A stretch of 56,426 nucleotides of DNA from a virus (lineage: Duplodnaviria > Caudoviricetes), in the IMG/VR virus record IMGVR_UViG_3300020408_000007, positions 1 to 56,426 of that record; one strand, given 5' to 3'. Position 1 is the stretch's first letter; every line of letters begins with the position of its first letter. The notes beneath the pieces were generated by a model. That model was not told where the DNA came from, did no database searches, and saw nothing but the letters and a program-made list of their open reading frames with translations. This document shows positions 1-56,426 of the stretch, one piece after another. The translations under genes were made by a program, and so were the position numbers.

Positions 1-232
1 TTAATGGTTCAGCGTTATTTAAATTAGTTAGCTCTCTATCTACTAATGCCCAAGTGATACCCTTGTCTTGCCAAACCTTAGGGTCACTTGATAACATCGC
101 AGAACCATTTTTATCTACGCCTGTTACAAGTCGAAAGGCTGCATCAAAAGATTGTGCGCTCGTAGGCTCACCGTACAGTACGAACTGGCAGTCTGGGTCT
201 AGTGCTAAAATTGCTTCTGATACTGTTGCCAT
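1..232 (-). CDS. Partial ORF, putative tail fibre assembly/chaperone-like protein (runs off window start)
   Basis: Not in the ORF track. ATG at 232 reads MATVSEAILALDPDCQFVLYGEP...ITWALVDRELTNLNNAEPL, open to position 1, and directly follows the tail-tip array. Confidence 0.5.
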   Translation of the reverse strand, partial: MATVSEAILALDPDCQFVLYGEPTSAQSFDAAFRLVTGVDKNGSAMLSSDPKVWQDKGITWALVDRELTNLNNAEPL

Positions 233-235
233 AAT

Positions 236-745
236 TTAACCTACAAACCTAAATGTTGCCCAATTATAGGGAACATGACTAGAATCAACCGTGCTTGAGT
301 AAAAATTTTTAGTGTGTTCAGGCTTAAAATACAGTTCATCGTTTGCAGAGCATTCTATGGTAAAAGAAGCCCCCGCAATTGCACGGGCGTTAGTGTAAAA
401 TCGAGTTAGTTTTGCCTCAGTGCCGCCGCTATTTCTTACAGGGAATATTCCATAGGCATCACTGTTGTTTTCAGTTAAAGAAGCAAGTTCAACTTGGTAT
501 AACCCCGCCACAGGACAGGTAAATTTATAGGTAGAAGTGTTAAAATGATTGCCATTATTCACAACAGCGACAGAAAAATCTAATATGGCATTAGCTGCTT
601 TTGATACATAGGAGTTTGAAGCGGCAAAAGTAACAAAAGCGTAGGGAATTACAGGTCTTGAAACCCTGCCACTGCTGTCAATCGACAGCGCGGTGTTCGA
701 GTTCGTTGGGTCTTGGATTTCGGTGACTTTTAATATGCTAGTCAT
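236..745 (-). CDS. Tail-tip / C1q-like domain protein
   Basis: C1q-like motif FNTSTYKFTCPVAGLYQV; shared N-terminal MTSILKVTEI module. Confidence 0.7.
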   Translation of the reverse strand: MTSILKVTEIQDPTNSNTALSIDSSGRVSRPVIPYAFVTFAASNSYVSKAANAILDFSVAVVNNGNHFNTSTYKFTCPVAGLYQVELASLTENNSDAYGIFPVRNSGGTEAKLTRFYTNARAIAGASFTIECSANDELYFKPEHTKNFYSSTVDSSHVPYNWATFRFVG

Positions 746-754
746 CTTGTTCTC

Positions 755-1246
755 TTATCCTATCAAATACCCAGAAAATATTGTATCAGCGGCTGCCGCA
801 AAGTAATCAGCAGCTCCGCCAGAAGTCACAGTAAGCTCATCCCCTGCGGCAAGAGCATGTATTGCTGAAAAGGATATATTGCCATAACCTGTTGAAGATA
901 CTTCTTCAAAGTATCCTCTTTGGATTCTTGTGCCGTTTTTCTTAAGCTCAATATTTATGCTTTCATTTCCACTCGTATCATCACGAACAACTCCAAAATG
1001 CACTGCAATAAAATAGTTGCCGCTTACAGGAACAACATATTTATAGTTTGTTGTATCAAAAGCATTTCCCACATTTATTGTAGTATTGTCGTATGGAATA
1101 GGACTTGTGGTTTGATAATTGCCGTCATCAGCGTAAGCGTGAAAAGCTGGTGTTGCTGGTTTGAACACACGCCCACTGCTATCAATGGACAGCGCGGCTG
1201 TGCCGCTGGAGTTCTGGATGTTATCAACTTTGACTATGCTAGTCAT
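755..1246 (-). CDS. Tail-tip / C1q-like domain protein
   Basis: PAFHA...NVGNAFDTTNYKYVVPVSGNYF...FSGYLIG, a typical C1q/TNF-like signature. Confidence 0.75.
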   Translation of the reverse strand: MTSIVKVDNIQNSSGTAALSIDSSGRVFKPATPAFHAYADDGNYQTTSPIPYDNTTINVGNAFDTTNYKYVVPVSGNYFIAVHFGVVRDDTSGNESINIELKKNGTRIQRGYFEEVSSTGYGNISFSAIHALAAGDELTVTSGGAADYFAAAADTIFSGYLIG

Positions 1247-1788
1247 CCGCCAATCTCCATAACAGTAAGTGTTGATACACCGCGAGCATCATAACCACCT
1301 GAATTATTTAAATCTCTATGGGTTCTATTAATATGGCATGAGTGACTTTGATCTGCTCTTGTAGCAAATTGAACTTTATAAGTAACAGTAGATGCAGTAT
1401 TAGGTGAATCAAGATGTTGGGCTGAAAGAAATAACATTTGATAAGCACTTGAGCCTATAATATTAGAAGAAAAACTAAAGCTACTTGTACTTCTAGTAAA
1501 TGAAGCCGATCCATCAGGAAGATGAATAGCTGTTCCGTTTCTTACAAATCTACAAAAATTAAAATACGAGTCGCTACTTGCTGCTATACAGCAAGACAAA
1601 AGAAATTTAGAGCTAGATGATTTTGGTGTTATGCTTATGCTCAGATTTGTAATATCTGTAAATGAACTACTAGTTGAAGTTTGAGTTCCAGTAAAATTTA
1701 CAGATTGAATATTAATAATATGACCCGGAATTTCCACCCCGTTGTTTGTGGTCTTCTCATTTATTGTATCTACAAATAATGTTGACAT
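1243..1788 (-). CDS. Tail-fibre tip domain protein
   Basis: N-terminal MSTLFVDTI module; ITPKSSSSKFL and LDSPNTASTVTYKVQ motifs typical of marine phage fibre tips; paralog of 3066..3536. Confidence 0.6.
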   Translation of the reverse strand: MSTLFVDTINEKTTNNGVEIPGHIINIQSVNFTGTQTSTSSSFTDITNLSISITPKSSSSKFLLSCCIAASSDSYFNFCRFVRNGTAIHLPDGSASFTRSTSSFSFSSNIIGSSAYQMLFLSAQHLDSPNTASTVTYKVQFATRADQSHSCHINRTHRDLNNSGGYDARGVSTLTVMEIGG

Positions 1789-1796
1789 GACTTAGC

Positions 1797-2330
1797 CTAT
1801 TTAATCTTAGTTATTTGAACTTGAGTAAAAATAGAACCATCTAGCCCAGAAACTTGACTGTTGGTTGCTACCCCAAATCCATATTGAGAAAAAGTACTTT
1901 CAGTAAAATGTCTTACTTTATAAGTTGTATTTGATGTTGGGGTCACTACAGCATAACCTGTTGAAACAGAATGACCGTTATAAGTGCTAACCGCGTAAAC
2001 ACTTGCGCCACGCGAAACTACAGCAGAGTTTGTAACATCATAAAGCTGTGCTTGATTTCTATTAACTTTATATGCTGGACAACTATAAATAATACTGTAA
2101 GTTCCAGCACCTAAAATAAATTGATTAGATGATATTGTTACAATGTTGTCTGGGTCATGTAGTTTTGTGTTTAAATCTCTATCATTTACTGTGTTTGCCG
2201 TAGACGCCCCACCATCTGCATTATACGCTTTTTTGTCAGCTATAATAGCTACAGAATAACTATGCACATCTACCTTTGCAGCGGTTCCCGACGCAGTTTT
2301 TATCTGGTCTACATTTAGTATCGAAGCCAT
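1797..2330 (-). CDS. Tail-fibre tip domain protein
   Basis: MASILNVDQI module; RDLNTKLHDPDNIVTISSNQFILGAGTY domain shared with the C-terminus of 3546..4400. Confidence 0.6.
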   Translation of the reverse strand: MASILNVDQIKTASGTAAKVDVHSYSVAIIADKKAYNADGGASTANTVNDRDLNTKLHDPDNIVTISSNQFILGAGTYSIIYSCPAYKVNRNQAQLYDVTNSAVVSRGASVYAVSTYNGHSVSTGYAVVTPTSNTTYKVRHFTESTFSQYGFGVATNSQVSGLDGSIFTQVQITKIK

Positions 2331-2337
2331 CTGCGCC

Positions 2338-3066
2338 TCACAGTATTGTTAGATTACCACTTACGGTAATTGTAGTTGATGAATCTATGGTCAGCGGACC
2401 AATAGCTAATGCGTTCTTGGTTGATGCTATTGTAGTATCTTCGTCTACTGTTTGTCCATTGGTTCGGAATACAGCCGTATCAACCGTGGTGTTTGTAGTC
2501 TGAAATTGTGTTGCTGTAATCTCAGCCGCAAATGTACCGCCGCTAGACTTGCTGACTGTATCAGTCACAGTAAAAGCACGGAAGGCGCGGATGACTAACT
2601 CATCGTTTACCGCTGCACCAGAACCAAGTGTGATCGTATCACCATTGCTGGCGGTAAAGTCTGAACTGTCAAGATGCACACCGTTTAGGTATACGTCCAC
2701 ATCGTTACCAGAGAAGGCCAGTATTGCACCGTTAGCATCTGCACCTGTAAACGCAGTCTGACTTGCTGTTGCTGTGTACTTGAACAACTGCATACCAAAG
2801 CTGGTAGGCTGATCTACAGCACGACCAAAGTAGCGAACCTGTATTACATCGCCATTAGCTGGCGCAGAAGAGAAGGTTAGTGTCGTGCCTTGCGCTGTAT
2901 ACGCCTTGCCTATCCCTGGCTCTTGAATGACGTTACCAATAACAACCATAATAGCTTCTCCACTGACAACGCTTTGCGCCAGCGTAAACGCAGTTGCGCT
3001 TCCAGTGCCTGTAAAGGTCTGAAAGCTGATGTCACCTACGTTTGGGTCAATACCTATATATGCCAT
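2338..3066 (-). CDS. Tail fibre / adaptor protein
   Basis: MAYIG start, beta-rich repeats (FTGTGSATAFTL; DVYLNGVHL), C-terminal FRTN...GPLTI...TVSGNLTIL motif. Confidence 0.6.
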   Translation of the reverse strand: MAYIGIDPNVGDISFQTFTGTGSATAFTLAQSVVSGEAIMVVIGNVIQEPGIGKAYTAQGTTLTFSSAPANGDVIQVRYFGRAVDQPTSFGMQLFKYTATASQTAFTGADANGAILAFSGNDVDVYLNGVHLDSSDFTASNGDTITLGSGAAVNDELVIRAFRAFTVTDTVSKSSGGTFAAEITATQFQTTNTTVDTAVFRTNGQTVDEDTTIASTKNALAIGPLTIDSSTTITVSGNLTIL

Positions 3067-3536
3067 TAGCCTGCAATCTCTTTAAGTATTATTATTTGGG
3101 AAGAGCCACCACTGCCAGTTCCCCAACCATGAAAAACAGAGTTTGAACCATTCATGCTCTTGAACCTAAGTCTATAAGTTGTTGCGCTAGTTGTAGACGG
3201 GCTGTCTAAAAAATTAATTACCATTGGTTGCCAACCACCAGTTTGTTGGTTTGCTTGAAAAATTTCACCTGTATTTAAATCTACACCAGAACCTCCACTT
3301 ATGGTTCTGTTTAGGCCGTACAATCCTATGTCACCACTTGAAGAGGTGTAAGACTGAGTTGAAATTGTTACCAATATCTTGCTTGAAGTTGAAGAAGGTG
3401 TGATGGTTGCCACTAAACTTGTGTCGCTAAGAGATGTGTTAGCTGTACTCTCTTGGGTATTTGTCAAAACCTGTTGAACCACTTGCAACACAGAGCCAGC
3501 GGGTAAAGAGCTTGTTTGTATTTTGCTTAATGGCAT
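3066..3536 (-). CDS. Tail-fibre tip domain protein
   Basis: GSVLQVVQ...ITPSSTSSKILV...LDSPSTTSATTY...EIAG; paralog of 1243..1788. Confidence 0.6.
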   Translation of the reverse strand: MPLSKIQTSSLPAGSVLQVVQQVLTNTQESTANTSLSDTSLVATITPSSTSSKILVTISTQSYTSSSGDIGLYGLNRTISGGSGVDLNTGEIFQANQQTGGWQPMVINFLDSPSTTSATTYRLRFKSMNGSNSVFHGWGTGSGGSSQIIILKEIAG

Positions 3537-3545
3537 TTCAAACTC

Positions 3546-4400
3546 CTATCCCATCTTTGTAATCTTGACTTGAGTATAAATACTATCCACGCCAGAGAGT
3601 GATGCGTTCACTCCCAGCCCGTTGCTGCTTTTTCCTGATTCTATATAATGAACAATCTTGTAGGTAGTGTTTGAAGTTATAACGACTCTGGCATAACCAA
3701 AACTAGAACCATATCCACCATTAGTGCCGTGTGAATATTCCATAGAGCCATATTGAACTGATGCACTATTTGTTACATCGTAGAGTTGAGCAATGTGCCT
3801 ATCTCCAAAATAGGAGGGTGCAGAAAATTCTATAATATACGTTCCTGCACCTAATATAAATTGGTTAGATGATATTGTGACAATGTTATCAGGGTCGAAT
3901 AGTTTAGTGTTTAAGTCCCTGTTGTTTCCGCCACTGCCCCATGATATTGATGTACCCCCGCTTGTACTGTTAGATTTTACATCAGCTATAACTGCCACAG
4001 AGATCGGGGTCTGAGCCGCCCCGCTTGCTAACTTATCAGATGTTACAGCATCATCAGCTATCTTCGCTGTAGTCACCGCACTAGCCGCCAGCTTCGCAGT
4101 TGTAATAGAAAGATCTGGTGCTTCCAGACGTGTAGTTACTTCTGCCTGACCACGGTAGATAACGTACACATTGCCTGTACCAGAAGGCGGAGCTTCATCA
4201 AACGTCAGGGTAGTTCCTGTGGCTGTGTATGATTTACCAGATCCAGGCTCCTGTTGCACGTTGCCAACAAATACTTCTAGCTCCTCACCAGTGTTCACGG
4301 CGCGGTTAAGTGTGAACGCGGTCGCCGAACCTGTGCCGTTGAAGGATTGGCTTGTCGTCTTTGTTAACTGTTTATTTGGTTGTGCGCCTATGTATGCCAT
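3546..4400 (-). CDS. Tail fibre protein (anchor + AVTTAKI linker + tip domain)
   Basis: MAYIG N-domain like 2338..3066; ITTAKLAASAVTTAKIADDAVTSDKL repeat; C-domain like 1797..2330. Confidence 0.65.
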   Translation of the reverse strand: MAYIGAQPNKQLTKTTSQSFNGTGSATAFTLNRAVNTGEELEVFVGNVQQEPGSGKSYTATGTTLTFDEAPPSGTGNVYVIYRGQAEVTTRLEAPDLSITTAKLAASAVTTAKIADDAVTSDKLASGAAQTPISVAVIADVKSNSTSGGTSISWGSGGNNRDLNTKLFDPDNIVTISSNQFILGAGTYIIEFSAPSYFGDRHIAQLYDVTNSASVQYGSMEYSHGTNGGYGSSFGYARVVITSNTTYKIVHYIESGKSSNGLGVNASLSGVDSIYTQVKITKMG

Positions 4401-4403
4401 TTC

Positions 4404-4907
4404 TTAGCCCACCAAATATCCGCTAAACTGACCATAGGCTTCAAAGTCCCAGCTTGTGTCACCCCCAACATACACTAGATTTGTGATTGCCACATTTGCG
4501 GCAAGTTCAAATATCCCTGAATATGTCATTGAGTGATGTGGACCTTCATTAGATTCAATAACATAAGCCTGAGCATTAGTTGCGACAGTGCCGTCAAAAG
4601 CTATGTTTGTAATTATGTAAATTCCTGAATTAGCGTGATCTATTCTCATGTTATAGTTAATGTGATATAGGCCAGCGACAGGCGTTGTATATGCGTAAGT
4701 GCTGGTATTAAAATTCCCGTCATTTATGATGGCGGTATTCCACGGACAGGTTATATACGCATTTTGTGTGGTTTGTGCGGCTGTCCCTGTTCTACCCGCA
4801 GACCATACTGGCCTAGCAGGAGTAAGAACATGCCCACTACTATCAATGGTTATAGCATCTGTGCCGTTGGTGTGTTGTATGGTCTGTACGCCTAGTTCTG
4901 ATGCCAT
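4404..4907 (-). CDS. Tail-tip / C1q-like domain protein
   Basis: FNTSTYAYTTPVAGLYHI...FSGYLVG. Confidence 0.7.
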   Translation of the reverse strand: MASELGVQTIQHTNGTDAITIDSSGHVLTPARPVWSAGRTGTAAQTTQNAYITCPWNTAIINDGNFNTSTYAYTTPVAGLYHINYNMRIDHANSGIYIITNIAFDGTVATNAQAYVIESNEGPHHSMTYSGIFELAANVAITNLVYVGGDTSWDFEAYGQFSGYLVG

Positions 4908-4910
4908 AAC

Positions 4911-5450
4911 TTACCCCACCTTAAACATAGATACATATGTATCATTGTTAATACTGACATTGGAATCCCCAGAGTGTTGATAAAACCAAGCCAAAAACAA
5001 TCCAGAAGTTAAATACAGCATTCCTGTTGCGGTAAACGCATCGTATGACGTATTACCACTGCCTTGAGTTAATGTTCTAGCATACGTAATTCCAGTGCTG
5101 GTTCCTGAAGAATCAGTTGATTCAAAATTCATATAATAATAAGAGCCAGCGAAACTATCCAGTCTGCCGTCAATACCATAGAAGTAATAACCAGTTGCAG
5201 GGATAGTTATTACACCAGTGCTAATGTTTAAAACAGTGCCTCCCGCACCATCAGTATTAAACCCTCCTGCACCGGGAACTGCATATTGACTAAACCTTGT
5301 TCCACCCGATGTAATAGTTTGAGTTGGGTTTATCTTAGCGCGAAAACCAACTGGACTACCTTGACTTAATCGACTGTTGCTATCGATAGTTAACGCAGAC
5401 GCAGCAGAGGTCTTGCCATGTATTTCATCTACAAGAATACGACTAGACAA
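4911..5450 (-). CDS. Tail-tip / C1q-like domain protein
   Basis: MSSRILVDEI module; TGVITIPATGYYF. Confidence 0.55.
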   Translation of the reverse strand: MSSRILVDEIHGKTSAASALTIDSNSRLSQGSPVGFRAKINPTQTITSGGTRFSQYAVPGAGGFNTDGAGGTVLNISTGVITIPATGYYFYGIDGRLDSFAGSYYYMNFESTDSSGTSTGITYARTLTQGSGNTSYDAFTATGMLYLTSGLFLAWFYQHSGDSNVSINNDTYVSMFKVG

Positions 5451-5655
5451 CGGTTAGCACTCCATTAACAGTGATTGTAGCGGAGATGGTTATCGGCCCA
5501 AACGCCCCTGCGTTTTCTGTAGAGGCCACAGTCAGGTCGCTAGTAATGCTAGTAGCGTTTGTGCGAAACGGGTTAGTGGTGGTTGATGCTGCAATATCTA
5601 CGTTAGAAACACCGCCGTCTTTTATCTGATTTGTATTAATCGTGCTAAGTGCCAT
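5443..5655 (-). CDS. Short tail adaptor-like protein
   Basis: C-terminal FRTN...GPITI...TVNGVLTVV motif shared with 2338..3066. Confidence 0.5.
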   Translation of the reverse strand: MALSTINTNQIKDGGVSNVDIAASTTTNPFRTNATSITSDLTVASTENAGAFGPITISATITVNGVLTVV

Positions 5656-5984
5656 TAGGTAATCTCCAATACAGACAGTGTAACATCTGCTGCTGACGCT
5701 TGACTTGCTGTTATTCTCAAAATGTCGGAAGCATTCATCACAATTTTTTGATCGCCGCCAACCGCCACTAATGACGAGCCAACAGGGACAATAGCTGACT
5801 TTACAATGTGTACATTGTCGCCATCGTTATTGATTAGCTGTACATTTACTGTGATTGAAACCGCCAATATGTTAGCTATGTTCAAGCCGATTATTGTTGT
5901 TTCAGTCGCGCTGGGGCAGGTGTAGACATCGGCGTTTCCAGTGCCTACCGCCGTATCTGTGAAAGTCTTAAACGCATTTGCCAT
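5655..5984 (-). CDS. Putative virion structural protein
   Basis: Beta-rich small protein, translationally coupled within the tail operon. Confidence 0.5.
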   Translation of the reverse strand: MANAFKTFTDTAVGTGNADVYTCPSATETTIIGLNIANILAVSITVNVQLINNDGDNVHIVKSAIVPVGSSLVAVGGDQKIVMNASDILRITASQASAADVTLSVLEIT

Positions 5985-5988
5985 GTCA

Positions 5989-6369
5989 CTATCCTAACGC
6001 TATTGCGAACGCCAACGCATTCGGGTCTTGCTCTGTAAAGTTCTGCGCTACATTACTTGCATTATTAAATATCATCTTCTCTGCTGGCAACGTACAGAAG
6101 ATGGTGCGGGTGCCTGATGTCCAACTAACAGCGGCATCAGAATTACTAGACTGCAAAATTGTGGTACGGGCCAAGGTTGTACCAGATGCAGTATAGGTGC
6201 CGATACCTATTTCAAAGTCAGTTCCGTCTGTACAGCAATAGTATGTAGTGTTTGTATTACCTATCTGGCTGAAAGCCTCAAAACCACCTACAGCACCAGC
6301 AAGCGTATAAGTGCCTGTGCCAGTGGTAGTTGTAGTTTCTTTTATGCGGTCTTTCAGAACAAGGGCCAT
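5989..6369 (-). CDS. Putative tail protein
   Basis: MALVLKDRIKETTTTTGTGTYTLAGA N-terminus typical of marine phage tail proteins; ends ALAFAIALG. Confidence 0.55.
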   Translation of the reverse strand: MALVLKDRIKETTTTTGTGTYTLAGAVGGFEAFSQIGNTNTTYYCCTDGTDFEIGIGTYTASGTTLARTTILQSSNSDAAVSWTSGTRTIFCTLPAEKMIFNNASNVAQNFTEQDPNALAFAIALG

Positions 6370-6809
6370 TACTTCAATTCAATAGTTAAGTTGTTTGAGT
6401 TAATACGAAAAACATCACCTGTAGCGATTGTTTTTGAAGCATCTAACGCACCAATAAACAATATGTTTCCACCACTTGAGGCATCTGCAATAAAGGCATG
6501 TGTAACTACATTTGTTGTTCCTGTGGATGCCGGAAACTCAAAGTTGTTAGTGTTTTTTATTGTCTGCTGATCTGTGCTAGAACTTGCTAAAGTCCAATCT
6601 GCCGCAACAATTTGCTTTCTTGTATAACTACCAAAAGTGGCTTCAGTCAAAGAGCCAGCTTCTGCGTCAGAAACAGCGGTTGCTAGTCCAACATAAATGC
6701 TGTCTCCTGGTGAAGCAAAAGTTGTACCACTAATAGCGGCATTGTTTTTAAAAATAAAATTGAGCAGTCGATGCTCAAGATACGTGGTTGCTGCGTTACT
6801 CGTTGCCAT
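6369..6809 (-). CDS. Putative tail structural protein
   Basis: YVGLATA...FPAS...DASSGGNILF...KTIATGDVF motif pattern of phage tail proteins. Confidence 0.55.
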   Translation of the reverse strand: MATSNAATTYLEHRLLNFIFKNNAAISGTTFASPGDSIYVGLATAVSDAEAGSLTEATFGSYTRKQIVAADWTLASSSTDQQTIKNTNNFEFPASTGTTNVVTHAFIADASSGGNILFIGALDASKTIATGDVFRINSNNLTIELK

Positions 6810-6818
6810 TTGTTACTC

Positions 6819-7466
6819 CTAAGTCCTTGGCTGATCTGGTAAACCTCTACGATATGCGTCTGAGTTTTCTCTAGCTTCTGCTAAATCTTTAAGCCGCATT
6901 AACTCTTGCCCAAATCTTTGTTCATAAAGTTGCATCATATCCTGTTCACCCTTCATGTAAGTATACGCTTCCACGAGTGAACCGTAAAGCAAGGCGTTAG
7001 GAGCATTTTCTCCTAACCAAGATGTCGCAGAATCTGTTCCTGCAGTTATACTTGCTGGTCGATAATAGTAATGTAATTCGACGGTGTAATTGTCATCTGG
7101 GGTGGGGCCGACAATAAAATTATCTATATCAAAAATTCCGTAATATTTGGGAAGTCCGTTTGCCCCAACGTCTAAATGATATTGTTGAACAAAGTTTACG
7201 TCTTTAAAAAGAAGAAAATCTTGTTTTGTTGCGGTAGTAATCTGTAAGGAAAATGGTGCTAAATAATCTAATGGGCAACTTAAAAAAGGGTCGTTTGAAG
7301 ATAAAGCAGATGTAGCGTTTTTACGAAACAACTCCAAATCCACTAATGAAAAAATTCGGTCCTCAACACCTCTTATAAAAATAGGCAAATTGGTGACAAA
7401 AGATGTTTCACTATTGTCTGTGAAATCTTGTATTGCCTGTTTTAGTTGTGCGTATGTAAATGACAT
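6819..7466 (-). CDS. Head-tail adaptor / tail tubular-like protein
   Basis: MSFTYAQLKQAIQDF...GPTPD..Y.VELHY...ALLYGSLVEAY; position in the tail operon. Confidence 0.55.
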   Translation of the reverse strand: MSFTYAQLKQAIQDFTDNSETSFVTNLPIFIRGVEDRIFSLVDLELFRKNATSALSSNDPFLSCPLDYLAPFSLQITTATKQDFLLFKDVNFVQQYHLDVGANGLPKYYGIFDIDNFIVGPTPDDNYTVELHYYYRPASITAGTDSATSWLGENAPNALLYGSLVEAYTYMKGEQDMMQLYEQRFGQELMRLKDLAEARENSDAYRRGLPDQPRT

Positions 7467-7478
7467 GTTACCCGCTCA

Positions 7479-8129
7479 CTATACTATTGCTATGTTTCCA
7501 ACCATGCCGCCATGCACTGTACACTGATATACTAAAGAAGTGTCACTTGGCTCATGTGGGACAATGAATTGAGTTAGTCCAGTAGTGCTGTTGTAGTTAT
7601 CTGTAACCCCTGTCGTAAAAGCGGAGCCTCCAGCCGCAGTTCGTATCTGCAAAGGATGACTACCAACATGAGAGGTGTTATCGATTAGATAAGTGTGGCC
7701 CTTGTAAAATGTAAAATTAGGGTTATTGCCAGCGGTTGCCCCTGGACCAGAGAATTGATAAGCAGAACCATTTGCTGATGTTGTTGTGTATTTAGTCACA
7801 GGACCAGTGGTTTCATCATTTAATCTAATCCAAACTCCACCATGAGCAAAATACAATCCACCAGTTGCGTGAACGTGAGCTATTGCTCCATGATATGTTG
7901 AAGCACTTGGCAAATCAGTCAGGGCGTTATAGTAGAAAACAATTTTATTTGCCCCAGCACTTACGTCCAATAAACCCGCAGTATTGATAATGTCTGTCAG
8001 CGTTGTCCCGTTGCCCAGCGCATTGTAGATTTCGTTGAAGTTGTCGTTTATCTTATCCGCTCCGGCACGAAGGGTGTCACCTGTACCGTCATTTGCAGCA
8101 GAGCCAATTCCTACTGTTTGTTTTGCCAT
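7479..8129 (-). CDS. Virion protein with T4 gp9/gp10-like N-terminus and cupredoxin-like C-terminal domain
   Basis: IGSAANDGTGDTLRAGADKINDNFNEIY; C-terminal HPLQI...YQCTVHGGMVG. Confidence 0.6.
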   Translation of the reverse strand: MAKQTVGIGSAANDGTGDTLRAGADKINDNFNEIYNALGNGTTLTDIINTAGLLDVSAGANKIVFYYNALTDLPSASTYHGAIAHVHATGGLYFAHGGVWIRLNDETTGPVTKYTTTSANGSAYQFSGPGATAGNNPNFTFYKGHTYLIDNTSHVGSHPLQIRTAAGGSAFTTGVTDNYNSTTGLTQFIVPHEPSDTSLVYQCTVHGGMVGNIAIV

Positions 8130-8705
8130 TTAACCCTCGTCAAAAGTCTTTGTTGTTGAGTCAAGTTTTACATTTGTGGTATCAAAGGTAGATGCAGAAG
8201 AAGGAGGAGTACTCGTACCTGTATCTACGGTTGCAACTTCTCCTCCGCCTCGTATACCCCCAACTGTAGCCGTTTCCCCAGTGATTATAATTGTGTAGGT
8301 GTTCTCATCAACAACAGTAATTGTGTACCCCGTAGACACTTCAAGCGTTGCCTTTGTAAAACCATCAAACCCATTTACTTTTCTAAATCTCACTGAATCG
8401 GAGGTGCTTCTCCCATGAGAGGGCTCTGTCACAGTAATTACGGGAGACCCAGATGAACTACTCTGAAAACAATTGGGTCTAAGTAACTGAATTACAGAAG
8501 GTTCTGTGCGGTCAACCTTTGCCAATCTTAACCCTTGAGGGTCGGACGGGTGTCTTCTTGGATTTAGTTGTGGATGTTTTTGTTCAAATTCGTCAGGTCC
8601 TACGGCTGCCCCCGTCCATTCAATCATCATTGATGAATACGGGTATCTAAATCCAGACCTATCTGAAATAAAATAAGCTTTTTTTCCACTTGCAAAAGAA
8701 GGCAT
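8130..8705 (-). CDS. Conserved phage virion-associated protein
   Basis: FASGKKAYFISDRSGFRYPY...EQKHPQL N-terminus plus a beta-rich domain; in the structural operon. Confidence 0.5.
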   Translation of the reverse strand: MPSFASGKKAYFISDRSGFRYPYSSMMIEWTGAAVGPDEFEQKHPQLNPRRHPSDPQGLRLAKVDRTEPSVIQLLRPNCFQSSSSGSPVITVTEPSHGRSTSDSVRFRKVNGFDGFTKATLEVSTGYTITVVDENTYTIIITGETATVGGIRGGGEVATVDTGTSTPPSSASTFDTTNVKLDSTTKTFDEG

Positions 8706-9373
8706 TAGTTCACCCTTAAATATTGATAGTTAGGTGAAATATTGAAAGATGATCGGTCGCGATCTTCTGCCCTAGCCCTTTCAAATTCTTCATCGTAAAT
8801 TGCTTTTAAAAGCTGTATTCTATCGGGTGCACGTTTAATCGAAACGTAATAAGCAAGACCCGCCGCCAAACAAGGATAAAATCTAAACGGTAAGTCAAGC
8901 GTATTGTCTAATTGACTTGCGTCGTCCATACGAACAAGAGCGTCATAAATAATAGTGTCAGTGGCATTTTCAGGAGCATTGTATAAAAAAATCTTAGGCG
9001 TCACTTGTCTGTCTAAGAAAAATTGACTTGGCCTGCCCTGTTGAGTCTTATCGGGCAATACAAGATAATCTTGCCTGCTAATCCTATTTAATACCGTATC
9101 TGACCCGCTTCTACGACAAACTGAAGATAAAACATCTATGACATCCGCATCTAAATCGTAGGACGCAGTGCCTTGAGTGAGCGTCAAAGACCGTTGTTTT
9201 ATGGTCCATTGGTTCAAACCACGATTTGCCCAATCTGCTAGAAGCAGATTGAGCGATCGTTTTGCGGTGCGAGCATCGTATCCCGTCTTAAATTCGAGCC
9301 CGCATCGCTCAAAAGCCTCTTCGATATAATCATCGACTTGAAGCTCAAAGTTTTTTGAACCGGACGTTGTCAT
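8705..9373 (-). CDS. Head-tail connector / tail tubular A-like protein
   Basis: IEEAFERCG...ARRSLNL-like, WANRGLNQW, GRPSQFF, PFRFYPCLAAGLAYY. Confidence 0.55.
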   Translation of the reverse strand: MTTSGSKNFELQVDDYIEEAFERCGLEFKTGYDARTAKRSLNLLLADWANRGLNQWTIKQRSLTLTQGTASYDLDADVIDVLSSVCRRSGSDTVLNRISRQDYLVLPDKTQQGRPSQFFLDRQVTPKIFLYNAPENATDTIIYDALVRMDDASQLDNTLDLPFRFYPCLAAGLAYYVSIKRAPDRIQLLKAIYDEEFERARAEDRDRSSFNISPNYQYLRVN

Positions 9374-9525
9374 TACTTCTTAACTCTACCGCCCATCCGC
9401 ATTCTTTTTTTAGCCGCGCCGCCACCTCTCATGAAAGCAGGTTTTTTCTTTGCTTTTGCGGCTCCGCCGCGCATCATTTTTTTAGCGGCTCCGCCCTTCA
9501 TCATTTTCTTTGCTTTTTTCACCAT
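9373..9525 (-). CDS. 50-aa Lys/Arg-rich basic protein with repeated xxGG motifs (not in ORF track)
   Basis: Manual translation MVKKAKKMMKGGAAKKMMRGGAAKAKKKPAFMRGGGAAKKRMRMGGRVKK*; AGGAG upstream; TAA overlaps the next ATG. Confidence 0.65.
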   Translation of the reverse strand: MVKKAKKMMKGGAAKKMMRGGAAKAKKKPAFMRGGGAAKKRMRMGGRVKK

Positions 9526-10072
9526 TCTTTAGTCTCCTATAAAAATTTTGACGTTGCTGGTATAAAAAATCTGCATTATAATATTGTTGAGCAATTTTAT
9601 AATACCCCTTTACTCTAAGGGCATCAGAGGCTTCCTGCAACTTAGAAAGTCTCTGTAGAAACACCATACCATACGGTGTATCAACAGTCGATTCAAACTC
9701 ATTGTCCAAAAGTTCATTGCCATCATCTTCCGGATGAAATCCCATTAGAAACATGTCTTTATTAATAAACACGCCTTCAGATATAGCGTGATTTAAGCCG
9801 TCTAAATACTTGTCCATTACGTCAACAGGAAGTGGGTCAAAATCTATTAATATGACTACGTCTCTACTATCGTCCCAAGTAGAAATCAGAGTATATAAGG
9901 GTTGCCAATGACTATCGTACTTAAAAGAAAAACCTACTCTGTTTTTTGCCCAGGCTGTTTTTGCATAAGGACAAGCAGGTAAATTGTTATAATATTCGTT
10001 TGGCACTTCGAGCGCATGAGCAGACCAATCTCTCATTTCAGATTTTATAGCTTCTTCAGTCGCAAAATCCAT
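9482..10072 (-). CDS. Hypothetical protein, DUF1415-like
   Basis: CPYAK..W and GFHP motifs, LQRLSKL..AS..L...GYY. Confidence 0.45.
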   Translation of the reverse strand: MDFATEEAIKSEMRDWSAHALEVPNEYYNNLPACPYAKTAWAKNRVGFSFKYDSHWQPLYTLISTWDDSRDVVILIDFDPLPVDVMDKYLDGLNHAISEGVFINKDMFLMGFHPEDDGNELLDNEFESTVDTPYGMVFLQRLSKLQEASDALRVKGYYKIAQQYYNADFLYQQRQNFYRRLKNGEKSKENDEGRSR

Positions 10073-10079
10073 TAGATCC

Positions 10080-10448
10080 TCAAAATTGCACTACAGACCC
10101 GCGTGTTCTTTTTCTTCTGCCATTCATGACTGCGCCGCATCCCCTAGCAACAGCCGTGCCAGCCACTTTTTTACCCCGGAAAGGCCGTTTAACGGGGCCT
10201 CCATTTGCAAGTTTTGTGACTTTTGCTTGTTTTGTATTAGATACCACTGTCTGGCCCTTTGCTCCCGCTCTCTTCTTCTTTCGTGCTGTAGATGCTCTTT
10301 CAGTTTTTGAGAGGCTTCTAGCTTTTGAAGCTGGTAAGCAGCGGTCTGGGTTTTTCTTGTCTTTAGATGTACCGCATTTGCCCTTAATGCTTCCATCAGT
10401 TCCAATCCGAACCCAATTTTGATTTACCCATTTCTTTAACTCACCCAT
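10080..10448 (-). CDS. Small basic conserved phage protein
   Basis: LKKWVNQNWVRIG...CG...CLP; very K/R-rich. Confidence 0.6.
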   Translation of the reverse strand: MGELKKWVNQNWVRIGTDGSIKGKCGTSKDKKNPDRCLPASKARSLSKTERASTARKKKRAGAKGQTVVSNTKQAKVTKLANGGPVKRPFRGKKVAGTAVARGCGAVMNGRRKRTRGSVVQF

Positions 10449-10449
10449 T

Positions 10450-10578
10450 TTAGGCTCTTTTTTTCTTACCTAACACTCGTTTTAAAGTTTTTGCTTGCTT
10501 TGCATGTAATTTTGAAGCTTTATTCAAACCTTTAACTACTTTACGAACTTTTTTCTTATTTGACTTTGTAAGCGTCAT
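10450..10578 (-). CDS. 42-aa basic protein (not in ORF track)
   Basis: MTLTKSNKKKVRKVVKGLNKASKLHAKQAKTLKRVLGKKKRA*; ATGA overlap with the upstream stop; fills the gap. Confidence 0.6.
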   Translation of the reverse strand: MTLTKSNKKKVRKVVKGLNKASKLHAKQAKTLKRVLGKKKRA

Positions 10579-10862
10579 TTACCTTTTCTCTTTCCACCCT
10601 TAGATTTTTTAGCATAATTGGGGTCTTTACAATATTTTGAGGCGGCAAGATTTGCATATGCACTAGGATATGTATCAAAGGTACGTTTTGCCCAAGCTTT
10701 ACCTTCCGGGCAGATCTTACTTCCTTTTGATTTTTTTGAAGCCGCACCTCCTTTTCGGAAGTAACTTAAACCTTTTGGCGTAGGATTGCCTTTCATTTTT
10801 TTACGACCTTTCATCGGGGGCTTGGATATTTGATTTGCGATTTGTCCACGCGATATCGTCAT
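10575..10862 (-). CDS. Small basic conserved phage protein
   Basis: MTISRGQI...CPEGKAWAKRTFDTYPSAYAN. Confidence 0.6.
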   Translation of the reverse strand: MTISRGQIANQISKPPMKGRKKMKGNPTPKGLSYFRKGGAASKKSKGSKICPEGKAWAKRTFDTYPSAYANLAASKYCKDPNYAKKSKGGKRKGK

Positions 10863-11037
10863 TTACCCTCTCCTGCAGATAAAAATCCCATAATTCAGCT
10901 AAAAGCTTATGATTTTGATCAACTTTTACTGAAATAACTGCGGTTTCTGTCTTCAATTCAACAACAGAAAAAGCAATCCAACCTATAAAAGCCAAACTTG
11001 CTCCACTTATCAATGTGCTTATGTTCAACATTTCCAT
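10801..11037 (-). CDS. Small membrane protein
   Basis: N-terminal hydrophobic helix followed by a coiled coil. Confidence 0.45.
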   Translation of the reverse strand: MEMLNISTLISGASLAFIGWIAFSVVELKTETAVISVKVDQNHKLLAELWDFYLQERVNDDIAWTNRKSNIQAPDERS

Positions 11038-11309
11038 CTCCGACGAGCCTGACGTAAACGACTGTTTGGATTTTTTGCAGCTTTGGGAAATTTTTTCATT
11101 TGTCCTGCACTGCGAGCACAGAAGGATTTGCGACGTTTTGCGTCTTTTGAACCCTTTTTTACTTTTCCTGTGACAGCAGTTTTTAATTTGGATCCAGGGT
11201 TAGCTCTTCTGTACGCGGCAACACCTGCCTTTGTCATCCCCGCCCCAGCTTTTGTGGGGCGGAAATTCTTTTTGTTTCGCTTCGGCATTTTATCATTACG
11301 CGAAGCCAT
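11025..11309 (-). CDS. Small basic conserved phage protein
   Basis: GMTKAGVAAYRRANPGSKLKTAVT...RRKSFCARS...RRRWKC. Confidence 0.65.
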   Translation of the reverse strand: MASRNDKMPKRNKKNFRPTKAGAGMTKAGVAAYRRANPGSKLKTAVTGKVKKGSKDAKRRKSFCARSAGQMKKFPKAAKNPNSRLRQARRRWKC

Positions 11310-11316
11310 AACTCAC

Positions 11317-11589
11317 CTAATTAAAAAAGAAGGTCACTGCTGTGATATTGGTTAGAGTGCCGACAAAAATGTCACTTACACGAATACCTTCAGCAGGGAT
11401 ATTTACAGAGTGTGTGTCAGAAGCATTAAAGTCTAAATCTAAGACTGTAGCACCGCCTGAACCATCTGTAAGAGTGAGTCTTGGAGTTCCAGATGCAGTT
11501 TTTAACTGTATCTGTCGAATACGAGCAGGGCCAACACCTAGTGACCCGGTTCCAGTAATCCGTTTCGTTTTAACATCAGAGCCTGCCAT
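11317..11589 (-). CDS. Putative minor virion protein
   Basis: Beta-rich 90-aa protein downstream of the capsid genes (IPAEGI, VTFFF). Confidence 0.5.
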   Translation of the reverse strand: MAGSDVKTKRITGTGSLGVGPARIRQIQLKTASGTPRLTLTDGSGGATVLDLDFNASDTHSVNIPAEGIRVSDIFVGTLTNITAVTFFFN

Positions 11590-11592
11590 AGC

Positions 11593-11676
11593 TTACTCTC
11601 CGTTCTTTTTTGTAGCCTTTTTGACGGCTTTTATAACCCTCTTTACAGACTTTTTGCCACCGTTGAGCTTACCCAT
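11593..11676 (-). CDS. 27-aa basic peptide (not in ORF track)
   Basis: MGKLNGGKKSVKRVIKAVKKATKKNGE*; AGGGG upstream; fills the intergenic gap. Confidence 0.45.
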   Translation of the reverse strand: MGKLNGGKKSVKRVIKAVKKATKKNGE

Positions 11677-11686
11677 GATAAACCCC

Positions 11687-12166
11687 TTATGAAACAGCGG
11701 CAGAGAATGGAGTAGCTTCAGAGCCCGTTGCTGCGCCACGAGACACAACAGAAAATACATTTGTCGCTACATCTTGTATTTCAACAACGCCCCCAAGAAT
11801 ACCTCCTGTGGTCGTGCCATTCAAAGTAATGGTGTCACTATCTGCGGCAGTTTCAAAAATAGACGCTGTATCCCCGCCATCATTAGCCACAATCGCTACA
11901 CCAGCCATAGTGTCATTGGCGTTTGCAACCTGAACTATGTAGTTGTTTGATGTAATGGTAGTAGCCACAAAGAACTTGTAGATATTACCCGTACCGCTGG
12001 CAGCAGGAAGAGTAAGTGTCGCCCCACTCGCTACGCTTAACACCATTGTACGTCCCGCATGTGAAGCTGCGGTTAACGTGGCATCCGCAGTTATAGATAC
12101 GAGAGAATTTGATCCTGAAATAAAACCGCCAGTAGAAATCACTGGACCTGAAAAAGTAGTAGACAT
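11687..12166 (-). CDS. Putative capsid decoration / head fibre protein
   Basis: MSTTFSGPVIS..GF, TLPAA, ends ATPFSAAVS; immediately downstream of the MCP gene. Confidence 0.5.
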   Translation of the reverse strand: MSTTFSGPVISTGGFISGSNSLVSITADATLTAASHAGRTMVLSVASGATLTLPAASGTGNIYKFFVATTITSNNYIVQVANANDTMAGVAIVANDGGDTASIFETAADSDTITLNGTTTGGILGGVVEIQDVATNVFSVVSRGAATGSEATPFSAAVS

Positions 12167-12171
12167 ATTGA

Positions 12172-12256
12172 CACCCTTTGCACAAGGTTTCGCTTTGCAG
12201 TCCGTGCAATGTCAGGTGGGCATGATCCTGTCTACAAAGCTGAAGTTAAGCCCAAA
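12172..12256 (-). ncRNA. Candidate structured 5' leader RNA (nested stems plus two pseudoknots)
   Basis: 9-bp stem 12240-12232/12200-12192 with a G.U pair valid only on the minus strand; CAGG/CCUG stem; UGGGC/GCCCA and UUGCAC/GUGCAA cross-pairings next to the SD. Confidence 0.5.
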
Positions 12257-12269
12257 ATCAATATATAAT

Positions 12270-12300
12270 AAAAAAGAGCGACTGTGAAGCCGCTCTTTCT
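12270..12300 (-). terminator. Intrinsic terminator after MCP
   Basis: AAAGAGCG...CGCTCTTT hairpin with a U-tract on the minus strand. Confidence 0.7.
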
Positions 12301-12318
12301 GTTTTTAAAAAAACTGTT

Positions 12319-13224
12319 TTACGCTCCAGGTGTTGCAAAAACACAACGCCAATCAGAGACACCAAAGCTGTACCGCTCACGAGCTTTAAAACGTGTGTTT
12401 CCTGTGTCAAAATCGCCCTCAAGAGCAGTTTTGATAGGTGAACGATTAAACATTTTAAAGCCGTTTGGTGCATCTGTTTTGATGAAGAAGGCGTCTGTAT
12501 CTGTTAGGAAGTGATTAACCACTGCCCCTTCAGGTAACATTCCCATGTTCTTCATTGCATTTGCATCATTGTCTGCTGTGCCAGAACGTAGATTTGAGTT
12601 GATAACTCGCTCTGCAATAAACTGAAGTTCTTTTGGAATTATCAGTTTTGTGCCGCGTACAGCAACTTTCAAACCACGCTCATCAGTGAACCCTGCAATA
12701 TCAATCAACATTTGCTCAAGAGAGGTCTCATTGAGATCTGCTGCAGTTGACAACAAGTTACGCTGATTGCCCGACAAAGAGGGATGCGCTGCGGAACACA
12801 GTGCTGCACCGTCACCAACAGGGCTTCCTGTGCTGAACGCATTGTTCAAAATAGAAGCTGCTTTGATTTGCTTGGTTTGCGCCATAGAGCGAGCCAAAGC
12901 TTTGGTGTAACGAGACGCCAGACGATCATACAGATTATCTTCAATAGCTTCCTCAGTAATAGAGAATGCAAGAGCGATAGTCTCATGTGTATACCGTGCG
13001 GTATATGTCTCTTGTGCATCATCAAATGTGATGGCAGAGCCTTCACCTTTGACAGGTGCTGTAGAAAATCCACCAAGCATTACCTCTTCTTCGAATGCTC
13101 TATCAGAGGTCTCTTCTTCAAAAATCTCTGTGTGTTCATTTTCGTAGCGGTTATATTCCAGACCGAACAGTGCGTTCAAACCTGGCTCTAGCTCTTTAGC
13201 TAGTTGTGCGCGAGATATAGCCAT
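12319..13224 (-). CDS. Major capsid protein
   Basis: MAISRAQLAKELEPGLNALFG...ARYTHETIALAFSITEEAIEDNLY...KARERYSFGVSDWR; size, position and following terminator fit an MCP. Confidence 0.9.
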   Translation of the reverse strand: MAISRAQLAKELEPGLNALFGLEYNRYENEHTEIFEEETSDRAFEEEVMLGGFSTAPVKGEGSAITFDDAQETYTARYTHETIALAFSITEEAIEDNLYDRLASRYTKALARSMAQTKQIKAASILNNAFSTGSPVGDGAALCSAAHPSLSGNQRNLLSTAADLNETSLEQMLIDIAGFTDERGLKVAVRGTKLIIPKELQFIAERVINSNLRSGTADNDANAMKNMGMLPEGAVVNHFLTDTDAFFIKTDAPNGFKMFNRSPIKTALEGDFDTGNTRFKARERYSFGVSDWRCVFATPGA

Positions 13225-13238
13225 TATCTATGTCCCCC

Positions 13239-13886
13239 TTATATGCCAGTGCTTGCCGCTGTAGTCTGAGAATCAGAGCTAGAGCATGGAGCATTATGGT
13301 GGAAGTTAAAGCGAACTATGTAATTCACACCCGCAGCGTCAAAATCAAGGTTAGCCTCGTCACCTGAAAGGCCGACTATACGCATGATTAAGGTGGCTGT
13401 GGTTGCAACTGTTGAAATGTCCATTTCAGCAGTAGAACGCCCGTTGTTTGTTGAACCAGAGGCTCCGTTTGCTAAAGAGACGTTTGCAAAGATGTTTGAC
13501 AACGCTGTCGCACGATCTGTTGAACTGCCGTCCGCAGCAATCATAAACAACTGATTTGGGTTGTCAGCAACAAAAGCTTTCACAGGAAAGTTTGTGTCTA
13601 CACTGACGTTGTTGGACCCAGGCCAGAAGTTCTTAAAGACAGTCTTTTTTGTAGAACTATCTACGTACTCAACGCCCATAAAGACCCCAAGAGCAGGAAC
13701 TGTACCACCGTTTGCCGCACCAACAATGTCAATTACACCAGCAGCCAATGGAATCACTGGCGAATACTGGAAAATTGCATTGGTGTTGTTCGATGCGATC
13801 TCATATTGAGTCACACCAGTAGTGTTTGCACCTGAACCTGTAAGGCCAATTGGACGCAGACCAAAAGCAGTATCTTGGTTTGCCAT
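13239..13886 (-). CDS. Putative minor capsid / cement protein
   Basis: MANQDTAFGLRP...GVFMGVEY; directly upstream of the MCP gene. Confidence 0.55.
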   Translation of the reverse strand: MANQDTAFGLRPIGLTGSGANTTGVTQYEIASNNTNAIFQYSPVIPLAAGVIDIVGAANGGTVPALGVFMGVEYVDSSTKKTVFKNFWPGSNNVSVDTNFPVKAFVADNPNQLFMIAADGSSTDRATALSNIFANVSLANGASGSTNNGRSTAEMDISTVATTATLIMRIVGLSGDEANLDFDAAGVNYIVRFNFHHNAPCSSSDSQTTAASTGI

Positions 13887-13906
13887 TTTTTTTCTCCAAT
13901 CAGGTC

Positions 13907-14395
13907 CTAGTTTTTAGGACCACCAAAGGTTACACGCGACTGACGATCGGCGTTGCCGATCCTCATAGTAGAGTGAGAATTTTCTCTCATCATATCGTGG
14001 TCCACGGCATCCATCTGATCTTTAGTCCTACCATCAAAGTAGGCTTGTCTTTCGGCTACCGTTTCTAACGGAATACGAGCGAGAACTAATCCGCCAACTC
14101 CAAACACACCAGCATATTTACCTGATTCAACGACGGGTGCCTCAAAATCTGGGTACTCATCTTGGCGGACCAGTTCGTATCCTTCGCGCAGACGAGCAGA
14201 AATATTTTTCGTATCGTCAAATCCACGAACTTCGGCCCTGACCCAACGATGTTTGTATCCATCGGGCGCAGGTGGTGCGTCTAGCATAGACGGGGGAGCC
14301 CAAGGCTTGCGCCGTGTCTCTTTCTCCCTTGTCTGACTAGCACGAGAGCTACGATCAACGCCTACGTTCTTTGTAACTTGAATTTCAGCCATCAC
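13907..14395 (-). CDS. Conserved head-morphogenesis hypothetical protein
   Basis: WAPPSMLDAPPAPDGYKHRWVR...REGYELVR...GVGGLVLARIP. Confidence 0.55.
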   Translation of the reverse strand: MMAEIQVTKNVGVDRSSRASQTREKETRRKPWAPPSMLDAPPAPDGYKHRWVRAEVRGFDDTKNISARLREGYELVRQDEYPDFEAPVVESGKYAGVFGVGGLVLARIPLETVAERQAYFDGRTKDQMDAVDHDMMRENSHSTMRIGNADRQSRVTFGGPKN

Positions 14396-15288
14396 TAGCT
14401 CCTTCCTAGTAATTCAACTTGCCTTGCGTAATCCTCAAGAGAAACTCCTAATTTTTTTGCAATAGCAACTTGAGATGGGGTCAAACTGACCTTCTTGAGT
14501 CCAGATTTATTAGCAGTCCTAGATGCAGAAGCAACCGTCTGAACGGGTCGATTACTCTGTGACTGATTTGTGTCAAACTTATGCGGAAACTCCGTCTTAA
14601 TTCGTTTGTCTAATTCATTATAGTACTCATCTGAGCTGGGGTCAAACCCTTCCTGCTCGACTAATTGCCTATGAATGCCAAAAGCCGCATAAGTCATGGT
14701 ATTGTCTGCGCCAAACCATTCGTTTCTGTTCGCCCACTCCTCTGCTTTTGGATCCGCAGGTCTAGGTGCGGCTTGTTGTTGTTGCACGGGCTGTTCTTGA
14801 ACAGGCTGTTCTTGGCGGCGTTTTTGTACCGCTTGAGCATTTTCAGCCTTGTCGGCAGAAACGGCAAGCTTTGCTAACTTTTCTTGCGCTTCTACTGCAG
14901 CGGCACTGTCCCCGACAGACAATGCCTGGCTCAAATCATTTTTAACTTGCGCTATTTCTGCGTCAACTCTATTAGAAAATTCTCTAACAAACCCTTGGTC
15001 CAGATTTTGCAATCTCGCCTTTGTTTCTTCTAATTCTTTTTTCACTCCTTGAGCATATTGGAGTGCATCTTGTTCGCGACGCTCAGCTTCTCTGCGAAGT
15101 TTTGTCAAACGATCAATGCGTTTTTTAGAATCTGATGCAGGTTTTTCTTGTGGCTCCTCTGAAGCCGCCTGCTCTACAACCTCAACAGCTTCTTCTGAAG
15201 GCGAAGCATCTACTTCTACCTCAACAGCTTCTTCTCTTGGCTCGACAGCCAAAGCTTCTTCTGATTTTTTATTTTCTTGGTTTTCCAT
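14395..15288 (-). CDS. Capsid scaffolding-like protein
   Basis: Acidic coiled coil; C-terminal LTPSQVAIAKKLGVSLEDYA; start moved to ATG 15288 because of GAGG upstream. Confidence 0.65.
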   Translation of the reverse strand: MENQENKKSEEALAVEPREEAVEVEVDASPSEEAVEVVEQAASEEPQEKPASDSKKRIDRLTKLRREAERREQDALQYAQGVKKELEETKARLQNLDQGFVREFSNRVDAEIAQVKNDLSQALSVGDSAAAVEAQEKLAKLAVSADKAENAQAVQKRRQEQPVQEQPVQQQQAAPRPADPKAEEWANRNEWFGADNTMTYAAFGIHRQLVEQEGFDPSSDEYYNELDKRIKTEFPHKFDTNQSQSNRPVQTVASASRTANKSGLKKVSLTPSQVAIAKKLGVSLEDYARQVELLGRS

Positions 15289-15296
15289 AATGTTCC

Positions 15297-15731
15297 TCAA
15301 CCGTGTAAAATGTCTTCAGGGTCAGATATCTTAGCAAGGATTTCATCATCGTTAAGTATCCGAACCTCACCACCTTCAATCTTAAAGCGAGAACCCGCAT
15401 ATCTTGCAAAAATAACCCAATCTCCTTTGTTGCACCAAGTGCCCAAAGGAAATTTGTCTTTATCTTCGTAAGCAAGAGGACCTACTTTAAGGACGTAACC
15501 CACTTGAGTGGATATTTCTTGATTTGCCAGTATCTGATCTGGAAGCAAAATGCCCCCTTCAGTTTTACCTTTACCCTTGTAAGGGAGAACCAATATACGC
15601 CAGCCTGTAGGCTCTGGCATTCTGTCCAATAGCGATTTATCAATTTTTGAAGGGTCGAGTACACGTTCTGAGGGATGTACCCAGGGAGAAGACGAGGCGT
15701 CTTCATTTGTAGTTTTGACTGCATCAGTCAT
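15297..15731 (-). CDS. groES: Co-chaperonin GroES-like protein
   Basis: PTGWRILV...KTEGGILLP...VLKVGP...GDWVIFARYAGS...ILNDDEILA. Confidence 0.9.
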   Translation of the reverse strand: MTDAVKTTNEDASSSPWVHPSERVLDPSKIDKSLLDRMPEPTGWRILVLPYKGKGKTEGGILLPDQILANQEISTQVGYVLKVGPLAYEDKDKFPLGTWCNKGDWVIFARYAGSRFKIEGGEVRILNDDEILAKISDPEDILHG

Positions 15732-15921
15732 CTATTAGCTCCTGTTTCTCTAGCAGGCTCTTGAGTTCCTGTTCAACATATTGCAGACCGTCAATGTTCC
15801 CCATTAACTGCCTGTAGTGTTCCATATCTTTAACTTCATTATTAACCAAAACATCTACAATGTTTTCTTTGCGGTCTCTAATAAGCTTAAGTATGAATTG
15901 TGCGAGAGTTATCTCATCCAT
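15724..15921 (-). CDS. Hypothetical protein
   Basis: Helical small protein coupled to groES. Confidence 0.55.
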   Translation of the reverse strand: MDEITLAQFILKLIRDRKENIVDVLVNNEVKDMEHYRQLMGNIDGLQYVEQELKSLLEKQELIDD

Positions 15922-15933
15922 ATAAGATATTTA

Positions 15934-16314
15934 CTATTTTTTCCTAAACTTGTCTACTCCTTTAATCCCTAAAGCTGCGGATATTGTAAGAAAAACTAGA
16001 TACGTATACCACTCCGGTAATTCGTTCAAACGGTCAAAGCCGTTCTTGACTATATCTTCCATTCCTGGAATGAAAACTAATATCAATGGAATGAGTATAA
16101 TGACGGTGACTATTTCATCCTTGATGGACGATTTTGTAGACTCAGCCATAATTAACTCCCACTTACTATCGTGGGTAGCCGCCGTTTTCATTATTTCAGC
16201 TTTTGCCTCTGCCTCAGTCTGTGCAAGAGTTGCCTTCGCCTTTTGCTTGGAAACTTGCCCCTCAACAAATGAGCCTGCCAACGATGCGATAGGTCCAATA
16301 AGAGCTTGAAACAT
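15934..16314 (-). CDS. Holin-like membrane protein
   Basis: Two C-terminal transmembrane helices, SIKDE and LPEWY motifs, basic tail. Confidence 0.55.
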   Translation of the reverse strand: MFQALIGPIASLAGSFVEGQVSKQKAKATLAQTEAEAKAEIMKTAATHDSKWELIMAESTKSSIKDEIVTVIILIPLILVFIPGMEDIVKNGFDRLNELPEWYTYLVFLTISAALGIKGVDKFRKK

Positions 16315-16317
16315 GGG

Positions 16318-16527
16318 TTACTCCTCAATAAAATCTAAAATTTCTCCGTTTAAAACCATCACTTTTAATTCTTTACAGGACCACTTTTGCTCAAAATTAT
16401 TGGTATGCCCCACATTACGTTTAATTTTACGCCTTATTGCCAAACATTCGCCAAGCGATTTATACGGCGTATACTCAACTTTTTCGCCGCCCATAACCAA
16501 TAATAAAACAAAGGTAAGCTCAACCAC
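16318..16527 (-). CDS. Hypothetical small protein
   Basis: Hydrophobic N-terminus, ECL..RR motif. Confidence 0.5.
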   Translation of the reverse strand: MVELTFVLLLVMGGEKVEYTPYKSLGECLAIRRKIKRNVGHTNNFEQKWSCKELKVMVLNGEILDFIEE

Positions 16528-16915
16528 CGTTTCGCATCTTTTCTAAATTTTCTTCTATTGTTGTTATTCTTTTTTCGTAAAACTCCAACGTCAATTTCTG
16601 TTGTTGATCATAGGGAGCTTTGCCGTCTTCTATTTGAGATTGAAGCTTTTCAAATTCTAAAGCAAGGTGTTCAATTAACATGAACTGTTCGCTATCTGCA
16701 GGAAGGCTCCCCATTTCCCCTCTAGGCCATTTAATTCTGAACTCTGTGTTATGTTGTACGTCAGATTCCATCATTGTGATATTGGTTTCAATCTGATTTA
16801 AGCGTTCAATAATGCCGAAGTAAGCCCACGTTGCTAGACTAGCTGCTGCAACCATAGACACAATATTACGTAAGGGTAATGCTACCTCTGTATTTTCATT
16901 TAACCTTGCTGGCAT
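16520..16915 (-). CDS. Membrane-anchored coiled-coil protein
   Basis: N-terminal transmembrane helix; WPRGEMGSLPADSEQFMLIE. Confidence 0.55.
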   Translation of the reverse strand: MPARLNENTEVALPLRNIVSMVAAASLATWAYFGIIERLNQIETNITMMESDVQHNTEFRIKWPRGEMGSLPADSEQFMLIEHLALEFEKLQSQIEDGKAPYDQQQKLTLEFYEKRITTIEENLEKMRNGG

Positions 16916-17122
16916 TTACTTCTCTGAGTTCAGCCATACCGCCAGACTGCCTGTCATGGCACCCGTGACAACTGAAATTAGTGAAGCCTGTTGAGTTGTT
17001 AAATCCGGCTGTGAAAGTGCCCATTCAATGCAGCGTATGTAAACACCTGTCATACACAGCATCATGAACCGTGGCAGTATCTTTAACTCTAACAGCTTTC
17101 TTGCTACATCTTCTGCGCTCAT
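16916..17122 (-). CDS. Small two-TM membrane protein (holin-like)
   Basis: ILPRFMM...PDLTTQQASLISVVTGAMTG..AVWL. Confidence 0.5.
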   Translation of the reverse strand: MSAEDVARKLLELKILPRFMMLCMTGVYIRCIEWALSQPDLTTQQASLISVVTGAMTGSLAVWLNSEK

Positions 17123-17568
17123 TAATCAAACATCCCTTTTAACCATGCTACCCAAGCAACAAGCCCTGCTACCATTGAAGCAACCAATAGACCCGCTGCC
17201 CCTAAACCAATTACTTCTGAGAGCTCTGCTCTTCTGCGTCTAGCCAACTCCTCTCGCACTCTGCGTTCTTTTCTAGCGTTTGCTTGAAACTTTTGCCAAT
17301 CATGCCAAAGCCCCGGCCTTCCTGTGTATATCATTATTTGCTTTAGTTGTTCTTCTTTTTGACGAATACTTTCTAAGGCCATAAACTCTTCAAGATCAGA
17401 CGAACGAACTCCCGACTTCTTTTTCTTATTACCTTTTCGCTGCAGCTCCTCTTTGGCTATGACAAAATCTGAAATAGCTCTTCCTGCTTTGGCAATATCT
17501 CCAGTGTTCTGGACAGCCTTCTTGATAATTGTAAAAGCCGCATTTGCAGCCGCCAGTTCCGCTAAAAT
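17122..17568 (-). CDS. Membrane-anchored hypothetical protein, probably initiated at ATT
   Basis: Frame of ORF 17122..17382 stays open up to ATT at 17568 (ILAELAAANAAFTIIKKAV...); GAGG lies 5 nt upstream. Confidence 0.6.
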   Translation of the reverse strand: MLAELAAANAAFTIIKKAVQNTGDIAKAGRAISDFVIAKEELQRKGNKKKKSGVRSSDLEEFMALESIRQKEEQLKQIMIYTGRPGLWHDWQKFQANARKERRVREELARRRRAELSEVIGLGAAGLLVASMVAGLVAWVAWLKGMFD

Positions 17569-17582
17569 TTTCGCCTCTTATC

Positions 17583-17777
17583 TTACTTGCAGCTATGGTA
17601 GCTGCCGCCCTTAATTGCTGCGCCCATGCCGCGAACTTTTGAGATACCCATAGCGGTCGGTACAGATACTTCTTTTGCTTCGCCATATGGCACACGACCT
17701 TGCCCCTCAATCTCCGCAAAAGGTTTAGCTTTTGGTGACTCTGTTGGGGTGTTTGTCACTATCTTTACTACACTCAT
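17583..17777 (-). CDS. Small conserved protein downstream of portal
   Basis: IEGQGRVPY...RGMGAAIKGG. Confidence 0.55.
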   Translation of the reverse strand: MSVVKIVTNTPTESPKAKPFAEIEGQGRVPYGEAKEVSVPTAMGISKVRGMGAAIKGGSYHSCK

Positions 17778-20173
17778 TGTACGCTCCTATCTTTCATGCG
17801 TTCTCTTTCTAAAGCAGCCTGTATTCTAGCGGCTGTCTGCTCTTCTTGACTTCTAATACGCTCATCAAACTGACGAGATTTATCCATCATTTGAGCTTGT
17901 TTCAGGTTGAGCTCCCGCTCTTCCCGTTCCTTGTCATTCTGCTCTGCCAATGCGTCAAGCTGCAATTCCTGTTGCTTCAACGCTACTACAGGATCTGGTT
18001 GAGCGTTACCAGATAGCTGGCGACCCATGTCCTGTACGGCTTTCATCCCCTCAGCCATATACACTGCAGCCAAAGCATCAATCTCCATCTTAACTTCAGG
18101 AGGTATCTGCTGCTGTCCTTCCATGCCAGACTCACGCATGGCTCTTTCTACCGCATCTATCTGGACATGTTGGAAAACGTGCTTCTGAAGGTTCATGGCA
18201 ACCATTGGGTTCGCCCCTACAAGCGGTGAACCGCTCATAACAAGGTGCGCCATAATGTGCGCCTCATGATTCTGCCCAGGAAATGCCTGCATCTTCTTTC
18301 CATCAAGTGCTTCTTGGTTTTCTTGGGCCGGGTCCTTCGGTGTAGGCTGCTGTGCCTCTTCATTCATCAAATACTTATCAATATCCCGTACACCCAAGGC
18401 TTCGTACATGTCCCGATAGACCTCATACATGTTGTGTATTTGTGGGGCCTGGGACGCAAGCTGCATTTTGGTTTGTGCAAGAGCAATCCGTTGTGCTTGA
18501 GAGAATACATTGGGGTTGGAAACAGGTATTACGTCTATTCGGTCATCAAAATCCTGCGCCTTTACTGCAGAATCTACGCCTTCAATAGAGTATGGGTAAA
18601 CAGGCGGCAGACTCTCTGCCATAACCCTTGAAAGCAACTTAAATTCAAGCTTCATCGCGTAATGAAGGCGTTTATGGACCGCGCTCATCACACGAGAGCC
18701 CTGCTCCATCATTGCGATTGTAGTCCCTACAGCAGCCTGTTGGTTGCCATCCCCTACCTTGAGGTCTGTTATGGTCGCGAATCGCCTGCCTGCGTCAACT
18801 ACAAAGCCTAGAAGGTTAAATAATGTGCCGTCAGGGCCTTTAAACGGCAGGGGCATCAGACTATCCCGAATTGCACCCCCAGGAGCGTCTACATCCCTAA
18901 ATTCACCCGGCTGCAAAGGCTCATCATCGTCTCTTATCCGTAGGCCACGAGCTTTGAAGCCTGCGGGCAGGTTAGAAAGCGTCCCTGCATCTATCAATTG
19001 CCGTAAAGCTGCAGTCGCTGTCCTTGAAAGACCGCCAATAGTGTGAATAAGCCCCAATCCATAGAAACCAAAGCCTGGAAGGAACTTATAATGCACAAAA
19101 TACTGGATTTTTTCCATGTTTTGGTCATTTTCGCGGTAGTTTCTGCGAATTGACAGTATTTGACCGTTGTCCTGAGAGATAGTTACGATGTATGGCAGCT
19201 TGATTCCTGTTGGTTCGCCGTCCTGACCCTTGTCTTCATACCCCTCAAGGTCCAAATCGACGTGACATTCCAGCAAGGTGCAGTCATAGTCCACAGATGA
19301 CGGTTCAATTCCGGTAATACGATCGAGTTCAGAGCCCAAATCGTCATCCACCGCCTGTTGCGGCAACACAGGTATGTCCCTGTAAAAGCCCCCAATCTGC
19401 TTTTTACGCAATTCGTTCAAGCTCATACGCACGACATGCGTGATATTGGGGCAAGTTTCTAAATCAGCGGTTTCATAAGGCACTACTAGATGCTCTGCAG
19501 CTATAAATTTGCTTACAGCTCTGTCGATACCCTCGTCATAGTAGACTTTCTTAAAGGTACTCCCCGCTAAAGGTAAGTAAAACAGCATTTGGTCAAACTC
19601 AGGGGTGTACTCCTCCATCACATTCGTGATGTAAAAGTTCATAAAGTCCTTTACACGCTGAGCTTGGTCAGACTTTGCTGCGTCTGCTGACCCGACAATA
19701 GCAGTACGCACGGGTCCACCCGCTGGCAGCAGCTCATTGAACGCCTGAGCTTGGAACTGCACCGCCGCTTCAGCCAGCAACGGATGCGTGACGCCTGACG
19801 CACCTCTGAAAGGCTCCGATCTTTCTGAATAATTGAATCCCAATAATTCCAAACCGTTTGCATAAGCATCTTCCCATTCCTGTCTGCTAGCTTTGTTAGC
19901 GTCAAAGTCACTTGTAAGCTCACTTGCAACCGCCCCAAGCGTTCTGTCGTCCAAATCCTCTGCTAAATTGGCGTAAAAACCATTGTCAGGCATGTCTGTA
20001 GACGGTTCAAAATCTACAATGGCCCCACCATCCTCCGATATTTGTATGTCAAACTCACTTTCAATAGGCATTTCAAGACTGCCAGGGGCTTCAATCTCCA
20101 CCTCTGCCATCAACTCTTCTTGATCTATCTGTGGATTTTGATTCTCTACCAAAGAAATAGGGGGTCTAACCAT
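17774..20173 (-). CDS. Portal protein
   Basis: 799 aa; PFRGASGVTHPLLAEA, FYLPLAGSTFKKVYYD, LRQLIDAGTLSNLP; C-terminal coiled coil. Confidence 0.88.
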   Translation of the reverse strand: MVRPPISLVENQNPQIDQEELMAEVEIEAPGSLEMPIESEFDIQISEDGGAIVDFEPSTDMPDNGFYANLAEDLDDRTLGAVASELTSDFDANKASRQEWEDAYANGLELLGFNYSERSEPFRGASGVTHPLLAEAAVQFQAQAFNELLPAGGPVRTAIVGSADAAKSDQAQRVKDFMNFYITNVMEEYTPEFDQMLFYLPLAGSTFKKVYYDEGIDRAVSKFIAAEHLVVPYETADLETCPNITHVVRMSLNELRKKQIGGFYRDIPVLPQQAVDDDLGSELDRITGIEPSSVDYDCTLLECHVDLDLEGYEDKGQDGEPTGIKLPYIVTISQDNGQILSIRRNYRENDQNMEKIQYFVHYKFLPGFGFYGLGLIHTIGGLSRTATAALRQLIDAGTLSNLPAGFKARGLRIRDDDEPLQPGEFRDVDAPGGAIRDSLMPLPFKGPDGTLFNLLGFVVDAGRRFATITDLKVGDGNQQAAVGTTIAMMEQGSRVMSAVHKRLHYAMKLEFKLLSRVMAESLPPVYPYSIEGVDSAVKAQDFDDRIDVIPVSNPNVFSQAQRIALAQTKMQLASQAPQIHNMYEVYRDMYEALGVRDIDKYLMNEEAQQPTPKDPAQENQEALDGKKMQAFPGQNHEAHIMAHLVMSGSPLVGANPMVAMNLQKHVFQHVQIDAVERAMRESGMEGQQQIPPEVKMEIDALAAVYMAEGMKAVQDMGRQLSGNAQPDPVVALKQQELQLDALAEQNDKEREERELNLKQAQMMDKSRQFDERIRSQEEQTAARIQAALERERMKDRSVQ

Positions 20174-20459
20174 TTACAACCTCACATCCGCAACGCGGGC
20201 TCATACCCTTTATAAAGACAGGTGTTCCCTCGCCCATGTATGCGCCTGTCACATTAAAATCCATGAACTCTATCGCCTCTGTCAAAGACATGCCGTCTCG
20301 TTTCCGCAATATATCCACACATTTATCCCAATCGTAAGCAATCATCACGGGAAGTCCACATCTTTCAGCAGATCCAATGATTGCCTCATCAAACCCGTCC
20401 GCTTTCAACATGACTACTTCTTCGTCAAACTCTTCTTCTATCATAGCATATCCCTCCAT
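20166..20459 (-). CDS. Conserved phage hypothetical protein
   Basis: LKADGFDEAIIG...EAIEFMDFNVTGAYMGEGTPVF. Confidence 0.6.
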   Translation of the reverse strand: MEGYAMIEEEFDEEVVMLKADGFDEAIIGSAERCGLPVMIAYDWDKCVDILRKRDGMSLTEAIEFMDFNVTGAYMGEGTPVFIKGMSPRCGCEVVNG

Positions 20460-23400
20460 TATTGCATATGTTTGATAAATTCTGCGATACCAGCCTTAAC
20501 TGGGCCGCCTTTTGCCATTCCTATTTGAGGCCCCGCATATTTAAATATGTTAGTAAAAACATCTTCAATATCCATTTCGCCTCGTTTCACCTTCCTAATA
20601 TTTTTGCTTAATTCCCTTTCAGAAGTCTTTTTTGTGTGTCGCCTATTTAAAAGAGCTTGAGACGGACCCGCACCTTCTGTCGCTTTTAGAGGAATATTTC
20701 TTTCTCTTAAAACATCTAAAGCAAGCAAAGGATGGTCCTCTGCAGTTGCAGGAGGGGCAAACATGTCAGAATCTTCATATAAATCAAATAATTTACCTTT
20801 TGTTTCAGGGTTTCCCAGTAAATTAAAATACACATTACTTGAACGATTTGGGTCCGCACCTTCTTTTTGAGAACGGCCCGCAGCATAAAGAAGAGCTGCA
20901 TACCCCTCTATTCCAAATTCTTCAATTAGTTTCTCTGGGGAGGCATTATCAAGTAATAAATTAGCTTGAAAATTACTCTCTACGGCTTCTGCAAACTCAT
21001 TAGCACGAGATTCTACTTCTCCCCCCTTCTGCATAAAAGGAATAAACTTGGCTATTCCTGCTTTTACATGACCGCCTTTTGCAAACTCCTGTGGCTGGTT
21101 CGTGGGCCGCGTTTCGGTCAACGCCGCCCCTGTACCAATGCCCACGGTCCCCGCAAAACCGTATTTCTTTAAAATATCTAAAGTAGCCGCATCAAAAACA
21201 ACGTAATTATAATCGTCTGCTCCGGGGTCTAACCTATCGTACCGCGTACCACGGGTTGAATACTTCGTTCCTTTTATGCCGTTATTGTTCAATAAAATAG
21301 AAATACGCGGGTCATCTAAACTAGAACCACCATAGAATTTGGCAATGGACAACAGAACTCCCTGACCGTCAGCCCGCCCCCGTTCGACCTCCTTAATCAA
21401 CTTCTCATCGCCAATCTTACGAGCGATTGCTGAAACCTTTTCACGAACAGCAGGGTGCTGGTCCTCCATTGAGCGATAGAAATCAATCATTTCGGTACGC
21501 GGATCAATGTCCATAGCTACTTGCATAAGCGTACCGTCAGAAGGTCCAAGACCTATAACCTCAAAACCATCTCGCTCCACACCCGTCTTCTCATCAACGT
21601 GAACTGCGTTTTTCAAACGTAAAGTTTTACCGTCATCGAAAGCGTAGTCTGTAAAGCCCCCGGTTAAATTTGTATTTACATTGTCCTCGCCAATGCCATA
21701 AACCAATTCATCGAGCAAATTTGAGAACTCTTCGTTATCTTCAACAAAAAGCTTTGGTCTTCCTGTGTCAGGGTCTGTCACACGATCTGTGTTAAACCGT
21801 CCAACAACCATGTTCAAATCGTCTTCATCTGCAAAAGGGTCTAACTCTTTGCGAAAACCTACGTTGCGTTTGTATGTTTCGCCCACCTGACGAAGATCCG
21901 AAAGATAAATACCATGACCAAACATGTTTGCTCCTTCACCTGTCTTTACATAGTGAAGATCAAACTTATCAAAATCAGTTCCTGCCCCGTGCCAAGTCTC
22001 AACTTTACGGCGACGAGCGGCTTCATTTATTTTTGGAACCATGCCCTGAATGCCGCCTTTACCTGTTGGGTACTGAACTCCCATAGGGCCGACTTCTTTA
22101 ATTACGTCCTGCATGTCAAAGCCGCCTGGAGCAAACACTTCGATAGGAGCGGTCGCAGCTCTCATTTTGAGCTCATATAGTCGGCCATCTATTCTCTCTA
22201 ATGCAGCAGGAGAAGTAGCCTTTCGTCGCGAACTTTCCAATTCACGAATTTCCGCAAACAGCTTCTCCCTTTCCTCAGAGCTTCGAGCAACCTTTTCCCC
22301 AATTATTCTTAAATAATTTCTATAAGAGTCTTCAGTAATGCCCAAAGCTTTCATTACTTTTTGTTGTTTTTGTATCGCGCCTTGATATCTATTAGCCATT
22401 ATTTCTTTAGCGCGAGCCAAAACTTCTTCACGCATAGCGAGATTATTAGGATCTAATTTAGCCCCTTGGTACATGGGACCTGGATAAACCATCGCACGAG
22501 AACGCATGTTATTGGGCATATTATTTTGCGAAAGAATATCATCACGAGCCATGTTTAAAGCTTGATAAATTCTACCATTTTCGCTTTGGGGGTTTGCCTG
22601 CGATAAGTTGCCCATACTGTAGGTTCCTTGATCAAGGCCAATTCTTAGGTTCCGGTCAACTTCATCTAGGCGTTTTACAAACTCATCAGAAACTTTTTGA
22701 TAATCAGTCAGAGTAAAAGCCATGCCCCCTTGAGGTAAGCCCTCTACGTCTTGCAATAAATGCTGTAACTCGTGGATCATAATGCTTCTAAATTGATCTG
22801 GGTCACTAGAATCAAGCTGATCTGCTCTTATTGTAATGCGGTTATCATACGAACTATAATGACCTAATTCGCCATTTGGGGTCGTTTCAGAAATACGAAG
22901 TTGATATTGATTGATGAAATCCCCATACGCCTGCATAATAGGGTGGTCAGAAGGCAAATGCTCTGACAAAGGACTGTCAAAGAATTTTCCAAAGCCAGGT
23001 TCTGTCGGAAGGCTTATGTTATTGTCTAAATAAGAAATAACATTCCCCCCATCCAAAGATTCATAATTAAAAAAGTCGTACATGTCATGGACAATGCTTT
23101 CCGTTGGGGCGTCTGTCCCAAAATTAATATCGGAAAGATCTGCTTCAAATTCAGTGTAAAAAGTTACGGTTGGTTTTCCGTCTGCGTTATATATAATGGA
23201 GGGCCCTGTTCCAAAGCCTGTTTGCTTTTTTGTCTCTCTGAAAATATCATCCGCTAAAGAGTAAACATTTTCTTCGTTTGCAAAGTCAGCTTTTTTTGCC
23301 TTGTATAACTTTTCAGCTAATTCTCTTGATTTTGTAATTTCAGGAAAAGCTCTAGCCGCCTCTTCGCCACCCATCATTTCTGTCCTTGACGTGTCGGGCA

Positions 23401-23878
23401 AATCTTGATCCGGGGACCGTGGTACGGGAACTATCTGTCCGTCAGGTGTGACCGCGACAGGAGTATTTTTGTTTTTCATATATTTTATAAAGCTTGCAAT
23501 GCCGTCACTTAAAAGATCCGCTCCTTTAGCGGTGGCTATCTCCCCCAAACCTAGAGCACCCCCCACAAAACGTGCATCATCCCGCATTTTTTGGCGTAAC
23601 TCTGTAGGGGCTTTGCCAAAAGTTTTCTCCCTTAAAAGCTCAGAGCCCGCTATTTTATCTAGCCCCTGCATTTGTTGAAGCATCAAAATATTTGATGTGA
23701 CTGGAGGTAGAGAAGCAGCCCCTTTGCCTACTAATCCTGCAATATCAGCAAAGCTGCCTAAAAGTTCCGGCCCCATTCCTTCCAAAAGACCTTTAAGGGT
23801 TTCTATGCCCTCACCTGTACGGTCATACCCTTCCGGGTATCTTCGGGACGGTACTAAAGAAATTTTTGATTCAGCCAT
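20459..23878 (-). CDS. Large polyvalent-type protein (HExxH metallopeptidase-like + ADP-ribosyltransferase-like domains)
   Basis: IMIHELQHLLQDVEG; WHGAGTDFDKFD...GEGANMFGHGIYLS; GIKGTKY...NYVVFD. Confidence 0.6.
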   Translation of the reverse strand: MAESKISLVPSRRYPEGYDRTGEGIETLKGLLEGMGPELLGSFADIAGLVGKGAASLPPVTSNILMLQQMQGLDKIAGSELLREKTFGKAPTELRQKMRDDARFVGGALGLGEIATAKGADLLSDGIASFIKYMKNKNTPVAVTPDGQIVPVPRSPDQDLPDTSRTEMMGGEEAARAFPEITKSRELAEKLYKAKKADFANEENVYSLADDIFRETKKQTGFGTGPSIIYNADGKPTVTFYTEFEADLSDINFGTDAPTESIVHDMYDFFNYESLDGGNVISYLDNNISLPTEPGFGKFFDSPLSEHLPSDHPIMQAYGDFINQYQLRISETTPNGELGHYSSYDNRITIRADQLDSSDPDQFRSIMIHELQHLLQDVEGLPQGGMAFTLTDYQKVSDEFVKRLDEVDRNLRIGLDQGTYSMGNLSQANPQSENGRIYQALNMARDDILSQNNMPNNMRSRAMVYPGPMYQGAKLDPNNLAMREEVLARAKEIMANRYQGAIQKQQKVMKALGITEDSYRNYLRIIGEKVARSSEEREKLFAEIRELESSRRKATSPAALERIDGRLYELKMRAATAPIEVFAPGGFDMQDVIKEVGPMGVQYPTGKGGIQGMVPKINEAARRRKVETWHGAGTDFDKFDLHYVKTGEGANMFGHGIYLSDLRQVGETYKRNVGFRKELDPFADEDDLNMVVGRFNTDRVTDPDTGRPKLFVEDNEEFSNLLDELVYGIGEDNVNTNLTGGFTDYAFDDGKTLRLKNAVHVDEKTGVERDGFEVIGLGPSDGTLMQVAMDIDPRTEMIDFYRSMEDQHPAVREKVSAIARKIGDEKLIKEVERGRADGQGVLLSIAKFYGGSSLDDPRISILLNNNGIKGTKYSTRGTRYDRLDPGADDYNYVVFDAATLDILKKYGFAGTVGIGTGAALTETRPTNQPQEFAKGGHVKAGIAKFIPFMQKGGEVESRANEFAEAVESNFQANLLLDNASPEKLIEEFGIEGYAALLYAAGRSQKEGADPNRSSNVYFNLLGNPETKGKLFDLYEDSDMFAPPATAEDHPLLALDVLRERNIPLKATEGAGPSQALLNRRHTKKTSERELSKNIRKVKRGEMDIEDVFTNIFKYAGPQIGMAKGGPVKAGIAEFIKHMQ

Positions 23879-25328
23879 AATATGCGCGGACCTGAGTATG
23901 CTTATCTTCGTCTATGTCCCAATCGTCCGTGGGCAGCGATACAAAGTTACCTTGCCGATAACGCATCAACGCTTGGGTCATGCTGTCAACAAGGTCATCA
24001 TACTCTCCATTTGGAAACGCTGCAACTTCTTCAATAAGCTCATCGGCAAAGGTTTCATCAGGGGCGTACACCATGCCTGCCTCAAACAAAGGCGAGACCG
24101 CATGTACCCTTGAAACCTTGTCATTACCCCGTGATGGAGAGAAGTTAACAACAGGAATGCCGATATTGCGTAATTCATGCGTTAAAGGCATACCAGAAGC
24201 TTTCGCCTCAATTATCACCGTTTCTGGCTCCCAGAAGTTGTATTGATCCCAAGCTACCTGTTTTAACTCAGGAAAATCCCACCGCCCCTTCTTACTGTCT
24301 AACAAAATTAACCCTCTAGGGCCCCCAGCCTCCTCTGGCCTGAAGACACCCCAAGTTGTGATTGCAGAAAAATCCGCTGTCTCCTTCTTTGAAAACGCAG
24401 TATCATAGCTCTGTATTACATACTCAAGATTGGGCACATCCTCTTTTTCCCACCTTTGCCACCACTCTCGTGGTATAATAGCGTTTTCCTCGCCCGTGGG
24501 CCGTTGTTGGTACTGAGCGTTCCATTTCGAGGGCGGAATGGACGCTTTTACCTTCTCTAAATCATCTTTTGACCAAAACTCAGGCCATGTCGGGTCCCCA
24601 TCATCTAACAAAGCAGGCAGCTCAACTATCTCCCACTGGTCCGCTTTGGGGTCTTTATTCATCTGTCGTATAAGTTGCCCGGTCAAATCCTTCTGAGACC
24701 ACCGCGTCATAACCAGAATGATAGACCCACCCGGCTGTAGTCTCTGTCGGGGGCCCCCAGTATACCAATCCCAAGCGTCATCAAACCCGTTATTCGACAT
24801 CGCAGTCTGCTCAGAATGTGGGTCGTCAATGATAACAAGGTCTCCCCCGCGACCCGCAAGGTTTGATCCCACGCCAACCGCATAATACGTGCCGCCCCTG
24901 GCGGTATCCCAACGACCAGAAGCTTTACTGTCGGCTGAAAGCTTGGCTTCAGGAAATATTTCTGTGTAATCTTCCCTGTCCAAAAGGTTTTTGACCTTAC
25001 GACCAAAGCCTACGGCAAGCTCTGTGGTGTGCGTCGCCTGTATTATTTTCATATTTGGATTGCGGCCTATAAACCATGCAGGCAGAAAGTTCGACGCAAA
25101 CTCAGACTTTGTATGTCGCGGGGCCATGTTGATAATAAGTCTCTTGAGGGACCCATCAGCCACCCTTTGGAACTTCTCTGCGATGATTTTGTGATGCTCA
25201 CCTGCTATGAACTCAGGCCACATGGCGCGAACAAAGGTCAGGAAATCCTTGCGACAGGAATCTATCCTATCTAATTGAGCTAATCTTAACTGAAGTTTGA
25301 CCGCTCTATCTCTTGCGTCTTCACTCAT
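23871..25328 (-). CDS. terL: Terminase large subunit
   Basis: LIINMAPRHTKS (Walker A), LVIIDDPH (Walker B), VMTRW, QSYDTAFS and YDDLVDSMTQAL nuclease motifs. Confidence 0.95.
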   Translation of the reverse strand: MSEDARDRAVKLQLRLAQLDRIDSCRKDFLTFVRAMWPEFIAGEHHKIIAEKFQRVADGSLKRLIINMAPRHTKSEFASNFLPAWFIGRNPNMKIIQATHTTELAVGFGRKVKNLLDREDYTEIFPEAKLSADSKASGRWDTARGGTYYAVGVGSNLAGRGGDLVIIDDPHSEQTAMSNNGFDDAWDWYTGGPRQRLQPGGSIILVMTRWSQKDLTGQLIRQMNKDPKADQWEIVELPALLDDGDPTWPEFWSKDDLEKVKASIPPSKWNAQYQQRPTGEENAIIPREWWQRWEKEDVPNLEYVIQSYDTAFSKKETADFSAITTWGVFRPEEAGGPRGLILLDSKKGRWDFPELKQVAWDQYNFWEPETVIIEAKASGMPLTHELRNIGIPVVNFSPSRGNDKVSRVHAVSPLFEAGMVYAPDETFADELIEEVAAFPNGEYDDLVDSMTQALMRYRQGNFVSLPTDDWDIDEDKHTQVRAYYG

Positions 25329-25540
25329 GCCTTTTCTTTCGTCTCAACTTCTTCGTTTAATATACATTTTCTTTGAAAAAAGATAACTGGTGAAAAATTC
25401 TGCTCGACGTTCAACGCTAATTGTTCCAATCTTTGCCCACATTGCTCTAGAGACGTGTAGGGGCCCCAATCATCTCGTATATTAAAGCACTGTGGGTTTT
25501 GTCCTATACACACTACCAATAAGACAGTAAACATGCTCAC
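25325..25540 (-). CDS. Small hypothetical protein with hydrophobic N-terminus
   Basis: GGAGG upstream; GPYTSLEQC motif. Confidence 0.5.
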   Translation of the reverse strand: MSMFTVLLVVCIGQNPQCFNIRDDWGPYTSLEQCGQRLEQLALNVEQNFSPVIFFQRKCILNEEVETKEKA

Positions 25541-25656
25541 CTCCTTTGCAGGGTTTTACCTTCATTATATGCGATATTTTATATAATGATATCATTTTTT
25601 TACCTATTGTTTGTGAAAAACATGGACTACGTCGTCCTCTGGCGATCGCCCCTGGA

Positions 25657-25672
25657 CGTCAATTTTTTGACG
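25657..25672. promoter_or_regulatory. Palindrome CGTCAA-TTTT-TTGACG (operator family B)
   Basis: Perfect arms; same architecture as three copies at 31795-31840. Confidence 0.55.
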
Positions 25673-25806
25673 CGGGCCGTAAACCATTGTTTTTGCTTAA
25701 AATTAAGTCTACACGGGCCCCGATCAATAAAACTGGATCAATCGTTAAAAACTAGATGCAGCGTGTCATGATCCGTGGCGCAGCTCCCACAATTCACTAA
25801 CAATCG

Positions 25807-25827
25807 ATCACGGATCACGGGTCATGG
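25807..25827 (-). repeat. Inverted heptad array CCATGAC-CCGTGAT-CCGTGAT
   Basis: Only exact minus-strand match I found to the dispersed YCGTGNNCCGYG motif. Confidence 0.6.
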
Positions 25828-25965
25828 CGTCCAGTGATAGGTTTACAGCTCCGCCAGTTCGGCCCGTTGGGCAAGTTATCTGCTTTTATGTCACGGCTGC
25901 ACCTCGGATTCCGACGCGGGAAAGTCGAATTTCAAGCCGATCGATGTATAAACACCCGCCGATCG

Positions 25966-26161
25966 ATCACGAGCTCGACGAGAATCAAGCAATTTTTGGC
26001 ATTTTTTGGCAATTAAGTGCGTCTGGCGGGAAAAATCGAGGTGCAGCGCGATGAATTTATTGATTTTGAGCAAAAAACCGCAAAAACTGGCTAAAAACTG
26101 CGATTTTCAGGCTGATCAGCGTGTAAACATACGACAATTAATCACGAGCTCGACGAGAATC
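25966..26161 (+). repeat. 21-bp perfect direct repeat ATCACGAGCTCGACGAGAATC (25966-25986, 26141-26161)
   Basis: Read directly from the sequence; 175 bp apart in non-coding DNA. Confidence 0.85.
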
Positions 26162-26193
26162 GCGTTAAAATGGGCCTATTTTTAACAAAAGAC

Positions 26194-26221
26194 AAAAAAA
26201 GGCCCGCCATATAAGCGGGCC
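26194..26221 (-). terminator. Intrinsic terminator
   Basis: GGCCCGC-7nt-GCGGGCC followed by a U-tract on the minus strand. Confidence 0.8.
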
Positions 26222-26241
26222 GGAGTCGTTAATTGTGGGGC

Positions 26242-26964
26242 TTATTTGGGCTTTTTAGACCTGCCAAGATCTCCAGCAATGTGATGACGGATTACAGCTC
26301 GCGGGCCAAGCTGGCCCATAAACTGATCGAGCTGCTCCGAATCGCTAAGCTGCTGATCAGAGTCTTTTGTGTTCTCCCATTGTCTCCGGACATTGTGGTA
26401 AGCCGCATAGCATCCGCCCTGCTCTTCGAGCTGTCCAGCAGCTCGCTTGCCGGATCCATGCCCAGAAAAAATAACCGGATAATCACGATCGCCCCGTGCG
26501 CACAACGGCTTTCCGTCCCCGCAATCAATACAGCTGAAATTATCCAGATATTCGGCAGGGCATCTGACAAGAGTCGTCCCGTCATATTTTGAAGATCTAA
26601 ATGATTTCGACTCGCGCCAAAATGATTCATCAACAATAGAGACGGCGGGCTGGCCCCGTTTAATCCACTGTACGGCCTGTTGGAAAGTGTCGGCAGAAAA
26701 ATTGATCACTGTTTTGGTTGGGCCCAAAAGGGCTTTATACCATTTGGGGTGAAAGTGAGAGTAAGTCATAGATTCACCCGCTCTGGGCTTAGCGTTCAAA
26801 ACTGCATCCATATAAACCAGATCAGGCATGTCTGAACCGCAACCGCTTGGATTCAGGCTGCAGCTCTTTGGGCAAGTGTCAAAAACAGACTGGTCACCCG
26901 CCCTATATGTCACGGCGCAGCCCTTAGTTTTTGTAGCTCTGCTTATTTCCACTGTCTTTAACAT
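26242..26964 (-). CDS. Cys-rich phage protein (gp88-like family, possibly Fe-S binding)
   Basis: TCPKSC, TYSH, INFSAD, CPAE...CIDC....LC, GHG, GCYA, RHHIAGD motifs. Confidence 0.55.
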   Translation of the reverse strand: MLKTVEISRATKTKGCAVTYRAGDQSVFDTCPKSCSLNPSGCGSDMPDLVYMDAVLNAKPRAGESMTYSHFHPKWYKALLGPTKTVINFSADTFQQAVQWIKRGQPAVSIVDESFWRESKSFRSSKYDGTTLVRCPAEYLDNFSCIDCGDGKPLCARGDRDYPVIFSGHGSGKRAAGQLEEQGGCYAAYHNVRRQWENTKDSDQQLSDSEQLDQFMGQLGPRAVIRHHIAGDLGRSKKPK

Positions 26965-27191
26965 TGCTCAATTCTCCGACCATATGAGTCAAGCTCCGTG
27001 TAAACTCGACGCTGAATTAAGTGCACTATGTCTGCGGTTTCGTGCTTGTCCGGTATATCGTACAGATCGAGCTGCCAAAATTTTCCGCCGTATTCCATAA
27101 TTACCCCGACGTCATCCCCATGTATTGGGTGCTCGTAAAACTTGCGGCCCGCGACTTTAAAAAGCGGCTTGAATTTTGTAATTTTGTGCAT
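26958..27191 (-). CDS. Hypothetical early protein
   Basis: FYEHPIHGDD; GGAG upstream. Confidence 0.55.
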   Translation of the reverse strand: MHKITKFKPLFKVAGRKFYEHPIHGDDVGVIMEYGGKFWQLDLYDIPDKHETADIVHLIQRRVYTELDSYGRRIEQC

Positions 27192-27226
27192 TTTTGAATC
27201 TCCATTAATTGCACTGTTTTGATGAA

Positions 27227-27244
27227 TATAAGACTAACCCCATA
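27227..27244. promoter_or_regulatory. Operator family A site TATAAGA-CTAA-CCCCATA
   Basis: Matches TATRRGA-N4-TCYYATA seen at several early intergenic sites. Confidence 0.45.
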
Positions 27245-27258
27245 TTGGGCTTTATGTC

Positions 27259-27291
27259 AAAAAAAAAGCCCAGATCTGACTCTGGGCTTTT
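27259..27291. terminator. Bidirectional intrinsic terminator
   Basis: AAAAGCCCAGA-TCTGAC-TCTGGGCTTTT. Confidence 0.8.
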
Positions 27292-27310
27292 CTTAATGTT
27301 GAAGCTGCTG

Positions 27311-28456
27311 TTAGGCTGCTATACTGGCCCGACTCACGCTAGCCCAATTGGCGGGGCTCATGTTTAAAACATCCCCGCCCAGACGTTGCCATTCATCGAC
27401 GTGATCAGCTTCAGCATTATTCGCGCAAGCTGTCACGGCGTTCATGAGGGTGGCGCGGCTTATCGGCTGGCCCTGCTCATATCCAGACTGGCCGATCGTA
27501 TTTAAAAGCCCGTCAAAAATTGTGCTTGTTTGCTTTTTAGGAATTGCAAGCACTTTGCCAAGCTGTTCAACCGCGCCTTGCGTGTAGGTCCCTTCAATCA
27601 CGTCCCCTGCTGCTGCCTTCATCTGCTCCAGTACAGCGTCGAAAGATTCGCGGCTGGCATAATTGCGGGTAATGTCGCGCAGCTTCAAGCCAAGTGCCGC
27701 ATTATCCGCATTTTTTGCTTCGTCTGAAAGAATGCTCCAAGTGTCATCATCCCCGCGAGCTGACGTAATGTGCGAGCTGCGCGACCTGTTTTGCGTTTGC
27801 ATTCCGTTTAAGCAGGCCAGTGTCCAGTTAATCTGAAACACTTGAATAGAGCCCTGACCAACCTCAGAATTACTGATACCGATTCCCAGTGCCATAACAT
27901 CACCAACATTTGCGCCTTCGCCAATTATGGTCTCAGACTTGAATCGGGCATAAAGCCTTTTTTCTGTAATGTCTGCGTTTTGGATTTTCCACTGGGCGTC
28001 TGATTCCATCAGCTCAGGCAAAACAGTTTCAATCAAGTGCACATTGTCAAAAGTCTTGAACTTGTCAGAAACAAAAGCCCGTGCAGTCCCATAAGTTTCG
28101 GTGTCCATGTGCGTCCGGATCATGCGGGTCACTGGTTCATTTTGCCATATAGCATTCACAAGTCCGTCCCATTCTTCAGGATAGCTAGACTGCAGCCGTC
28201 TAGCAGTCCGCACGTCTATTCCAGCACGGGCTGCTATCTGGTCAAAAGCAACATCATTGATCCATAAATGTCTAGTGGGCTCACCGCCCTGACCCTCCAA
28301 AATAATTGAAGACTTACGGGGCTCTAATAATTCTGCAGTTTTATAAAAAGCTTGGTCAGTTGGCACTAGAAAGTCCTGTGATCTAGCAGCCTGATCCTGC
28401 ACCTTTAGCATGAGGTTTTGTAAAGTGTTGCCTTCGTTTTCAATAACGTGTGTCAT
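27311..28456 (-). CDS. DUF932-like early protein
   Basis: RAFVSDKFKTFDN and ISNSEVGQGSI...LACLNGM motifs. Confidence 0.65.
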   Translation of the reverse strand: MTHVIENEGNTLQNLMLKVQDQAARSQDFLVPTDQAFYKTAELLEPRKSSIILEGQGGEPTRHLWINDVAFDQIAARAGIDVRTARRLQSSYPEEWDGLVNAIWQNEPVTRMIRTHMDTETYGTARAFVSDKFKTFDNVHLIETVLPELMESDAQWKIQNADITEKRLYARFKSETIIGEGANVGDVMALGIGISNSEVGQGSIQVFQINWTLACLNGMQTQNRSRSSHITSARGDDDTWSILSDEAKNADNAALGLKLRDITRNYASRESFDAVLEQMKAAAGDVIEGTYTQGAVEQLGKVLAIPKKQTSTIFDGLLNTIGQSGYEQGQPISRATLMNAVTACANNAEADHVDEWQRLGGDVLNMSPANWASVSRASIAA

Positions 28457-28491
28457 GTCTAAATCTCCATTATGACAGTTGAATTATTATT

Positions 28492-28520
28492 GTTATAGGC
28501 TTTGTCCTATATACTGTCAA
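28492..28520 (-). promoter_or_regulatory. Sigma70-type promoter with overlapping family A palindrome
   Basis: TTGACA-17-TATAAC; TATAGGC-TTTG-TCCTATA at 28494-28511. Confidence 0.7.
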
Positions 28521-28531
28521 ACAGAAATTTT

Positions 28532-28569
28532 AAAAAATTCCCCCGCCAAAATGTGACGGGGGATCTTTT
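28532..28569. terminator. Intrinsic terminator
   Basis: TCCCCCG...CGGGGGA stem with flanking A/T tracts. Confidence 0.6.
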
Positions 28570-28656
28570 AAAGTTTAGGCCATTTAAGCTTTTTTCTTTT
28601 ATAAGGTTTTGAGGGCTCTTTGCCCTGCGGATAAAAAAGCCAGTGATATATTTTGA

Positions 28657-29136
28657 TCAAGAACATGCGGCAGTTTCCATAACGACTTCTTCGTTGTACT
28701 CTTCATCATCATGCTGACGGGTTTCTTTTGTGATAATGAAGCCTTCCCGATTCACGTAATGGCGGGGGTCTGTAAATGTCCAATGAACTCCCTCTTCTGT
28801 GTCGGTAATAATGACGGCCCAAATATGTTTCAAAACACTTTCTTTCCATTCGCCTGTCATGTCTGCGGGAGACAAGTTTTGTCTGTCTGCTATTTTGGCG
28901 AACGCTGCATTAAGTGTTAGGAAGTAATCTCCATTAGGGTCTCTGATTTCTTCATAGGGAAATTCTTTCGCCTCAATAGTTCTTTCAATTGTGAAGTCGT
29001 GCCCGTCATCCGTTCGCTTCCAATTAAACTCATCAGGATTAATTTTTGCCAATTCAAAAGCTTTTTCTTCACTTTCGGCAATGACTATGGCCTCATAGCC
29101 CACATCTTTTGTTGCTATAACTTTAAAACTTTTCAT
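28657..29136 (-). CDS. Hypothetical early protein
   Basis: N-terminal V.AESEEKA..LA small domain; acidic. Confidence 0.55.
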   Translation of the reverse strand: MKSFKVIATKDVGYEAIVIAESEEKAFELAKINPDEFNWKRTDDGHDFTIERTIEAKEFPYEEIRDPNGDYFLTLNAAFAKIADRQNLSPADMTGEWKESVLKHIWAVIITDTEEGVHWTFTDPRHYVNREGFIITKETRQHDDEEYNEEVVMETAACS

Positions 29137-29477
29137 TTTTTTTCCTTCTCTATAATTCCAGTGAATTTAACATAAACAGACTCACCACGGGCCTGTTCAG
29201 CAGCCTCTACTGCGTCTGCCCTGTGTTCATTAAGCTCATAAAAATCGACATTGGTATTTTTAACAGCTTGCCAAAGTAAGTCAAAAAACTGCTGCCTGTT
29301 CATGTCAGTGCCCACATCTTTCGGCATTATGCAAACTTCACGCTCACAATCATGACACCATTGTGAAATGTCATCGTTATGCCATTGTTTGCGGCTGTTA
29401 CAAAAAAACCTATTTGCAACCCAATCACTGCCGCCGCACTCCTCACAAACATGAGGTGTTTCTTCAAAACTAAACAT
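29133..29477 (-). CDS. Hypothetical protein with two CxxC motifs
   Basis: VCEECGG...WCHDCE. Confidence 0.5.
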   Translation of the reverse strand: MFSFEETPHVCEECGGSDWVANRFFCNSRKQWHNDDISQWCHDCEREVCIMPKDVGTDMNRQQFFDLLWQAVKNTNVDFYELNEHRADAVEAAEQARGESVYVKFTGIIEKEKK

Positions 29478-29676
29478 TGTGAGTCCTCAAATACCATTCT
29501 TTATATTTTTTGTAGGCCAACAGCTTGTAGGCGTACAAGTCTGCGAACTCCCAATCTGCTATAGGGTCAAAATCATCAAAGACGGTTTCTATCTCATTCT
29601 CAATCATCACCATTAATGCGTTAGCTTCTGGTGGGGATAGCTCAAGAGGTTTAAGAATTTTCTGTGTTGTTTTCAT
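29470..29676 (-). CDS. Hypothetical protein
   Basis: Overlapping start/stop with neighbouring genes. Confidence 0.5.
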   Translation of the reverse strand: MKTTQKILKPLELSPPEANALMVMIENEIETVFDDFDPIADWEFADLYAYKLLAYKKYKEWYLRTHNV

Positions 29677-29939
29677 AGCAAGCCCCCCAGCATATAAGTC
29701 ATAAAATCATTTTGCTTTGTGATAACGCCATCAGAATATTTATAGATGCCATGCAGCTCCATGCCCTCACGTTTCTTTTTACAAACGTGAATCATGTCCC
29801 CATCTTTCAAACTGTCTGGAAATACGGAAAGAGTGTGAGCTAAAGCAGGCCCAATATCAGAAAGTTTCTTTGCTTTAGAATAAATAGAAAAGCCGCTGCT
29901 ACGCTGCTTTGGGGTTGCATACCAATAGGTCATGCCCAT
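29673..29939 (-). CDS. Hypothetical protein
   Basis: AAGGAG upstream. Confidence 0.5.
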   Translation of the reverse strand: MGMTYWYATPKQRSSGFSIYSKAKKLSDIGPALAHTLSVFPDSLKDGDMIHVCKKKREGMELHGIYKYSDGVITKQNDFMTYMLGGLL

Positions 29940-29975
29940 CTCCTTTAGTTACTGTTGACGACTAAAGGATAAGTC

Positions 29976-30401
29976 TTATACAACAAATGTCAAGTCTAAA
30001 AATTCTTGCCAATTTATTGGATTAGAAAATTTAAACTGGGGCTCTAACAACAATCCTCTGTCCACCAACTCAATTGCTTGTTCCCCGTTATAGACAAAAA
30101 TGTCTGCATTTTTTGTGTGTACAAAAATATAAGTTGGGGCGTGTTTGTGCTGAGTCATCCAAGACACTTGGTGTGGAGATAACCGGACGGCAGAGCCCTT
30201 TGTTGTTTTTAACTCTACAAAATAAAATTTTCCCAATTCAGAACAAACGACAAGATCAGGCACACCAAGAGAAGCCCAACTCTCCAAACGGGTGAGTCGG
30301 ATATTAGGCCGACACTTCTTCTGATGTTTCCGAAATTTCTGATAAAAGCTCGACTCCAGATTTTTCTTCTTCTGGGGTGATGTTGATAATATCGTGTCCA
30401 T
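29976..30401 (-). CDS. PD-(D/E)xK nuclease (VRR-NUC / resolvase-like)
   Basis: RLESWASLGVPDL...FVELK...LSPHQVSW; start uncertain. Confidence 0.75.
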   Translation of the reverse strand: MDTILSTSPQKKKNLESSFYQKFRKHQKKCRPNIRLTRLESWASLGVPDLVVCSELGKFYFVELKTTKGSAVRLSPHQVSWMTQHKHAPTYIFVHTKNADIFVYNGEQAIELVDRGLLLEPQFKFSNPINWQEFLDLTFVV

Positions 30402-30867
30402 GCTGGTCTTTTAATTCCTGCAAAGCCTTTTCAACTTCTTCACGAGACATGCTGTCAATCGACCCATGTCTAATTTCAGACTTATTAATGTAAATATTTC
30501 CCTGAGCCTGCCCCCTACGATATTCAGCTTGGACGGCTGCAGAGTATGCCCCATTTTCAATAGCCAGGTCACGTATGCGCTGCATGTCACGGACATGACG
30601 GGCAAAAGTAATGCCGTACTTTTCATCCAACTCTGCCCTGTATGCTTTTATAGCAGCTACAACATTTGGGTGCATGTTTGAATTAGTAAGCTCAGAAGCT
30701 TTCACATGTGCAGACTTTTCAGGATAGCCTGCATTTATAGCGGCTTGACGTTTTGTAATCATACCGTCGTTTGCAACAAACTCTTTCACAAACTTCTCTT
30801 GTTTGGGCGTCAGAGGAGTTTCTATGCTTTTACGAGGTCTACCTCTAGATTTTTTGACGACTTGCAT
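30304..30867 (-). CDS. terS: Terminase small subunit
   Basis: LTPKQEKFV...AAINAGYPEKSAHVKASEL helix-turn-helix pattern. Confidence 0.75.
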   Translation of the reverse strand: MQVVKKSRGRPRKSIETPLTPKQEKFVKEFVANDGMITKRQAAINAGYPEKSAHVKASELTNSNMHPNVVAAIKAYRAELDEKYGITFARHVRDMQRIRDLAIENGAYSAAVQAEYRRGQAQGNIYINKSEIRHGSIDSMSREEVEKALQELKDQHGHDIINITPEEEKSGVELLSEISETSEEVSA

Positions 30868-30934
30868 TGTAGCCCTTTATATAGCTTCCTATCCTAAAAC
30901 TAAATGAATAAAGCTATTTTGGCAACCAATAGGA

Positions 30935-31199
30935 AAAAAGTTACATGTTACAAAAAAAGTTACAAAATTATTTTTGTATATATATGTTATTATTGTAGAA
31001 ATTGCCTGTGTAACATTTTGATCATTTGAATCGCCTTAAAAAAATGAAAAAAATATTTTTTTGTTAAATCTGTACATATATAAGTTTCACAGCAAGCAAC
31101 CCCTTATCCAGCAAGGGTTACAGCGTAACTTTTTTGTGTTTGAAAAGTGTTACAAAAGTTACACCCTGCTCTGGTCATCGCAACAGAACAGGGTGTAAT
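30935..31199. repeat. AT-rich region with GTTACA iteron-like repeats
   Basis: GTTACA at 30940, 30947, 30959, 31117, 31149, 31158; inverted copies at 31009 and 31124 (one mismatch); hairpin 31159-31198. Confidence 0.7.
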
Positions 31200-31275
31200 T
31201 GTCAATCAACAGCAGAATGGAGATTCTTGCATACATAACCCTAGTCCGTGGGCCGTGCATCGTCAAGTTTTTTTT

Positions 31276-31662
31276 TCAGCCAACTTTTTTAGAGTCGACA
31301 TTCACCCAATGCTGGTAACTCTTGTTAAGAGAATTAAACCAGTAGTCCATAAACTCCTCATGAGTGAGGTTTTTGTCTTTGGACTTTTTCATTGTGGTGG
31401 ACGTCAGCTTAAAAAAGCCGATTGGCACAATGGTGTTTGCCGTTTCGGACATCCATGAGAGGCCACCGTTATCATTAACTTCGGTGGTTTCATACGGCGC
31501 ATACCACACTTGAACAAAGTGAGGGTACGGCCCGTTTCGATCCGCTGCTTGACGAGCAGCCGAAACTGGATCTTTATCACAGGCCCACGTTCCACGATAA
31601 CCCGCAGTTGATGCAAAGAAAGTGTAGCCGTTAGGCAGAACATAATCAGAAGTGTCGGACAT
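31276..31662 (-). CDS. Hypothetical early protein
   Basis: Downstream of a consensus promoter; AAGGGA upstream. Confidence 0.6.
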   Translation of the reverse strand: MSDTSDYVLPNGYTFFASTAGYRGTWACDKDPVSAARQAADRNGPYPHFVQVWYAPYETTEVNDNGGLSWMSETANTIVPIGFFKLTSTTMKKSKDKNLTHEEFMDYWFNSLNKSYQHWVNVDSKKVG

Positions 31663-31730
31663 GACAATCCCTTTCTCCGGAGAAGCTCTCCGGTGCTGGT
31701 TAGTTATTCACAATGTCAAACATCAGCTAT

Positions 31731-31759
31731 AGTATACAACTTATCCCATACAATGTCAA
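31731..31759 (-). promoter_or_regulatory. Leftward sigma70-type promoter
   Basis: TTGACA-17-TATACT; family A site at 31733-31750. Confidence 0.8.
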
Positions 31760-31794
31760 GTAAAAAATTTTTAAAAAACTAATCATTTCAACAC

Positions 31795-31840
31795 TGTCAA
31801 AAAATTGACACGTCAAAAAATTGGCGTCAAATTATTGACT
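31795..31840. promoter_or_regulatory. Three tandem GTCAA-N4-TTGAC palindromes (operator family B)
   Basis: 31795-31810, 31811-31826 (one mismatch), 31825-31840. Confidence 0.65.
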
Positions 31841-31868
31841 TGACAATGTATGGGCGTTGTGGTATACT
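31840..31868 (+). promoter_or_regulatory. Rightward sigma70-type promoter
   Basis: TTGACA-17-TATACT. Confidence 0.8.
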
Positions 31869-31945
31869 GTACAATGGAGAATTTTTTAAAATTTCTTCAC
31901 GCTATTTGACATCGTAAATATCAATCAACAGCAAAGGAGATCCAT

Positions 31946-32542
31946 GTGACTTGCCTTATGATAGAGCCTGTGTCCAATATGACAGCTAACCATGCTGTTT
32001 GTAATTGGCACAGACACAACGACCCGTTGCCTGACTTACACCTGTCGTTTTGTTATGGTCTGTATGAGTATAACAGATTGGCTGGAGCTGGCATCGGCTG
32101 CAAGACATTGTTAGGTGTTGCTATGGTAGGTAATCCTTGTGGTAGACCAACGGGCCCGGACCGCAAGCTTATCCTTGAAATTAGAAGGGTATGTTTTAAG
32201 CCTGGGGTCAAGTTCCATCAATTGCGTCGTTATTATACAGACAAAATTTTTAAAGATGAAATGTCTAAAAGAGTTATGCCTGTACTGGTTCGCAACTTAG
32301 ACGGGACGCAGCCGTTTGCTCAAGGTAATGCCATCAATGCTTACACTGTGCCAAGCTTCTTTCTTCGCGTCGCAGAGTTTTATGTAAAACAAAAATTTAC
32401 AAATATCAAAAAACTGTGGACGTACATACAGGAGACAGAGGACGGCAGATATATCAGTGAAGCTGGCTATCACATAGACCATTATGTGAAGAGCCGTGGG
32501 CCGCGACACGTCGCAAAGTTACGGTTTGCTAAAGAACTTTAA
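31946..32542 (+). CDS. XF1762-family / Mom-like GNAT-fold protein
   Basis: WHRH..P, GVAMVGNPCGR, LEIRRVC, LWTYIQETEDG....AGY; AAGGAG before the GTG start. Confidence 0.5.
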   Translation: MTCLMIEPVSNMTANHAVCNWHRHNDPLPDLHLSFCYGLYEYNRLAGAGIGCKTLLGVAMVGNPCGRPTGPDRKLILEIRRVCFKPGVKFHQLRRYYTDKIFKDEMSKRVMPVLVRNLDGTQPFAQGNAINAYTVPSFFLRVAEFYVKQKFTNIKKLWTYIQETEDGRYISEAGYHIDHYVKSRGPRHVAKLRFAKEL

Positions 32543-32583
32543 AAAAGAACGACGGGCGATTTATATTTCACCCGTCGTTTTTT
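32541..32583. terminator. Bidirectional terminator between convergent genes
   Basis: AACGACGGG...CCCGTCGTT with A and T tracts. Confidence 0.75.
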
Positions 32584-32614
32584 ATTTCTCAAACGCGACC
32601 AGTCGAAGCGTCGT

Positions 32615-32887
32615 TTAGTGGACCGTGTCATCTGGTAGTTCTGCTGCTTTACGTGCAAAGCTGTCTGCGACTGCTATCATTTCGGACACGGTTTCAGGAT
32701 CAGCGCAGCTTCGATAAGCACATTCGATAATCACTGTAAGCAGCCCGACCATGACCAAGGGCTCGTGTTGTGCGTCTCCTGCCTTTGTAGCTTTAGAAAT
32801 TTCTTCAAGAGCATCGACACCCATGTGATACCCGTGTTCGAAGTCTTTACTGTCACTATTGACTATGAGGCGCACTAATTCGGTCAT
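32615..32887 (-). CDS. Hypothetical protein
   Basis: Coupled to the upstream ORF by ATGA overlap. Confidence 0.5.
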   Translation of the reverse strand: MTELVRLIVNSDSKDFEHGYHMGVDALEEISKATKAGDAQHEPLVMVGLLTVIIECAYRSCADPETVSEMIAVADSFARKAAELPDDTVH

Positions 32888-33090
32888 CCCTGCAATATCC
32901 TGTTCCAGTGTTTATTTATAACAGAAACTTCTTGATGCGCTTCACGAGAGTAACCACGGTCACGCAGCAAATTTTGATTATGCAGGTTAACTACCTTTTG
33001 AATGGCTTCCATCGACTCATGCCACTGAGGACGTAGGCCCTCCACATAGCCAGCTTTATTCACCATATCTTTTACGGTTTCATCATCCAT
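32884..33090 (-). CDS. Hypothetical protein
   Basis: Ends WNRILQG. Confidence 0.5.
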   Translation of the reverse strand: MDDETVKDMVNKAGYVEGLRPQWHESMEAIQKVVNLHNQNLLRDRGYSREAHQEVSVINKHWNRILQG

Positions 33091-33102
33091 ATGCTTATCT
33101 TC

Positions 33103-33384
33103 CTATTTTTGGGACTTTTGATCAATTAGTATTATTTTGTGAGTCAAATCACCAAACAGGTCATCAAGCTTTGCAACTGCAGTCATATCCTGATATTTGA
33201 TATCTTCTCTATTCAAATAACGCAGATGCAAAGTAGTCAACAAATTCCTGGTGTTTCGCAAAACGGTTAAATCATCTTCAGTAAAAACTACGCCTTGTGG
33301 GCGGTCTGCCTGTTTAATTACTTCGCCCGCAACTTTAAGCTCGACTTTACGCGGGCGACCAACTTTCTTTTTATCTTCTGTCAT
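33103..33384 (-). CDS. Hypothetical protein with AT-hook-like GRPRK
   Basis: Start moved to ATG 33384 (AAGGAG upstream); KKVGRPRK. Confidence 0.5.
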   Translation of the reverse strand: MTEDKKKVGRPRKVELKVAGEVIKQADRPQGVVFTEDDLTVLRNTRNLLTTLHLRYLNREDIKYQDMTAVAKLDDLFGDLTHKIILIDQKSQK

Positions 33385-33418
33385 TCTGTTCTCCTTGACA
33401 ACCATTGAATAGGTCACT

Positions 33419-33448
33419 AGTATATAAGAGTTATTTTATATAAGTCAA
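33419..33448 (-). promoter_or_regulatory. Promoter with family A site
   Basis: TTGACT-18-TATACT; TATAAGA-GTTA-TTTTATA at 33423-33440. Confidence 0.55.
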
Positions 33449-33460
33449 GAGGAGTTTTAT

Positions 33461-33676
33461 ATGAACGCCGCAGACATGAGCGTAGAAGAATTTAAAAGAC
33501 ATCTGGCGGACATGCGCGACAGGCTTTTCTATTATAAAAACTATAATAAAGAGACGGGCTCGAAGCGTGATGACCCAAAGAGCAAACGCACTTACCTGAC
33601 TCAGAAGCGTGGGCAGGGGTTAGCGAGCGGTTCGCTAAAGCGTCGCAAGCCTATGCGTCATCAGCGTCCATACTAG
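33461..33676 (+). CDS. Hypothetical basic protein
   Basis: GAGGAG upstream; MNAADMSVEEF. Confidence 0.55.
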   Translation: MNAADMSVEEFKRHLADMRDRLFYYKNYNKETGSKRDDPKSKRTYLTQKRGQGLASGSLKRRKPMRHQRPY

Positions 33677-34365
33677 TGCGGTTAATATGTAGATATGTTT
33701 GTGTCGATGATCCCGTGCCGGAAGGCTGGACGTTACACAAACTATATGGTCATCATGGTGCAAATGGATATGGAGTAATTACAATGGCTGACAACAGAGA
33801 AAAGGATGATTTCTATCCAACGCCTCCTGAAGCCACAAAGGCTATGATGGCCCGTTGTCCGTGGTTAAAGTTGCCTGAAGAGGGGAACAAGTATGCCATA
33901 TGGGAGCCCGCGTGTGGCGAAGGTCATATGTCAGAAGTTTTTAAAGAAGCAGGGTTAAGCACATACAGCACGGATCTCGTGGACCGTGGTTATGGTGACG
34001 CTCACGGTGTAGATTTTTTAATGGAGCAGAAGAGCTTTGCTCCGTGGATAATTACAAACCCTCCGTATAAGCTTGCCAATGAGTTTGTAAAACATGCGTA
34101 CAAACTCCAGGTTGAGAACAAGCAGGGCGAAGGGTTTATATTTTTGTTGCGACTAGCATTTTTAGAGGGACAAAAACGGTATACAGAAATTTTTAAAGAT
34201 ATGCCGCCCAGTAAAGTGCTAGTGCATACAAAGAGGCTGACCTTGATTCGGGGCGACCACGAAGAAGCGTGGTATGGTTCGGGCAAGACAGCTATGGCGT
34301 GGTTTGTCTGGGAGATAGACCCATTTACGAAAGAAGGGGCTCAGCCCCGCATTCAATGGTTATAA
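33676..34365 (+). CDS. DNA amino-methyltransferase (N6-adenine type)
   Basis: DFYPTP, WEPACGEGHM (SAM binding), DFL, ITNPPY catalytic motif; true start may be ATG 33784. Confidence 0.8.
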   Translation: MRLICRYVCVDDPVPEGWTLHKLYGHHGANGYGVITMADNREKDDFYPTPPEATKAMMARCPWLKLPEEGNKYAIWEPACGEGHMSEVFKEAGLSTYSTDLVDRGYGDAHGVDFLMEQKSFAPWIITNPPYKLANEFVKHAYKLQVENKQGEGFIFLLRLAFLEGQKRYTEIFKDMPPSKVLVHTKRLTLIRGDHEEAWYGSGKTAMAWFVWEIDPFTKEGAQPRIQWL

Positions 34366-34375
34366 GGAGACCAAC

Positions 34376-34546
34376 ATGTTGCATAAGTTTTTAAAATTGT
34401 TTTTCCCATGCTTTGCGAAGTCAGAAAAGCTTGAGCCGTTTAAACATCCGCAAGAGGAGGGGGTTCAAGATATGTTGAATAAAGCGAGGGAGAAGAAAAT
34501 GAAAGCCGCACCTAAAAAGCGGGGCAGGCCAAAGAAGAAGAAATAG
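34376..34546 (+). CDS. 56-aa protein with C-terminal AT-hook (not in ORF track)
   Basis: AAGGAG upstream; ends KAAPKKRGRPKKKK*. Confidence 0.55.
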   Translation: MLHKFLKLFFPCFAKSEKLEPFKHPQEEGVQDMLNKAREKKMKAAPKKRGRPKKKK

Positions 34547-34594
34547 GGCAGAGATATTTGGGATCGGCTGGTTAAAACTTTCTCTGCCCCTTTT
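34546..34594 (+). terminator. Terminator-like hairpin
   Basis: GGGCAGAGA...TCTCTGCCC followed by CTTTT; long loop. Confidence 0.45.
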
Positions 34595-34620
34595 GTATAC
34601 GAACTTTTTAAAAGAGCAGC

Positions 34621-34857
34621 TTAACTGGTTGCTCTTTTTTCTTGTTCCATATAGGGATTGTCGTCCTGCATAAGCAAAGAAGCCGTAACGCCAAGGTTAT
34701 ATAACGCTTCCTGCATTGGATTGTCGGAGGCTTTGCCCCGCTCAGATAGAAAAACCTCGATAGGTTGGCCTGTCTTTGGATGATAACTTACAGTTACAGA
34801 CAGCCCCATGCCAACTTCCTTCGTTACACAAGGTCTTCGGGTAGGTAAATCCAACAT
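34621..34857 (-). CDS. Stand-alone TSCPD-like domain (class II RNR C-terminal-like)
   Basis: LPTRRPCVT...VTVSY...PIEVF...ASLLMQ. Confidence 0.5.
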   Translation of the reverse strand: MLDLPTRRPCVTKEVGMGLSVTVSYHPKTGQPIEVFLSERGKASDNPMQEALYNLGVTASLLMQDDNPYMEQEKRATS

Positions 34858-34919
34858 ATTTCACTCCTCATTTGTTTGATTCTATCAGTCTATAGAGAAG
34901 GTAAAGTTGAATCTAGATA

Positions 34920-35081
34920 TTAATCTGTCTCTTTTATCTCATATCCTTCAGTTCGGCAAAACACGTCGAACATGACGCGAAGCTGACCGGATATACTTCG
35001 GTTTTCTAATTCTGCGATCTTCTTAATGCCTTTGTATACTTTGATAGGCACTAACACTGATTTCCATTTCGACGTATCCAT
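34920..35081 (-). CDS. Ribbon-helix-helix (Arc-like) regulator
   Basis: MDTSKWKSVLVP..VY..IK.IA..ENRSISGQL; start moved to ATG 35081 (GGAGAAGG upstream). Confidence 0.65.
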   Translation of the reverse strand: MDTSKWKSVLVPIKVYKGIKKIAELENRSISGQLRVMFDVFCRTEGYEIKETD

Positions 35082-35157
35082 AAGACCCTTCTCCATAATT
35101 CCCTGGCAAGGACAGGGCCTCAAATGAGGGTTGGATCCCTGCCCTTACCTGTGAGAT

Positions 35158-35186
35158 AATATAAGACATTATACTAGAAATAGCAA
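35158..35186 (-). promoter_or_regulatory. Promoter for the RHH gene
   Basis: TTGCTA-17-TATATT with a TATAAGA half-site. Confidence 0.5.
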
Positions 35187-35194
35187 GAGAAAAC

Positions 35195-37090
35195 CTACAT
35201 ACTCTCGCCCCAGTTGTCTCCTATCTCAATATCTGTTTTCATTGGCACTTCTAGCTCTATTGCATCGCACATAATCTCTGCTATATTTTTAGCGGCCTGT
35301 TCATTTTCTATGCTGAAAGCGAGCTCGTCGTGCACCTGCAACAACGGCAGGCATCCCTCTTTGTACAAGTTTACCATTGCTTTCTTTGTCATGTCCGCAG
35401 CCGACGCCTGTATTAAACGGTTTAAAGCTTTGTATGCCTTGGACCGTTGCAGGGGGACCGTGGGCCCGTAATGTGCGCGGGCCTCATCATACTTCATGGC
35501 CTTGTGCATACCAAACTTGGTAGGCTCAAAGTCTGGGAACCTACACTTGCGGCCCAACAGAGACCGGATAGAGCCCTCTTCGTTACCGTTCTGGACACGG
35601 TCTTGCACAACCTTCATAAGCTTTTTAACAAACGGCACTCGCTGATCATACTGCCGTGTCAACTCTTTTGCCTCTTCCCCTGACAGGTCCAACTGGTCCC
35701 CTAGCTTGCCAACACCCATGCCGTACATCATGCCTAAGTTTATAACTTTTGCCTGCTTGCGCGGTATGTCTGCCATGTCCGCGACCATCGTATGAAAGTC
35801 CATGTCTGGGTTGTTCTTGTAGCCGTCAACAAATTCGTCAACTTTGGGCATAGGCTTGCCTGTGCGCTTTTGGTACAAAGCTGCAAAGTGTACAAGAATG
35901 CGAGGCTCTTGCTGTGAGTAATCTATGGACGCCCACTTTTCTTCCTCATTTGGTACAAAAACGGACCTAATTAAAGGCCCCAGTTTTGGATGGCGAGCGG
36001 GGATCTGTTGAAGGTTGGGGTTATTCATAGAAATTCGTCCCGAAACGGTCCCACCGTCGTCAGATCTAATTTGGTTTATGTGCCCGTGCACTCTGCCGTC
36101 ACGACCTATGTGCTTCTGCAGCCCGTCAATGAACGTGCCTTTACTTTTATTAAATTCTCTTGCCAACAGGATCTGCTTCGGCAAGGGGTGTTTGTGCGTA
36201 TTAAGGAAGCTTTTAGTAAACGACGGGGCGTCCTTTGTCGTCCTGGGGTAGTCAAGCTCCAACTTATCAAACGCCTTTGCGATAGAAGCTGCGGCCCATA
36301 TCTCCACGTCAAAGCCTACGAGCTTGTGCAGCTCCTCTCGCGCTTTCTTCTCTTCTGACAGCATAAACTGGGTTGCCCGTTCCATTGCATCTTGGTCCAC
36401 CCGTATGCCCTGCATGGTCATGTCAACAAGACAGGGCAGCAGGTCTCGTTCAAGCTCGTGAACCGTGGTCAGTTCTTCGCGTTCTATCTGAACTTTAAAA
36501 TATTTCCACAGCTCCAGTGTAAGCACCGCATCCTGCTCTGCATATTCACCTACAAAGTTGGCAGGCATGCGCCACATTTCGCCCTTGGGGTCAAAGCCAA
36601 ATTCTTTCGCAGCCTCGACCAAGGCACGTTCTGATTTGGTTTTGTTTATATGGTCATACGCAACAGCGTTCAGACTGTAACTGAAACGGTTCTCATCCAG
36701 CAGCGCAGCCACCACCATTGTGTCTATGATGTTGCCCTTAACTTCAAAGCCGCTTGCTTTCAGCCAACCAAGGTCATATTGAGCGTTGTGCATGACCTTA
36801 TCAGCAGGGCAGGCAAGCACCTTTTTCATATAGTTTCCAACGATTCGCTCGTCTAAGTTGCCCCCACCTTCGTGTTTTATAGGCAGATAGCCCTGCCAGC
36901 CGTCTACTGCCAGTGCAAAACCGACAACATAACCGTCCCTGCGGGGCCAGCCTGGGCCAAGCGTTTTGATGTTTGGGTCACATGTTTCAAGGTCAATAGC
37001 TATTTCTTTTGCGTCTGTCAGGTCTGGCAGCTCAAAGGGCGGAGCCCACTCAAAACTTTTTAATGGAGACATAAACTCAATTTCATTCAT
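35195..37090 (-). CDS. polA: Family A DNA polymerase with 3'-5' exonuclease
   Basis: IDLET (ExoI), HNAQYD, YAEQD, DYSQQEPR (motif A), KVINLGMMYG (motif B), QVHDE (motif C). Confidence 0.95.
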   Translation of the reverse strand: MNEIEFMSPLKSFEWAPPFELPDLTDAKEIAIDLETCDPNIKTLGPGWPRRDGYVVGFALAVDGWQGYLPIKHEGGGNLDERIVGNYMKKVLACPADKVMHNAQYDLGWLKASGFEVKGNIIDTMVVAALLDENRFSYSLNAVAYDHINKTKSERALVEAAKEFGFDPKGEMWRMPANFVGEYAEQDAVLTLELWKYFKVQIEREELTTVHELERDLLPCLVDMTMQGIRVDQDAMERATQFMLSEEKKAREELHKLVGFDVEIWAAASIAKAFDKLELDYPRTTKDAPSFTKSFLNTHKHPLPKQILLAREFNKSKGTFIDGLQKHIGRDGRVHGHINQIRSDDGGTVSGRISMNNPNLQQIPARHPKLGPLIRSVFVPNEEEKWASIDYSQQEPRILVHFAALYQKRTGKPMPKVDEFVDGYKNNPDMDFHTMVADMADIPRKQAKVINLGMMYGMGVGKLGDQLDLSGEEAKELTRQYDQRVPFVKKLMKVVQDRVQNGNEEGSIRSLLGRKCRFPDFEPTKFGMHKAMKYDEARAHYGPTVPLQRSKAYKALNRLIQASAADMTKKAMVNLYKEGCLPLLQVHDELAFSIENEQAAKNIAEIMCDAIELEVPMKTDIEIGDNWGESM

Positions 37091-37307
37091 TAGTCTCTCC
37101 TATTTCATATTGTAAACGTGCTAAATAAAACTGCGCTTTAGCAAGGTCCTCAGCAGGATTGCTCTTGTGCTCATACCGCCATATGTATTTGATTATCGCA
37201 CCCTGCAGGTAGTATTTGTAGCCCGGACCCAAAGCCGCTTTGATTGCATCAAGGCATTCTACCTTGCCAAGCGTGTAATGCTTGGGGCTGTTAACCATGT
37301 CGCTCAT
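37083..37307 (-). CDS. DUF3310 / T7 gp1.7-like protein
   Basis: DMVNSPKHY...ECLDAI...KYIWRY..K....EDLAKAQFYL. Confidence 0.8.
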   Translation of the reverse strand: MSDMVNSPKHYTLGKVECLDAIKAALGPGYKYYLQGAIIKYIWRYEHKSNPAEDLAKAQFYLARLQYEIGETNE

Positions 37308-38836
37308 ATCTGATAGCTCCTTATGCCGTCCATAGGTGAAACGATAAACAGGTTTTGCTTTGACCGTGTCACGCCTACATAAAACAATCGGTGCAGATCA
37401 TCTAACATCCGGCGACCTTCGCGTGTGTCTGAAGATATGGATTGATCAGAGGCATTTGATATGTCTGTGTACAGGACAACATTGGTAGCCTCACCGCCTT
37501 TTGTGCCGTGTATAGTAGAGACCTTGATCCGTGGTGCGCGGTTTAAGTCCTCTCCTCTACGAAGCAGCGCAGCTATATAGGTTTTGTTGTCTTCGGATAT
37601 CTTGTCCATAGCCACGTCCCACGTCATGTCTTTGGTTGCAAGCAGCCCCATGTTTTCCTGCAAGCTTGCCAGCGTGAACATATCGTCAGCCTGTGTGTTA
37701 GGTAAATTTTTAAAACCTCGCTTTATGCGGGTGATGGATTTCATAAAGTAGTACAGGTCTTTCACAGCATTAGCAGTGACTTCTTCGCCTTTGACGAGGG
37801 ACTTCCAAGTATCCAAGGCAATAGCCAACTTCAAACTAATGCTTCTGTAGCCCCTGTTTTCGAAGTAAAAACCGTGTTGTTTCAACGATTCGCACACCTC
37901 GTTGAGCATATAGTTGCACTGAGCCATGATCATCCAATCGCCTTTTTTAAATTTTTCTATGTCAGGCTCAAATATGTGATGGACAGTGCCGTCCTCTGGC
38001 TTTGGGTTGTAGTGCTTTGGACGACGGATAGTAATGCGATTGGCTATCCGCTGCGCTACCTTATGCACTGTGCGGGGCACACGATAGGACTGTGAAAGAA
38101 CCTCTGACCCTTCTTCTACATTTAAAAAATGCTCAACGTCAGCCCCAGCCCAACGATAAATAGCTTGGTCATCATCGCCTGCTGCATACATACGTCTAGA
38201 TTTTTCGTTGAGAACGTGGGCTATCTCCCACTGCAGGGGTGATAAATCCTGCGCTTCATCAAGAAAGGTAACGTCAAAACGTGGGCAGACCCGTGAGCCG
38301 TTTTGAGAGAACCATTCTAATATGTCAGTGTAGTCATACAGGCGGTTTGCTCTCTTATACTTGCGATAACACTCATCTATGTATTTTACCGTCGTGAGCG
38401 GTTCCTCGATGCCGCTATGCCTATATGTCTCATCAATTACCTCTTTCTTGAGCCGTGAGAGCTGTATAAGCTGCATGATGGGGTTATCCCTAGCTGCCGC
38501 ACCTATATCGTCATCTTCGCTCCCTGACGAGGCTCTGAGGTTGAATCCAATTGTATTGCCTAACTCAACCAGATGTTCTGATGCCAAGAGCTGGTCTCGT
38601 TTGATGTCGGACAGATTGTAACAGAAGCTGTGCAGGGTGCGAAAAAAGTATAAATCGTGCTCTGTATCCAGATTAAACCGTGATGCTGCACGTTCTTTTG
38701 CCTCCCGCGCGGCCTTACGAGTAAAAGCAAGGAAAGCTATTTGCCCTGGAGGTGTGCCCTTTTCTATGGATTTTTCAACCATATCAAGGAGCGTAGTTGT
38801 TTTGCCTGTACCTGGCGGGCCATATATCACAAACAT
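37304..38836 (-). CDS. UvrD/Rep-like SF1 helicase
   Basis: GPPGTGKT, AFTRKAA, DEAQD, GDDDQAIY, STIHGTKGGE, YVGVTRSK. Confidence 0.9.
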   Translation of the reverse strand: MFVIYGPPGTGKTTTLLDMVEKSIEKGTPPGQIAFLAFTRKAAREAKERAASRFNLDTEHDLYFFRTLHSFCYNLSDIKRDQLLASEHLVELGNTIGFNLRASSGSEDDDIGAAARDNPIMQLIQLSRLKKEVIDETYRHSGIEEPLTTVKYIDECYRKYKRANRLYDYTDILEWFSQNGSRVCPRFDVTFLDEAQDLSPLQWEIAHVLNEKSRRMYAAGDDDQAIYRWAGADVEHFLNVEEGSEVLSQSYRVPRTVHKVAQRIANRITIRRPKHYNPKPEDGTVHHIFEPDIEKFKKGDWMIMAQCNYMLNEVCESLKQHGFYFENRGYRSISLKLAIALDTWKSLVKGEEVTANAVKDLYYFMKSITRIKRGFKNLPNTQADDMFTLASLQENMGLLATKDMTWDVAMDKISEDNKTYIAALLRRGEDLNRAPRIKVSTIHGTKGGEATNVVLYTDISNASDQSISSDTREGRRMLDDLHRLFYVGVTRSKQNLFIVSPMDGIRSYQI

Positions 38837-40389
38837 TAGAAAGGTATATCCTGTTCGTCCACCTCAAATTCTGGGGACTTTATTGTGGTGTTAGAGATTT
38901 GGTAAGCAGGAATAGCCCACACACGAACGACACGTCCGCTAATCCTTAATATTGTAGATTCACCGCCTATGTCCCGCAACCTCTGTGAAATTTGGTGTGT
39001 TTTAAACTCAAAGAACCGTTGTCTTTTTAAAAAGTTCTCTAGGTCACGCAAACGAAAGAAGGTTTGTTTCTTCTCTTCATCAGTCCACGGGCGACGCAGA
39101 AGGATCTCCTCTTTGTCAGCAGCGGTCTGCATATTGCGACAGAAGTCTTCCAAGTAATCATAGAACGCACCGTCAATAGACGAATCTTCTGACGCTTCCA
39201 TCACCCCACCTTCGGTCTCTGTCATGTCCCGCAGCAATGCTGCAACACGGTTTTCCCAGATGTTCTTACTGACAGTAGGGGGCATGACGTTAAGCTGTTC
39301 AATACAACTCTTTTGAAACGCAGCTTGGCTTTGCAGACCCTCTGTAGCTAACTCAAGAGGCTCGCCATTTACGTCCATAAACCAGATGGGCGGCTTTGAA
39401 TTGTATTTGCGTAGGTTTGCAACAGAGGCAGATTGCCCGACGTTGCCTACACCATACTTCCGGGTCAGACACTTGTCTCTATCGCAAAATTCATTGATAG
39501 GGGCGTCTGAGCATTTGTATTGGTAGTCTTTTCGGTTAAGTTGCCTGACCAATATGTTGACCTCTGCCAAGGGCAACGGCGGGTCAAAGTGCGCCATGTT
39601 GTACTGCATCAGCTCGTTTTCCCATGTATCAGGGAATGCCTTGCGTAAATAAACACCGACGTTAAACAGACCATTGTTGCGAGTACCCTCTGGAAAGCCT
39701 TGGTTGCATAGATGCTGCAGGCAAGGCGGCCCGTCTTTAATTGGTGTGCGGTCCTGCTTCTCTACGCTCAGAGCTTCTATTTGCTCTACGGTTTGGACAG
39801 CCTCTTCATACAGACCGAAGAACTCTTCGAGAGTTGCAGCGGAACCATCTGCCTTAAATGCGTAGCGCAAACTTTGTTCATGGTCATAGTAGGGGAGGTT
39901 AAGAAAGTTTCCAACGTCTCCCCTGTCGAGTTGTAGTTTTATCTGCTTTGGAAAAATTTCGCTTCCAGCATAACCCAGTGCCGCTGAAATAGAGGTAAGC
40001 GTGTCTTGTAGAATTTTTGCACTAATCCAATCTTTAGAAAAAAGAAAAACATGTGCTCCCCCTGACTTGGAACGACATACAATTAAAGGCAGCTTCATTT
40101 CTACAATCTTATCAAGCAGCTCTTTGTGATTAAAACCAGTATACTGGTCTATGTCGATACAGCCCCATTTACAATTGTTGTCCGCATTAATCGGAATGAT
40201 ACCAATTGCTGGGCCCTTACCAGACAAATGGCCTTCCCATGTTTGTGCAGTCCTGGGAGAACGCAAAACACTAGCTTGCCCTGACTGCTTGCCATTGACT
40301 TGTTGTTTCTGGATCTCATAGGTGCCATACGCCTCTTCGAGCCCAGCGAATATTTCTGAGAATTTATCTGCGGACATATTACCCCCCAA
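38836..40389 (-). CDS. DNA primase (AEP-type primase-polymerase-like)
   Basis: CIDID, RSKSGGAH, EIFPKQ, LNLPY, PPCL, EGTRNN. Confidence 0.75.
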   Translation of the reverse strand: MGGNMSADKFSEIFAGLEEAYGTYEIQKQQVNGKQSGQASVLRSPRTAQTWEGHLSGKGPAIGIIPINADNNCKWGCIDIDQYTGFNHKELLDKIVEMKLPLIVCRSKSGGAHVFLFSKDWISAKILQDTLTSISAALGYAGSEIFPKQIKLQLDRGDVGNFLNLPYYDHEQSLRYAFKADGSAATLEEFFGLYEEAVQTVEQIEALSVEKQDRTPIKDGPPCLQHLCNQGFPEGTRNNGLFNVGVYLRKAFPDTWENELMQYNMAHFDPPLPLAEVNILVRQLNRKDYQYKCSDAPINEFCDRDKCLTRKYGVGNVGQSASVANLRKYNSKPPIWFMDVNGEPLELATEGLQSQAAFQKSCIEQLNVMPPTVSKNIWENRVAALLRDMTETEGGVMEASEDSSIDGAFYDYLEDFCRNMQTAADKEEILLRRPWTDEEKKQTFFRLRDLENFLKRQRFFEFKTHQISQRLRDIGGESTILRISGRVVRVWAIPAYQISNTTIKSPEFEVDEQDIPF

Positions 40390-40397
40390 ACAAAAGT

Positions 40398-40426
40398 CCT
40401 CTAGTCAGCACAATACTGACTAGAGG
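40398..40426 (-). terminator. Intrinsic terminator after the SSB-like gene
   Basis: 11-bp stem CCTCTAGTCAG/CTGACTAGAGG followed by ACTTTTGTTT on the minus strand. Confidence 0.7.
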
Positions 40427-40439
40427 TGATGTTATTTGT

Positions 40440-41264
40440 TTAGAATGGTAGGTCGCCGCCTGAGTCGTCAGCAGTCTCTTTACGTGATTCTGCAGTCTCT
40501 TCAGCAGGTACAGGGTCATGCTCATGTTTGACTGTAACTTCACCCTTTTCAATTGAGGCGTTAAACTCTTTCGCCGCCTTGTACTGGTGCTTTTCAGATA
40601 TCGGGCTATCGAGGCTCATTTCCCAACCGTGCCAACTTCCTTTGCTGTTTTCTTCGCTCACAGTCTTCAGAAGATAAATGTGGCTAAACATCGGCGGCGT
40701 GAAGGGTCCGTTTTCCCCATTCATCTCACGCGACATAATCATGCTCATCCACTTACGAGACTTTTTAAGTTGCGTAGATTTCATTGCAATCAGCGCATTG
40801 GTCATGCCACCCTCTGGGTTTATCACTTTTACATACCATTGAGCTGTCTGCTCGACATAATCACCTGATCCGTCATCGACATATTCTTTGTTGTCATTTG
40901 GATCTCGATTTGTCTTAGGCAGATTGGGGTCATTAGCCTCGTGTATCATCACTGGTGCCGCGATACCCGTGCCTCGTGGTTGCCACCTTATAAACTTTCT
41001 TTGATAAGCGCACGGTATAACTTTGATACCCTCTTTGCCTTTATAGACTTCTCCCGTAACAGTGTTAACGATGTCGCCTTTGCGTACATCGTCACGCTCA
41101 TCAAGAATACCGTCCAAGCCAGATACAATCTTAAGAAAGGGCAAGGCCATATCTTCATTAGATACATTCTGAATACCTGCGCTTGCGTCTGCTTCAAACA
41201 TAGAAACGTCGAACTCCGCTACCGCAGTCGCCTGCTCCTTTTTCACAACTTGCTTTTCAGTCAT
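40440..41264 (-). CDS. Putative ssDNA-binding protein
   Basis: LPFLKI, MKSTQLKKSRKW, KGSWHGW, acidic DLPF tail; start at ATG 41264 (GGAGG upstream). Confidence 0.6.
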   Translation of the reverse strand: MTEKQVVKKEQATAVAEFDVSMFEADASAGIQNVSNEDMALPFLKIVSGLDGILDERDDVRKGDIVNTVTGEVYKGKEGIKVIPCAYQRKFIRWQPRGTGIAAPVMIHEANDPNLPKTNRDPNDNKEYVDDGSGDYVEQTAQWYVKVINPEGGMTNALIAMKSTQLKKSRKWMSMIMSREMNGENGPFTPPMFSHIYLLKTVSEENSKGSWHGWEMSLDSPISEKHQYKAAKEFNASIEKGEVTVKHEHDPVPAEETAESRKETADDSGGDLPF

Positions 41265-41842
41265 TTTTTTGCCTCCTTGATTAATGCCCGTTGACCGATA
41301 TGTGCCCCAAATAACTCCATAGGGAAGGGCTCGCCTTTTTCTGTTTGGTCTTTTACCCAAGCTCTGAGTGTTGATGAGTGGACGCTTTCTGCCTGTTCTG
41401 GCGACAAGCCCTGTTCGGAGACCTTTGACAGAAATTCTGCTGCTTTTTGGTCTTCCCCCATGCCGAAGTTTACTGACACGATATTTTTTACCATGTCCCC
41501 ATGTCCATTCTGCCGCAACCATTCGAATGCCTCCTCTCTTTTATCCACTGGTATTGATGCTCCATACGTTTTTTTGATTTCAACTTCAGAACCATCTTGC
41601 AGTTTAAAAGAAGATACACCCATTTCCATGAGCATTTGTGGTAGCTCATGGTCAGACATTTTATACAACTCTTTCTTCGCCTCTCTAACCTTTTCTTCTA
41701 GGTTCTTGACGAGACTTTGTTGGTCTGTAATTTGTTGGGCTAATTTTGCGACACCTTTCAGATTGCTATCATCAAACGTGCCAAGTGGTGATTTGGAAGG
41801 GGACTTTATATCCTCTTCCATCAAAGACGTTAAGTCACTCAT
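41261..41842 (-). CDS. Conserved replication-module hypothetical protein
   Basis: LPQML, FKLQDGS, AFEWLRQNGHGDMVKN, VHSSTLRAWVK. Confidence 0.65.
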   Translation of the reverse strand: MSDLTSLMEEDIKSPSKSPLGTFDDSNLKGVAKLAQQITDQQSLVKNLEEKVREAKKELYKMSDHELPQMLMEMGVSSFKLQDGSEVEIKKTYGASIPVDKREEAFEWLRQNGHGDMVKNIVSVNFGMGEDQKAAEFLSKVSEQGLSPEQAESVHSSTLRAWVKDQTEKGEPFPMELFGAHIGQRALIKEAKK

Positions 41843-41880
41843 TTCTTTCTCCTGTCGTCGTTGAGTGTTTCTTAAAACAC

Positions 41881-41920
41881 TTGATATATCCTATATAAAT
41901 GTATACATTAACATAGTCAA
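41881..41920. promoter_or_regulatory. Overlapping divergent promoters
   Basis: Plus: TTGATA-17-TACATT; minus: TTGACT-17-TATATA. Confidence 0.5.
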
Positions 41921-41930
41921 GGAGATTAAT

Positions 41931-43385
41931 ATGCAAAAATATAAGTTCAAAACCAAACCGTATGAGCATCAAAAAACGGTCTTGGAAGATTCGTGGTCCG
42001 CGAGTAATTATGCTTTATTTATGGAAATGGGGACAGGCAAATCGAAGATTGCAATAGACACCATCGGAGCCTTGTTCGAGGACGGTAAGATCGACACAGC
42101 GTTCATTGTTGCTCCAAAGGGTGTCTTTCACAACTGGTCACAAAAAGAAATTGTAGCGCATTTGCCAAACCACATACAGCGCAAGGTCCTTAGTTGGCAA
42201 CCTAACATTACAAAAACTTTTAAAAGTCAGTTTGAAGAGTTCTGTAAGAATACTGATGAGCTACGTATATTTGTTATGAACGTAGAATCGTTTAGCACGA
42301 GTAAAGGAGCTACGACGGCTGAATGGTTTGGGAAGAATTTCGGTGAAAAGGGTATGATGGTTGTTGATGAGTCTACAACAATAAAGAACCGAAAAGCTGC
42401 CCGGACTAAAGCTGTTGTAAAGACGGGGGAGTTATTCGCATATAAGCGTCTCCTGACAGGCTCCCCCGTCACCAAATCACCTATGGACCTTTACTCTCAG
42501 TGTGAGTTTTTGGGCCAAAGCATGTTGGGTTTTCCAAGCTATTTTGCGTTCCAGGGTAGATATGCGGTTCTGCAAAGACGCACAATGGGGCATAGATCTT
42601 TTCAACAAATTGTTGGGTTCCAAAGATTAGAAGAGCTCAATGCCAAACTCGATGTATTCAGCAGGCGTATCTTAAAAAAAGAATGTTTGGACCTGCCTGA
42701 AAAGATATATGTCAGACGCGAGGTAGACCTCACAGACGAACAGAAAAAACTGTATACACAAATGTCAAAGCTTGCACTCGCTCAATTGCGGGACGGCAGT
42801 CTGGTCAGCACCAACAATGTACTTACGCAGATTATGCGCTTACAACAGATCTGCTGCGGGTTTATCAAGAATGATGATGACTTGATTAGTGAAGTAAAAT
42901 CTAATCGACTTCACGAGCTTGTGAATATCTGTGAAGAAACTACTGGCAAAGTCATTATATGGGCAACTTTTGTTCACGATATTGAGAAAATTTGTGACAT
43001 GCTCACAAAAGAATTTGGCATAGAAAGTTTTGGTGCGTTCTACGGGGCAACCGCGCAGGAGCAAAGGCAAGAAATTGTAGACCAGTTTCAAGACCCCAAT
43101 TCAAACATGCGCTTCTTTGTAGGTAACAGCCGCACTGGTGGGTTTGGTTTAACTCTAACAGAGGCCAGCACCGTGGTGTATTACAGCAATAATTATGACC
43201 TTGAGATAAGGCTGCAGTCAGAGGATAGAGCGCACCGCATTGGTCAAAAGAATAATGTAACTTATGTGGACCTCGTTAGCCCCAAAACAATTGACGACAA
43301 GATATTGACGGCTTTGCAAAATAAACAGAACATTGCAAATATGGTTTTAGGTGAGGAAATAAAAGAATGGTTCGAAACAGAGTAG
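41931..43385 (+). CDS. SNF2-family helicase
   Basis: EMGTGKS, VDES, LTGSP, GGFGLTLT, QSEDRAHRIGQ; start at ATG 41931 (AAGGAG upstream). Confidence 0.9.
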   Translation: MQKYKFKTKPYEHQKTVLEDSWSASNYALFMEMGTGKSKIAIDTIGALFEDGKIDTAFIVAPKGVFHNWSQKEIVAHLPNHIQRKVLSWQPNITKTFKSQFEEFCKNTDELRIFVMNVESFSTSKGATTAEWFGKNFGEKGMMVVDESTTIKNRKAARTKAVVKTGELFAYKRLLTGSPVTKSPMDLYSQCEFLGQSMLGFPSYFAFQGRYAVLQRRTMGHRSFQQIVGFQRLEELNAKLDVFSRRILKKECLDLPEKIYVRREVDLTDEQKKLYTQMSKLALAQLRDGSLVSTNNVLTQIMRLQQICCGFIKNDDDLISEVKSNRLHELVNICEETTGKVIIWATFVHDIEKICDMLTKEFGIESFGAFYGATAQEQRQEIVDQFQDPNSNMRFFVGNSRTGGFGLTLTEASTVVYYSNNYDLEIRLQSEDRAHRIGQKNNVTYVDLVSPKTIDDKILTALQNKQNIANMVLGEEIKEWFETE

Positions 43386-43555
43386 AAGACGGCCCTATCA
43401 AGAAAGCTTTGGACACGGGCCGTTGTCCGCGTTGCTTGTGCCAGATGCAGCCTGTCGATGTTCACGGGCATCAGCAATGTGCTGTGTGCAAGTTTTATAT
43501 TGTTGAATGTTGTGACGGCGAAACGTGTTTAAGTGCGCCTGCTCAGGAAGCTTAA
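43367..43555 (+). CDS. Small Cys-rich (zinc-ribbon) protein
   Basis: CPRC...VHGHQQCAVC...ECCDGE. Confidence 0.55.
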   Translation: MVRNRVEDGPIKKALDTGRCPRCLCQMQPVDVHGHQQCAVCKFYIVECCDGETCLSAPAQEA

Positions 43556-45082
43556 AAGCTCTCCAACGCCCATGTCTTTGCCTTGAAGGGGTCTTCTAAA
43601 TTCAATACCTGGGCTGTTTGGGTTCACGTTAAAATTTAAAGTTCCCCCGCCAAATGGGACAGATGTATTAGGGCCTTGCTCCGTTAACAAATCTTGAAGC
43701 AGGCCAGAGTTCAATAAGTCTGCAATAGATGGAATATCTAACTCTGCTAATGCTGTGCTATCTCTTAAATCTCTTGTTGGGGCTTGCGACTCTCCAACGC
43801 CCCCAAAAGATCTGCTTTCGGGCCCTAACAGGTCTAGGAACTCTTGACGATTTAAACCCACGTTGGGAGCGTTTCTTGGGCGGTCAAATCCTTCGTTAGG
43901 AGCGTTTCTTGGGCGGTCTTCAAATCGCATTAAACCTTCGTTAGGGGCATTCCTTAATTCTGGAAATAGGTCCTGAACTGTAAAAGTATCTTCAGGTTTT
44001 GCAGGGTTCATACCCACATTGGAAGCGTTTCTTAGTTCTGGAAATAAATCCTCAAGTGTAAACGTATCTTCAGGCTTTGCGGGGTTCATACCAAAGTTTC
44101 TTGCATAAGTGTCCGGCAAAGGTAAATCCGGTCTTGGTGCCGGAGACGACGGGTCTCTCAACATATCTGCTACTGTGTTGTCATCAAGCCTTTGGTCAAA
44201 CTCAGCGGGCATCATGGGGCCTTGTGGGTTAGCCTCTTCAACAGCTATGGGTGTAGCAATGGGAGTGTTGATTGGAATGGATTGAGCTAAAGCGTCAACT
44301 TCTCTGCTTGGGTCTCTAGACCCCATTACAGGTCCGCTTGCAACCGGGGCTTGTTGCTGGTTACCAAAGGCTAAACCTTGCAACCGATCACCCAAACTGC
44401 TTTTTAGTTGTTCAGCAAGGGTTGGATTTTCTCGTTCTCTCATTTCAGGAGTGACCCTGCTTGCAAGATAAGGATCTTCCGTGCCTAATCCACTTAAAAA
44501 AGATCCTGCAAAAGGAACTGCTCCTATACCTGTTCTGACTAATTGCTCTCCCGGACCCATCTGACGAGTGACCATTTCAATAGGACCTTGGTATGTGCCT
44601 CTACCCGCGCGGTCAATGCCCCCACTTGTAATTTTGCCGCTTTCGTCGATATCAGGATTTCTATAAAGGTCATACTGTCTTTGTTTAAATCGAGCTGCAC
44701 TAGTGCCCGGTTTTCTATTATGAAGACGATCAAGGTCACGAAACTGCTGGCTGTAATCTATGCCTTTGCCGCCCAGTGACCGATTAAACCTATCTAGAAA
44801 TGCTGCAAAACCTGATGGTCTTCTCCCAAAGGGATTTCTATCGGTAATACTGTAAGTCTTTTCAAACTGGTCTTTTGTCAAGCCAGCTCCTGGGCGAGCG
44901 ATAAATCTGTTGTTATCGTCGCCGTCGCCCCCGCCTCCGCCATAAACTTGGTCGGAAGTATATCCCAACTGAGATGCGGCAGTGCCTCTACCCGGTCCGC
45001 CCGTAGAAACGTAAGTACTTTCCCCTGTTGCGGGATTTACACCACCGACATCAAACGGATCGTATTCGTCTTCCATTGCCAT
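43529..45082 (-). CDS. Low-complexity putative internal virion protein with tandem repeats
   Basis: G/P-rich; internal 26-aa and 11-aa repeats. Confidence 0.55.
   Translation of the reverse strand: MAMEDEYDPFDVGGVNPATGESTYVSTGGPGRGTAASQLGYTSDQVYGGGGGDGDDNNRFIARPGAGLTKDQFEKTYSITDRNPFGRRPSGFAAFLDRFNRSLGGKGIDYSQQFRDLDRLHNRKPGTSAARFKQRQYDLYRNPDIDESGKITSGGIDRAGRGTYQGPIEMVTRQMGPGEQLVRTGIGAVPFAGSFLSGLGTEDPYLASRVTPEMRERENPTLAEQLKSSLGDRLQGLAFGNQQQAPVASGPVMGSRDPSREVDALAQSIPINTPIATPIAVEEANPQGPMMPAEFDQRLDDNTVADMLRDPSSPAPRPDLPLPDTYARNFGMNPAKPEDTFTLEDLFPELRNASNVGMNPAKPEDTFTVQDLFPELRNAPNEGLMRFEDRPRNAPNEGFDRPRNAPNVGLNRQEFLDLLGPESRSFGGVGESQAPTRDLRDSTALAELDIPSIADLLNSGLLQDLLTEQGPNTSVPFGGGTLNFNVNPNSPGIEFRRPLQGKDMGVGELLSFLSRRT
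43858..44092. repeat. In-frame tandem repeats (78 bp x2, 33 bp x2)
   Basis: GMNPAKPEDTFT..DLFPELRNA.N twice; DRPRNAPN twice. Confidence 0.85.
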
Positions 45083-45083
45083 C

Positions 45084-45602
45084 TTATGCTTCCCTCATTT
45101 CAAGCGCAGCTTCTAAAGTCTCTTCGTTGCGACGCAGCCAACCTTTACCAAAGGTATCAAAAGTTTTCAAAGAGCGATAGTAGTCCGCACGGTTTTTTGC
45201 CAGTGCATTTAATAGGACAACCGTGTCTGTGTCCTTAATACGAGCCATTGTCCGTGGTCCGATAACGCCGTCCTCTTTGGCCCCAACCAAGGACTGTAAC
45301 ACACGGGCGGGGCGTCCTGGTCCGCTGTTCACGGCCCAATCAAAAGTGGCTAAGTCTAACCCTGTATCAAGCTCGTCTGCCATGACACGATCCCAATAGT
45401 TCTTTTTATAAATTTCCTGCACATGCTCTTCGGAAATGTTCTTCAGTTCATCTACATCTTCCAAGGGACGACCCAAAAACTCTGCATAAGTTTTGTGTGT
45501 TATGCCCTTGTTGGTTGCGCCACCGGGGTCGCTAGGATGATCCACAAATCCTCCTTCGTGGTGAAGTATCAAGCTTAAACTGTAAAAGAAGTTTGCTTCC
45601 AT
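45084..45602 (-). CDS. Endolysin, glycoside hydrolase family 108
   Basis: HEGGFVDHPSDPGGATNKGIT, FDWAVNSG, FGKGWLRR. Confidence 0.9.
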   Translation of the reverse strand: MEANFFYSLSLILHHEGGFVDHPSDPGGATNKGITHKTYAEFLGRPLEDVDELKNISEEHVQEIYKKNYWDRVMADELDTGLDLATFDWAVNSGPGRPARVLQSLVGAKEDGVIGPRTMARIKDTDTVVLLNALAKNRADYYRSLKTFDTFGKGWLRRNEETLEAALEMREA

Positions 45603-48600
45603 TAGGTTCGCCTCGCAGCTAACAAGCTTGTAATTCCATCACCGGGAAAAGCTGCAGCCATTTGAGTTCTTAAATTCGGGTTGGCAGGTGCCTGCGCCAG
45701 AATACCCGCTGAAGGGGTTCGAACAGGCATCGGCGCAGGCGTAGGCACCCTGGGAGGAGGGGGTGCCATGCTTACAGGTCCAATAGTAAAGTCATCGAGA
45801 TTGTCCATCAAGAAATCTCTTTGTTCACTAACCCCGCCTTTAGCGGCGTCTCGTCCCTGTTGTATTATTGCTTCATCAGCCTCACCCGTAGGCTCCTCTT
45901 CAAAAGCAACAGTTATGCCTGCGTTAATTAAGTAATTTTTCAAAGCTTTTGTTGCGGCTTTTGCTTGTGCTTCGGTTTTTGTCTCTCTTAGTAAAAGCAC
46001 CATAAGTTTGGGGTCAAGCACAGCCTGTTCCAACAGATTTGCGTTTGCAGCTCCGGGGATAGAGTTTAGGAACTGGTCTGCTGCGGCTGCACCGACATTT
46101 GCTTCAACAATACCTTGTGGCCTTAACCCAGCAAATCTAGCCGCCCCTGTCGCAAGGCTGGAACCAGAAATTTTTGCAACCGCGCGGGTCAATAAACCGG
46201 GCATGTCTTGAACAACGTCTTTCAAACTTGTTGCCGTCGTCGTTTGTAGTTTCTCTCCTTGTTTCAAAATATACTCAAGCCTGTCTAATTCAGCTTCACT
46301 AAACACACCTTTTCTTTTTAACAAGGTTGCTAAGCTCTCCCTGTTAGCTACACGAGGCCCTGCGCCCCCAACACCTGGAATTTGTCCGGGGCCCGTTTCT
46401 GTAGGTGTTTGGACGGTCGGGCTTGCTTTACCTTTTATCATTGGGCCAAACACAAATTGTCTGGCGGCACGGAAGTCGGGTATGCCATCAGCGTGTAACC
46501 CGCCCTCAACCTGCACCAAATCGAGAAACACTGACTTCAATCCCTTAACCGCGTCTTCTGGCTCAAGGCCCTCTGCTCTCAGCATTTCCACAACTTCATC
46601 ATTTGTATTTGCGCGAAGAACGGAATCAATCAAACCCTCAGTCAGTTTAGAAGGATTGGTATTATTGCTTACTGCCTCACTAAAAGCCAACGTAGGATTG
46701 TCGTCAGTGATTAAACGAGATACTAACGCCCGTTGTTGGGTCTCTTTTTTGAATTTTGCTACAATTCCAGGATCATTAAGCATCTTTACAGCAGTTTCAA
46801 ATTGCCTGCCGTTTTCAAGCATCTCTCGTAACTGAGGATAGAGCTGCAAAATATCATCATTTTCTTGTATAAATTTTTGAGCTGCTTCAGGCACAATACG
46901 CCCGTTTGCGTCCAAAACGCCATAATTCGGATGACGAGCGGCATAAGAGACAGCTTGAAATAAAGATTGACTTAAGCCTTGTTGTTGAGCCTCGCCAAAT
47001 ATTTCTTCATCTGAAATTTGTAATTCTAGGGGAATGTCTAACTCTTCAATTTGGTCTTGAATAAATGTTTTTGTATCTTCTAAATCTCTAAACTTCATAG
47101 TTCTAGCGTTGATACTACCGCCCATCAAAAAGTCAGGTATTAATTCTTCTCTTACGCGCAGGCCACCTTCCTTTGTTTTTTCTAATAGGTCGCCTGCAAA
47201 AGTGCGATTGAAAGCACTTTTTTTAGCGCGAGTAAATGCCCGTGCTCTTTGGTAAGAATCATCGCTTCCCAAAACAATGCCTTCTAAATCATCAATTGCC
47301 TCTTTTAATTCTCGTAACGGTTTTGATTGTCCGTATAGACCGTCTTTTTCAAGCCTTCTAATTTCATCATTTATTGTTGTGCGAAGTTTCTTTGTATCTT
47401 TTGTAGTAATAGACTCTGGTGATTCAAACTCTTCTTCAGGTTTACTTATTTGTCTTTGATTTTCAGACATTGCTTTCGACCGACGGATGCGAGCATTAGC
47501 TGCCCTTTCTGCAAGCTTTAAATCTTCTGATTTATCGCCAGCTCTACGACGTTGTGCAATGTAATCAAGAACTTGATAATCTTGCGACGGACGAACAAAA
47601 GGACCATCATCTAACTGTGATATTCCCCTTATTCTTAAATCTTCAGGAGAGTTTACTATTCCAAGAATGCGTTCATATGCTTTTTCAGTTAATGGGGGTA
47701 AATTATCTAAAGCTCTTTGAGCAGCTATAACCTCTTTACTGTCTGCGGTAATTAAATTTCTACCACTTTTAACTTCAAAAGCAGCTAAAGCTTGTCTGAC
47801 ATTAGATGGAAAATCTTGTGTTGTTAGAAAAAATTCCTCTTTTATACCAGAAATACTCTCTTTTAGATTGTCTAGTTGCTTAAAGGGTATATCGACGGTC
47901 GGGGTGGCGTTCCAAAGGTTTTTTTCTTGTTTTAAAATTGATTCAACAAGTCCGTCTATTCTTACTTTGATGCCCCTACCAATAATAGAAAAATCGTTTG
48001 ACCCCAAAGCTGCAGCGGCGTTTCTAGCTTGTTCGTTAGCCGTGGTCAGTTGTCTTGAAATCATGTCTTTGTATAAATCTTCACGTATTTGTTGGGCAAG
48101 CACTAGTGATGCGGGGTCACCCTCTTCTCGTAAGGCACCCACCAACCTCATGTAAAAGTTTACTTGCTCTTCATACGCATCCATCAACTTTAAATCTAAC
48201 TTGCTCGTGCCGCTGTTAGCTTGTTTTGCGTAGTTCTCCAACATTCCAAAAATCGGGTCGTCTGTAAGACCTGCGACTGTCAGACTTGGCATCTCCTCGC
48301 CATCCAAAAGTTCTCTTGCAAAAGCAGGCAATCTTCCATCTGGCCCAATTTGAGCTTCAATTGCATTTGCTATTTCATTAGGATCACGACCTGTATCTCT
48401 CAACAGTTTTTGTAATTTTAAACCAAAAGAAGTTTGCCTAGCGGTGGTTTCACCGTAGTTTCTAAATTTGTTAGTGATTGTTCCTATATTATTTAAAAGT
48501 ATTCCTGCAGGCGTTTTGGTAATGATAAAGCCCCCAGCCAATTCACCACCAGCGACAGACATGGGGTCTCCTTGGCTTGCAATGTCCCCTACACCTGCTC

Positions 48601-49399
48601 CTACACCTGCTCCTGTAAGCATTGATGTTTCAGAACTAAGAAATTTTCCACGGTCATTACGAGCAGATCTACCAACTTGTTGAGCAGTTTTGCCAAGAAA
48701 TTCAACTGTTTTTCCCGGTAAAAGCAAGGGCGGATATAGTTGACCAGCTTTTCGAATGTTTTCAGATAACAGGAACCCACCAAAATCTTTGGTAGAGTCT
48801 CCGATAAATCTTGCCCCAAATATAAAAGGACCACCTGACCCCATAGACTTACCCATTGCTTCAGCAAATCTGTTTTGTGGCAATCGTGTGCCCTGTTTGT
48901 CTAAAATTTGAAATCTTTCGGCTGCACTCACAAGAGGTTCACCGAATGTATTTGTAGCCCCAATCGCTCCAAACAAAGATGCTATAGGAATAAGAGGAGC
49001 TTTAACATTTGGGGGTATAGGTGCTTTTGCCACTCCCTTGCCAACAGTAAATGCTCCAGCAACCATTGGACCTCCAGTTTCAAGAACTCCCCTGATTAAA
49101 CCATCAGTAAAAGCATTGATAGTTCCTGGTTTTGCGGCATTTGTATAAGCATATAAAAAATTTCCGGGGTCTACTGGTCTTCCTTTATCATCTTTCAATG
49201 GAAGATCGATATTAAAGTTGTCTGCAACTGCTGCAACAATGGCATCTTGGGGTATGCCCGCCGCATAAAGCGCATCATAATCTAAATCAATCGCATCAGA
49301 TTCCTTTTGAGTATCTACAGGACCAAACGGGTTAAAGTTAGCACTTACCCATTCTGAGAAGGATAGATTTTGATTTGGTTGAGCAGTTTGTGTCGTCAT
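45602..49399 (-). CDS. Large internal virion (ejection) protein
   Basis: 1265 aa, helical, Gly/Ala-rich N-terminal region; position after tail genes. Confidence 0.55.
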   Translation of the reverse strand: MTTQTAQPNQNLSFSEWVSANFNPFGPVDTQKESDAIDLDYDALYAAGIPQDAIVAAVADNFNIDLPLKDDKGRPVDPGNFLYAYTNAAKPGTINAFTDGLIRGVLETGGPMVAGAFTVGKGVAKAPIPPNVKAPLIPIASLFGAIGATNTFGEPLVSAAERFQILDKQGTRLPQNRFAEAMGKSMGSGGPFIFGARFIGDSTKDFGGFLLSENIRKAGQLYPPLLLPGKTVEFLGKTAQQVGRSARNDRGKFLSSETSMLTGAGVGAGVGDIASQGDPMSVAGGELAGGFIITKTPAGILLNNIGTITNKFRNYGETTARQTSFGLKLQKLLRDTGRDPNEIANAIEAQIGPDGRLPAFARELLDGEEMPSLTVAGLTDDPIFGMLENYAKQANSGTSKLDLKLMDAYEEQVNFYMRLVGALREEGDPASLVLAQQIREDLYKDMISRQLTTANEQARNAAAALGSNDFSIIGRGIKVRIDGLVESILKQEKNLWNATPTVDIPFKQLDNLKESISGIKEEFFLTTQDFPSNVRQALAAFEVKSGRNLITADSKEVIAAQRALDNLPPLTEKAYERILGIVNSPEDLRIRGISQLDDGPFVRPSQDYQVLDYIAQRRRAGDKSEDLKLAERAANARIRRSKAMSENQRQISKPEEEFESPESITTKDTKKLRTTINDEIRRLEKDGLYGQSKPLRELKEAIDDLEGIVLGSDDSYQRARAFTRAKKSAFNRTFAGDLLEKTKEGGLRVREELIPDFLMGGSINARTMKFRDLEDTKTFIQDQIEELDIPLELQISDEEIFGEAQQQGLSQSLFQAVSYAARHPNYGVLDANGRIVPEAAQKFIQENDDILQLYPQLREMLENGRQFETAVKMLNDPGIVAKFKKETQQRALVSRLITDDNPTLAFSEAVSNNTNPSKLTEGLIDSVLRANTNDEVVEMLRAEGLEPEDAVKGLKSVFLDLVQVEGGLHADGIPDFRAARQFVFGPMIKGKASPTVQTPTETGPGQIPGVGGAGPRVANRESLATLLKRKGVFSEAELDRLEYILKQGEKLQTTTATSLKDVVQDMPGLLTRAVAKISGSSLATGAARFAGLRPQGIVEANVGAAAADQFLNSIPGAANANLLEQAVLDPKLMVLLLRETKTEAQAKAATKALKNYLINAGITVAFEEEPTGEADEAIIQQGRDAAKGGVSEQRDFLMDNLDDFTIGPVSMAPPPPRVPTPAPMPVRTPSAGILAQAPANPNLRTQMAAAFPGDGITSLLAARRT

Positions 49400-52071
49400 T
49401 AAAAATCCCCGAGAGGTTGGGTATTTCGTCTCAACTGGTTAGCACTGCCTTGCTTTTGTCCCGTGAGACCAAAGTTGTCAGCTAATTGAGACCAATTAGA
49501 TTGCAATTGAGTTAACTCACGGATGCTGTCCTTTAAACGCTCAACCCGGTCTTGGCTTGTTAATGGGTCGGCTAAAGCGGACTCTTTCAAATCAATAGCA
49601 TCCTGCAGTCTTGCAGTCATTTTTTCAGAATTTAAACGAACTTTTTGCGTAGTTAAAAACGGACTGCCGGGATTAAATAACAGACTACTTATTTCTCGTC
49701 TAAGTCCTTCAGAATCTTTGCCAGCTAATTCTTTTAAGGCAGCAGTCTTAGTTTGATTCATGAGATAATTCATGCTTTCTACGGCCTCTGCTGATTCAGG
49801 ATTCTTGGGAATAAAGTTTCCGCCGAAAGCTTCTACAAGTACACCAAAACCACCATCAACTAGAGTTCTTCCCATCCAATCAGTAAAACCAATGGCGTCT
49901 TCCATATTAACACCAGATTCTTCTGCGCTTAAAATAATATTTGGTTTTTTAAAGCGGGCGACAACTGACTCAAAAGGGTCAGTTTGAGGCGGCAAGAGCC
50001 CATAATCTGAGAAGTTGGGGTCTTTCTGTCTTGCTTTAGCAATAGCACCAATCACATAATCAGGCACTGCATTTTTCTGTACAACTACACCGCCACTTCC
50101 ATCAGGGTTGGGGACTAGAACGCTTGATGACTGTATTGCTGCCAAATTAGTATCAAAATCCATTTGCATCTGTGGGGTCCACTCTTGGTCCTGCCCACTT
50201 GCCCAAGCGTCCAATTTTAATGCAAGAGGTTGAATATTGGCGTAAGCGTTCTTTTTAGTAACGTCCTTACTTGGTTTTTCTGGTAAATAATATGCCCCGC
50301 CAGTTTGATCAGGATTGAGAGCTGCTAACATTTCAGCATCGTTTTTAACTAACTTCATTTCACCTGCTTCATTAAACATGGGCAGAGGGTCAAAGTTGCT
50401 TGCAACAATAACGCTACCTGTTGGGAACAGCGCAACAGCTTTGTTGCCCAAAGTCTTTATCATATCCTTATTGAATGGAAAGAAGTCCTGTTGAATAAAC
50501 TGATTGTATTCATCTGGAGTTTTTGCGTATTTCTTTTCAAATCCAGTTCCGTCAGCTTTTGGCTTCACAAGCACTGTAGTTACGAAGTCTTCAGGTGTAA
50601 TGGTAGAAAAGCCTTGGGCATTGAAATTATTTAAATCACCTTCAGTGAAGGCAATTTTCTCTTCCCGTTTGCCGTCATCACCAATTTTAAACATAGCCTT
50701 TGGAGTTGAAAGTTTACCTCTATCATAATTGGTGCGACTGACGAGTGAAGTCCGTCTGGTTTTCAACGTCTTTAACTCGTCTGTGCTCATGGGCGGTATG
50801 GCGTCTCCAGCGTTATAAACTTTGCCGCCTATTGTTACAGGCTCAGACGCAATTAAGTCACTTGTTATAGGAGAGGTATCCTCTTTCACAAGCTTGAATA
50901 AAGTTCTTGAAGTACCTAAAGAGCTTAGTTCATTAGACCCAAGGCTTATCTCGTCTCCAGGGTTTATTGTTCCAATTCCTGGAAGAGTTAAGGGCTCCTC
51001 GCCTTCGTATTTATATTCGGCCTGTGCCCCAGCAGCTTGAGGTTTTGGAGGGTCTTTTACTTCTTTTAATTGCGTTCTTATAGACTTGAATACAGTGTTT
51101 AACTCATTTCCTCCAATTGGAAAGGTCTGACCCGGCTGTATAGTTCCTACACCAGGAATATCAGCGGGTTCTTTGCCTTCGTATCTGTAATCTTTAGTTG
51201 TGCCTGCACCAAGCGGTTTTTGAGGTTTTGGTGTGCCATCTTGTATTTTTATGCCACCCCGAAATACATCATATTCAGGATTAACCGCTTCTATCTTTTG
51301 AGACGCTGTATACTGATCGCTTGCCATGTCCAGAGCAGCGGCTTTAGCAGCAGCTTCACGCTTATTCTTTGCTTCTCTTACCGAAGCACCAGAAGTAGCC
51401 AATAAGGGACCAATAGGCATCAAGGCTTCTGCAACGGGAACTCCTTGTGCTATTTGCAATCCTGCAGGGGCTAAACCTCCTAACAGAAGGTTAGCCAACG
51501 CCTGTTTTCTGTCTGCCTCTTCATCCCCGCCGTAAATCTGACGAGCTAACTCTAAGTTTTTATTATAAAAATCCATTAGCTTAGGAGAAGAGGGGGCAGC
51601 TTTACCCCTTCCGCCTGCCATGCCCTGCTGTATTGCGTTCATCAAAGGCTGCGTTATTGTCTGGGCTTGACCCCCGTTACTAAACTTTTGCACGATACCT
51701 TGTGTCATCTCCTTGGTCACAGGAGTGTCCATAGCCCGTTGCGCTATTTGACCAATACCTTGGTCAACAGGGGCCTGTGCCTCACGCATCTGCATTACAG
51801 GCTGTACCAACGTAACCACAGATTCAGGTGTCTTGTTAGCGTCCTTCATGCCCACAATGCCGCCAAGCTCCTGCCTGCGCTCCTTCATGGTGCGCTCATC
51901 ACCGCGCATCGCGTTCATTAATTCTACAGGGTCCTTTGCTGCAGCAATGCCGCCCATTGCGTCAGACATGACTTTTTCGCCAGCCTTTTTCATCAGCATT
52001 TGCTCTGCTTGCTTTACTGGCTGATCCGTGGGCCGTGAGCCGCGAAACATGTTTCTGTCATAAACAGACAT
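49399..52071 (-). CDS. Internal virion protein with repeats
   Basis: MSVYDRNMF start, AKTPESV-like motif, repeated beta modules. Confidence 0.5.
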   Translation of the reverse strand: MSVYDRNMFRGSRPTDQPVKQAEQMLMKKAGEKVMSDAMGGIAAAKDPVELMNAMRGDERTMKERRQELGGIVGMKDANKTPESVVTLVQPVMQMREAQAPVDQGIGQIAQRAMDTPVTKEMTQGIVQKFSNGGQAQTITQPLMNAIQQGMAGGRGKAAPSSPKLMDFYNKNLELARQIYGGDEEADRKQALANLLLGGLAPAGLQIAQGVPVAEALMPIGPLLATSGASVREAKNKREAAAKAAALDMASDQYTASQKIEAVNPEYDVFRGGIKIQDGTPKPQKPLGAGTTKDYRYEGKEPADIPGVGTIQPGQTFPIGGNELNTVFKSIRTQLKEVKDPPKPQAAGAQAEYKYEGEEPLTLPGIGTINPGDEISLGSNELSSLGTSRTLFKLVKEDTSPITSDLIASEPVTIGGKVYNAGDAIPPMSTDELKTLKTRRTSLVSRTNYDRGKLSTPKAMFKIGDDGKREEKIAFTEGDLNNFNAQGFSTITPEDFVTTVLVKPKADGTGFEKKYAKTPDEYNQFIQQDFFPFNKDMIKTLGNKAVALFPTGSVIVASNFDPLPMFNEAGEMKLVKNDAEMLAALNPDQTGGAYYLPEKPSKDVTKKNAYANIQPLALKLDAWASGQDQEWTPQMQMDFDTNLAAIQSSSVLVPNPDGSGGVVVQKNAVPDYVIGAIAKARQKDPNFSDYGLLPPQTDPFESVVARFKKPNIILSAEESGVNMEDAIGFTDWMGRTLVDGGFGVLVEAFGGNFIPKNPESAEAVESMNYLMNQTKTAALKELAGKDSEGLRREISSLLFNPGSPFLTTQKVRLNSEKMTARLQDAIDLKESALADPLTSQDRVERLKDSIRELTQLQSNWSQLADNFGLTGQKQGSANQLRRNTQPLGDF

Positions 52072-52895
52072 TATCCAAATAACCCTAACTGATTAGCACC
52101 TGACGCGGCAGACAAACCTGCAATACCATAACCAAACAATTGTTGCATTGGGCTCGCTTCATTAGGAGCAGTGCCGTCTGTAAAAGTCATTGCGCTACTT
52201 GGTGCGCCTTGATAAATGTCAGATAAGAACCCAATTCGTTGGTAAGGCTCCATCATTTGTTGTGTTTGGGTTTGACGCAAAGTATCAAATTCGGCTTGGT
52301 TCTGTGCCTGTTCCCTTGCACCTAAATCAAATTGGAAGCCTATGCCGCTTTGGTCTGCGCCCTGTTGAACTTGCCCTAAACTTGCAATGCCTGTAGCAGC
52401 TTGACCCAAACGATTCAAAGCATCGTTATACCCTTGTGAGCGGAGCTTTGCCCCCAAATCTCCAGCATCTCTCGCAGCTTCTGCAGCAAGAACGCCCTGT
52501 AGCAAGGCTCCACGAGCACCGCCATAAGCCCCTTGGCCCATTGCTGCGTCTTCAAACTGCTTGGACTGTTGTCTGGCTTGATCAAAAATATCTTGTTGAG
52601 ACCTTTGAATTACTTCGCCAACGTAAGGGTCCATAGCGGCTTGTATTGCTGCGGGGTCTGCACCAACGGTGGCTGCAAGGTAATCTCTAGCTAAATCAAA
52701 ATCTGCTGTCGGGTCGAACATGGTGTCGCCCCGCCGCAAAGCTTCTTTTTGCAGATCAGTTAGCCCAGCAATTTCATAATCAGGTAAATCTAATTGAATG
52801 TCAGCTAATTCTTTAGCTGAGTCCAACAACCCAAGTTTACGAGCCTCTATCTCAGGAGATTCCTGTGTTATTTGCCTTATTGTTTGTGAAGACAT
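52071..52895 (-). CDS. Internal virion / DNA transfer protein
   Basis: PEIEARKLGLL, MDPY, GAYGGAR, EPYQRIGFLSDIYQGAP. Confidence 0.55.
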   Translation of the reverse strand: MSSQTIRQITQESPEIEARKLGLLDSAKELADIQLDLPDYEIAGLTDLQKEALRRGDTMFDPTADFDLARDYLAATVGADPAAIQAAMDPYVGEVIQRSQQDIFDQARQQSKQFEDAAMGQGAYGGARGALLQGVLAAEAARDAGDLGAKLRSQGYNDALNRLGQAATGIASLGQVQQGADQSGIGFQFDLGAREQAQNQAEFDTLRQTQTQQMMEPYQRIGFLSDIYQGAPSSAMTFTDGTAPNEASPMQQLFGYGIAGLSAASGANQLGLFG

Positions 52896-54340
52896 TATGC
52901 TCTAGCCTCTAAATTACGCATTAAACCATACATATTATCTATGCCTTTATCTATACTCCCCCCACCCGCAGCTCTTACAGCATCACGAGTCATTACAAAC
53001 TCTCCGTCCATCAACATAGCAGGCACGTCATCTTTTGTGCCGGACCCTTCTCCAGGCCCAATTCCACCGTTACGACGCGGAAAGTAGTCAACTTCCCCGC
53101 CATCTTTAAAATTCATCATTGGCATAAAGGGGCGTCCTGCTGCCATAGCTCCAAGGCCTTTAAAAAGTGGCTCAGGGGCAGGGTCTCCATGTGTCGATGG
53201 CATGTTTCTACCCAACTGGCTCTCCATAGGTCGACCAAACTGATCCGTTCCAGACCCTGTATCCATTGGCATATACTGTGGAGTTGGAAAACCAAGAGAA
53301 GCCATGTCCCCCAAAGAAAGTTGAGGGGTCTGTGAGGAAGGTATTGCCATGTTATTGATAGGAGACATGCCTGTCATTATTCCAGACCCACCAGACCCAG
53401 TGGTGATACTACGCAGACCGTCTGCCATTTGTCTGCTTTGGTTAGATAAGTCCATCAAACCGCCAACCACGCCTCCTTGGGCATACTTTTTAGCAAGCTG
53501 AGGAGAAATCTTTTGTTGAACACCTTCAGGTAATTTAGAGAAACCTTTATATTTATCAGGAACTTTAGTGGAGCCCCCGTCTTCAAAGTTGCGAATGGAA
53601 GGTTTAAGAATGTCTTCCATCGTTGATCTATATGCGTAAGGGTCTAAATTCGCGACTCTAAACTGATCTGAATCCACTGTTTCAAGAGGGCTTAAACCTT
53701 CGCCTTCTTCCTCTTCCTCGCTGAATAGGGTCATCGCACCTAAACCTAACGCAGCAGGGACCCCAAAACGCTGGAGGACGCTTGGGTTAAGTTCTTTTTG
53801 CAACTCCGCCATAGCCTGCTTGTCGGTAGCTCCTGCAGCTATCTTATCTGCATAATTTTGCGACCCCCTAATGGCGTCAGCATCGTAGGTTTCAGGTAAC
53901 AAGTAACTTGTTTGTTTTTCAAGGGTTGGAAGCCCCAGACCTTCATCAGACGTAGCTGCTTCAAACGCTTGCGCTCTTCCTGCTTCCGTTTGAAGCGGGT
54001 CATATTCAAAAGGCTTTTGCGTACCACCTATTAAAGTGGAAGTGCTTTCACGCAAAGGACGAGAGAATACGCCTCTTGTAGCGTCAAAGTCAGCTCTTAA
54101 ATTATCTGCAAAACTTTTGTCGCCCATAAATCCTACTTTAAGAGCACCAATGCCCCCACCAAGGGCTGCAGACTTCAATGCGTCCTTTGCATCACCCCCC
54201 TGTAACAAGGTGCCAATGCCTGCACCAAGAGCACCAGATGCAACCGCACCCAATCCCGGTAGAAAGGCATTGATAGCTACAGGCAGTACAATTGGGGCTA
54301 CATCCCCAATAACATCTTTGATTTTATCGAAAAGACCCAT
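52895..54340 (-). CDS. Internal virion / pilot-like protein
   Basis: Hydrophobic Gly-rich N-terminus; C-terminal GSGTKDDVPAMLMDGEFVMTRDAVR. Confidence 0.55.
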   Translation of the reverse strand: MGLFDKIKDVIGDVAPIVLPVAINAFLPGLGAVASGALGAGIGTLLQGGDAKDALKSAALGGGIGALKVGFMGDKSFADNLRADFDATRGVFSRPLRESTSTLIGGTQKPFEYDPLQTEAGRAQAFEAATSDEGLGLPTLEKQTSYLLPETYDADAIRGSQNYADKIAAGATDKQAMAELQKELNPSVLQRFGVPAALGLGAMTLFSEEEEEGEGLSPLETVDSDQFRVANLDPYAYRSTMEDILKPSIRNFEDGGSTKVPDKYKGFSKLPEGVQQKISPQLAKKYAQGGVVGGLMDLSNQSRQMADGLRSITTGSGGSGIMTGMSPINNMAIPSSQTPQLSLGDMASLGFPTPQYMPMDTGSGTDQFGRPMESQLGRNMPSTHGDPAPEPLFKGLGAMAAGRPFMPMMNFKDGGEVDYFPRRNGGIGPGEGSGTKDDVPAMLMDGEFVMTRDAVRAAGGGSIDKGIDNMYGLMRNLEARA

Positions 54341-54564
54341 TATGCAACCTTTATTGTGCCACCATCATTATACAGTGCCCCTGTCTCAAGTCCAGTGGCA
54401 GACGTAGGTAAGTCAGTCAAAGTTATGGTAGAAGCTCTTATCGGTCCAGGATTACGCTCCTGCTCAATAAAAGTCTGTATTGCCCGCACCAAATCCACCA
54501 GGTAATTTTGTTCATATTCTGGCGGTGGTTCAGGTAATCTTGGTGGCGGTTGAGTGCTTGCCAT
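54340..54564 (-). CDS. Small virion protein
   Basis: PRLPEPPPEY...LPTSATGLETGALYNDGGTIKV. Confidence 0.55.
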   Translation of the reverse strand: MASTQPPPRLPEPPPEYEQNYLVDLVRAIQTFIEQERNPGPIRASTITLTDLPTSATGLETGALYNDGGTIKVA

Positions 54565-56426
54565 TATCTCCTGCCATCTTGTCTGACATCTACCCTTGGG
54601 CTACCCAGCTTCCATTTAGACCCTATTGCATCTGATTCTACACGAAGTGCAAAGGAACGTCCACGAACTCTTACATCTAATTGATTTGTAAATTTTTCAA
54701 CAGGAACAGAGGCGGTGCGAATCGCCGGAACCGCTGAACTTTGGTCAAAATCTGCTCCAGGATAATTACGACCTTTTATTGTAAAAGTTGCCTGTGGCGA
54801 AGACAAAGCAACCGAACCATCAAATGTTAAATCAGGAATTACTCTGCTCACATAAGTGAACCTATCCCCGTCACCAATGTCTATGCCTGCAGATTCAATG
54901 AATGAGTTCATGGCGGTGCCGTCGTCGTCATAGCCAAGCTCATGGTTGTAAAGAAAACCATCTGCCGTGGCTAAGGGAAAGAGCCGTGTGCCGCGATCCA
55001 ACCACGCTGTTCTAGAAAGTGTGCCAAAATACCAAACTTTTTCGCTATAATTAAAGGTTACATACTTGTCATTTTCAGAAGCACTTTCAGATGGATAAAA
55101 CCAAATTACCTCACTAAACTCTGTATTCACTCCCACCACTACTTTATTTCGTTCCTCAAGGTTGAAATCCAAAAATACTTTGTCGCGAACAGTGCAAGGT
55201 AGGGTTTGAGTGCGACCGTCATAAACGTAAAAAGTATCAATGCCCATCCAAAAAACAAAATCTTCTGTCGCTGCGGCTGCATTTGGGCTCATAATAGTAA
55301 TATTACTTGAAATTTGTTGAAGACCAAACACGTTTGGCTCCCCTACAAATCTCATTGACGTCAGTGCGGTGTCTGTCCAAACAAGTATTTCACGTTTTGT
55401 TTCAATAGCTTGCATAAAAGTAGATCCTGCACCTAAAGGTAAAGTTCCTGCCGTATTGTTTACAGTCGGGAAAAAATCTGTGGGCAGTTCTCTTGATGAA
55501 AATCTTATTAAAAGCGGGTCTTGTATGCCGTTTCCATTTATGTCAGAAGCACTTGAGCCTATGTCATCTGCGCCAAAAGCAATAACATGACGTTGTGTGT
55601 CTGAAACTAGAACTTGTTTGCATTTAGTAGGAATGCTTGTTCTTGTTCCCGGTCGAGTGTTTAATGGAATTGCACGAGAGGCCAGTGTGCTTGTCCTGTC
55701 CCAATAGTATATTTGGTCATCTCTTGGATTTAATATTAAATCTTCAACAAAGTTATCGTGAGACCATAATCTTATTTGATTACGAGTAGTAACCCCTCCA
55801 GATGCAGCGTCACCCCACCCGGCAAAGTCATTAATTGGGTCAGCATTACCTTTTGCTAACCGCACAATAGAACCGTCAGCGTGAGTTGCAGCTACAGTCG
55901 GGCCAAAAGTATTGACGTTTGAACTTGTTTGAGTACCTGCATACCCTCTTGTGCACCCAGTCAAATCATTTGTAACCGCTGTAATTGTAAAGGTTACGTC
56001 ATTAAGAGGGGTTGCACCACCTAACGTGTTACCAGTTATTGTAATAGTGTCCCCAACTGCGTAACCACTCCCAGCGGTGGTTGCGGTGACTGACGTGTAT
56101 GTTGTTGATCCTGCAACAACAGTAAATTCTGCGCCTGTGCCGCTGCCGCTTGTGCTTGCTTGAGCCTTACCTGTATGCGTGGCTGCTCCAGCCGATCCAC
56201 CAGAGGCTGTTATAGATCCTACTGTTTTGACACCAGTGCTTGATACGCCGCCTACAAGTATAAGCTCATTGTCTATTAAGATTACATCATTGGCAACTAT
56301 ACCAGTTGTGCTAGTCAGTGTAATTGTGGTGTCAGAGGAGCTAAGAGTTCCACCTTCGTTCAAGGTTGTTTGTAAAGCACCAGAAGTAACCCCGTAATAT
56401 TGTCCAGCACCCCAACCTGTACCTCC
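54564..56426 (-). CDS. Tail tubular B / stabilisation protein, 5'-truncated by the window end
   Basis: RLWSHDNF.EDL, LLIRFSS, ILVWTD, GTLSRTAW, DIGDGD, KWKLGSPR; the frame stays open to the window end. Confidence 0.7.
   Translation of the reverse strand, partial: GGTGWGAGQYYGVTSGALQTTLNEGGTLSSSDTTITLTSTTGIVANDVILIDNELILVGGVSSTGVKTVGSITASGGSAGAATHTGKAQASTSGSGTGAEFTVVAGSTTYTSVTATTAGSGYAVGDTITITGNTLGGATPLNDVTFTITAVTNDLTGCTRGYAGTQTSSNVNTFGPTVAATHADGSIVRLAKGNADPINDFAGWGDAASGGVTTRNQIRLWSHDNFVEDLILNPRDDQIYYWDRTSTLASRAIPLNTRPGTRTSIPTKCKQVLVSDTQRHVIAFGADDIGSSASDINGNGIQDPLLIRFSSRELPTDFFPTVNNTAGTLPLGAGSTFMQAIETKREILVWTDTALTSMRFVGEPNVFGLQQISSNITIMSPNAAAATEDFVFWMGIDTFYVYDGRTQTLPCTVRDKVFLDFNLEERNKVVVGVNTEFSEVIWFYPSESASENDKYVTFNYSEKVWYFGTLSRTAWLDRGTRLFPLATADGFLYNHELGYDDDGTAMNSFIESAGIDIGDGDRFTYVSRVIPDLTFDGSVALSSPQATFTIKGRNYPGADFDQSSAVPAIRTASVPVEKFTNQLDVRVRGRSFALRVESDAIGSKWKLGSPRVDVRQDGRR

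Follow-up and report, generated by a model that had tools for sequence, protein, structure and literature searches.

Organization of the locus

The window, by which we mean the whole stretch of DNA that was analyzed (56,426 bp), is a virus record that is 93% complete; its phage relatives are the Pelagibacter phages HTVC023P and HTVC027P, the Roseobacter phages CRP-901 and CRP-902, and DSL-LC04. The element under study lies on the minus strand, where it begins 65 nt past the stop codon of a Mu gpT-like head gene located directly upstream. The product of this gene matches Pfam Phage_capsid_4 (56.2 bits) and Mu-like_gpT (PF10124; 28.4 bits, cut-off 20.1), and its PHROG call is major head protein. 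A GroES-like co-chaperonin gene (15297–15731, minus strand; phrog_3188, E = 4.3e-18) heads the capsid gene block, as it does in HTVC023P and DSL-LC04. The initial annotation had placed the element just after the capsid-gene terminator (12300–12271) and just before the ribosome-binding site (RBS) of the next gene, and this placement holds; read-out of the minus strand located every pairing named there, as well as the Shine–Dalgarno (SD)-like AGGGUG, at the position assigned to it. The helices are designated K, S1, S2, and S3 from here on, and the features of the locus are as follows.

12319–13224, minus strand: major capsid protein gene, Mu gpT-like, upstream neighbor (Pfam and PHROG)
12271–12300, minus strand: intrinsic-terminator-like hairpin and U-run after the capsid gene (consensus scan; 13 pairs, T-run)
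12283–12288, minus strand: −35-like TTCACA inside the terminator loop (consensus match only)
12260–12265, minus strand: −10-like TATATT, 5 nt upstream of the first paired base (promoter-like scan)
12254–12250, minus strand: UGGGC, 5′ strand of S1 (the first pseudoknot of the initial annotation)
12240–12232, minus strand: GCUUUGUAG, 5′ strand of K (previously P1), followed by A; two-sided changes in relatives
12230–12227, minus strand: CAGG, 5′ strand of S2 (previously P2), followed by AUCAU
12221–12217, minus strand: GCCCA, 3′ strand of S1, within the S2 loop
12216–12213, minus strand: CCUG, 3′ strand of S2, followed by ACA, of which AC is conserved
12209–12204, minus strand: UUGCAC, 5′ strand of S3 (previously the second pseudoknot), followed by GGA
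12200–12192, minus strand: CUGCAAAGC, 3′ strand of K, within the S3 loop, followed by GAAA
12187–12184, minus strand: CCUU, possible anti-SD strand of an alternative hairpin
12183–12178, minus strand: GUGCAA, 3′ strand of S3
12177–12172, minus strand: AGGGUG, SD-like
12166–12164, minus strand: AUG start codon of the downstream 159-aa ORF
11687–12166, minus strand: 159-aa ORF downstream of the leader; its N-terminal ..TTFSGP.. arm is conserved, and the product is a putative capsid accessory (cement) protein

Helix K (GCUUUGUAG/CUGCAAAGC) comprises 9 bp including one G.U pair, and a 9-nt linker separates its 5′ strand from UGGGC; the last helix, S3, ends directly at the SD. Nearest-neighbor energies, calculated for the window sequence with each helix on its own, are −9.8 kcal/mol for K, −6.6 kcal/mol for S1, −5.3 kcal/mol for S3 (UUGCAC/GUGCAA), and −3.2 kcal/mol for S2, as well as −3.2 kcal/mol for the SD hairpin CCUU/AGGG. 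A mini-frame (AUG CCC ACC UGA; 12212–12223, minus strand) occurs in the S2 loop and 3′ strand; it is probably meaningless, because the AUG is absent from many relatives.

Single-sequence thermodynamics do not distinguish the region from shuffled sequences (n = 200): the minimum free energy (MFE) has a z of −0.88, and 37 of the 200 shuffles fold equally well or better. Both K and S2 are present in the MFE structure of the region. The MFE structure of a 115-nt stretch was rejected as the fold of the element, being an unrelated structure that extends into the coding region. The motifs AGACAGG (8 vs. 5.7 expected) and CCTGACA (7 vs. 5.9 expected) are not enriched across the window. A further terminator-like hairpin with a U-run lies at 12145–12129 (minus strand), in codons 8–13 of the downstream ORF. 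At this position relatives average −10.1 kcal/mol vs. −7.9 kcal/mol for codon-order shuffles; the folds differ among related sequences, and the hairpin was rejected as a conserved element.

The initial annotation had found no family to name for the element, in agreement with an Infernal-type Rfam scan of the window that gave no match. Across the whole window there is no Rfam family at the gathering score and no tRNA, and a permissive search of 11500–13000 with Rfam 15 returned only far-sub-threshold matches, centered on or spanning the terminator.

Covariation among leaders of the window type

A pattern scan of viral contigs recovered at least 119 stretches of the window type (type A). The matches listed gave 129 elements with full flanks, of which 98 are distinct by their 120-nt core; once cut to the stretch between the −10-like box and the start codon, 97 distinct sequences among these matches were aligned. 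The scan pattern fixed AGACAGG, CCTGAC, and TTGCAC; thus, the invariance of S2 and UUGCAC within the type A set is no evidence for either helix.

Helix K, proposed as P1 in the initial annotation, is real. Among the 97 relatives from the matches listed it is paired in 94.3% of cells; six of its nine pairs show two-sided changes, two never vary, and one departs by mismatches only. The fifth pair is U-U in one large group (30 sequences among the matches listed). For the structure as a whole, the covariation score is 0.180 vs. 0.086 in shuffled alignments (0/500 as high), and sliding the 3′ partners by 1–3 columns lowers pairing from 92% to 28–46% (both for the 97 sequences among the matches listed). 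G.U pairs are tolerated, from which it follows that the constraint acts on the minus-strand RNA. Loop lengths change by non-multiples of three in the type A relatives among the matches listed.

The pairing of the 5′ tail with the S2 loop (S1; UGGGC/GCCCA in the window) is misaligned by MAFFT, so that it appears only 71% paired in the alignment. By per-sequence search, a helix of 4–8 bp is found in 97/97 sequences among the matches listed, formed by many different partner pairs. Cognate duplexes have a mean energy of −9.60 kcal/mol, compared with −8.27 kcal/mol (sd 0.15) for permuted partners (0/500; 97 sequences among the matches listed), and the cognate duplex beats the mean non-cognate energy in 82/97 of these listed sequences. 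The first of the two pseudoknots is thereby borne out. For S3, the GUGCA of the 3′ strand is invariant in 97/97 sequences among the matches listed, though it was unfixed by the pattern, and the last base of GUGCAA pairs in 94/97 of them.

The initial annotation had also put forward an alternative hairpin covering the SD. Its potential to form stands, with CCUU/RRGG paired in 99.7% of cells (97 sequences among the matches listed); its covariation is confined to a two-sided change in two sequences. Purine-rich SD variants fill the AGGGUG column across the 97 relatives among the matches listed.

A covariance model (R1) was built from type A, with the window sequence included. In the 56-kb record, R1 finds one copy (103.3 bits, with the window in the model), and the next best match has E = 3.7. 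With default filters, R1 finds exactly the 15 type A loci among 82 capsid-anchored loci. The type A leader has no blastn match in 50,697 GenBank phage records, and type A is thus without a known cultured phage carrier.

A sister form in HTVC023P, HTVC027P, and their relatives

A further 80 loci were anchored on the HTVC023P capsid protein (72–93% identity), and many of them carry a second form of leader (type C), which is also present in HTVC027P. A parser resolved 25 type C leaders; because it accepted only sequences in which AG and AC follow K and [AG]AC precedes its 3′ strand, the junction bases given here are partly imposed. From 5′ to 3′, the order is the 5′ strand of a helix x, a linker, the K 5′ strand ending in AG, AC, a strand of 2–3 nt, the x 3′ strand, the complement of the 2–3-nt strand (mini-helix), AC, the 5′ strand of a helix y, RGA, the K 3′ strand, a linker, the y 3′ strand, and the SD. 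Helix x corresponds to UGGGC/GCCCA of the window, K to P1, the mini-helix to CAGG/CCUG, and y to UUGCAC/GUGCAA.

All four helices covary in type C. Complementary versions number 11 for x, 7 for y, and 22 for K. Helix K is 100% paired, with two-sided changes at six of eight pairs (MAFFT alignment, 26 sequences), and the middle pair of the mini-helix is UA in 20, GC in four, AU in one, and CG in one of 26 sequences. The energy of x is −7.36 kcal/mol vs. −4.15 kcal/mol for permuted partners (0/500), and that of y is −6.67 vs. −3.97 kcal/mol (0/500). The two types differ in that the type C mini-helix has 2–3 bp (mostly CUG/CAG), compared with CAGG/CCUG and a 10-nt loop in the window, and in that the second hairpin is variable in sequence, compared with the invariant UUGCAC/GUGCAA of the window type. 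Nor was a CCUU anti-SD stretch like that of the window type seen by eye in type C.

Run with its filters off, R1 detects type C leaders at E < 0.01 in 16/31 loci (best match 28.0 bits, E = 1.3e-6); 10 more matches lie at the expected position with E values of 0.012–8.5, and in four loci there is nothing there. Three alignments of R1 to type C were examined, and these are co-linear from the −10 box through the AUG. Based on the co-linear order and this cross-detection, types A and C are regarded as one family, which we define as a family of kissing-hairpin leaders with four co-linear helices and AGAC / (C)NG-AC / RGAC junctions that terminate at the SD of a ..F.GP gene; the window fits this definition. 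An Rfam scan of three type C loci gave no match to RF03012, and type C is not in Rfam. Two claims of the initial annotation gain support through this homology: P2 (CAGG/CCUG), which is backed by the covarying mini-helix of type C and not by the type A set, and the second pseudoknot (UUGCAC/GUGCAA), which is backed by the covarying helix y. The covariation in homologs that the initial annotation had called for is therefore present, as compensatory changes in both type A and type C.

The fold is best read, from these patterns of covariation, as two hairpins joined by a 9-bp loop–loop helix and a mini-helix. S1 would pair 12254–12250 with 12221–12217, and S3 would pair 12209–12204 with 12183–12178; their loops would be joined by K (12240–12232/12200–12192), and the 4-bp S2 (CAGG/CCUG) would clamp the junction. 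The term "double pseudoknot", under which the element was first described, is better replaced by two hairpins joined by a long loop–loop helix plus a clamp.

Promoter-like and terminator-like sites and transcript evidence

The intrinsic-terminator-like hairpin after the capsid gene has counterparts in sibling loci, where a hairpin and T-run of varied sequence occupy the terminator position (by eye). A promoter-like scan identified TTCACA-17-TATATT (12288–12260), with 10/12 matches to the consensus; the TTCACA of the terminator loop thus has a second reading as a −35-like hexamer, at a spacing of 17 nt from the −10-like box. The TTCACA terminator loop recurs in many sibling loci (by eye).

A TAnnnT box ends 2–9 nt before the first paired base in 95/98 type A leaders among the matches listed, compared with 17.7 (sd 3.8, maximum 30) in mononucleotide shuffles of the upstream part; when the search interval is moved away by 8, 16, or 24 nt in the upstream direction, the counts are 31, 9, and 3, respectively. 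A TGn precedes the box in 42 type A sequences (of 98 among the matches listed), and the box is also present in 21/25 type C leaders. The position of the −10-like box fits a candidate promoter of the sigma-70 type that would start the transcript at the first base of the fold.

A metatranscriptome contig of 394 nt (depth 5.6), identical to the window, spans 11920–12313, and partial, low-depth coverage of the region comes from three others (X14, X19, and X20); such contigs carry no start, end, or strand information, and RNA is indistinguishable in them from carried-over DNA. Because the 394-nt contig crosses both the terminator and the proposed start, read-through or DNA carry-over fits it as well as a new start does.

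The gene downstream of the leader

It is the downstream gene, rather than the capsid gene, that the leader accompanies. Of the distinct type A leaders among the matches listed, 100/101 are followed by an ORF whose N-terminus carries the ..F.GP motif, and the same N-terminus is found after a type B leader (see below) in CRP-902 and after a type C leader in HTVC027P. There, the capsid gene is set apart from the leader by two small ORFs, yet leader and ..F.GP gene stay together.

The downstream protein, which is mostly hypervariable, has 3111 homologs, and there is no functional name among the 120 matches listed. It has no PHROG family, no Pfam, and no named protein-atlas cluster (unnamed viral clusters only), and an AlphaFold2 model is all-beta with low confidence (pLDDT 53.9). 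Spore photoproduct lyase was rejected as a homolog, since sequence and profile searches gave only chance-level matches in the PDB. The initial annotation had called the product a decoration protein; Pfam, the PDB, and the Atlas supply no such name, and the label "cement protein" is found only in the record of a relative, DSL-LC04. According to passages of PMC10611076, the DSL-LC04 annotations derive from a database and HHpred pipeline.

Several other small ORFs were observed in these gene blocks. In many HTVC023P-like loci, a small ORF (M.K.F.V.I.AYGY...) directly after the capsid terminator replaces the leader (L229, L233, L236, L239, L242, and others of L202–L281; L283 at 1867–2139). Downstream of the gene that follows the leader, the window encodes small ORFs of very high Lys/Arg content within 9373–11760 on the minus strand (9373–9525, 10080–10448, 10450–10578, 10575–10862, 11025–11309, and 11593–11760), which might encode internal virion or nucleic-acid-binding proteins.

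Alternative leaders in the same slot and Mu-gpT-DE

The stretch after the capsid gene was typed by sequence patterns in 83 loci, consisting of 80 viral contigs with capsid proteins 90–96% identical to that of the window, two isolates, and the window itself. Across these capsid-anchored loci, the leader is type B in 59 (assigned by pattern, with four confirmed by the Rfam model), type A in 16, and type C in seven; one locus (L011) has none, and it has a different downstream gene. Type B is Mu-gpT-DE (RF03012), which matched all four type B loci among nine loci scanned (50.7–70.4 bits, gathering score 49). That Mu-gpT-DE occupies this slot in most sibling phages was missed by the initial annotation.

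The leader type is independent of the flanking genes. Loci L001 (type A) and L002 (type B) have capsid proteins that are both ~96% identical to that of the window; L029 has a type C leader before a protein 82% identical to the downstream protein of the window; and the type A loci L008, L052, L054, and L057 encode downstream proteins without a tblastn match to that of the window.

In the Mu-gpT-DE consensus, an outer 4-bp helix (CCUG...CAGG) surrounds a single hairpin plus a joining strand of 13 nt, and the 3′ strand of this helix leads on into AGGAG and AUG. Mu-gpT-DE shares its genomic location with the window type: the terminator of a Mu gpT-like capsid gene precedes it, a ..TTFSGP.. gene follows directly, and a −10-like box lies upstream (by eye). 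In both, GA and AC flank a CCUG/CAGG helix, there are three GAC triplets, and the 3′ end runs into the SD. By eye, the joining strand is also alike (CUGAC-A(C)-U(U/A)GC(C)-AC-G(G)AC). However, Mu-gpT-DE is ~45 nt with two helices, compared with ~85 nt and four helices in the window. The CAGG strand of Mu-gpT-DE lies 3′ of CCUG and belongs to the SD, whereas that of the window is the 5′ strand of a local hairpin. The window thus departs from the outer-helix layout of Mu-gpT-DE: CAGG precedes CCUG, with a 10-nt loop between them, and a separate AGGGUG follows 36 nt on. A circular permutation of Mu-gpT-DE was rejected as an explanation of the window type, because the C-rich and joining strands would sit on the wrong sides. 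A loop-to-joining-strand pseudoknot in Mu-gpT-DE was likewise rejected, since ~14/52 distinct sequences lack the needed loop GG (by eye).

RF03012 gave no match in two type A loci scanned, nothing at E ≤ 10 in 11500–13000, and nothing at the gathering score in the whole window. Conversely, R1 with filters off gave nothing better than E = 0.8 in 19 type B loci. Given that strand order and size are unlike, and that neither model detects the other, homology between types A/C and type B is only a suggestion; the A/C and B leaders are at least functional substitutes at one locus.

Two further observations concern the short leaders. In some Mu-gpT-DE leaders (L048, L051, L018, and L002), the joining strand repeats the start of the hairpin 5′ strand and could pair with the hairpin 3′ strand; L005, L006, L024, and L076 do not fit this arrangement (by eye). 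A fourth short leader type (L241, L270, L277, and L278) precedes the same gene family as the other leaders; it is made up of a hairpin with a UUCG cap between UGAC and GAC, after which come an A-rich stretch and AGGAG.

The orphan motif Mu-gpT-DE is reportedly among the 224 motifs of Weinberg et al. 2017, and it is absent from the main text of that work. One work that names Mu-gpT-DE was found in the literature, and the family is merely listed there.

Proposed function and alternative explanations

The comparisons above establish the four helices and the family, as well as the constant position of the latter and its association with the downstream gene family. As to function, the element most likely acts in cis on the translation or stability of the downstream mRNA. 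We propose, with a probability of roughly 0.55, that it is a cis-acting leader that shields the 5′ end, fixes the presentation of the RBS, and so sets the output of a virion gene. In this proposal, the element would make up the entire 5′ leader of the mRNA that encodes the downstream ORF, and a transcript from the conserved −10-like box would start at about the first paired base. The fold would bury the 5′ end of the mRNA, and may thereby protect it against decay initiated at that end, and the RBS would be presented at the mouth of a rigid core. Together, 5′ shielding and RBS presentation would determine how much of the accessory protein is made, and would do so independently of the capsid gene, which lies on the other side of a terminator. 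The SD abuts the last helix in the window type and overlaps it by ≤ 3 nt in some type C and Mu-gpT-DE forms; since this relation differs between forms, there is no single on/off logic. The near-invariant unpaired bases (GAC triplets, GUGCA) exceed what a simple stabilizer would need, which hints at a partner molecule or catalysis.

A partner molecule is what an effector-responsive operator would entail, with a small molecule or protein binding the fold and changing access to the RBS; candidates for such feedback are the unassembled product of the downstream gene and the capsid protein. This is the main rival to our proposal, yet we hold it to be rather unlikely. It would account for junction bases that are near-invariant while the helices vary (AGAC before S2, CCUG-AC after it, and RGAC before the K 3′ strand), for three scaffolds in one slot that each have three GAC triplets (by eye; partly fixed by the patterns), and for an SD that abuts or overlaps the last helix. 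In type A, moreover, GUGCAA either pairs with UUGCAC or forms the loop of the SD-covering CCUU/RRGG hairpin, and there is a precedent in T4 gp32, which autocontrols its translation via a 5′ pseudoknot (passages of PMC10690425). Against an operator, no Rfam riboswitch model matches (11500–13000 at E ≤ 10; whole window at the gathering score), and the gene context points to no ligand or protein. Because the downstream protein is mostly hypervariable, RNA binding as a common property could reside only in its short N-terminal arm. The switch suggested in the initial annotation also fares poorly: the alternative SD hairpin is weak (−3.2 kcal/mol vs. −5.3 kcal/mol for UUGCAC/GUGCAA), and by eye it has no CCUU counterpart in type C. 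A further reading, in which types A and C and Mu-gpT-DE are interchangeable scaffolds of one device (three GAC triplets and a GA-CNG/CNG-AC mini-helix), serving as a sensor or as a nuclease-resistant 5′ cap, is speculative and somewhat doubtful; as a sensor, the device might respond to an effector such as an unassembled capsid accessory protein or a metabolite.

Another alternative, in line with the "ribozyme-like" label of the initial annotation, is a self-cleaving ribozyme acting on read-through transcripts, with its cut falling between the capsid gene and its successor. The compact pseudoknotted core with highly conserved junction bases and the phage context resemble those of such RNAs, several architectures share one slot, as is known for ribozyme classes, and the RNA-library contig of 394 nt crosses the terminator, so that read-through RNA may exist. 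HDV-like and other double-pseudoknot ribozymes are similarly small, have nested or crossing helices, and occur in phages. In the HDV fold, however, the strand corresponding to GCCCA follows the hairpin, whereas here GCCCA is inside the CAGG/CCUG loop, so that the strand order differs from the HDV topology. No hammerhead, twister, twister-sister, pistol, hatchet, or HDV-like model matches (11500–13000, E ≤ 10), and cutting off an upstream part would be unnecessary, given that the −10-like box places the start at the first paired base. Nothing beyond the general look favors a ribozyme, and we regard one as highly improbable. A stand-alone trans-acting sRNA, or an RNA role unrelated to the downstream gene, is hardly more credible: the element is short and highly structured, and Rfam types Mu-gpT-DE as "Gene; sRNA", but there is no terminator between the element and the start codon, the conserved block continues into the SD and AUG, and the element travels with the ..F.GP gene. 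Finally, promoter-like and terminator-like sites flank the element and mechanically called ORFs overlap it, so that the conservation could in principle reflect DNA signals or a small overlapping ORF, with no RNA structure. This can practically be dismissed, as it is contradicted by the two-sided compensatory changes in several helices and by the permutation tests, as well as by G.U tolerance on one strand only and by loop length changes that are not multiples of three. Overall, the initial interpretation is partly supported, and a cis-acting leader with a shielded 5′ end is the reading that we favor.

Relation to known systems and significance

The T4 gene 32 operator is like the leader in that it is a pseudoknot at the 5′ end of a phage mRNA, located upstream of the RBS of an abundantly made protein (passages of PMC10690425). 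Its fold and sequence are unrelated to those of the leader, for which a partner protein is not indicated, and no membership is claimed. In the papers examined on Mu-gpT-DE, HTVC023P, DSL-LC04, and pelagiphages, no description of the leader was found, and the pelagiphage literature, where checked, makes no mention of a promoter, a terminator, or "decoration". According to passages of PMC10690425, a 2023 catalog comprises 8,495 anonymous RNA candidates from IMG/VR intergenic regions, and it may well contain the leader.

The leader family is large, real, and conserved, and it is absent from Rfam. It occurs in a very abundant group of ocean phages, and as a structured RNA it could be very common in surface ocean waters. 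For the study of its function there are cultured test systems, namely HTVC023P and HTVC027P for type C and CRP-902 for Mu-gpT-DE. The orphan Mu-gpT-DE gains two larger relatives or substitutes, and it gains a context, as the leader of a specific family of virion genes rather than the tail of the capsid gene.

Follow-up and report, generated by a model that had tools for sequence, protein, structure and literature searches.

The window analysed here, the whole 56,426-nucleotide stretch of DNA, is a near-complete HTVC023P-type podovirus. The landmarks are the genes for the two terminase subunits, with the non-coding DNA upstream of each, and a primase gene:

23871..25328, minus: terminase large subunit (TerL)
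25541..26200: 660-nt non-coding region upstream of a 71-aa ORF and TerL, containing the TerL-upstream array
25766..25779, plus: unit pair TCATGAT-CCGTGGC, facing the minus-strand array; inverted repeat TGATCCGTG ... CACGGATCA
25807..25827, minus: three-unit array CCATGAC-CCGTGAT-CCGTGAT, in the same region
25966-25985 and 26141-26160: two exact 20-nt direct repeats, in the same region
26201-26221, minus: terminator-like hairpin of the TerL-upstream non-coding region
30304..30867, minus: terminase small subunit (TerS), SF6/SPP1 type (Pfam Terminase_2, E 1.2e-8)
30868..31245: AT-rich non-coding region upstream of TerS, with 7 of the window's 33 copies of GTTACA, all within 30940-31163
31246..31266, plus: three-unit array CCGTGGG-CCGTGCA-TCGTCAA, oriented opposite to TerS and 380 nt upstream of its start
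38836..40389, minus: AEP (archaeo-eukaryotic-type) primase, a candidate motif reader (PHROG primase, E 5e-96; Pfam AEP-TOTE, E 1.9e-12)

Dispersed through much of the window are sites built from the same 7-base unit as the arrays. G001, G004 and G005 are related genomes:

21100..21111, plus: two-unit site TCGTGGGCCGCG, within the 1139-aa gene 20459-23878 (minus); kept as CCGTGGGCCGTG in G001 and G004
24494..24505, plus: two-unit site CCGTGGGCCGTT, within TerL; kept in G001, lost in G004
32494..32505, plus: two-unit site close to the 3′ end of plus-strand gene 31946-32542 (weak Mom-like family match)
33977..33988, plus: two-unit site within plus-strand DNA methyltransferase gene 33676-34365; retained in relatives that have 75-82% flank identity
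36456..36467, plus: two-unit site within PolA (35195-37090, minus); only free position 6 changes in relatives with 77-86% flank identity
38291..38302, plus: two-unit site CCGTGAGCCGTT, within helicase gene 37304-38836 (minus)
41991..42002, plus: two-unit site within the plus-strand SNF2 helicase gene; shifted upstream by one heptad in the G004 lineage
45252..45263, plus: two-unit site CCGTGGTCCGAT, within glycosyl hydrolase 108 gene 45084-45602 (minus)
52026..52044, plus: three-unit site CCGTGGG-CCGTGAG-CCGCG, over the first codons of an 890-aa gene; a site is present at the equivalent place in G005 despite a different encoded peptide
54984..54995, plus: two-unit site within virion structural gene 54564-56363 (minus)

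The motif YCGTGNNCCGYG has nine plus-strand copies and one minus-strand copy in the window. The initial annotation had reported nine exact plus-strand matches, at 21100, 31246, 32494, 33977, 36456, 41991, 52026, 52033 and 54984, and all are present, as are the triple at 52026-52044 and the unrelated encoded peptides it described (SRGPRH, LVDRGY, SWSASN, SRPTDQ). Its near matches at 13995, 23410, 23927, 24494, 33852, 37522, 37529, 38291 and 43420 lie one mismatch from YCGYGNNYCGYG, that at 40967 is an exact YCGYGNNYCGYG, and that at 45252 fits YCGTGNNCCG. It missed the minus-strand copy at 25809-25820, part of the three-unit array at 25807-25827.

The total of 10 copies on both strands compares with a mean of 0.19 in dinucleotide-preserving shuffles, none of 100 of which reached 10; the annotation's estimate of about 0.1 exact copy per strand by chance was thus right. 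When codons were shuffled in 76 ORFs, by exchanging synonymous codons or by changing codon order, the observed plus-strand counts were reached in 0 of 1000 shuffles of each kind. Shuffles that keep both protein sequence and codon usage gave a mean plus-strand count of 1.2, part of which is an intergenic copy left unshuffled, against the 9 observed. Such shuffles, a count of the opposite strand, a search of relatives and a conservation test at the copies had all been proposed with the initial annotation, and each gave a positive result: relatives carry analogous motifs of 7-base period, and the copies show fewer substitutions at core positions.

The 7-base spacing is specific. For YCGYG-gap-YCGYG, a gap of 2 yields 11 plus-strand and 1 minus-strand hits, whereas other gaps from 0 to 24 yield at most 2 per strand. 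In an unbiased scan of all dyads (4-mer, gap, 4-mer), ranks 1-3 are all the heptad motif, the best dyad being CGTG-N1-GCCG (8 versus 0, Poisson p 9e-9). Strand bias in the window alone is modest (9:1, binomial p 0.021; 12:1 for a wider set of sites, p 0.0034). All 12 plus-strand sites lie between 21 and 55 kb and none between 1 and 21 kb; with the missing part, some 25 kb of the genome is free of sites on either strand. CGTG in the first unit is invariant in the 12 sites and is followed by G in 8, A in 3 and T in 1, while the second unit is CCGCG in 5. Sites fall in three reading frames and in genes of both orientations, two being intergenic; three in minus-strand genes share a frame and encode RPT.

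These results support the heptad motif as a DNA-level, orientation-dependent cis-signal, independent of coding and of gene direction. What appears in the window as a 12-mer is a heptad of the family, YCGTGRN, in its smallest form of two units. This is new in this analysis, and literature searches found no published description of it.

Relatives with as little as about 55-63% PolA identity keep both motif and polarity. Substitutions are fewer in core bases than in their flanks, and sites turn over among relatives, new ones being gained. The motif is maintained by selection.

Family arrays were collected by an IMG/VR search with CCGTGNNCCGTGNNCCGTG, for which 120 matches were listed, 88 of them showing homology to window proteins. 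The family has at least 95 arrays, each of 3-14 units, and they recur in two places. An array upstream of TerL occurs in at least 27 family loci, mostly 180-750 nt upstream and in TerL's orientation; the window's copy is 25807..25827, kept in G001 and G004. An array upstream of TerS occurs in at least 26, mostly 314-690 nt upstream and in the orientation opposite to TerS; the window's copy is 31246..31266, with counterparts at 20972-20993 in DSL-LC04 and 32207 in G005. Across the family, the base after CGTG is G or A in at least 306 of the 354 distinct dyads listed.

In the window the wider set of sites stands at 12 plus to 1 minus, yet minus-strand arrays occur between TerL and TerS. Among family loci chosen blind to the motif, sites above TerS number 73 plus and 4 minus, and those below it 2 plus and 12 minus: motif polarity switches at TerS. 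Sites in the TerL-TerS interval run along sense transcription and those above TerS against it. Polarity diverges at one point and converges at another, which the densest arrays adjoin, and the leftward domain is only about 5 kb. The proposal of an oriented cis-signal in the initial annotation stands as to its DNA-level nature and its indifference to gene direction, and calls for correction as to confinement to one strand, since polarity flips at the terminase genes. This flip is not visible from the window alone.

More distant clades carry other tandem, GC-rich repeats in the TerL-TerS interval: G006-G008 have arrays of TCCCGAA, and 023Pt_psg01 has five copies of GGGCCCACCCNCCCC. In DSL-LC04 the first unit is CCTTG. 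The near-complete contigs of the group break at different points along the map. All 24 public runs listed for this DNA are archived as contigs.

Among the phage proteins, TerS matches the SF6 small terminase 3zqp (E 9.9e-6) over its N-terminal DNA-binding domain, and its PDB matches 3zqp, 4zc3 and 2cmp have E-values from 1e-5 to 2e-4. The AEP primase has no PDB sequence match. In the 37 of 76 ORFs scanned with Pfam and PHROGs, no nuclease besides TerL and no extra DNA-binding protein was found.

Two groups of known phage elements resemble the heptad in different respects. Phage tf has 14 of 14 nick sites on one strand, unevenly placed, and 61 tf-like phages show a net strand excess of 9.0 against 0.7 expected, with sites concentrated to one side when the genome is oriented by terL and found in coding sequences as well as between them (PMC3517423, PMC11780129). 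The heptad is like the nick motifs of tf/Rembedalsseter (WACTRTGAC), phiKMV-like phages and T5 in occurring about a dozen times per 45-60 kb podovirus genome, nearly on one strand, in genes and between them, and unevenly relative to terL; like them it is kept across nucleotide-dissimilar relatives and its consensus drifts between clades. Motif and polarity retained across related phages, with uneven placement relative to terL, are among the features of a nick motif, and the heptad has them. Unlike those motifs it repeats directly in tandem at a strict 7-base period, builds arrays of 3-14 units and changes strand between TerL and TerS; nicking here is a prediction. The accessible portions of the literature on nicked phages contain no mention of opposite-strand arrays.

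The other group is the pac sites of SPP1 and SF6. One study describes SPP1 pac as sets of direct repeats across promoters and the start of the TerS gene, and reports that the SF6 TerS DNA-binding domain bound pac DNA with little sequence specificity (PMC4737164). The heptad shares with these sites a common TerS family and direct repeats in non-coding DNA upstream of TerS, both of which are among the features of an SPP1/SF6-type pac. The differences are that the heptad is dispersed genome-wide with a common orientation and that the SF6 domain, so far as described, is little sequence-specific. The pac repeats known to us are local, and we know of none dispersed genome-wide with a common orientation.

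Our tentative preference is for a packaging-linked terminase signal, perhaps marking strand-specific nicks like those of T5 and tf. A phage-encoded protein would read heptads in tandem, the proposed reader being the packaging machinery. The SF6/SPP1-type small terminase would anchor itself, as at a pac site, by binding the longer arrays, one of which lies upstream of TerS at the place of the SPP1 pac repeats and the other upstream of TerL. The dispersed two-unit copies, co-oriented relative to DNA passing through the terminase motor, would be secondary contacts met in one-directional packaging, and a nick in one strand is predicted at them, giving localized single-strand interruptions as in T5, phiKMV and tf. 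The terminase as reader, packaging as the directional process and the making of nicks are all what we infer. The differing repeats of the clades in the TerL-TerS interval fit a reader co-evolving with its sites, and contigs breaking at different map points fit permuted, headful-packaged DNA.

Several points count against a terminase signal. A simple nick site would not be expected to form dense arrays of up to 14 units, and the low sequence specificity described for the SF6 domain weighs on the same side, as do the lack of opposite-strand arrays in the accessible accounts of nicked phages and the finding of no nuclease besides TerL, and no extra DNA-binding protein, in the 37 ORFs scanned. The switch lies beside an AT-rich, repeat-bearing non-coding region that would also be expected of a replication origin, and the GTGG/GTGA core fits AEP primases. 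The fixed position of the arrays by the terminase genes may merely reflect conserved gene order.

That core makes initiation by the phage's own AEP primase a close rival, and a possible explanation. The sites would be its initiation sites, and the origin would be the AT-rich TerS-upstream region with its flanking arrays; right-hand plus and left-hand minus copies would be lagging- or displaced-strand priming sites of forks leaving the origin, and a fork that arrives from round the circle, rightward or by rolling circle, would use the plus copies left of TerL. Template 5′-GTG-3′ is recognized by the primase ORF904 of pRN1 and by the primase-polymerase of phage NrS-1, and for NrS-1 the best sites are GTGG/GTGA, synthesis starts just upstream of the site and the 8-nt site TTTGGTTA is thought to set the replication start (PMC8718748). 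The heptad has a corresponding GTG core followed by G or A (11 of 12 window sites), the window encodes an AEP primase, and recognition of single-stranded DNA, inherently strand-specific (PMC8718748), would explain strict strand specificity with no added assumption. The 73/4 and 2/12 counts on the two sides of TerS are the pattern expected around a bidirectional origin, and the switch falls at an AT-rich region with clustered GTTACA repeats. Yet the AEP primase sites known so far are 3-4 nt long and abundant on both strands, and known replicative primases likewise use sites of 3-4 nt, whereas the heptad constrains 10-12 bases, needs two units and is absent from a large part of the genome; the roughly 25 kb without sites must replicate too, and the leftward domain is just 5 kb or so. 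The exact periodicity of arrays with up to 14 units is more in keeping with cooperative binding to duplex DNA, and GTG is not invariant, given CCGCG as second unit in 5 of 12 sites and CCTTG as first unit in DSL-LC04. The window's primase is also a protein with no detectable sequence relative of solved structure.

Polarity that diverges at one locus and converges at another is also seen in Chi and KOPS, orientation-dependent motifs arranged around bacterial origins and dif. A polar signal of this kind, for a host or phage helicase-nuclease or DNA translocase, would shield DNA ends or take part in their processing, or else direct a motor to the convergence point upstream of TerL. The G-rich motif-bearing strand and the dense arrays by the convergence point agree with it, but we consider it improbable. 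Known Chi sequences are 5-8 nt, and in both Chi and KOPS the host's RecBCD or FtsK recognizes one short word, while the heptad is a strict two-unit structure of 10-12 specified bases. It is also phage-clade-specific; a sequence that differs between clades fits a phage-encoded reader better than a host enzyme, which makes a host Chi-like signal less likely, and no FtsK-like protein was found among the 37 proteins scanned.

Seven-base units in multi-unit arrays in non-coding DNA are known from the omega protein of pSM19035, whose heptads serve as operators and centromere sites with a minimal site of two contiguous heptads, and from T7, with its 7-bp repeat arrays beside the terminal repeat. The heptad shares that unit, that kind of array and, with omega, that minimal site. 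Its sites could then be operators of a tandem-heptad transcription factor in the manner of the omega repressor, the arrays insulating or regulating promoters and the intragenic pairs acting as orientation-dependent roadblocks. The TCCCGAA arrays of G006-G008 follow terminators immediately and precede sigma-70-like promoters by 60-90 nt, in G001 the three-unit array precedes the -35 element of a strong plus-strand promoter by about 65 nt, and among the matches listed terminator-like hairpins precede 11 of 88 arrays against 12 of 528 random segments. Against this, sigma-70-like promoters are not enriched downstream of dispersed sites or of arrays, among the matches listed an array's longer downstream ORF runs on the strand opposite to it 50 times and on its own strand 25 times, and one roadblock rule cannot cover both the sense-facing sites between TerL and TerS and the antisense-facing ones above TerS. 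The omega and T7 arrays are local, unlike the heptad with its dispersed, co-oriented intragenic copies, and no ribbon-helix-helix protein or other regulator was matched by Pfam in the 27 proteins scanned. We hold an operator function to be a poor prospect.

That the sites have no positive function, being a by-product of codon usage, of amino-acid motifs such as the shared RPT, or of type III-like avoidance of inverted pairs, as in T7, which keeps all its EcoP15I sites in one orientation, is scarcely credible: it is contradicted by the protein- and codon-usage-preserving shuffles, by site gains, by core conservation and by the stereotyped array places, and avoidance would explain polarity, not the roughly 50-fold enrichment, the arrays, the gains in relatives or the conserved core.

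The element described here follows a simple grammar, in which a 7-base unit occurs at least twice in a row, arrays anchor it at two places and polarity switches at the terminase genes. Speculatively, it may be a genome-wide orientation code in an abundant marine and freshwater podovirus family, read by a phage-encoded tandem-heptad reader. In such a code, which we put forward as doubtful, two-unit sites would diverge at TerS and converge on the dense arrays upstream of TerL, giving the direction of travel of a motor or replisome. It is conceivable, if rather unlikely, that the code does for a virus what KOPS/dif does for bacteria, or that it is a network of sites at which primase starts; to our knowledge, no phage has been described with either. 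The element is directly searchable, 88 of the 120 IMG/VR matches listed being family members, and HTVC023P-type phages are among the most widespread ocean podoviruses (PMC9599517). Should the sites prove to be nicks, nicked genomes would be a phenomenon of marine phages too, now with a structured recognition site. Should they prove to be primase sites, no earlier phage would have been found to lay out long, oriented priming sites, and they would locate the origin.

The window, an entire IMG/VR virus record, is 56,426 bases long, with a completeness estimate of 93%, and most of its genes lie on the minus strand. Gene identities were taken from PHROGs and Pfam.

Window genes identified with PHROGs and Pfam
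17774-20173, portal
23871-25328, large terminase (TerL)
30304-30867, small terminase (TerS), SF6/SPP1 type
33676-34365, plus strand, DNA methyltransferase
35195-37090, family-A DNA polymerase (PolA)
37304-38836, helicase
38836-40389, archaeo-eukaryotic-type (AEP) primase
41865-43385, plus strand, SNF2 helicase
52-56 kb, ejection and structural proteins

We assign the window to the HTVC023P-type podoviruses because its closest named phages by PolA are DSL-LC04 (55% identity), 023Pt_psg01 (54%) and Pelagibacter phage HTVC023P (50%). Genome records of relatives, G001-G010 among them, were used for comparison. One of them, G001 (60.9 kb), is ~91% identical to the window and circularly permuted relative to it, and shows that ~4.7 kb is absent between the window's two ends; near-complete contigs of this phage group end at differing map points. 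The only record labelled with terminal repeats, G009, was rejected as a source of physical ends: it has only replication genes in common with the window, and its exact repeat of 127 nt may have come from overlap in the assembly instead of being a true terminal repeat. Around ten small minus-strand ORFs (160-280 aa) at 236-5450 are poorly conserved even in G001; they may be a paralogous family, since several of them share their hits in G007 and G008. In the group with 49-52% PolA identity, as seen in G007, the primase, helicase, PolA and SNF2 genes form a replication module that, set against the structural genes, runs in the opposite direction to that of the window.

The motif is the two-unit form of a tandem 7-base unit, YCGTGRN. 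The initial annotation had reported nine exact plus-strand copies of YCGTGNNCCGYG and a number of near matches, and all were recovered at the positions it gave. Its claim that the motif occupies one strand needs amending: nine copies are on the plus strand, but one is on the minus strand (25809-25820). The shuffle expectation is 0.19 for both strands combined. In shuffles within 76 ORFs, the observed plus count was reached in 0 of 1000 permutations of synonymous codons, which retain each protein and its codon usage, and in 0 of 1000 reorderings of codons. Indifference to gene direction also held: all three frames are represented, and sites occur between genes as well as inside genes of either orientation. 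Together, the two codon shuffles and the mixed frames and orientations rule out a coding artefact.

The 7-base register is specific, with 11 plus and 1 minus YCGYG pairs at a gap of 2 and at most two at every other gap from 0 to 24. When all 4-mer/gap/4-mer combinations were scanned, the three top dyads were all derived from the motif, the best (p 9e-9) surviving correction for roughly a million tests. Only the spaced pair stands out; as a single word among 5-, 6-, 7- and 8-mers the motif does not, and no conservation was found in the flanks of the 12-mer. The relaxed core YCGTGNNCCG occurs 12 times on the plus strand, always within 21.1-55.0 kb, and once on the minus strand, and ~25 kb of the genome, holding head and late genes, has no site at all. 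Two 8-mers also exceed shuffle expectation across the window, TCTAAATC (10 plus, 0 minus) and TAAGCTCA (8 plus, 1 minus); their strand bias is probably a coding-strand effect.

A 7-base-period polar motif in related phages, which the initial annotation had proposed looking for, was found. We collected 64 loci around PolA homologues, picked blind to the motif, and counted the window motif and the variant of G005 (TGGGCCGT) together.

Motif copies by PolA identity to the window; the counts are not phylogenetically independent
95% or more: strand opposite PolA 86, PolA strand 11
77-89%: strand opposite PolA 32, PolA strand 13
61-65%: strand opposite PolA 21, PolA strand 7
49-52%: strand opposite PolA 20, PolA strand 39

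The strand opposite PolA is thus in excess in every group down to 61% identity. Forward:reverse counts over whole records are 11:1 (G001), 9:0 (G002), 5:2 (G003) and 6:1 (G004). With the window's pattern G005 gives only 4:3, and a fresh scan of that genome returned GGGCCGTG as its top dyad (9 vs 1). The lake phage DSL-LC04 (51% G+C) has its own variant, CCTTGNNCCGT, with 11 plus copies and 1 minus copy over the homologous part of the map.

Conservation at the copies, a check that the initial annotation had named, is also seen. Across 11 site-relative pairs, which are not independent, substitutions per site are 0.039 at the seven core positions vs 0.151 in the flanks (12-20% diverged), and changes within the motif fall mostly at its free positions. 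Turnover of sites is also seen: the G004 lineage has gained plus-strand pairs at places that are empty in the window, and there the pair at window position 41991 is displaced by exactly one heptad. Taken together, the strand excess in relatives, core conservation and site turnover point to selection that maintains two adjacent units and their orientation.

Longer arrays of the unit mark the terminase genes. Three units make up each of two window arrays: the one that holds the single minus-strand copy, within 660 nt of non-coding DNA upstream of TerL, and the one at 31246, 380 nt upstream of TerS. In DSL-LC04, eight minus-strand pairs overlap one another upstream of TerL (14577-14818), and three plus-strand units form an array upstream of the TerS operon. 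When 2.9 million viral contigs were searched for three CCGTG units spaced 7 bases apart, at least 120 loci matched; among the 120 matches listed, 88 show tblastn homology to window proteins. At least 95 arrays were counted, 65 with three units, 18 with four and the others with up to 14. In at least 27 loci the array lies mostly 180-750 nt upstream of TerL and in its orientation, and in at least 26 it lies mostly 314-690 nt upstream of TerS and in the opposite orientation to it.

In these loci, which were selected for carrying an array and are here oriented like the window, the pairs among the matches listed number 2 plus and 88 minus between the TerL and TerS starts, and 104 plus and 27 minus above TerS (at higher coordinates). 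The motif-blind PolA loci agree, with 73 plus and 4 minus above TerS and 2 plus and 12 minus below it (Fisher p 4.8e-10), counted in the 13 of 33 mutually related loci with at least 61% PolA identity that include TerS. Polarity therefore diverges at TerS, and it converges just upstream of TerL. The divergence point adjoins an AT-rich region with 7 of the window's 33 GTTACA copies, clustered in 224 bases (30940-31163), which could be an origin or a pac component; G005 has GGTTAC repeats in the corresponding region (32218-32240).

Several other elements lie near these arrays. The non-coding region upstream of TerL holds two exact 20-nt direct repeats, ATTCTCGTCGAGCTCGTGAT, on the minus strand (25966-25985 and 26141-26160), each heading a longer similar stretch, and relatives have other direct repeats just downstream of their arrays. 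Divergent near-consensus sigma-70 promoters (minus 31759-31731, plus 31840-31868), accompanied by repeated TGTCAA and TTGAC(A/G) elements, make window 31663-31945 look like an early regulatory switch. The neighboring minus-strand gene (31276-31662) has no counterpart in G001. That genome lacks 512 bases (window 31281-31792), so the strong plus-strand promoter (window 31840-31868) has its -35 element ~65 nt downstream of the three-unit array there.

More distant clades have different repeats in the same interval. In the group with 49-52% PolA identity the CGTG motif has only 0-2 copies (G006, G007, G008 and G010). G006-G008 instead carry plus-strand TCCCGAA arrays of 2-5 exact units, in three clusters within ~3 kb between TerL and TerS, and no dispersed arrays elsewhere in the genome. 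They directly follow terminator hairpins and are 60-90 nt upstream of sigma-70-like promoters that serve small plus-strand genes.

TCCCGAA arrays in G007, with G006 and G008 arrays at homologous places
7206-7226, plus strand
8819-8853, plus strand
9780-9890, plus strand

In 023Pt_psg01 (37% G+C), GGGCCCACCCNCCCC occurs five times on one strand (15434, 16247, 17004, 17787 and 17842), always in non-coding stretches between TerS and TerL; downstream of two of the five lie AT-rich DNA and a TTGAC-type promoter. No comparable motif was found in the first 50 kb of HTVC023P, where the scan was dominated by glycine-codon repeats. Long runs of such GGTGGTGG-type triplets, from glycine-rich coding sequence in HTVC023P (~38-41 kb) and 023Pt_psg01, dominate the dyad statistics of family members with low G+C.

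In Pfam and PHROGs scans of 37 of the 76 ORFs, TerL was the only nuclease, and regulators, ribbon-helix-helix proteins included, were not found. The window methyltransferase and a Mom-like gene were rejected as readers because both are missing from the motif-bearing G005 and DSL-LC04. Gene presence and absence likewise gave no nickase or regulator: only two small uncharacterised proteins (20166-20459 and 15724-15921) are common to motif-bearing genomes and absent from others, and they match no nuclease or DNA-binding family. The former is a 97-aa acidic protein (P0001; minus strand; PHROG 13182, function unassigned), present in G001, G003, G004, G005 and DSL-LC04 and undetected in G006-G008, 023Pt_psg01 and HTVC023P; its gene in G005 holds two motif sites. 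Since these three approaches gave no reader, the candidates would be conserved proteins whose specificity has changed, of which TerS and the AEP primase are the obvious two. The primase had no match among PDB sequences.

Any explanation would require a directional process. The one that we rank first, tentatively, is a packaging-linked terminase signal, and it draws on the arrays on both sides of the terminase genes, the SF6/SPP1 type of TerS and the varied map breakpoints of near-complete contigs. The SPP1 pac site consists of direct repeats at promoters and the start of its TerS gene (PMC4737164). Nick-associated motifs of tf-like and phiKMV-like phages and T5 number around twelve copies on one strand, some within genes and some outside them; these cluster toward one side of the map when it is oriented by terL, and distant relatives retain them with a drifting consensus (PMC3517423, PMC11780129). 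This closely resembles the genome-level signature of the window motif. Given the flanking arrays, TerS type, varied breakpoints and nick-motif resemblance, strand-specific nicks, or at least terminase contacts, are predicted at two-unit sites. Against a packaging role, arrays of 14 units are unlike nick sites, and the SF6 DNA-binding domain is reported to be weakly specific (PMC4737164).

That the motif marks initiation sites of the AEP primase is the next reading, a close and similarly tentative rival. Template GTG is recognised by pRN1 ORF904 and NrS-1, the best NrS-1 sites being GTGG and GTGA (PMC8718748); in 306 of 354 family pairs the base after the core CGTG is G or A, which fits this specificity. 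Recognition of single-stranded DNA is inherently strand-specific, and an origin would account for a switch of polarity at an AT-rich region. Against a primase speak the 25 kb that lack sites, a leftward domain that is very short and the strictly periodic arrays. A Chi- or KOPS-like polar signal is weaker; it accounts for the divergence and convergence of polarity, but a host enzyme would be expected to read a shorter and less clade-specific sequence. Also weaker is a transcription-factor operator, which fits G006-G008 and G001 but fails on site orientation between TerL and TerS, and no promoter enrichment was seen downstream of dispersed sites or arrays. Chance does not explain the motif, nor do coding effects or restriction avoidance: the shuffles, site turnover, core conservation and fixed array positions exclude all three.

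In the literature searched we found no published description of the heptad element. In the available text of the main genomic paper (PMC9599517), the word 'motif' refers only to a protein, and neither 'promoter' nor 'terminal repeat' occurs. Nor was anything comparable found in literature on small terminases, pac sites, direct repeats or heptamers. Polar genome motifs and iteron arrays are known kinds of element; what is new is the grammar of tandem heptads, the pair of anchor arrays and the change of strand at the terminase genes. Heptad variants of the family are CCGTG, CCTTG, TCCCGAA and GGGCCCACCC. A clade-specific tandem GC-rich repeat in the TerL-TerS interval is a family trait, which argues for a phage-encoded reader co-evolving with its sites.
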